A stretch of 26,498 nucleotides of DNA, from positions 1-26,498 of IMG/VR virus record IMGVR_UViG_3300032675_000120; one strand, written 5' to 3'. Position numbers and translations under genes: made by a program. The notes beneath the pieces were generated by a model, which made no database searches, had not been told where the DNA came from, and saw only the letters and a program-made list of their open reading frames with translations. This document shows positions 1-26,498 of this stretch, piece after piece; position 1 is the first letter of the stretch, and each line of letters starts with the position of its first letter. This stretch comes from a virus. Its lineage: Duplodnaviria; Caudoviricetes.

Positions 1-166
1 GGGTAGGCGCCTCGATGAGTTCAATCTTACCGAGACCTAGCATAATTTCTAGGAAGTCGTCTTGAAAGTCCTCGGGAAGCACGTCCCCCGCCGTCAGTAC
101 GTGGTTCGGTCCCTTAGTTTCAAAGGGAACTACTGCACGGTACTGACGACGGGTTTCGTTGCTCAT
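1..166 (-). CDS. Hypothetical protein after the major capsid gene (3'-truncated by the window edge)
   Basis: ATG at 166, 2 nt after the MCP stop, open to the window edge (MSNETRRQYRAVVPFETKGPNHVL...). Read manually; not in the ORF track. Confidence 0.7.
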   Translation of the reverse strand, partial: MSNETRRQYRAVVPFETKGPNHVLTAGDVLPEDFQDDFLEIMLGLGKIELIEAPT

Positions 167-168
167 GA

Positions 169-1164
169 TTAGATGATACCTGACCAGAAGTAACCGAGGT
201 CAGCAGCAACAACCTTGTTGTCGAAAGCGATTTCGCCTTCAACACGGTCGGCCTTCAACTCTTCCATGCGGAAGCGTGAAACACCAACGGTCGTGCCGAG
301 TCCACCGGAAACGCCAGTCCACATGAATGTGTAACCAGCAGATGGGGTCATCAAACCTGGGTTTGGAGCGGTGTAGCAGAGCAGAGCGTTGTTACCAACA
401 GTGAAGTTGTAAGACTGGGCGTTTGAGCCTTCCTTACCGCTGTTGACAACTGCCTTAGCAACGAGAACACGGTCAACACCGAACAATTGTGCGAGGAGGT
501 CCTCAGTAACAATTGCACCGGCTTGGGTGTACTTGTAACGGTCTACGAGCAATGGGTGGTTCTTCAGGGTCTGGAATACGGCGTAGCCGAGAACGAGCGT
601 GTTGGGCTCGTAACCAGTGTTCTGAAGAATGGTGGCCTTCGCCAACTCAACGTCCGTAATTGGGTTTGAGTTGTATGAAGTTGCCTCCACGTAGTCGCTC
701 CACTTGTAAGTGGTGCTACCCGCCGAGTACGAGGATGAACCCGTAACGTTGTTAGCCCATACGCCTGATGCAAAGTAGTCAGTAGCCCATTGAACTTCAC
801 GACGGAGGAGCAAACGCTGAGTTACAAACTGCGTTGCTTCCATGTCAGGGTTCAGAGGGTTGTCTGAGTTTGCACGGGTCTGGTCGCCAATGTCCTTGTG
901 GAAGGCGAAAACGTCGGCAGAGTAGTTGTCGGTTGACAGTCCGTAGCCTGAACCAGCAGATGCAGTGCCATCGGCACGGCGCTGAGCCTCGTCACGGAAC
1001 CAGTCGTCCTTGGTGTACTTGAAGTAAAGGTTGCTCTTCTTGTCAACAGGTACTACTGGGAATACCTTGTCGGCGATGAAGTTTGCAGTGTTCTGAATGT
1101 ATGCAACCGAGATGTTGGTCAAGATTGCATCAATGTGAACGTTATTTACGTTTGGCTGTGGCAT
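169..1164 (-). CDS. Major capsid protein (HK97 fold, lambda gpE-like family)
   Basis: 331 aa with N-terminal HIDAILTNISVAY...FIADKVFPVVPV typical of this MCP family. GAGGA RBS. Lies after the scaffold and decoration genes. Confidence 0.88.
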   Translation of the reverse strand: MPQPNVNNVHIDAILTNISVAYIQNTANFIADKVFPVVPVDKKSNLYFKYTKDDWFRDEAQRRADGTASAGSGYGLSTDNYSADVFAFHKDIGDQTRANSDNPLNPDMEATQFVTQRLLLRREVQWATDYFASGVWANNVTGSSSYSAGSTTYKWSDYVEATSYNSNPITDVELAKATILQNTGYEPNTLVLGYAVFQTLKNHPLLVDRYKYTQAGAIVTEDLLAQLFGVDRVLVAKAVVNSGKEGSNAQSYNFTVGNNALLCYTAPNPGLMTPSAGYTFMWTGVSGGLGTTVGVSRFRMEELKADRVEGEIAFDNKVVAADLGYFWSGII

Positions 1165-1182
1165 GGTTTATTCCTCTCTGCC

Positions 1183-1659
1183 TTATGCAGCACGGCTTGC
1201 GTTGCCACAGTCGATGACTACGGTGATGATGTCACCGGAGACGCCTGCGGTCAGAGCCGTACCTAGGATGTACTTAGTGGTGTCAGTGCCGGGAACGATT
1301 GCAACGGCGGTGCCAGTTGCAGAAGTACCGATTACTGAACCAACGGAAATGCTTCCACCAGCAACAACCTTGGTGACGCCCGAAATCGTGATTTCTGATT
1401 CCGAAACGCCTTCGAGTGCTGAAGCAGCGCTGAACCAAGCACGTGGCTGGTTCTGGAGGACACCAAGCGGACGGTCAGTAGCGGCGCTCACAGCAGTGGC
1501 AACCGAGCCTGATTCGTTCGCACCCGTGATAGATGCCGAAGCAATCTTCACGAAGGTGAACTGTGATTGAAGAGCAACTGAGGTGCTGGTGCCTGACGCT
1601 GCTGAAGCGTCTGCGACCATCGTTACCTTAATTGCATATGGATTCTGTTCGTAAGCCAT
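1183..1659 (-). CDS. Capsid decoration/cement protein (DUF2190-like)
   Basis: 158 aa, Ala/Gly/Ser/Thr-rich, with GVLQNQP...ITISGVTKVVAGGSISVG...LGTALTA. Sits between scaffold and MCP. Confidence 0.75.
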   Translation of the reverse strand: MAYEQNPYAIKVTMVADASAASGTSTSVALQSQFTFVKIASASITGANESGSVATAVSAATDRPLGVLQNQPRAWFSAASALEGVSESEITISGVTKVVAGGSISVGSVIGTSATGTAVAIVPGTDTTKYILGTALTAGVSGDIITVVIDCGNASRAA

Positions 1660-1662
1660 GAC

Positions 1663-2409
1663 TTATCGTGCCTTCTCGTTGAGGTAAGCGGTGTAGAGGT
1701 CAGGGTTTGACTGAGCAACTGACATCAGAGCCGACTCGAATGATGGTGAAGTGCCGTTGGCAACTGCTGCCTTGGCAAGTGATTCCATCTTCGAGAAAGC
1801 GTCGTCAGAAGCAGCAGGTGCGTCCGTTCCGATTTCGGTGAATACAACGTTCGCTTCAAGTTGAGCGTTCGCTGAGTCGAGGGCCTTAACAATCTCGGTG
1901 GCAAGTGCGCCGTCAACTTCTGAAAGTTGGCGAAGGCTTGGACCTACGATTGAAGGGTCAAGGTTGAGTTGTGACCATTGGGCAGCCTTCAGTACAGCAG
2001 CCTCGTCAGCACGAGCGTTACGCTCGGCAATGAGGGCCGACTCTGAAGCCTGAGCCTTGCGGAGAGCAGCCTCAGCGGTGGCCTTGCTTTCGTCAAGCAT
2101 CTTCTTGACTACAGCAGGCATCGCCTTAACAATCTCAGCCTCGGTCGCCAACTCTGGAATGACAACAACTTCTGCGTTGTCAGTAAGAGCCGTTTCAGGC
2201 ATAGTGATTCCTTCCGTCTTGGAAACTACTGAAGCGGGCGCCTCAGTAGGGTTGCCGTCACCATCACTGGTTGGGCGGAGTTCGTCAAGTACGGCAGTAA
2301 CTTCGGAAGGATTGGCAGACTTCATTACAACCCATCCATCGTGAAGGTGGGCAGGGTGGTCAACACCACTGGTCTCCTTGATGTTGAGTCGTACTAACTT
2401 TCGTGCCAT
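1663..2409 (-). CDS. Capsid scaffolding protein with an N-terminal protease-like strand
   Basis: 248 aa, acidic, Ala-rich and predicted helical, directly upstream of decoration and MCP. The N-terminus (RKLVRLNIKETSGVDHPAH...VMKS) resembles the E-x-S-x-V-D-x-P-A strand of prohead proteases. Confidence 0.75.
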   Translation of the reverse strand: MARKLVRLNIKETSGVDHPAHLHDGWVVMKSANPSEVTAVLDELRPTSDGDGNPTEAPASVVSKTEGITMPETALTDNAEVVVIPELATEAEIVKAMPAVVKKMLDESKATAEAALRKAQASESALIAERNARADEAAVLKAAQWSQLNLDPSIVGPSLRQLSEVDGALATEIVKALDSANAQLEANVVFTEIGTDAPAASDDAFSKMESLAKAAVANGTSPSFESALMSVAQSNPDLYTAYLNEKAR

Positions 2410-2467
2410 GTACTCTTCCTTGCGACTTGTTCCGTGTGGTAAAAACCCAACGGTCTTGACAAAACAA

Positions 2468-2492
2468 ATCGTAGAGTACGTTTTGGAAAATG
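2468..2492 (-). promoter_or_regulatory. Putative phage late promoter, copy upstream of scaffold/decoration/MCP
   Basis: Minus strand CATTTTCCAAA-N8-TACGAT. The same architecture occurs at four other intergenic sites. Confidence 0.6.
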
Positions 2493-2502
2493 CAAGTGTT
2501 GA

Positions 2503-3318
2503 CTAGAAGGGGAAGTCTTCCTCGTCATGCCAAGCCGGGCAGATGTCCTTAAATGAACACCAGTTTTCGCAGAGATTGTTCTTTGTTGCTGGGAAAAAGC
2601 CAGCCTCGTACCACTCTTCAATCTTGCCCCAAGCCTGACGAACACGTCGCTCGGCAAGTTCGATGTCATTGTCTGTCACGCTTAGTTCAAGTGTTTTTCC
2701 AAACTGGACATAGAGAAGTCGGATTGTCTTTGGTCGCTCACCAAGCACTTGTTCGCACAAATAGGCGTAGATTTTCGCCGGGAGAAGTGCTGAATCCTTG
2801 TACTTTCCAAAGGGAACTTTGCCCGTCTTGTAGTCGACAATTATTAGGGAACCGTCAGGGTCACGGTCAAGGCGGTCGAGGATTCCACGGAGCCCGAATC
2901 CGCCCATGTCTAGGTCGTAGCGAACTTCAATCCCCTCTGAGGTGACGGATGTGGGGTCTTCCATTGTGAAGTAAGTGCGGACGTATTTGGAGACATCGGC
3001 CAGAAAGGTCTGAACGCCCTTCGCATCGAGTTCCATTTCTTCGGCGATTTCGGCGCTCAAAGAGACGGGCACGATTTCTCGCATAATCTCCAGCGCAAGT
3101 TCCACGCTTCGCTCCTGTGGTGATTCTGCGGTGCGAAGAAACATCGTTTCCAAGACTTCGTGGAAGAAAGTTCCCCTGTATGTTGCCATCTTCTTCTTCT
3201 CTGGCAACTTTTCAATTGAAACGTATTGGTACTGCTTTGGGCAAGTTTCAATCTGATTGACACGACTTGGAGAAATGCCGGTCGGCTTGTTGCTCAGGTA
3301 AACTGGGGTTGAGTTCAT
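2503..3318 (-). CDS. PD-(D/E)XK RecB/Cas4-like exonuclease with a 4-Cys cluster
   Basis: SPS...TCPKQY, GTFFHEVLE, LRGILDRLD, IIVDYKTGK and C-terminal LCENWCSFKDICP. Confidence 0.88.
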   Translation of the reverse strand: MNSTPVYLSNKPTGISPSRVNQIETCPKQYQYVSIEKLPEKKKMATYRGTFFHEVLETMFLRTAESPQERSVELALEIMREIVPVSLSAEIAEEMELDAKGVQTFLADVSKYVRTYFTMEDPTSVTSEGIEVRYDLDMGGFGLRGILDRLDRDPDGSLIIVDYKTGKVPFGKYKDSALLPAKIYAYLCEQVLGERPKTIRLLYVQFGKTLELSVTDNDIELAERRVRQAWGKIEEWYEAGFFPATKNNLCENWCSFKDICPAWHDEEDFPF

Positions 3319-3324
3319 CCCAAC

Positions 3325-3351
3325 AACATAGCAGACTGGTGTGACACCAGT
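3325..3351 (-). promoter_or_regulatory. Putative leaderless promoter with a palindromic operator upstream of the nuclease
   Basis: Minus strand TGTCAC-N10-TATGTT with an extended -10 (TGn), ending 6 nt before the ATG. No SD sequence. Palindrome ACTGGTGT-G-ACACCAGT at 3335-3351. Confidence 0.5.
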
Positions 3352-3357
3352 GGTGGA

Positions 3358-3618
3358 CTACAGAGAAACTGGCTTGTTGTGGTCAGAGTGCTTTGAGAAA
3401 AGACGGTCAATCTTTTGCGCCAACTTCATTGCGCTCTTGATGTCTTTTGCAAACAAAGAAAAGTCGTACATTGGTGAAAGTATTCCGCCAAGGTTTTCAC
3501 GACGAATAATACGGAGTTCTGCGGGCTGGTCTTTCCCCGCCCAAATCGTGTACCGATAGGGGGAGTTGTCAGCGGTGATTTGGTCAAAGTCCTCTGAGCG
3601 CCAAGTGAGTTTTGCCAT
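3358..3618 (-). CDS. Hypothetical protein
   Basis: 86-aa ORF packed in the operon; no recognisable motif. Confidence 0.65.
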   Translation of the reverse strand: MAKLTWRSEDFDQITADNSPYRYTIWAGKDQPAELRIIRRENLGGILSPMYDFSLFAKDIKSAMKLAQKIDRLFSKHSDHNKPVSL

Positions 3619-3620
3619 GA

Positions 3621-3890
3621 TTACTTTACCGATGGCTCTACTTCTTCGGCGTACTGAACAAGGTGCGAGAATGGCTCCAGTTGCTCGATTCGGCGTCCAG
3701 AAATCTCTACGGCGTTCACCAAGTATTGGTTGTGAACACGGAGTTCATCGTTCTCCACCAGAAGCGAGTTGTATCGCTCTTGAAGGTCAAGTGCGAGTGA
3801 GATGAGTTGACCAATATCCCCAGCGTCGTAGGCGTCCTGGGTTACGGCTTGCCAAACCTTGTCTGATGCTTCTTTGATTGTCTGCGTCAC
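3621..3890 (-). CDS. Hypothetical coiled-coil protein
   Basis: Start moved to the GTG at 3890, which follows an AAGGAG RBS. Heptad-like LQERYNSLLVENDELRVHNQYL. Confidence 0.65.
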   Translation of the reverse strand: MTQTIKEASDKVWQAVTQDAYDAGDIGQLISLALDLQERYNSLLVENDELRVHNQYLVNAVEISGRRIEQLEPFSHLVQYAEEVEPSVK

Positions 3891-3944
3891 GGTATTCTCC
3901 TTTGTCAACAGATTCTCCACAGATGTTACCATACCCTTGTCACT

Positions 3945-4334
3945 TTACCGTACTTCCCCAACGTATCGTAACCATGTGCTTGGATTTTCCGAATCTGGTG
4001 TTAATTCGACTTCCGTGATTCTTTGACAATGCAGACAGTGGACGATGAAGGTGCCGTCTTTGGATTCCGGGTTCCTGACCCGCCAATCATGACGACAAAA
4101 ACCCTCTGTTTTACCGTCAACGACCTTTATCGAGCGACGATAGGGGTCACGGAATATCTTCCCCTTTTGTTCCAAATCTCGGACAATTCGTAGGGCAGTG
4201 GAAGTGCTTCGGATTTCAAAAGCCCTGCAAATATCCCTAATTGTTGGTGAACAGCCAAGTTCGTCCCAGTATCTAGCGACGTAACGAACCACGTCATCGC
4301 CGGTGCGAGACGTGTAATTGCTTCGTTCCATCAC
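3945..4334 (-). CDS. LexA-type winged-helix DNA-binding protein with a C-terminal Zn ribbon and no S24 peptidase domain
   Basis: GCSPTIRDICRAFEIRSTSTALRIVRDLEQKGKIFRDP..RSI matches the LexA N-terminal domain. The C-terminus is CRHDW...HCLHC. Confidence 0.8.
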   Translation of the reverse strand: MMERSNYTSRTGDDVVRYVARYWDELGCSPTIRDICRAFEIRSTSTALRIVRDLEQKGKIFRDPYRRSIKVVDGKTEGFCRHDWRVRNPESKDGTFIVHCLHCQRITEVELTPDSENPSTWLRYVGEVR

Positions 4335-5080
4335 TTCTTTTTGATTGTAAGTTCGCTGAATCGTCGTCCCGCCATTTTCTTGTTAAAGTGCTTGATGTTG
4401 TTGGCTGTAATGCCAATCCTGGTCGTATTCAACATAATTGCCAGCAAATCACTGGCATCTTGCGAAACGTACCCGGCGTCCTCAATCGCTTCCGGCGTGG
4501 GAAAGACATCAGCGTGTCGGTCGGAATCTGCGTCAATCAAGTCGTCCTGTAGACCGCCGGTGCTAAAAAGATAGCGGAAGTTGACTGGGAAGAACTTGCG
4601 CTTCTTGAACATCGCAACCTCTTTGGTGTAGGCGTAGAAAAGAACGTCGGGGTTCTTCTCGGCAATGTCCATCCACAAATCTAAGTACTCTTCGGAAAAG
4701 AAGTCCCCAGAGTCGTGGATTCTGACTGCGGAGCCTCCGTTTTTAGCCCACTCAGAGAGCCACTCGTCTTCGACCATGTTGCTGAAAGACCTTGGTTCTC
4801 CGTTTGGACGGAACCTTGGCTTAGACAATTCTGCGTTAATCGCATCAGTCCATTCATTTGGGGCGTCTAGAACCATCTCCAGGTTTCTGAGGTGTGCAGA
4901 CCTAACGTTGCTGAACATAAATGTGCCATTTCGGGCGTAGCAATACTGGGCGCATACGCCTGCGTTCGGACAGGTCTTGAATAGTTTCCCGCTGGAAAGG
5001 CGTACATTCCACGCTGGAAGTGTCCAGTTCCAAATTCGGTCTTTGCGTAGTTCGGAGTTTGATTTGAGAAGGTCAGCCAT
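4331..5080 (-). CDS. Mycobacteriophage gp88-like protein (Cys-cluster, radical-SAM-like)
   Basis: TCPNAGVCAQYCYA, VRIHDSGDFFS and FYAYTK. ATG at 5080 chosen for its GAAAGG RBS. Confidence 0.75.
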   Translation of the reverse strand: MADLLKSNSELRKDRIWNWTLPAWNVRLSSGKLFKTCPNAGVCAQYCYARNGTFMFSNVRSAHLRNLEMVLDAPNEWTDAINAELSKPRFRPNGEPRSFSNMVEDEWLSEWAKNGGSAVRIHDSGDFFSEEYLDLWMDIAEKNPDVLFYAYTKEVAMFKKRKFFPVNFRYLFSTGGLQDDLIDADSDRHADVFPTPEAIEDAGYVSQDASDLLAIMLNTTRIGITANNIKHFNKKMAGRRFSELTIKKK

Positions 5081-5228
5081 TTTGGTACCTTTCCGGAACA
5101 GGTCCTTTGTAGGGGGAGCCGTCAGCACTTTGGTCGACGGGGAATCGGTCTGAGCAATTGGCGCACGTTACATAGGTTTTGGCACCCATTGTCCTAAGCA
5201 CCCAGTTGTGTTTGCAGGTTTTAGCCAT
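5073..5228 (-). CDS. Small Zn-ribbon protein (51 aa)
   Basis: Manually translated as MAKTCKHNWVLRTMGAKTYVTCANCSDRFPVDQ... It overlaps both neighbours by 8 nt and fills the gap exactly. Confidence 0.7.
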   Translation of the reverse strand: MAKTCKHNWVLRTMGAKTYVTCANCSDRFPVDQSADGSPYKGPVPERYQNG

Positions 5229-5415
5229 TATTTTTCCTTCGTTTGATTTCGTTCAACATGGTTTGAATATCCTGGTTCCACTTATCCATGTCGTCTTCGG
5301 TTTCAAAGTCCGGTGAATAAATGGTTACGCTGTAAGTCCCGTCGGGCTCGTGCAAGCATTTTGCGTGAACGTCGTCAAATCGCCAGTATCCAACTGGTAC
5401 GTTCTCAGTGGACAT
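5221..5415 (-). CDS. Hypothetical protein (64 aa)
   Basis: In-frame ATG at 5415 (MSTENVPVGYW) overlaps the end of the upstream gene. Confidence 0.6.
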   Translation of the reverse strand: MSTENVPVGYWRFDDVHAKCLHEPDGTYSVTIYSPDFETEDDMDKWNQDIQTMLNEIKRRKNNG

Positions 5416-5614
5416 CTGCCTGGGCGTAGTCTTGTGCGTCTTGCTCCCAAATGGCAAGATTCCCTAGTCGAACCATGTGGACACAAGGGTCGTAGCCCTC
5501 TTCCCACAAACGTTCTTCCTTTTCCCCGGTCGGTGAACCGTCATGCGTGTTGCAGAAACTTTCGGAGCAAAATCCGTTCTCTACGCCGACTTGTAACCAC
5601 TGTTCAAATGTCAT
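5405..5614 (-). CDS. Small Cys/His-containing hypothetical protein
   Basis: 69 aa with FCSESFCNTHDG...DPCVHMVRL, a possible metal-binding set. Confidence 0.7.
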   Translation of the reverse strand: MTFEQWLQVGVENGFCSESFCNTHDGSPTGEKEERLWEEGYDPCVHMVRLGNLAIWEQDAQDYAQADVH

Positions 5615-5657
5615 TGCGTAACGGTATCAAAATGACCGATACAAAGCAAGTCATTCT

Positions 5658-6125
5658 CTAGCAGTTGTCGCCAGACCATTCGGGGTAAAAACCGCTGTTT
5701 CGGACGTAGTACCAAGAAGCAACTTCAAACTGCTCCGTGACACTGGCCTCATTAGCAAACTGGGTGGTGATTCCTAGTTCATTCGCACCGGCTTGCCAAA
5801 TCCACGGGAGGAATTGGAAGATGCCCCCGGCGCCCGAATTGACATTCAGGTCGTTCGGGTTTAGGTGGCTCGGCGTTGAGCGACTTTCATCCCACATGAT
5901 GCAGATGAACCCAGCCCGGCTGGAAGCAGGGAGGATTGACATTGGGCTCGGCGCTACTGGCGGTGCCAATGGTGCGTTGTCAACGTGGGCATAGAAAACA
6001 GCCTTTTCGGTGGCCTGCGTTTGGACGGCAGGGGTCACGGAATGGTTAGAGGCCGGAGTGCTTCCATGGAAGGCTCCTACTGTCGTAGCGAGGGCTAACA
6101 CAACCCCTCGCACCGTACCTCTCAA
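5658..6125 (-). CDS. Secreted Rpf-like / lysozyme-fold lytic transglycosylase
   Basis: N-terminal signal-peptide-like segment and Pro/Ala linker, then CIMWDES (catalytic Glu), SGAGGIFQF..WIW, AS..EQ..VA and a terminal W...C. Confidence 0.78.
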   Translation of the reverse strand: MRGTVRGVVLALATTVGAFHGSTPASNHSVTPAVQTQATEKAVFYAHVDNAPLAPPVAPSPMSILPASSRAGFICIMWDESRSTPSHLNPNDLNVNSGAGGIFQFLPWIWQAGANELGITTQFANEASVTEQFEVASWYYVRNSGFYPEWSGDNC

Positions 6126-6190
6126 CGGGCTCCAATGCCAGAGGAATACAAACCAAGCAACGATGCTCGGCTACTTACGTTGGTGTTCAT
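6122..6190 (-). CDS. Possible 22-aa leader peptide
   Basis: AAGGAGG RBS 7 nt before the ATG at 6190. Its TGA overlaps the TTG start of the transglycosylase. Confidence 0.4.
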   Translation of the reverse strand: MNTNVSSRASLLGLYSSGIGAR

Positions 6191-6233
6191 AGAACAACCT
6201 CCTTGGGTAGTCGCCCCCGTGGGGGCTTCAACC

Positions 6234-6262
6234 ATTCTAGAGGAATTAGCCATTTAGGTCAA
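6234..6262 (-). promoter_or_regulatory. Sigma70/SigA-type promoter for the non-structural block (6190 to 2503)
   Basis: Minus strand TTGACC-N17-TAGAAT in the intergenic gap. Confidence 0.75.
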
Positions 6263-6292
6263 GAATACCGACCTATAGTGGCTCAAAAGCCT

Positions 6293-9200
6293 TTATTTGC
6301 TTGGCTTTTGGTTTGCTGACCATTCCTTCATGAATCCGTTCCAGGCGGGCATGGTTTCATTCAAAATGTTCATCCGAAGGCTCTCTGGGACGCTTGCGTC
6401 AGATGTCAGTGATTGCATTTTTTTGTCTGCCCTGGTTATCTCGGCATTTGAATAGTGTGCGCTTTGGGCAAGGTCTAGAAGTTCGTGGGCGTCTGGTTCG
6501 TAACTAAAGGAAAGGCCGTGGTCGATTCCCAAAAGTCGCTCAGTGCCGTCGTGTTGAAAAACCATGACGTTTCCGACGTTGCGGTCAGGGTTGCCGATTG
6601 CTTCATCGAGGAACTGGACTCGTGCCATGTCTGTCTGAGCCTTTGCGCCCATTGTCTCGGCCACTTCCGACGGGTCAAGGTCTTCATCAGTGCTGATTAC
6701 CTTTCCGTCAACGAATGGGCTAAGGACATCGCATCTTCCGCTGGGGGTCTTTTTGATAATTACAGCGTCACGGACTGGGGCATCTAGCGCCTTTCCAATC
6801 TTGGAGGCTAGAACTTCTTTGTCCGCATCCTCCTGGGTCATGCCGTGCTTGATGATTCCGATGGAGCCGTCTGCCAGTTCGACTTTGGTAAAACCAGTGT
6901 TTTGGACGCCACCAAGAATCTTTTTGTTACCCAACTTTTTGGCAACCTCGGTCGTCTTCAGAGCCTGAAAACCACCAACTTTTTCATATTGGTTTCCGTG
7001 AAACTCATGCCCCGGCTTGTCGCCCTTGGTGATTTTTTCTGCCTTCTCACGCTCTAACATCGCCTTGTAGTGGAGTTCATTTGCGCCGTCAAAGTCGCCC
7101 ATAAGTTGGGCAATCTTTGCGTCTTCACGTAATTCCTCTGCCTCGACGAGGTGTTTATTGGGCTTCGCCTTTTCAACACCGGGCTCTTTTGCATCCTCTT
7201 CATCCCACTTAACAACGCTGGGGTTTACAATGACAACTTCGTCATTTTGCTCATCCCCGAAAATCCCGCCACCATTGTGGTGAATAACCATTCCGTCGTA
7301 GCCATTTGCTTTTAGCCATTCTGACTCTGGTTCGTTTGCAATTTCGTCTGGGAGGTCTTTGCTGTCAATCAATTTTGCCGATGGGCTAATTGTTCCTGAC
7401 ATGACATGTGGCTCGGTTGGGTTTTCAGTTCCATAGCCGTTTGCATAGGCGTGTGCCATGTCGTAACTGCTTGTCATGTAGAGAGCATCTCCCGATGTCC
7501 CTCGACCGATTGAGCCGTCGAGGGTCGCTTGGCGACCAGCGGAACTTGTCACGCCACGATAGACACGTATGCCCCCGGTGTATTGATTGCCATGAAAAGC
7601 ATGTCCAGCAACGTCACCTTTTTGAATTGTTTTTTGCTGAAGGTATACGTTCGTGTAACCAGCCGATTTCGATTGACTGACAACAACGAAATCCCCACTT
7701 ACAATTTGCTCGTGGAAACGGGCAACGCCCCCGTATTGGTTTGTGTCAAGTGCTTTGGTTCCTGCGGGAAGGTGAAGTATTACTTTCAAATTGCTTCTAG
7801 GCGTACTGTATATTTTATAGCCTTCTCTTTTTGAAGCAAAATCTCTAGCAACGCTCGGCTTGTCAGTAAATGAAGCAAGTGTCATTTTCAGTTCTTTGCC
7901 AATGCCGTATTTTTGTTCGAGTTCATTTGGTGGAACGCTCACACCCGAAAACAATTCCGACTTTGATGGCGGTGCGTTTAGAACTGCGTTTTGCAGTTGC
8001 TGGCTCCATGAATCGCTTAACTGACGCCACTTATCAGTGTTGTCTGTTATAGACCAAGCACGAACCAATCTTTGTACGGGAATTTCTTCTCCGCCCTGAC
8101 CTGCTTCATACTGATTTCCGTGGAAAACGTGCCCCTCTACATCGCCCTTAGCGATTTCGATATTTGGGTTCTTAACTGAAAGTGAGGCAATCTCGGCGCA
8201 TTGTTGTGGCGTCCAAGAAGAACTGTTCCAAACGTATCCGTCTTCACCGATTTGACCCGTTGGTGTGGTTGTTCGACCAATCGCCTGGTGATAACCCTCG
8301 GCGCCTCGACCAGCGGTCGCTGTTACGCCCCAGCCGTTTTCGCTTGCGTATTTTGCCAGTTCATACTGAATGGCCGTCGCAGCGCCAGGCACTTTATTGG
8401 TTGAGCCCAATTCAGGGATGTAGACGTTCCCCTTGGCATCGGTGTTTCCAATTCTCATGATGGCGCAGATTTGGTCGTTCTTGTCTGTTGCGACAATCAT
8501 CTTTCCGCCACTCGACATAAAGTCGTTAAGCGTATCTTCCATCATTCTGTAACCGTTGGTGATTCGAAGAACTTGCGTCTTCATCTCTGGGTCGGTTGTG
8601 TTTTCAAGTTTCTTTTCTGATGAGGCAAGGGCTCGGTCAATCTTTGCTGCTTGACCCTTGGAGTAGTCGTTTTCGCCACCCTCGCCCTTACCAACGCCCC
8701 AAAGGGATGGGAACTTATCGTAGGAATCTTGACTGCTCTTGCAATCGTAGAAGGTTACTTTGCCACCCTTACTAAAAAACTTGCTGGCGGAGTCGGTAAT
8801 GAACTGCTTGGCGTCTGGTGATACTGAGCCTCCACTTTCGCCAGTCTCATATTGGTTTCCGTGGAATGGATGTCCTTCAATATCGCCCTTTTGGATTGTG
8901 GCGTAATTCTCTATTTTTTGGAACTTGTCAATAAGAGATTCCAAATTGGCCATCATGTTGTCAAACTTGTCCGACATACCGATTGTGGTAAAAATGCCAC
9001 GAAGGGTTTCCAACTTTGGCTTCAGAATCAAAAGGCTTTCGGCGTTTACTCCGTGGTTCCAAAGTTGAGAAATCAACTCAGGTGATGGTTCACGAAGCCT
9101 GAAGTTACAGAGTGCGTGGTCAATACCCACAATTCGACCATCTGTTGCGAACATAAGGTTCTTAGGTCGTCTGTCGGAGTTCGCTGTGAGGTAGTCAAAT

Positions 9201-10318
9201 AGGCGAAGCGAGGCACCTTGGTGGTTGTCTGGTACATCGTCCCCGCCACGCTCTTCGCCCGATTCTCCGAGGATATAGGGCATGATTACGGTTTTTGCGT
9301 CAGTTGATGAGAAAAGGCAGTCACGGACGGGGGCGTTCATTACTGCGCCAACACGGGATGCTAAAAACTCTTGGGCTGCTAGGACTTCGGCCTTGTAAAG
9401 GCGCCCGGTCTTGTTTCCGTACCAGTCCTTCATTTGCTTTTCGATTCCACGGGAACCGTCGGCAAAGTCGACGTAGGTGAAGCCGTTGTTCTGGTTGCCC
9501 TTGAACTCTCCTTCGAGCGGTGCCCTTCGAACTATGTCCGTATTGGTGAAGGTTTGGAAGTTTGGCTGGAAGATGCCCTTCTGAACACCCACGCCAAGAT
9601 ACGTCATCTTCACAACTCCGCCCTCGTCAGAATCAATTCTGAACGATGAGCCTGATGGTAAAACCAGTTCTGACTCATTTTGCAAGATTCCAATTGCATT
9701 GCTTCCTGCGGGGACGGTGATTTCTGCCACTGCTGGAATCGCCAGACTGCGAGAAAAGTTTTCGGCTACGGGTTGCCTGAGAGACGTTGACACAAATCCT
9801 TTGTCCGTGAATATATCGCCAGAACTAAGTGTGTTGTTGTTCCCCTTGTTCGCCCCCATGTTGAATTTGTCCACGCCACGAAAAACGACAGCCCCCGTTT
9901 TTAAAGTATTAGACATAATCGCCTTTTGCATTATGTCCACGGCGGGTGCCTTACCGCTTGGGTACTCACCCGTTCGAAGCCCGGTGTTGATGTTTTGGAA
10001 ACCGCTCACTGTGTATGCGGTAAAAGCGTTCTTTTCGGCACTTGTAAGGTTTGAGTCGGCTGGGGTCATGCCACTGCCAACTTGGTCGGTAAAACCAGTG
10101 CAGTTCTGACGTATCCAGTCGTAGGACTTTAAGACGCCATCCCACTCGTCGCTCTTTTGCCACGGAAGTATTTCAGGACGTTCCAAAGTAGCGGTTCCAC
10201 CTTCGCCCCCCGTGTACTGATTACCGTGGAATTCGTGACCTGGGGTGTCACCCTTGGAAACCGTTTTGGTAAAAACAACGTCGCCTGCTTGCCAGACGAA
10301 GCGGTTACTTGTCTTCAT
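6293..10318 (-). CDS. Six-domain effector polyprotein: ART (VIP2/Alt-like), kinase-like, GNAT, ART-like, ART-like, kinase-like
   Basis: Domain motifs in order: VFRG...FVSTS...ESE; DYLTANSDRRPKN...GIDH; VYIPELGS...GAATAIQYELAKYA; LFSG...LASFT...HEQ; VYRG...LYMTSS..MAHAYA...GYDG...DEVV; DEAIGNPDRNVGN...GIDHG. Five KGD..GH.FHGNQY motifs lie at domain starts. ATG 10318, overlapping the upstream gene end, is preferred to 10351. Confidence 0.85.
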   Translation of the reverse strand: MKTSNRFVWQAGDVVFTKTVSKGDTPGHEFHGNQYTGGEGGTATLERPEILPWQKSDEWDGVLKSYDWIRQNCTGFTDQVGSGMTPADSNLTSAEKNAFTAYTVSGFQNINTGLRTGEYPSGKAPAVDIMQKAIMSNTLKTGAVVFRGVDKFNMGANKGNNNTLSSGDIFTDKGFVSTSLRQPVAENFSRSLAIPAVAEITVPAGSNAIGILQNESELVLPSGSSFRIDSDEGGVVKMTYLGVGVQKGIFQPNFQTFTNTDIVRRAPLEGEFKGNQNNGFTYVDFADGSRGIEKQMKDWYGNKTGRLYKAEVLAAQEFLASRVGAVMNAPVRDCLFSSTDAKTVIMPYILGESGEERGGDDVPDNHQGASLRLFDYLTANSDRRPKNLMFATDGRIVGIDHALCNFRLREPSPELISQLWNHGVNAESLLILKPKLETLRGIFTTIGMSDKFDNMMANLESLIDKFQKIENYATIQKGDIEGHPFHGNQYETGESGGSVSPDAKQFITDSASKFFSKGGKVTFYDCKSSQDSYDKFPSLWGVGKGEGGENDYSKGQAAKIDRALASSEKKLENTTDPEMKTQVLRITNGYRMMEDTLNDFMSSGGKMIVATDKNDQICAIMRIGNTDAKGNVYIPELGSTNKVPGAATAIQYELAKYASENGWGVTATAGRGAEGYHQAIGRTTTPTGQIGEDGYVWNSSSWTPQQCAEIASLSVKNPNIEIAKGDVEGHVFHGNQYEAGQGGEEIPVQRLVRAWSITDNTDKWRQLSDSWSQQLQNAVLNAPPSKSELFSGVSVPPNELEQKYGIGKELKMTLASFTDKPSVARDFASKREGYKIYSTPRSNLKVILHLPAGTKALDTNQYGGVARFHEQIVSGDFVVVSQSKSAGYTNVYLQQKTIQKGDVAGHAFHGNQYTGGIRVYRGVTSSAGRQATLDGSIGRGTSGDALYMTSSYDMAHAYANGYGTENPTEPHVMSGTISPSAKLIDSKDLPDEIANEPESEWLKANGYDGMVIHHNGGGIFGDEQNDEVVIVNPSVVKWDEEDAKEPGVEKAKPNKHLVEAEELREDAKIAQLMGDFDGANELHYKAMLEREKAEKITKGDKPGHEFHGNQYEKVGGFQALKTTEVAKKLGNKKILGGVQNTGFTKVELADGSIGIIKHGMTQEDADKEVLASKIGKALDAPVRDAVIIKKTPSGRCDVLSPFVDGKVISTDEDLDPSEVAETMGAKAQTDMARVQFLDEAIGNPDRNVGNVMVFQHDGTERLLGIDHGLSFSYEPDAHELLDLAQSAHYSNAEITRADKKMQSLTSDASVPESLRMNILNETMPAWNGFMKEWSANQKPSK

Positions 10319-11993
10319 TCGCTTCACCCAATGCACCCTGAATGTAGGCAACGCTTATTGGTTGGATGTGGTCGGTCGAACTGCTTGACTCATCTTCGTT
10401 TTCAAAATTTGCCTGGGTATCGGGTAGGAGGACATGCTCTGCGGTGTCCAAGTAGCCCCAGTCCTGAGCGCCTTGCTTGAACGGTGGGTTTTCGTACTTT
10501 GTAATCTGTGATTCGGCTGGAGAGTGTGTCGGAGCGACAGACATCATGTAGGCGGTCTTGGCCTGCTGGTCTTGCTCGCCCGCTTTTTCTTCCAAAATCC
10601 GTGCATTGTCGGCGCTGTGAGGGTGGTTTGATGAGCGTTCATGGTTAGCAGCGTCCCGAAATTTAGAAGCAGCGAACTGATGTGCGATTGTCGCTGACTC
10701 CCACTTGCCCAATTGACGAAGTTGGTCGCCCTTCATGGCAGATTCTTGGGCACTATCGGCTGAGTGCTTTGCCGGTGCTGAAAAAGTTCCAAGCGGGTCG
10801 TAGTTTTTCGTCATCTGGTTTTCCACGACCGGCGTTATTTCGCACTGGCAGTTGGGGTGCAACGGTGGCTGAACGTCGTCGCCCATGTCATGGACACCTT
10901 CTTCCGCCTCGCATTGCTCGCAAGCGGTTTCCGTGCAAATCCAATTAAATTGGCTGATTCCAGCCTGGTCGTAGACCCCCAGAATCCCAGCGTTGTATGC
11001 CCTTACGGATTCGGTGAGGAGAATCATGTTGAGACGGGCGGGGTTGTTGACTAGGGCATTTATTTGGCTCGTCACATCCCCAATGTCTGCTCCGCTGATT
11101 ATGCCCTGTTGGATTGAGGTGGCGATGAGTGAAAGGGTCGTCTTATCCAGACCTTTAAGAATCTGAGCCTGATTCTTCATTAGGCCGTCGAGTGCTTTTT
11201 GGGCGTCTGGATTGGAAAAACCAACTTGCCCCGCACCCGCCAAAACGCCAGCATTTCCAGATTCGAGGTAGAGACTCGTCAAAGCCTCTGCCATTGGCCC
11301 TGAGTCGATGGTGATTGAGTTGTTTACCGCATTTTGAGCGACGCTGGCGATTGTATTTGGGTCTGTTGAACCGTTCAGTTTCTTGTTTGCCAAGGCAAGG
11401 GCGGTGGCAACTCCTGCGATTCCGCCGACAAGTGCTGAACTCATTTGAACGTGGTGGGAAGCAACAACTCCCGCAATGACGCTATTGAGAATCCCGCCCT
11501 TTTTTACTTCTTCATTTTGGTCAAGGGCGCTTTTTTCCAATGTGGCCGTCTTTTGGTATTTACCGCCACGACGCTTGTATTCTTGTACGACCCAGCCGTT
11601 GGCGACCGCTGAAGGGTAGACATCAAACTTGGCCTTTGCCTCTGTTTTTACCTTTTCATAGAGGTCTTTGTCTGTGGGCTCGCCTTTTCGCCCAGAAAAA
11701 AGCCCCGTGTAATCAGGCTCTTCTTCGGTTTTTTTTACTTCCCCCTCGGCCTTACCTGCTGGTTCTCCAGTGGCGTCAATGTGGCGAAGTTGGCAGAATC
11801 CCTCTGGATTGTCGATGTGCTTGCCTGCGATTGCTACGCAAGCCTCAAAATCCCCAGGTGAGCCCCAATTTATCTGGCCATCCGCTCCAGCGTTGTACCA
11901 GTCAATTAGCCCCTGGGCGTTACCTGCCTTGTGAATCTCTATTTCACGAGCGTTGGACAACCATGCGCTGATTTCATTGTCTGCTCTGCTCAT
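10305..11993 (-). CDS. MuF/SPP1 gp7-like minor head protein with extra N- and C-terminal domains
   Basis: RLNMILLTESVRAYNAG...W...ACEQC...PPLHPNCQC is the Phage_Mu_F signature. N-terminal modules are WGSPGDF..C...PEGFC.LRH and LYEKVK.EAK.KF..YPSA.ANGW.VQEYKRRGGKY. Confidence 0.85.
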   Translation of the reverse strand: MSRADNEISAWLSNAREIEIHKAGNAQGLIDWYNAGADGQINWGSPGDFEACVAIAGKHIDNPEGFCQLRHIDATGEPAGKAEGEVKKTEEEPDYTGLFSGRKGEPTDKDLYEKVKTEAKAKFDVYPSAVANGWVVQEYKRRGGKYQKTATLEKSALDQNEEVKKGGILNSVIAGVVASHHVQMSSALVGGIAGVATALALANKKLNGSTDPNTIASVAQNAVNNSITIDSGPMAEALTSLYLESGNAGVLAGAGQVGFSNPDAQKALDGLMKNQAQILKGLDKTTLSLIATSIQQGIISGADIGDVTSQINALVNNPARLNMILLTESVRAYNAGILGVYDQAGISQFNWICTETACEQCEAEEGVHDMGDDVQPPLHPNCQCEITPVVENQMTKNYDPLGTFSAPAKHSADSAQESAMKGDQLRQLGKWESATIAHQFAASKFRDAANHERSSNHPHSADNARILEEKAGEQDQQAKTAYMMSVAPTHSPAESQITKYENPPFKQGAQDWGYLDTAEHVLLPDTQANFENEDESSSSTDHIQPISVAYIQGALGEANEDK

Positions 11994-12028
11994 AAAGACC
12001 TTTAAAAGTGGGGTTAGAACTACCCCCT

Positions 12029-12053
12029 ACTTTATCCCAACAATTGGAAAGTG
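12029..12053 (-). promoter_or_regulatory. Putative phage late promoter, copy upstream of MuF
   Basis: Minus strand CACTTTCCAAT-N8-TAAAGT; the most divergent copy. Confidence 0.45.
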
Positions 12054-12060
12054 CGAGAAA

Positions 12061-12279
12061 CTAAAGGTCTACAGTTGGGTCACTGTCAAGGCTGTCAAGG
12101 GCTGGGTCGCCCTTCCAGTACTTGTCAAAGAATGATGCGCTTGGCTTCCAAGTCTTGTTAACAGAATCCCATGCCTGGGGGTTTCCTAGGTTCTTCTGAA
12201 CCCTGTAGTAAGCAATCGGCCTGTTGTCCTGGTAAGAGGTCAATTGAAAATAGAGGTAATCCTGGTTTTCGTCGCTCAT
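12061..12279 (-). CDS. Small aromatic-rich protein, candidate immunity protein
   Basis: 72 aa (YLYF...AYYR...AWD..NKTW...YWKGD), downstream of the alarmone-synthetase gene, ATGA-coupled to the 91-aa ORF. Confidence 0.6.
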   Translation of the reverse strand: MSDENQDYLYFQLTSYQDNRPIAYYRVQKNLGNPQAWDSVNKTWKPSASFFDKYWKGDPALDSLDSDPTVDL

Positions 12280-12551
12280 CCTACATACTCCTTTATTTGC
12301 TCACCTGTGAATAATTTTGGCAAGGTGAATATTGCCCCATTTGTCCAGTTGTTACTTAAAATGTCAAACGTTTCCTGGTCAGAAATGTGTTTTTGACCAG
12401 CGTTCTCAACTGTATAACGCTTGCTAATAGAATCGATAAAGATTTTTGCCAATCTAGTAACTTCGGTGAACTCGCCGTTGCTGATTGTTGCCGAGCCAAG
12501 AACGCCCTCCAACGGCTGGGCGATGCTGTAAAAGTAAATGCTTTCGCTCAT
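12276..12551 (-). CDS. Small hypothetical protein, candidate immunity protein
   Basis: 91 aa with a GAGGA RBS and its own sigma70-like promoter. It lacks the repeat motif. Confidence 0.6.
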   Translation of the reverse strand: MSESIYFYSIAQPLEGVLGSATISNGEFTEVTRLAKIFIDSISKRYTVENAGQKHISDQETFDILSNNWTNGAIFTLPKLFTGEQIKEYVG

Positions 12552-12574
12552 AAACTAAAATCCTCTCGGGGACT

Positions 12575-12604
12575 ACTATACAACTGTACGGTACTAGAAG
12601 TCAA
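12575..12604 (-). promoter_or_regulatory. Sigma70/SigA-type promoter for the two small ORFs
   Basis: Minus strand TTGACT-N18-TATAGT, overlapping the end of the upstream toxin-like gene. Confidence 0.65.
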
Positions 12605-14426
12605 ACGACTTCTTTACGGCCGGGGTTCCAACCGTGTTGGCAAAAGGCGGGATTGGGACGGTTGCCCACATGCTTCTCATTTGGGCTTGACCCTGAGTGT
12701 ATTCTTCCGAGTTCGGGTCTTTTGTCCGTGTCGCTTCGTAGAGCGGGTGAACTTCGTCAATCATGGCGAGCGATGATGGCGTGTGGAACTGCAACTCAAA
12801 CAATTGGTTTGTAACGGAGTCTTTAAAGACGCAGTTCATTCCACGGTACGAACTATCGGGGTTTTCGTTGAAGTAGTTCTTGTCCTTGCCCGGCACTAGT
12901 TCAAAGCCCTCTGAACGCATGGATTCAAGGGTGTCTTGAACGCCCTTCGCCCACTTATCGTCAGGGTAGGAGATGGTGTATCGAAGTGCGTCACCGATTC
13001 CTGTTGAAGCCTCTTCGATTGCCCCTCTTGGTGTGTCAAAAACGTCTTTTGAGTCAAGCAAAATCTTTCGAGTAAGGCTTTGGACTGTCTTTAAGCGGAA
13101 TTCTGGCTTAATTGGTGTTCCACCAGTTTGGGCTGCTGCGCTTTGGATGGCACCAGTGATTCCACCAAACTTACCGTCACCAGTCTCCGCCTTCGAGGAG
13201 CGTGTGTAAAGCATCTTTGCGATTGAACGTGCGTAGCGATAGCGACTGCTGTAACTGCTTCCTCCGCCTTCGCCAACCGTGTACTGGTTCCCACGAAATG
13301 CGTGACCTGCGGACTCGCCCTTTTCAACAGGAAGTGCTGATTTTGTTGTGTCAAAAGTTTGGTCGGTCGGTACCGTAGCAACTTTTATATCCCTGGTCGG
13401 CGTAACGCCTGATGGCGTAATACTGCTAGAAGTTTCCCTCAAAGTTGGACGGGCGTTTGTCCAGTACGCATACTGGTCAGGAAATATAAGACCGCCACGG
13501 TTAAGTGCCATCATGTAGTCACGACTGGGCTCGTAGAGGCCGTCATACCCAGCAATTGCTGGCGTAGTGCTTGCTGACTTTGAACTGTCTCCCCAAAGCG
13601 CAATGCCTATAGCGTTTGCTTCATTTTGCGTGTAACCATTGTCTACAAGCATTTGCTTCAATCCGAGGCTGTCTGCTTCAGACTTACCGCCAACTGTTTC
13701 ATCGCCAAGCATTGTCATTTTTGCCATGCCCTTTGAGCCAGCAACGTAAACATTGTCTGGGCTGTCAAAGCGATAGCGGAAGATTCCACCCTCACTGCTA
13801 TTTGTGGCGTAGTCGTGTGGGGCAGAGCCTAGTTTTGACGATGAATAAAAAGCAGCACCCCATGCAGGGCCACCGTAACGAGGGGTGTCTCCATACATAA
13901 GGTTCGACATTTTTGCTGAAAGAGGCTGAGAGCCACTGCGTGTTGTCAATCCTGAGAAATAGCACGGGCTTGTCATCTTGTCGAACTCTGATGTCGGCAC
14001 TACCTTTGGAAGAGCCGTGCATCCAATCATTCCAAGAATCGCAGCGTTTTCGGTATCCGCAGTTCCAACCTTTGCTTGCTTTTCAAGATTTTGACGATAT
14101 GACTCTGGGTCGGTCAAAATCTTTGTCATATTTTGGTTGAACCTATCTACGTGGTCTGCTGGAACGCCAAGGAACTTGGAAATAGTCGAAGAGACTTCCA
14201 CGGCTTTTTGTATTTTGGGGTCTAGCGCTGGTGCTGATTCTTCCCTCCCGCCTTGCGAAGAAGGAGTTTTTGAACGGCTCGCACGTTCAGAGGGGAGCGG
14301 GTTTCCATTTTCGTCGTACTTGACCCATTGGTTTCCGCCGAAACCGTGCCCCGGCTTTCGACCAGAGCCTTTTCCGCCCTTTGTTACCTCTAGAAACTTT
14401 GCTATTGAGTTTGGAATGTTTGACAT
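12594..14426 (-). CDS. Two-domain effector: ART-like domain plus RelA/SpoT-superfamily (Tas1/Apk-like) nucleotide pyrophosphokinase
   Basis: C-terminal half has FRLKTVQSLTRKI, GDALRYT, SYRGMN and FELQFHT...HPLYE. N-terminal half has YFSGL...YGGPAWGAAFYSS...HDYA...GYDG. A repeat motif separates the two. Confidence 0.8.
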   Translation of the reverse strand: MSNIPNSIAKFLEVTKGGKGSGRKPGHGFGGNQWVKYDENGNPLPSERASRSKTPSSQGGREESAPALDPKIQKAVEVSSTISKFLGVPADHVDRFNQNMTKILTDPESYRQNLEKQAKVGTADTENAAILGMIGCTALPKVVPTSEFDKMTSPCYFSGLTTRSGSQPLSAKMSNLMYGDTPRYGGPAWGAAFYSSSKLGSAPHDYATNSSEGGIFRYRFDSPDNVYVAGSKGMAKMTMLGDETVGGKSEADSLGLKQMLVDNGYTQNEANAIGIALWGDSSKSASTTPAIAGYDGLYEPSRDYMMALNRGGLIFPDQYAYWTNARPTLRETSSSITPSGVTPTRDIKVATVPTDQTFDTTKSALPVEKGESAGHAFRGNQYTVGEGGGSSYSSRYRYARSIAKMLYTRSSKAETGDGKFGGITGAIQSAAAQTGGTPIKPEFRLKTVQSLTRKILLDSKDVFDTPRGAIEEASTGIGDALRYTISYPDDKWAKGVQDTLESMRSEGFELVPGKDKNYFNENPDSSYRGMNCVFKDSVTNQLFELQFHTPSSLAMIDEVHPLYEATRTKDPNSEEYTQGQAQMRSMWATVPIPPFANTVGTPAVKKSFDF

Positions 14427-16399
14427 TAGAGTTGATGCCTTCCTCTAAGAGAAACTGCTCGCATTTCAGTTGCCTTTGCGTTTTTTAGGCCGTCAAGAGC
14501 GGACTTGTAGTCAGATTGTGCTGATGAGTTCCCCGATGCAACTGCCTGGTCGTACAGTTTTTGATAGGAAGTAATTGCGTTCTCAAAAACATTTCTACTG
14601 ATTCCGCTTCCATCATTTCCCGCACCATTTGTCGCAATGTATTCGTCAACCTTACTTGCAAAGTAGGGGGCGGAAACCTCCAAGAGATTCTGCGTTGCTT
14701 GGTCGTACTTTGCATTTACGTTGACAATTTTGTCAATGTTTTGAGCAATTTTTTGGGCGCCGTTAGTCGTTGTTAGGTCAAAGTTCCTAAATGAGGATTT
14801 TGCGGTTTCGTAATTACTTAGCGCTTGATTCGCTGATTGAAACCTATCGGAAATGCTTGCGCTTGAATCTTGTGAGTTTGCAAGTGCCGAGTCTCCGTCT
14901 GCAACGTACTTGTCTGTCTTGATTAAATTCTGAACCCCAGAAAGGCTTTCTTGCAGTGACTTCGCTTCCTGGAACGCACCTTGTCGGTAGATTCCGAGGC
15001 CAGAAACAAAGTCTTCTGAACCAGAGTTCATGTTTCTTGCATCAAGACCATCCACGGCTTTTGATGCTGAATCAAGAGCCGTGGATACAAGGGTGTATTT
15101 TGCCGACGGGTCGCTTTCGCTTTCAATTGACGGCAATTGTGATTTTGCTTTGTCAAGCGAAATAAGCCCTTGGGCATAACTCCTTGCGGAGTCGAGAGCA
15201 TAAATCCTGCTTTGACTGTCATTCATTATTTTTGTTGTAAGCGTCGATAATGTCGGGTCATTTGTCTTGTATTTAATGCTTTGGGCTGTGTCGTACAGAC
15301 TTCTTGCTGAGTCAATGGCGCTTTGTCCCAACGCTACAAATTTATTAATATCAGTTGCGGAGGAAAGATTTTTTATTGCGTCATCACTTGATGATTGAAG
15401 TGATGGTAGGTTTGCGATTCCAGACTTGACCGAAGTTTCTTCGGCGCTTTGCCTCAGACCGTTCAACTTATCGCTAACAGCCTTCTCATCGTCAGTCACG
15501 GAGTATCGTCTTTGCGGGGTGGCAAGACTTGTGGCCTTCAACGCTCTAATCGATTGTGTAAAAAGCCTTGACGACTGGTCCAGAAGAGCCCCCCTATTCG
15601 AGTCGTTTGAGGGGTCTTCTGCTTTGGTGGCTAGTTCATTAGCAAGTTTCTCGTATCCCTGTGAAACGGACGCTAATTGATTGTCTGCCGTTGTTGCTTC
15701 TGCTTTTAAATCGTTTGATTGATTGCGATAGTTGAGCGCTGTTTGATTGTCCCCGGCGACACGATAAGTTGCAGAAATGAAGTCCGCTATTTTGGACGCA
15801 CTTTCCTCACTGCCCGATGAGAGAAATTTTACAAGGGACAAAGGACTAACGGGGTCTCCGTTTTGACCCTTTTCGATTTCTTCGGAAGCCGATGCCTTTT
15901 GGTCATTAACTGCTGAAATTGATTTTTGCAATGCGCTCTGGACTTCTGCCATTCGTGGCGCACGGATATTTCCACTCTTGTCAAGAAGGGTTCCGCCAGT
16001 TCCAGTAAGGGACTGAAAGCCTCTGTTTATTGCTTTTATTTGGCTATCACGGCTTACGCCTAAAGTGGCTCTTTTAATTTGTTCTTTTTGTTCATCTGTT
16101 TTAGCAAGAGCAGTTGCTTGGTTAAGCACGTCCTTTGCATCAAGGGATGAGTGAACCATTTGCGCAACGTTACCGACTGTTCGGTCTCCATTCCTGGAGT
16201 CAATTTCTTTGTTTTGGTAATAAGACTTACTTCCGAGTTCGGCTGCCGATTGGATGGCGTCATCAAACTTTTCGTATTGATTTCCATGGAAGGCGTGACC
16301 GGCCACGTCGCCTTTTTCAATCAAGGTAGGCGTGGTTTTGGTAAAAACAGGACTAATCCAGTTTTGGATTGCCTTTGTTATTGATTCGGAAGTAGACAC
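14426..16399 (-). CDS. Large alpha-helical protein with an N-terminal repeat motif; putative internal head/ejection protein
   Basis: 657 aa, Ala/Ser/Gln-rich with repeated amphipathic helices and no catalytic motif seen. IEKGDVAGHAFHGNQY lies near the N-terminus. Confidence 0.65.
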   Translation of the reverse strand: MSTSESITKAIQNWISPVFTKTTPTLIEKGDVAGHAFHGNQYEKFDDAIQSAAELGSKSYYQNKEIDSRNGDRTVGNVAQMVHSSLDAKDVLNQATALAKTDEQKEQIKRATLGVSRDSQIKAINRGFQSLTGTGGTLLDKSGNIRAPRMAEVQSALQKSISAVNDQKASASEEIEKGQNGDPVSPLSLVKFLSSGSEESASKIADFISATYRVAGDNQTALNYRNQSNDLKAEATTADNQLASVSQGYEKLANELATKAEDPSNDSNRGALLDQSSRLFTQSIRALKATSLATPQRRYSVTDDEKAVSDKLNGLRQSAEETSVKSGIANLPSLQSSSDDAIKNLSSATDINKFVALGQSAIDSARSLYDTAQSIKYKTNDPTLSTLTTKIMNDSQSRIYALDSARSYAQGLISLDKAKSQLPSIESESDPSAKYTLVSTALDSASKAVDGLDARNMNSGSEDFVSGLGIYRQGAFQEAKSLQESLSGVQNLIKTDKYVADGDSALANSQDSSASISDRFQSANQALSNYETAKSSFRNFDLTTTNGAQKIAQNIDKIVNVNAKYDQATQNLLEVSAPYFASKVDEYIATNGAGNDGSGISRNVFENAITSYQKLYDQAVASGNSSAQSDYKSALDGLKNAKATEMRAVSLRGRHQL

Positions 16400-16416
16400 G
16401 GTGTCCGTGCCCCTTA

Positions 16417-17727
16417 CTAATTCTTCAGGCTGTTCGGGTAAAGAAGTGATTCGACGCTAAAAGCAGACTTGCTCATTGGGGCGCCACTTGAATCCTCTTC
16501 TGAGTCATCATTTGACGAGTCATCCTCAGAAGCACCCTCGTTTTTTCCCTCAGCAAGTTTTGTAGCCTTTGCGTTCTTTGCCTTACCCATTGCAACTGGT
16601 GTTGAACTGTCGTCCGATGAGTCGTCCGAAACGGTTCCGAGACCACCACAGTTTGAACACTGGTCGCTGTTGTCACCATTGCATGATGGGCAAAGTACGA
16701 GAAGCGATGCGTCCTTCTTGGTTGGCTTTGATGAGTCGTCAGCAGATGAGTCTTCGTCTGAACTGTCGTCTTCCCAAGGCTTCTTCCATTCAGTCTTTTG
16801 AGCCTTTGAAACCGAAGGCTTTGTCCACTCTTCTGGGAGCATGTCCACAGCGTTCAGTGCTTGTGCCTGACGGATGATGTGGCTCTTGGCCTTGGCGGGC
16901 GATGAAGCACGTCCAACCGACTGGATAGCGTTCTGCAAGTCACCCTTGTTTTCGATTGGGAATGAGCCGTCTGGGAGGGCCTTGCCTGCGTGAGCAAGTT
17001 CCATTCGCTTGGCGTTGCTGAATTCACGCTTCTCTACGCTACGGTTGTTGTCGGCCTCGGTTTGCATTTGGTTAATCTTTCCACGCAAACGACCGGCCTC
17101 TGAAGCGTGAGCCGAGTGGCCCTTCATGTCGCCAGCCTGACGTGCTTCTCCGGCCTTCTTTTCGTGGTCTGATGCAAGTTCTGCAAGACCCTCAATGGTC
17201 GAAGGGTCGCCAGCCTTTTCCAAAGAAAAGTCGGGAACCATTACACCGTTTTGGTTCATGATTTGCGAAGGCTTGACTTCAACGATGTCGTCTTCCTTGG
17301 TTGTTTCGCCCTCTGGAACCGAAGAGTCTTCTTCGACCATCTGGCCGTAACGGTTTGGAATCTTTCCCTTTGCCAGGTCGTTTAGTGAATCGACCGTAGC
17401 CTGTGCGAGGCCAAAAGCCTTGTTCGCAACTGCGAAGTTCTTGTCTGCTTCACGGAAGCCAGCGAGTGCGTTGTTATATGCCTTCTGAAGGGCGTCCTTG
17501 TTCCAAGCGGACTTAGATACTGCCTCAAAGTAAGCAACTTCAGTGGCCTTCATTGTCTCTTCGGCCTTTGCAAGGCGGAACGAAGCGTTGTCGAGGTCGA
17601 CACGGGCAACGCCGAGTGCTGAATTGGCCTTGGCAATCTGCTTCAGGGCGATGTTTACGGTCTCGCTCTTGGCGACTGTTTGCTCAAAGGACACCGTTGT
17701 TGGGTTGCTGTTTGCGACACGAATCAT
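16417..17727 (-). CDS. Head-associated multidomain protein (coiled coil, DUF6582-like module, Zn finger, Asp/Ser tracts)
   Basis: N-terminal heptads; ALPDGSFPI.NKGDLQNAIQSVGRA...HIIRQA.AL...LPEEW; CPSCNG...CSNCGGLG; GAAAGGA RBS. Confidence 0.7.
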   Translation of the reverse strand: MIRVANSNPTTVSFEQTVAKSETVNIALKQIAKANSALGVARVDLDNASFRLAKAEETMKATEVAYFEAVSKSAWNKDALQKAYNNALAGFREADKNFAVANKAFGLAQATVDSLNDLAKGKIPNRYGQMVEEDSSVPEGETTKEDDIVEVKPSQIMNQNGVMVPDFSLEKAGDPSTIEGLAELASDHEKKAGEARQAGDMKGHSAHASEAGRLRGKINQMQTEADNNRSVEKREFSNAKRMELAHAGKALPDGSFPIENKGDLQNAIQSVGRASSPAKAKSHIIRQAQALNAVDMLPEEWTKPSVSKAQKTEWKKPWEDDSSDEDSSADDSSKPTKKDASLLVLCPSCNGDNSDQCSNCGGLGTVSDDSSDDSSTPVAMGKAKNAKATKLAEGKNEGASEDDSSNDDSEEDSSGAPMSKSAFSVESLLYPNSLKN

Positions 17728-17757
17728 TTTGGAAAGTTCCTTTCGTTTCCTTGAAAA

Positions 17758-17782
17758 ATGCTACACCTAGATTTGGAAAATG
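17758..17782 (-). promoter_or_regulatory. Putative phage late promoter
   Basis: Minus strand CATTTTCCAAA-N8-TAGCAT. The upstream 11-mer is identical to the copy at 2482-2492. Confidence 0.6.
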
Positions 17783-17791
17783 GGGTTTTGT

Positions 17792-18241
17792 CTAGCCCTC
17801 GTTGAGCATTGACTGAGCAACACGGTCACGGGCGCTTGGTTCATAGTTAGCAGCACGTTGAGTTGCTTGAACTGCTGGTGCCCAAACATCGTCATCCTGG
17901 GTCTTGCTTGCAGGCATGTTGTAGATTGCGTTCCACTTCTTGTAGGCGAGTTGGTGCAGTTTTGCACCCTTATCGTCCCCACTCGACTGAGCCTTGCTTG
18001 CAAGTAAAGCATGCTGTTGCGCCATTCTCAGGGCGCCTTGCTGGTCATGAGCCGTTGCGAAGAAAGCGCCATCAGAGAGAAGGGATTGACGTGGAGTCCA
18101 TCGGTTTGGGTCTTCCTGACGTACTGGTGCTTTTTCGCCCCCGCCTTGACCGCCTGTGTACTGGTTTCCATTAAAAGAGTGACCAACCATTGCGCCCTTG
18201 GAGACGCCGAGGAGGTTTTCCGTTGAGAAAGGGTTTGACAT
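17792..18241 (-). CDS. Small motif-tagged helical protein
   Basis: 149 aa starting MSNPFSTENLLGVSKGAMVGHSFNGNQY. Confidence 0.75.
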   Translation of the reverse strand: MSNPFSTENLLGVSKGAMVGHSFNGNQYTGGQGGGEKAPVRQEDPNRWTPRQSLLSDGAFFATAHDQQGALRMAQQHALLASKAQSSGDDKGAKLHQLAYKKWNAIYNMPASKTQDDDVWAPAVQATQRAANYEPSARDRVAQSMLNEG

Positions 18242-18243
18242 TA

Positions 18244-18537
18244 TTAGACCTCTGCTACTGCGAGCGTTCCGCCCGATGCGCTACTGATTGCGGTTACGGC
18301 ACCATTGAATGTGGTGAAGTTGACCGATGCGTTTGGTGCAAGGATGATTCCAGTTCCAGCAACTGCGGTACCGCCAAGAGACAGGGAAATGGTTGTCGAG
18401 CCAGTGTTGGTGAACCAGCATTGAATACGGTTCTGGTTTGAGGCGAGAGCCGTGACGCTTGTGGTGCTAACTGAAACATTGGCGTTTGGTGTGTTGGCTA
18501 CCGTGTTCGACAAAACGGAGTTTTGGTTGTTGTACAT
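18244..18537 (-). CDS. Small beta-rich, probably structural, protein
   Basis: 97 aa, Thr/Ser/Asn-rich, with NQNR..CWFTNTG..TISL.LG......GIILAP. AAAGGA RBS. Confidence 0.65.
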   Translation of the reverse strand: MYNNQNSVLSNTVANTPNANVSVSTTSVTALASNQNRIQCWFTNTGSTTISLSLGGTAVAGTGIILAPNASVNFTTFNGAVTAISSASGGTLAVAEV

Positions 18538-18552
18538 AATTGTTTCCTTTGA

Positions 18553-19752
18553 TTAGTCGTTCTTGGTTGCTGACTGCTCGGCCTTGACCTCTGCGTACTT
18601 TGCTCGCTTTTGAGCGCAGTCCGCTTCAGAAGTGCATGGAGCATCGCCGTGCATCTTGTGCCAGTTGTCGTGGTCTTGGTCGTGACGCATAACAGTTTCT
18701 AGTGATTCGTTTGCATCCTTTGAAACGGCGGATGAAAGACGGTTGTTAAACATCGTGATAAGGCTTCCGTTGTCCAGTCTTACGGCTGTCTCACGGCTCC
18801 AGTCAACTGGCTTGTATGCGCCTTCAACGTTTGTAGGAACACCGTCACCACGAGTCTTTACTTCGCTTGGGTGAACAACCGTTCCTTCCCTGTTGCTGTC
18901 AACGCCCGAGCCTTCGGAAACACGAACTCGGTCGCCAACTTTGAGGCTTCCTCTTCCGCCGTATGATTGTCCTGAAGTAAACTGGTTTCCGTGAAATGCG
19001 TGTCCCGCTACGTCGCCTTTGGTAAGTGGGTACAGAAGAGCATCGGTGCTAAAAACCGAAGGGGTTGACTTGTTGATTTCGTTGGCTACGTCGCCTTCGG
19101 CACGTTGCTGAACCTTCAGGTCGATAATCTTTGAGCGAATTCGCTGAGCCTCGTTGACGTGGTGGGCAACAGTTTCGGAGTCGCCCTTTGCCTTTGCTTC
19201 TGGGATTGCTTCGTCGTGAGCCTGGGCCGCTTCAAGGTAGGAATTAATCGCACTGTCAAAGTCCTTGTTCATTGCGTACTTGTCGCCGGTCTTTTCTGCG
19301 TTCGCCTTTGCAATCTTGTCTTCCCCCTTCAGAATTGGGAAAAAAAGTTCGTTTGTGCCGAAACCAGAAGACTTCTTGAAAGTAGAAGCGCAGGAGTTTG
19401 GAATTGTCGAAACGTTTGGATTGTTCGATGCGTCAATTGAGTCGTAGTAAGACTTGGCACGCTCGGTTGCTTCAACTGATGAGTTGAAAGCCTGACCAGC
19501 CAATTGGACGTACATGTCACGGTCGGCGTGGTCTGTGCGTGAAACTTGTTCGTACAAGTCCCGGGCAGCAAAGTAGGCGCTTGCTGCGGTTAGGCAGAAG
19601 TCACCGGCGTTCTTCAGGTCGCCATTCTGTGCTGAAATGTTTGCCTGGTTGCAAAGACCATCTGCAATAGAAATGTTCTTTTGCGCCATTGCGGTCAACT
19701 CGTTAGCAGTTGAACCACCGTAGTTCTTTACGATTTGGAATGGGTTTGTCAT
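18553..19752 (-). CDS. Modular protein: helical repeats, repeat motif, SH3/KOW-like domain and His/Cys tail
   Basis: LTKGDVAGHAFHGNQF is followed by LKVGDRVRV...REGTVV...AVRLDNG. Tail HDQDHDNWHKMHGDAPCTSEADC. AAGGAG RBS. Confidence 0.75.
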   Translation of the reverse strand: MTNPFQIVKNYGGSTANELTAMAQKNISIADGLCNQANISAQNGDLKNAGDFCLTAASAYFAARDLYEQVSRTDHADRDMYVQLAGQAFNSSVEATERAKSYYDSIDASNNPNVSTIPNSCASTFKKSSGFGTNELFFPILKGEDKIAKANAEKTGDKYAMNKDFDSAINSYLEAAQAHDEAIPEAKAKGDSETVAHHVNEAQRIRSKIIDLKVQQRAEGDVANEINKSTPSVFSTDALLYPLTKGDVAGHAFHGNQFTSGQSYGGRGSLKVGDRVRVSEGSGVDSNREGTVVHPSEVKTRGDGVPTNVEGAYKPVDWSRETAVRLDNGSLITMFNNRLSSAVSKDANESLETVMRHDQDHDNWHKMHGDAPCTSEADCAQKRAKYAEVKAEQSATKND

Positions 19753-19762
19753 TGGTTTCTCC

Positions 19763-20209
19763 TTATGACAACGAAGCAGACAATTGCCATTGCCACTTGT
19801 TGTGTTGGTCGATTCGGTCTGCGAGGAAGTTCATGATTCCTTGCTGATTTTGTGCATTTGCCATTTGGAAGGCAATGTTTAGGCTTGTTAGAACGACTTC
19901 GTTTGCACTTAGAAGGTCTGGTACAAGAGTTTCCGGCGTGTAATCCGATGGTTGCGAGTCATCAATACTCGAACGTGCCGATAGGTCGCTCATTCGGAAG
20001 GGTGCGTAACCATTTGTTTTGCGGATGCACTCTGCCATTGGGTCAAGGCTTTCCAAAACGTCTTCGTAGATTTCCTCGAACTTGGCGTGCCACTGTGGGA
20101 AGTCCATTCCCGTTACGTTCCAATGGAATCCGTGGGTGCGGTGGTAAAAAACAGTGGCGTCTGCAAGTGCATTTCCCAGTGCCATTGGGAGTGTTGTTGC
20201 TGGGGTCAT
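19763..20209 (-). CDS. dps: Dps / ferritin-like DNA-protection protein
   Basis: HGFHWNVTG.DF..WHAKFEEIYE...DPMAECIR...NFLADRIDQHNK..WQL. The ATG at 20209 overlaps the upstream TGA (ATGA), giving 148 aa. Confidence 0.9.
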   Translation of the reverse strand: MTPATTLPMALGNALADATVFYHRTHGFHWNVTGMDFPQWHAKFEEIYEDVLESLDPMAECIRKTNGYAPFRMSDLSARSSIDDSQPSDYTPETLVPDLLSANEVVLTSLNIAFQMANAQNQQGIMNFLADRIDQHNKWQWQLSASLS

Positions 20210-20820
20210 TGTGCTACCTGCGCTACTGGTTGTTCTGTTGGTGCCGGGGTTGCCGAGTATGAGGGGTCTCCCGTGGAGACACGAACATTGTCGATTGTCG
20301 TAAGGGCTTGCATGCACTTGTCGACAGCGGAGTCGGCTGTTGCACGGGCTGATTCTGCGGTAGTGCGAAGTCCCTGAATCTCTTCCTGGGTCGCATTTTG
20401 CTTTACAGCACGGGCGTAGTCGTGGATTGCCTTGTTCGCAATTTCGCAAAGATTACCGGCGTGGTGAAACATCGAATAGTTTTCTTTTGCTTCATTTCCA
20501 AGGTTTTTGTTCTTGTACCCGCCTGGGTTTTGGAGTTTGCTGGCTGCTTGGGAGGAGTGGTAAGCCGCTTCGTTGAGTTGACGCATTGCTTCGCCGTAGT
20601 CTGAGGTGCGAAGTGCGGTACTTGCAGACATTACGGCTGATTTTGCGCTGTCGAGATTCTGGGCGTAGTTAAATGTTTCCGTGCCCGGGCGTGAATCGTG
20701 TGTTTTACCTGCGCTTACACCGTTGGTGTATCGGTTGCCTCGAAAAGGATGCCCAGGATGCTCGCCCTTAAAGATTGATTCAAACCACGCTGAGATGGCT
20801 TCGCTTGTTGAATCGAGCAT
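20206..20820 (-). CDS. Motif-tagged helical hypothetical protein
   Basis: 204 aa with EAISAWFESIFKGEHPGHPFRGNRY near the N-terminus. Confidence 0.75.
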   Translation of the reverse strand: MLDSTSEAISAWFESIFKGEHPGHPFRGNRYTNGVSAGKTHDSRPGTETFNYAQNLDSAKSAVMSASTALRTSDYGEAMRQLNEAAYHSSQAASKLQNPGGYKNKNLGNEAKENYSMFHHAGNLCEIANKAIHDYARAVKQNATQEEIQGLRTTAESARATADSAVDKCMQALTTIDNVRVSTGDPSYSATPAPTEQPVAQVAQ

Positions 20821-20863
20821 TGGACTTAGACATTTCTCTTCTAGTAGGGCAGTTACTTATGAA

Positions 20864-20888
20864 ATCTTACCTCTATATTTACGAAATG
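20864..20888 (-). promoter_or_regulatory. Putative phage late promoter
   Basis: Minus strand CATTTCGTAAA-N8-TAAGAT. Confidence 0.55.
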
Positions 20889-20897
20889 TCGGTTCGG

Positions 20898-23843
20898 TTA
20901 CTGCGGTGTAGACCCGTCCTCGCCCAGCCCGAAAGACGAAACTCTTTCTTCGAGGTTATTTGCGAATTCCGCAAATTGCAATCGAGAGAATGTTTTAATC
21001 AATTCTGGCGAGACACTCTGGTCTAGTTTTTCCTGCGCTTCAAGCGCCTTGGTGATTTTTATAGCCCTTCGTGCGGACTTTGAGTCAGTGGATGAACTTT
21101 TTTTATTCACTTCCCCGTGCGATTCGCTTGCATATCCCATTTTTTGGGCATAATCGGAAGCGGAACTTAGGGCATCGTTCCAATTCAGCCCAATTCGGTA
21201 GACAGGAAGGTCGAGTGAGGGGTTTGCAATTTTGATTCCAACCGCCCCAGCCCAGGTGTGGTTTCCGTCAATTATGTAGTTATCTTTTGAGATAAGAATT
21301 GGCTTTGTCTGTGGAATCCCGGCCTCTTTGTAGGTGTGGTACATCCATCCGGCTTGCGTTCCTGATATTTGGCCTTGAATCGTCTTCAGGTCTCTTGGGT
21401 CGACGTTCTCTTTTTCCACCGAAACGCCCTTTTCGTTTCTCAGGTAATCAAGGAATCCGTCTCGCTTGCTTGGTGGGATTTGTGGCATATCCGAGCGTAA
21501 GTAGCCCTTGCCATCCCCGCCAAACATTTCCTTACCGTCAACACGAAGTTTGCTGATGTCTGGTTGTCCGTTATCCAGTTCTTGCATCCCCTGGAGGAGG
21601 TTTGGAACATCTGCTTCGTGGATATTTGGGGTTTCCCCGCTTTTCAATTGGTCAGAGATTTTCCCTGCCCAGTTTTTGACTGATTCTGGTGAACCGTCTT
21701 CTGGGGAACTGTAAGAGCCCTCACCACCAGTCCACTGATTTCCGTGAAAGACGTGGCCCTCTACATCGCCCTTTTCCACTCCGACCTCATATGGAATCTT
21801 TGCTTGGTTGAAGGCGTTATTGAAGTCGTTGCTTACGTTGAAGTCGCTAGGGAACCACTTGGGCAGGTAGTTGGGGTCTGCTGTTTTCCAATCCTTGCTC
21901 TTGGCGTAGAACTGTTTTTGTGTTAGGTAGATGTGCGTTCCATCTCCCCTAAAATCAACACGGTCTACAACAAATCGCCCGCCAGTCAATAACTGAGTTC
22001 CAATGTGTTCTGGGTCAAGTGCTGAAAGTTGCGTTCCAATAGTTCCAGCGGGTGCGTGTAAATAAACGGCTTCGTTTGGATTTCGACCATACCGATTTGC
22101 CCATTGGTCGGCGTTTTCGCCAAACCCCGTGCCTTGTTGGTTAGCCCACGATGAAAGGGGCAAGTCCACAGTTTTACCTTCGGCAAACTTCTCCATAAAA
22201 GCATCTTTTGCGCCCGATAACTTGTCCAAAACTAAACCACGCTCAACCTCATTCGCCACGGGTGCAGAGCGTTCGCTAACTGCTTTCATAAAGTTATTAG
22301 CGTCTTGCTTCGCTTGCTGAACTTGTGCGTGGCTAAGTGGTATTGGTTCTACATAGGTTCCGTTTAGGTCTTTCCATTTTACTTTGTCACCAGCACTTAG
22401 TGTTTCACCGCCCATTCGTTTGTTTAGTTCGTATGCAAAAGCACTTTTGCGAACCAAATCTTCTTTGCTTGGCGAACCTAAGTATTCCAACCCCTCAGGG
22501 GCGTATCTAAATACTCCAAAATACAAGTTAGCAAGTTCTTTGGCTTGCCCATCACCAACTTCCCACTGATTACCGTGGAATTCGTGACCTGCGACATCGC
22601 CCTTTGCCAATGCACGATTTATCGGCTCTGCTGATACGCCAGTATCAGTATTAACTTTCTGGTTTGCAAAAATTTGGTCGCCAGTTGAAGTTGGCGCCGT
22701 TTCTCCCCACGAGGCGTAGGTGTCGCTCATTTGCAAGATGGAACGGTCATAAACCATGACATAACCAGAATTGGTATACTTGTAACCGCTAAGTGCGTCC
22801 GAGGAAGTTTCGTTAAGTCCTTCCGCAAGTAGGTCGGCTGTTCCCTTATCAAACCCGTTTTGTTTTAACAAATCGTTAAAGTTTGCCTCTTTGGAAAAGT
22901 TATAGTTTACGCTCCTGCCACTTCCAGCGTTGCTTGCGTCTGGGTTAGACCAGTCAAGCCTCATCTGCAAAAGCATATGGTCTCTAGCGTCGCCACGCTC
23001 GTTGGCGTACTCAACCGCTTCGCTTGGCAACTCGCTGGTGTAGAAGGCTGTTCCGTAAATTCCCCCACCGTATGTTGGGTTGTCGCTGTGCGCAAACCCC
23101 GCAACCACTTCTGCGCCTTTCCCTACGGGCGCTGAAAGTCCAGTAAATAATCTTTGATATTCGTCGCCCTTTGAAAACTCCGACTCACTTACAACCGAAG
23201 GTTTACCTAAGTTGCCGAGCATTGCCATAACTGCTTTCGCAGGGTCTGGCTTTCCGTTGGTTGGAAATTCGGCAAGAGCCTTTTTAAAACCTTCTGGGTT
23301 GCTGATTATTTTGGAAAGGTTTTCCGTGTAGTTTTCTTTTTCTTCTGAATTAATGGTGTGGTTAGACCACTCCGAACCCTCTATAGAGCGGGTTGTAAAA
23401 ACATTATTTAAAATAAAATCTTTTGACCTTGCAAAGGCTTTGCCACTCTCACCATTTTCGTATTGATTTCCATGAAAAGGGTGTCCTGCAACATCGCCTT
23501 TTTTCACCTCATCTTGGCTGTTGAAGTGTGCGACCATTTTCTTTGCCCATGAGTAGCCAGCATCGCCACCCCAAGCGTCCCAAGCGACACGCCCAGGTGA
23601 TGGGAAGCCGTTTTCCCCGGACTTAAACCCCTCGGCCTTTTGGTCTGGTTGGTGGCGGTCGAAATACGCCTTCATACGACGAAGGGTTTTCTCAGAAATA
23701 CCGTGAGCATTTGCGAGGTCGCTTGCCCGCCTTCTTCCGACATTGGTAAAACCACTACCCGCCTGGCCGTCTTTTATCCATTCCAAAGCACGTTTAGCAG
23801 CGGATTGAACCCCACTAGGGGGTGTAAAGGTTTCTCCAGACAT
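20898..23843 (-). CDS. Four-domain polyprotein: head-associated WGG module, ART-like, ART-like, ParB/Srx-like
   Basis: Domain motifs in order: PP..V...AKRALEW...G..RA..LA...RM.AYF.RH...AWDAWGGDAG.SWA; LFTGL...YGGGIYGTAFYTS...AVEYA; ERG...LSSW...TQLL..GRF; DPRDLKTIQ...PILISKDNYIIDGNHTW. Three repeat motifs separate them. Confidence 0.82.
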   Translation of the reverse strand: MSGETFTPPSGVQSAAKRALEWIKDGQAGSGFTNVGRRRASDLANAHGISEKTLRRMKAYFDRHQPDQKAEGFKSGENGFPSPGRVAWDAWGGDAGYSWAKKMVAHFNSQDEVKKGDVAGHPFHGNQYENGESGKAFARSKDFILNNVFTTRSIEGSEWSNHTINSEEKENYTENLSKIISNPEGFKKALAEFPTNGKPDPAKAVMAMLGNLGKPSVVSESEFSKGDEYQRLFTGLSAPVGKGAEVVAGFAHSDNPTYGGGIYGTAFYTSELPSEAVEYANERGDARDHMLLQMRLDWSNPDASNAGSGRSVNYNFSKEANFNDLLKQNGFDKGTADLLAEGLNETSSDALSGYKYTNSGYVMVYDRSILQMSDTYASWGETAPTSTGDQIFANQKVNTDTGVSAEPINRALAKGDVAGHEFHGNQWEVGDGQAKELANLYFGVFRYAPEGLEYLGSPSKEDLVRKSAFAYELNKRMGGETLSAGDKVKWKDLNGTYVEPIPLSHAQVQQAKQDANNFMKAVSERSAPVANEVERGLVLDKLSGAKDAFMEKFAEGKTVDLPLSSWANQQGTGFGENADQWANRYGRNPNEAVYLHAPAGTIGTQLSALDPEHIGTQLLTGGRFVVDRVDFRGDGTHIYLTQKQFYAKSKDWKTADPNYLPKWFPSDFNVSNDFNNAFNQAKIPYEVGVEKGDVEGHVFHGNQWTGGEGSYSSPEDGSPESVKNWAGKISDQLKSGETPNIHEADVPNLLQGMQELDNGQPDISKLRVDGKEMFGGDGKGYLRSDMPQIPPSKRDGFLDYLRNEKGVSVEKENVDPRDLKTIQGQISGTQAGWMYHTYKEAGIPQTKPILISKDNYIIDGNHTWAGAVGIKIANPSLDLPVYRIGLNWNDALSSASDYAQKMGYASESHGEVNKKSSSTDSKSARRAIKITKALEAQEKLDQSVSPELIKTFSRLQFAEFANNLEERVSSFGLGEDGSTPQ

Positions 23844-23852
23844 CGGACTCTC

Positions 23853-25541
23853 CTAGTTGGAAGGAGCCGTCTGCGCTACTGGGAATGTGGGAGGTGTTTC
23901 GTCGGTTTCTGGCATGTCAACTTCGATGCCAGCGCCTGTTCCGCCAATTGAGTATCCACGGATTTTGCCCTGCTTGACCAATTCCCACGCCCATGGCTTC
24001 CACTGAACTCCGAGGAAAACCGTTCCAGGGGGGAACTTAACGTTTGAAACCGAGCCTGTGTCTGCCTGAATCATTGGGACTTCGACTTCGTGAGGCCATG
24101 TCATGGCTTCAAGCCATTCTCCAGCAACGATGTCGACGTTGTGTTGCAAGCGGATATCACGGTCGCCGTTCTTCACATATCCCCAAAGGGCTTGCTGAAG
24201 TTCTTGCGGGTCAGTCCACTCTCCGTGTGCATCGCCACGGTTTGGAACGTACCAAGGCCCGAGTGTGTAGCGTTGCTCTGCATCTTTGCGAATCGTGTTC
24301 GGGATGCTGTCGTCCTCTACCCCTGAACTCTTTGCAACCTTTGACTTCTTGCTTCGCTTCTTGCGACCATCTGACCAAACTGGGGTGTCAACGTGAACGC
24401 CCTCTGCTGTTGGTCCGCTTGCGGGTGCGGGTGCGGGCGCAGGTGCGCCTGCGTCGCCATCCTTTTGCAAGGTGTTCTTTGGAACCGTAATTCCAGAGTC
24501 GCCAGCGAGGTCAATCTTTGACGAGTCGTCTGAACTGTCTGAACCGTCTGAGGCATCCTGAAGTTCTGCACTTGATGCGCTTGATGCACGAATTAATACG
24601 GGAACCATGTTCAACTTGCACCAGCCCGTTGGCTTGCAAGAAACCGCAACCCAATCGCAACCGTTGTCGCCCTGGGCAATGCAATTGGCGCATGTCATGC
24701 CAAGTGAAAGTTGTGGAGAAATGTCAACGTAATTGACATCGCTTGATGGGATTCGGCCAAGTTCATCAACCATGTCGTCTAGTGATTCTGCAATCTCAAC
24801 TTGCCATGGGTCGAGGCCGTCTTTCCAATTCTCGCCCAGAATCGAGTCGTCGCTCGATGAACTACTCGAAGAAGACGAACTGCTTGAACTTGAAGAAGAA
24901 CTGCTGTCATCTCCAATAAAGAAAATTGGAACTTCAGATGAGTCGTCGCTCGAACTTGAAGAACTGGACGAGTCGTCACTTGAAGAAGATGAACTGCTTG
25001 ACGATGAAGAACTGCTTGAACTTCCGTCGCTTGAAGAAGAATCACTAGAACTTGAAGAACTGCTTGAAGATGACTCTTCGTCTTCGTCCGATGAGGAAAT
25101 TGAAGAACTTGACGAACTGGATGAAGAATCAGTAGAACTTGAAGAATCACTAGAATCTTCGGCCTTTTTGCCCTGAACTGCGCTAAGAATTGATGCGACT
25201 GTATTGGGGTCTAGTTTTACCTGAACGGCGTCGCTGGTCGTCGAACTTGAAGAACTGTCGTCCTCTTCTGGGACGGGGGATGGGGCCATTGTGAACGGGA
25301 AGCCAATTGCCTTGTTCAAATAACGCTCCCATTCAGGGGTTTCCGACGAGCCACTGTTTGGAACAAGAACGAGAGAGATTTCCTGGCTGTCTCCAGCAAG
25401 GGCTAGAAGGTCTGCTGATGCGTAGCCTTCCTTCATCAGTGCTTCGGCGCTGTCACGAACTTCTAGTGCTACAGACTTGTTGGTAGCGATTCCGACAAGG
25501 GATACGCCCGAAACAACATCCACGACGTTCATTTTTTCCAT
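23853..25541 (-). CDS. Prohead maturation protease, XkdF-like (Peptidase_S78_2), with a long low-complexity N-terminal region
   Basis: C-terminal domain YTLGPWYVPNRGDAHGEW...IRLQHN...PGTVFLGVQW..WAWELVKQGKIRGYSIGG, with the His and Ser motifs. AAGGAG RBS. Lies next to the portal. Confidence 0.85.
   Translation of the reverse strand: MEKMNVVDVVSGVSLVGIATNKSVALEVRDSAEALMKEGYASADLLALAGDSQEISLVLVPNSGSSETPEWERYLNKAIGFPFTMAPSPVPEEDDSSSSSTTSDAVQVKLDPNTVASILSAVQGKKAEDSSDSSSSTDSSSSSSSSSISSSDEDEESSSSSSSSSSDSSSSDGSSSSSSSSSSSSSSSDDSSSSSSSSDDSSEVPIFFIGDDSSSSSSSSSSSSSSSSSSDDSILGENWKDGLDPWQVEIAESLDDMVDELGRIPSSDVNYVDISPQLSLGMTCANCIAQGDNGCDWVAVSCKPTGWCKLNMVPVLIRASSASSAELQDASDGSDSSDDSSKIDLAGDSGITVPKNTLQKDGDAGAPAPAPAPASGPTAEGVHVDTPVWSDGRKKRSKKSKVAKSSGVEDDSIPNTIRKDAEQRYTLGPWYVPNRGDAHGEWTDPQELQQALWGYVKNGDRDIRLQHNVDIVAGEWLEAMTWPHEVEVPMIQADTGSVSNVKFPPGTVFLGVQWKPWAWELVKQGKIRGYSIGGTGAGIEVDMPETDETPPTFPVAQTAPSN
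24841..25270 (-). repeat. Poly-Ser/Asp low-complexity coding tract
   Basis: Imperfect TCTTCAAGT/AGCAGT/TCGTC-type units encode long Ser runs interrupted by DD/EE. Boundaries are approximate. Confidence 0.9.
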
Positions 25542-25562
25542 TGAGGCTCTCTCCTTGGGTGA

Positions 25563-25597
25563 TTTGTAAACAATGCTATCTCACTGTTTACAAAAAC
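25563..25597 (-). promoter_or_regulatory. Putative phage late promoter inside a 10-bp inverted repeat, upstream of the protease
   Basis: Minus strand GTTTTTGTAAA-N8-TAGCAT at 25573-25597. Inverted repeat TTTGTAAACA-N12-TGTTTACAAA at 25563-25594. Confidence 0.55.
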
Positions 25598-25605
25598 CCG
25601 TTTAG

Positions 25606-25719
25606 TTAGCGGATTGGACGCTGTACACCCTTGGGTGCGGAGGTCGGCGAAACTCGACGGAGTTTGGTGCCAGTCTTCTTTGGGGTGGAAGACTTAATCT
25701 TTCGGATTCTTAGCGTCAT
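25606..25719 (-). CDS. Small very basic peptide (37 aa)
   Basis: MTLRIRKIKSSTPKKTGTKLRRVSPTSAPKGVQRPIR, with an ATGA overlap on the portal stop. Read manually. Confidence 0.5.
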   Translation of the reverse strand: MTLRIRKIKSSTPKKTGTKLRRVSPTSAPKGVQRPIR

Positions 25720-26498
25720 GATGTCGACCTCTGGTTGTTAGTGAGGGGACCGCTCATGCCACTTGGCGGACGCTTTATTGTTCCACCAGTGGTGATGTTT
25801 CCCTTTTTGCCAGTTGGCTTCAAGTTTGGCGGTGCCTCGCCGGTGTACCCAGCCGAGGTGATATTTGCCTGTAGCCCTGAGCCACCTGATTGGTCACTCA
25901 AACCACCTTGTGGGTTTTGGATGTCTGTAACCTCAGTGCCTTCTTGTGAAGATGCGTCGATTGAGCCCTGGTTTGCAGTCATGCCTGGCTCTTCGTCGGA
26001 TGTCATCATGCCATCTGCATAGCGCTGATTTTCCGCAGCGCCCTCTGGCTCTGCACGGAATCCTGGCAAACCAGCCAATTCTCGCAAGTATTCTTCGAGG
26101 TTGTTGTCTGGCGTAATGAGTTGGCTCTGCGAAAGGTTGAGCAAGAACGCACCAAGTTCCTGGAGGTCGATTGCTGAAACCTGACCATACGTCAAGGTCG
26201 GCATGCGTGATGAGTCAAAACCGTTGAGTGCCATAAGTCGTGGAATGGCGTGGGTGTTGAAAATCTCCGCAATGAGTCGAATCCATGATTCAACGGCTGC
26301 GACGAAGAGGTCTACTTTGGAAGTTCCGAGGGCGAATGAACCAACCGATTCGTGTCCAAGCATGATGAAGTCCGCAAGAACCGTCATCGCAATGTGCTGA
26401 TTGTAACGAGTAATGATTTGGTCAGTGTTGAACTGACGTGTTCCGCCCGAGTTGAGCAACTTGAAGTCCACGAGTGGCTTGCCGTTTTCGTCGAAAAT
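25716..26498 (-). CDS. Portal protein, DUF935/Mu gp29-like (5'-truncated by the window edge)
   Basis: Frame is open to the window edge. IITRYNQHIAMTVLADFIMLG...GSFALG...AIPRLMALNG...LEEYLRELAGLP. First gene of the head module. Confidence 0.85.
   Translation of the reverse strand: MFDENGKPLVDFKLLNSGGTRQFNTDQIITRYNQHIAMTVLADFIMLGHESVGSFALGTSKVDLFVAAVESWIRLIAEIFNTHAIPRLMALNGFDSSRMPTLTYGQVSAIDLQELGAFLLNLSQSQLITPDNNLEEYLRELAGLPGFRAEPEGAAENQRYADGMMTSDEEPGMTANQGSIDASSQEGTEVTDIQNPQGGLSDQSGGSGLQANITSAGYTGEAPPNLKPTGKKGNITTGGTIKRPPSGMSGPLTNNQRSTS

Follow-up and report, generated by a model that had tools for sequence, protein, structure and literature searches.

A conserved peptide tag behind likely prohead-protease sites in predicted phage effector polyproteins

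How internal proteins are selected for the phage head is known for few models, namely T4 and P1, and their retention and exit are largely open. The T4 internal proteins IPI-III and Alt carry a capsid targeting sequence and are cut by gp21 (PMC7411985). In P1, DarB has an N-terminal packaging signal (PMC9024508) and DarA-Hdf binds both capsid and DNA and leaves with the DNA (PMC12810830); the P1 work reports that the Dar N-termini have no consensus in common. The phage-type polyvalent proteins (PMC5512222, PMC9503650, PMC7824862) possess an effector repertoire like that described below, combining ADP-ribosyltransferase (ART), kinase, GNAT, RelA/SpoT, 2H and InPase domains in one chain with a head-gene context and predicted injection. 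Their processing has been proposed to involve zincin metallopeptidases or assemblin-like domains (PMC5512222, PMC9503650), the zincin domain being common (36%) without being obligatory (PMC5512222). MuF polymorphic toxins link variable enzyme domains to head proteins (PMC3482391, PMC7302621).

Here we analyse a 26.5-kb phage contig (26,498 nucleotides; the window, meaning the whole stretch of DNA analysed) that occurs in lake-water metagenomes; none of the datasets listed for the sequence is an RNA dataset. Like the T4 internal proteins, its tagged proteins combine a short N-terminal propeptide, predicted removal by the protease, ART cargo and partly dispersed genes, and the propeptide ends in a predicted protease site, a likeness at the sequence level only. 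Whereas the T4 signal is discarded after the cut, here a conserved peptide stays on the predicted mature side of every site; the arrangement also differs in its XkdF-type protease (PF14550) with a predicted Lys site instead of gp21-type cutting after Glu, in chains that reach nine tagged modules, and in a tag that crosses protease families. For the polyvalent proteins, neither a short tag between modules nor a rule for the cut site is described in the passages of PMC5512222 and PMC9503650 compared here, supplementary alignments aside, and no module in the window has a Pfam or NCBIfam match to a zincin metallopeptidase. The P1 Dar proteins, head-packaged, N-terminally targeted counter-defence proteins that contact DNA and exit together with it, resemble the predicted properties of the proposed cargo; unlike P1, the window encodes no Dar domain (DarA, Hdf or DarB), whereas two P1-like contigs (G017, G019) do carry the tag. 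Tagged MuF fusions likewise occur elsewhere, whereas the window's MuF protein has neither tag nor detected toxin domain (DUF5872 and MuF only) and most tagged modules are not MuF fusions. The cultured Arthrobacter phages Laroye and Ottawa and Microbacterium phage ValentiniPuff, 49-54% identical to the window in the capsid and 53-70% in the protease domain, have the same Lys-site-rich scaffold and no tag in the head regions read. A literature search, with subscription journals, bioRxiv supplements and the polyvalent-protein supplements outside its coverage, found no description of the tag. Loading and cutting are already known; what appears to be new is a tag retained on each module and crossing protease families.

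The head module and its tagged proteins

On the minus strand, the window's head module starts with the portal and the XkdF protease. Large genes filling 17.5 kb come next, then a small number of non-structural genes, and finally the scaffold, a decoration-like gene and the capsid; portal, protease, MuF and capsid are all encoded. The principal untagged features are:

25716..26498, minus strand: portal, 3' part (PF06074, phrog_113)
23853..25541, minus strand: XkdF-like prohead protease (PF14550, 7e-10, 39.4 bits against a curated cut-off of 24), with a conserved I-x-K just before the catalytic domain
16417..17727, minus strand: acidic protein, [ILV]-x-K sites 6-fold enriched
10305..11993, minus strand: MuF protein with [ILV]-x-K sites and an I-x-x-W leader
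1663..2409, minus strand: scaffold-like protein in which six to seven [ILVM]-x-K sites are conserved
169..1164, minus strand: major capsid protein (phrog_1005, 1.7e-98)

In the window the MuF and acidic proteins, a ferritin, the portal fragment, the scaffold and the capsid are untagged. The N-terminal 30 residues of the scaffold resemble the last strand of the protease, for which no solved structure related by sequence was found. The closest cultured capsids and proteases are those of Arthrobacter and Microbacterium phages and relatives of the window encode WhiB, so the host is probably an actinomycete.

The first-pass annotation had reported 13 canonical copies and one degenerate copy of the motif K-G-[DEA]-x-x-G-H-x-F-[HRN]-G-N-[QR]-[YWF] in seven ORFs between protease and scaffold. 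A six-frame scan with this motif returned the 13 canonical copies, all on the minus strand, and the fourteenth (K-GGKGSG-RKP-GHGFGGNQW, 14325-14381) turned out to be a recurrent variant instead, with 13 K-GGxGSG cases in 7 of 10 contigs. The seven ORFs do lie between the XkdF protease and the scaffold; this interval is not exclusively structural, since it also contains PD-(D/E)XK nuclease, LexA-like and GP88 genes. Nor is the Lys part of the tag: it belongs to a separate likely cut site, [ILV]-x-K, leaving a tag proper of 13 residues, G-D-x-x-G-H-x-F-H-G-N-Q-[YW], in which the His, Phe, Asn, Gln and aromatic residues are near-invariant. Shuffling the window's proteins 2,000 times gave 0.0005 matches per shuffle to G-H-x-F-x-G-N-[QR]. 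Synonymous codons vary between copies, as had been noted, at all 7 invariant positions tabulated, and, compared in pairs, the 13 copies are on average 70% identical in DNA (52-88%), with a longest identical run of 27 bases. The placement of the tags outside domains was borne out, none falling within any Pfam-matched stretch; in two predicted models, weak in this respect because the other alignment rows did not span the tag, it is of low confidence and outside the folded domain. A Gly-rich spacer follows, residues 14-22 after the first Gly being 27% Gly across 129 tagged genes. No tag was found in solved structures. The tagged proteins and their modules are as follows:

20898..23843, minus strand: polyprotein D, 981 residues, an untagged N-terminal head-associated domain and three tagged modules
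23460..23501, minus strand: Lys and tag 1 of polyprotein D, heading an ART-PolyVal-like module (atlas score of 0.90, a lead only)
22563..22604, minus strand: Lys and tag 2 of polyprotein D, heading a VIP2/Alt-fold ART-like module (atlas 0.95; Foldseek, from a pLDDT-53 model)
21732..21773, minus strand: Lys and tag 3 of polyprotein D, heading a module that is ParB-like by eye only
20728..20769, minus strand: Lys and tag of a 204-residue protein (20206-20820), with an I-x-x-W leader before the tag
18979..19020, minus strand: internal leader, Lys and tag of a 399-residue protein (18553-19752), from the motif scan
18158..18199, minus strand: Lys and tag of a 149-residue protein (17792-18241), with an F-S-T-x-x-L-L leader before the tag
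16274..16315, minus strand: Lys and tag of a 657-residue protein (14426-16399) with no family in Pfam or NCBIfam
12594..14426, minus strand: polyprotein B, 610 residues, two tagged modules
14325..14381, minus strand: variant tag K-GGxGSG-xxx-GH-x-F-x-GNQW of polyprotein B module 1, ART-PolyVal-like and homologous to polyprotein D module 1
13281..13322, minus strand: Lys and tag of the RelA/SpoT-like module of polyprotein B (PF04607 E 0.027, NF041399 1.7e-21)
6293..10351, minus strand: polyprotein A, about 1,341-1,352 residues, five tagged modules and one untagged kinase, which sits after V-Q-K at residue 258
10214..10255, minus strand: Lys and tag 1 of polyprotein A, heading an ART module (PF03496 1.6e-17)
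8849..8890, minus strand: Lys and tag 2 of polyprotein A, heading a GNAT-fold module (pLDDT 88.8, Foldseek GNAT matches)
8108..8149, minus strand: Lys and tag 3 of polyprotein A, heading an ART-like module homologous to polyprotein D module 2
7580..7621, minus strand: Lys and tag 4 of polyprotein A, heading an ART-PolyVal-like module (PF18760 E 0.007, below cut-off)
6986..7027, minus strand: Lys and tag 5 of polyprotein A, heading a HipA/PI3K-like kinase (PF20613 1e-4, PF00454 2e-4)

Tools support an enzyme fold for nine of the 14 tagged modules and give nothing for four, the remaining one being the ParB-like module, whose identity Pfam and PDB searches did not confirm. The nine comprise one clear ART, one GNAT, one kinase, one RelA/SpoT-like domain, two related VIP2/Alt-fold ART-like domains (polyproteins A and D) in which the catalytic residue is not obviously conserved, and three weakly supported ART-PolyVal-like domains. 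Unrelated effector domains thereby share a chain: polyprotein A joins an ART, two kinases and a GNAT fold, and polyprotein B an ART-like and a RelA/SpoT-like domain. Module size is that of single domains (median 199 residues). Beyond the window, Pfam matches were obtained for 13 of 89 tagged proteins of relatives, and 49 of the best 120 database matches carried a precomputed family (ART, GNAT, kinase, topoisomerase IB, ParB, InPase and MuF among them); in contig G002 a MuF chain holds tagged GNAT and topoisomerase modules plus an Acb1 domain. Many of the cargoes are, by predicted fold, host-modifying enzymes (ART, GNAT, kinase, RelA/SpoT), and most have no known family. The proposed effector arsenal has thus gained as to its enzymatic cargo, while the epithet ‘anti-defence’ stays conjectural because so few of the relatives' tagged proteins have any Pfam match.

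The likely cut site and the residues before the tag

Counts of [ILV]-x-K-[AGS] were compared with those in shuffled sequences. Nine untagged scaffolds contain 55 sites where shuffling gives 8.7 (6.3-fold), and six XkdF proteases 26 against 7.6 (3.4-fold); the acidic protein (17 against 2.8, two proteins), MuF (10 against 3.6) and the capsid (13 against 5.8) follow, while the portal has 6 against 6.2 and 828 other proteins 459 against 369. The scaffolds of the cultured relatives give 7 against 1.4 (Laroye), 8 against 1.2 (Ottawa) and 10 against 1.5 (ValentiniPuff). One wrong row was left out of the scaffold alignment. Once the tags are masked, protease plus scaffold still show a 3.3-5.0-fold excess of the Lys site in five of six XkdF contigs (the enrichment in G002 is not significant), as against 0-2.0-fold in all seven contigs with other sites, none at p < 0.05. 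The first-pass prediction of cleavage after the Lys is strengthened by this enrichment in proteins that lack the tag. Multiple sites in the scaffold and a single one before the protease's catalytic domain form the pattern expected of a maturation protease, which would destroy the scaffold and trim itself. The capsid protein has conserved internal [ILV]-x-K sites, presumably buried, that could not be cut without harm; something beyond the motif must therefore be needed for cutting. No measured cutting site or rule for an XkdF protease was found among the searched papers.

The tag is constant while the residues before it switch, per whole protein or contig, to [RK]x[LA], xxL, E[FL], xxE or [LM]D; it is on this ground that the predicted cut is placed, with high confidence, just before the tag's Gly. 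Lys precedes 512 of 689 canonical tags and other residues 177. Pairs of tags within one protein are of the same class in 914 of 1,050 cases against 600 when permuted, and for the 38 non-Lys proteins the figures are 214 of 301 and, when permuted, 92; contigs and tag pairs are related, so that these counts are not independent. Co-occurrence with the XkdF protease, which the first reading had proposed as a check, does not extend to the other sites: of nine contigs chosen because a residue other than Lys precedes the tag, eight lack PF14550 (three of them 92-100% complete), and in the ninth an XkdF-like gene is present and L-x-K stands three residues further upstream. In its place we found Mu-like (G013), DUF2213 (G014), phrog_15531 (G015) and phrog_18402 (G012) proteases and, in G017 and G019, P1-like DarA genes, the tag lying within DarA-domain proteins or next to them; contig G011 and fragment G018 yielded no protease. 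The upstream motif of each non-Lys contig, picked after seeing the data, is clearly enriched in untagged core proteins in two of seven (3.2-fold), marginally in one and not significantly in four. That the tag is unchanged behind such differing sites and proteases speaks against its being read by the protease. GDPH-type autoproteolysis was considered and rejected: Asp-Pro is lacking, and which residues stand upstream goes with the protease of the phage concerned.

Distribution, layout and possible roles of the tag

A 42-column profile built from 83 copies matches 2,202 protein clusters (50% identity, E up to 0.001). By partial-scan estimates from overlapping patterns, about 220 stretches of the viral collection carry the Lys-anchored DNA pattern, about 140 the non-Lys pattern, and about 570 metagenome stretches a pattern that omits the upstream residue. 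Among bacterial and archaeal genomes (596 billion bases) a first, stricter pattern had no matches and a looser Lys-anchored one had 10, comprising four real tags (on MAG contigs) and six chance-like matches. A PHROGs scan detected head or packaging genes at 20 of 25 loci (the four MAG loci and 21 from the first 80 metagenome loci listed, long contigs being preferred and known ones skipped); two others showed only tail genes, one only an HNH gene, and two, both under 4 kb, nothing. The motif is accordingly not common outside phage head systems, although strict confinement to the head module does not hold: across nine related contigs, 25 of the 99 tagged genes, with 30 of 151 tags, lie outside it as clustered small genes of one module each. 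In other contigs portal, MuF and protease genes have tags fused within them, and the tag is found across different portal and capsid families. A tblastn search of cultured phages with a 25-residue tag peptide gave no matches, and the cultured relatives examined have no tag; polyprotein D has 29 matches among cultured records, through its N-terminal domain only.

In the Lys clade a leader resembling F-[ST]-T-x-x-L-L or I-x-x-W precedes 46 of 67 N-terminal tags, as against 5 of 80 internal ones, and neither pattern is present at the other 21 N-terminal tags. Internal tags are nevertheless as well conserved as N-terminal ones (44.9 bits, n=613, against 45.1, n=101) in a protein set which, having been found by the tag profile, favours strong copies; five weak copies occur among more than 700, and whole contigs showed only one extra near-tag. 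The layout thus has three parts, with a leader about once per gene and a site and tag once per module, and since leaders are rare internally while internal tags are equally conserved, the leader would be needed once per chain, in the manner of T4's capsid targeting sequence (PMC7411985) or the N-terminus of DarB (PMC9024508), and the tag once for every module set free. In 195 proteins no tag begins at residues 1-3; a Met-Gly start would give the same free end, yet a leader and a site precede the tag.

Two sibling tags take this position as well, following whichever site the phage uses and at times within a single protein: one of [RH]-D-x-x-G-R-[FW] type and another, GGxGSGNFGHxGRPG, each in 21 distinct contexts. 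The variant copy in the window resembles a cross between GGxGSGNFGHxGRPG and the main tag. A likeness of a sibling tag to the NF-YA/CCT DNA-binding motif was without support in a structure search, in which solved structures gave weak matches only, to two baseplate-hub proteins (E 0.098 and 1.5).

We consider it very probable that the tagged precursors are packaged into the head. The N-terminal leader would bring the precursor into the prohead, where the XkdF protease would cut after [ILV]-x-K, each freed module keeping the tag at its free N-terminus; the tag would then retain the module in the head and carry it out along with the DNA into the host. The first-pass annotation had proposed a shared packaging or ejection tag; a post-cleavage signal is the likelier half of that proposal, and a packaging signal the less likely, because a separate leader precedes the tag. 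Modules fused to portal, MuF and protease also carry tags, which points to a role after release, and on balance we think that the tag probably acts once cutting has taken place. For the complete scheme, a portable label on leader-loaded, protease-cut modules that retains them and is co-ejected with DNA, the balance tips only slightly in favour. As to the partner, we tentatively prefer packaged DNA over one phage protein, since the spread of the tag over unrelated proteases, portals and capsids, and the lack of a domain common to all tagged genomes (27 window domains, 19 contigs; limited sensitivity), point to something universal; P1 DarA-Hdf offers a precedent (PMC12810830). The tag itself is not basic and the modules are mostly acidic (median pI 6.1, 68 of 151 below 6), and DNA binding is therefore not favoured by their composition.

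The alternative that survives best, though we regard it as unlikely, is that the tag itself is the loading signal, binding scaffold, core or inner capsid before the cut, and that its copies stem from gene fusion. Satellite genes far from the head module carry the tag, its near-invariant residues resemble a pocket-binding peptide, and the 21 N-terminal tags with neither leader pattern would fit. One signal per chain would suffice, however, yet internal tags are equally conserved and are kept where leaders are lost; portal, MuF and protease fusions need no loading signal and are still tagged, and a common partner domain is missing at the sensitivity stated. That the tag makes the cargo self-associate, as an inner body or condensate with a part in organising the head and with ejection optional, is improbable: its Gly, Asn, Gln and aromatic residues and the Gly-rich spacer behind them, the many tagged modules without an enzyme family and the dispensability of a phage-specific partner, which suits a portable tag, all agree with it, but the strict position after the site and the replacement by two unlike siblings fit a positional signal better. 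Very improbable, too, is a tag that does no more than extend the protease site on its prime side, or serve as a flexible linker for efficient cutting; it does always start directly after the site, small residue first, but is the same behind at least five upstream motifs and differing protease families, and scaffold and protease sites lack it.

Of the high-identity segments between polyproteins, 49 of 61 ends lie near tags, where 9.8 would be expected, as do 29 of 53 starts, where 8.5 would be, and modules are evidently exchanged there. Tag-to-tag joints in contigs have 23-41 letters on the short side and are likely from other phages. The least credible reading, a tag that is mainly a recombination junction for cassette exchange, like VENN of CdiA or DPxG of Rhs, accounts for these boundaries but not for synonymous positions that vary freely (mean DNA identity 70%) or for conservation at the peptide level across unrelated phages; breakpoints would gather at any domain boundary, and exchange at tags is likely a side effect.

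Returning to a tag that acts after cutting, we tentatively describe the main tag and its two siblings as ‘exit tags’, a possible family of three N-terminal peptides unmasked by the protease that would tether single-domain cargo to the genome, and so draw it into the host, in several unrelated head types. A tag on the retained side of the cut, surviving changes of protease, portal and capsid, makes the question of retention and exit testable. Through it, thousands of protein clusters, most of them without a known family, become candidates for injected proteins that modify the host or counter its defences, and for several uncharacterised prohead proteases a cutting rule can be predicted from the residues that precede the tag. 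If the exit-tag reading is true, phages would possess a general, swappable injection signal, by which injected counter-defence proteins could be read from sequence and new cargo might be delivered.

Satellite clusters and sibling motifs

Tagged genes also lie outside the head module, where they form satellite clusters:

G001, 15146-21007: tagged single-module genes
G003, 90011-99334: tagged single-module genes
G004, 22082-33579: tagged single-module genes

Some of these clusters carry genes on both strands, flanking a ParB-domain gene. G003 (L226:2470-7607) also has double tags at close spacing, in which a first tag without an upstream Lys is followed some 22 residues on by a Lys-anchored one. 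The sibling motif R-D-x-x-G-R-F (G017, L464:1094-3133; G019; L475) is also present in tape-measure-like proteins of P1-like contigs; proteins encoded in the head region of the cultured phage DSL-LC01 hold it three times, and two solved baseplate hubs match it weakly.

Other genes and a candidate late promoter

Other genes also lie among the head genes of the window:

19763-20209, minus strand: untagged ferritin/Dps-like gene within the cargo block
2503-6125, minus strand: PD-(D/E)XK nuclease, LexA-like, GP88 and transglycosylase-like genes

The ferritin/Dps-like gene is retained in four related contigs, and the second group breaks up the module ahead of the scaffold. In the head region of the tagged phage G002 (L222, about 9083-9556) a type IV pilin-like gene was identified by eye, which suggests a proteobacterial host for this phage.

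A shared element ending in [AG]TAG[CT][AC]T lies ahead of head genes:

25573-25595, minus strand: shared upstream element
17758-17780, minus strand: shared upstream element

Of the 24 tagged head genes 13 have it upstream, as do 3 of the 9 satellite genes and 12 of the 186 other genes that follow a gap; we consider it a candidate late promoter.

Architecture of the prohead protease

In the window protease ORF (23853-25541, minus strand) approximately 400 residues precede the catalytic domain, with long Ser/Asp runs and a Cys-rich segment among them. The corresponding region in Laroye contains a 2H-like domain downstream of a Lys site, which may be the source of the 'RNA ligase' labels in the records of cultured relatives. 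Sequence comparison placed two further motifs on different proteins:

23853-24300, minus strand: protease part with G-[FY]-S-I-G-G
2320-2409, minus strand: E-x-S-x-x-D-x-P, within scaffold residues 1-30

A single chain holds both in G016, the protease G-[FY]-S-I-G-G preceding E-x-S-x-x-D-x-P, while G002 and the three cultured relatives (Arthrobacter phages Laroye and Ottawa, Microbacterium phage ValentiniPuff) share the window arrangement, with E-x-S-x-x-D-x-P on the scaffold. The window protease looks split, its final strand carried by the scaffold 21 kb away; if so, its activity would be limited to the prohead.
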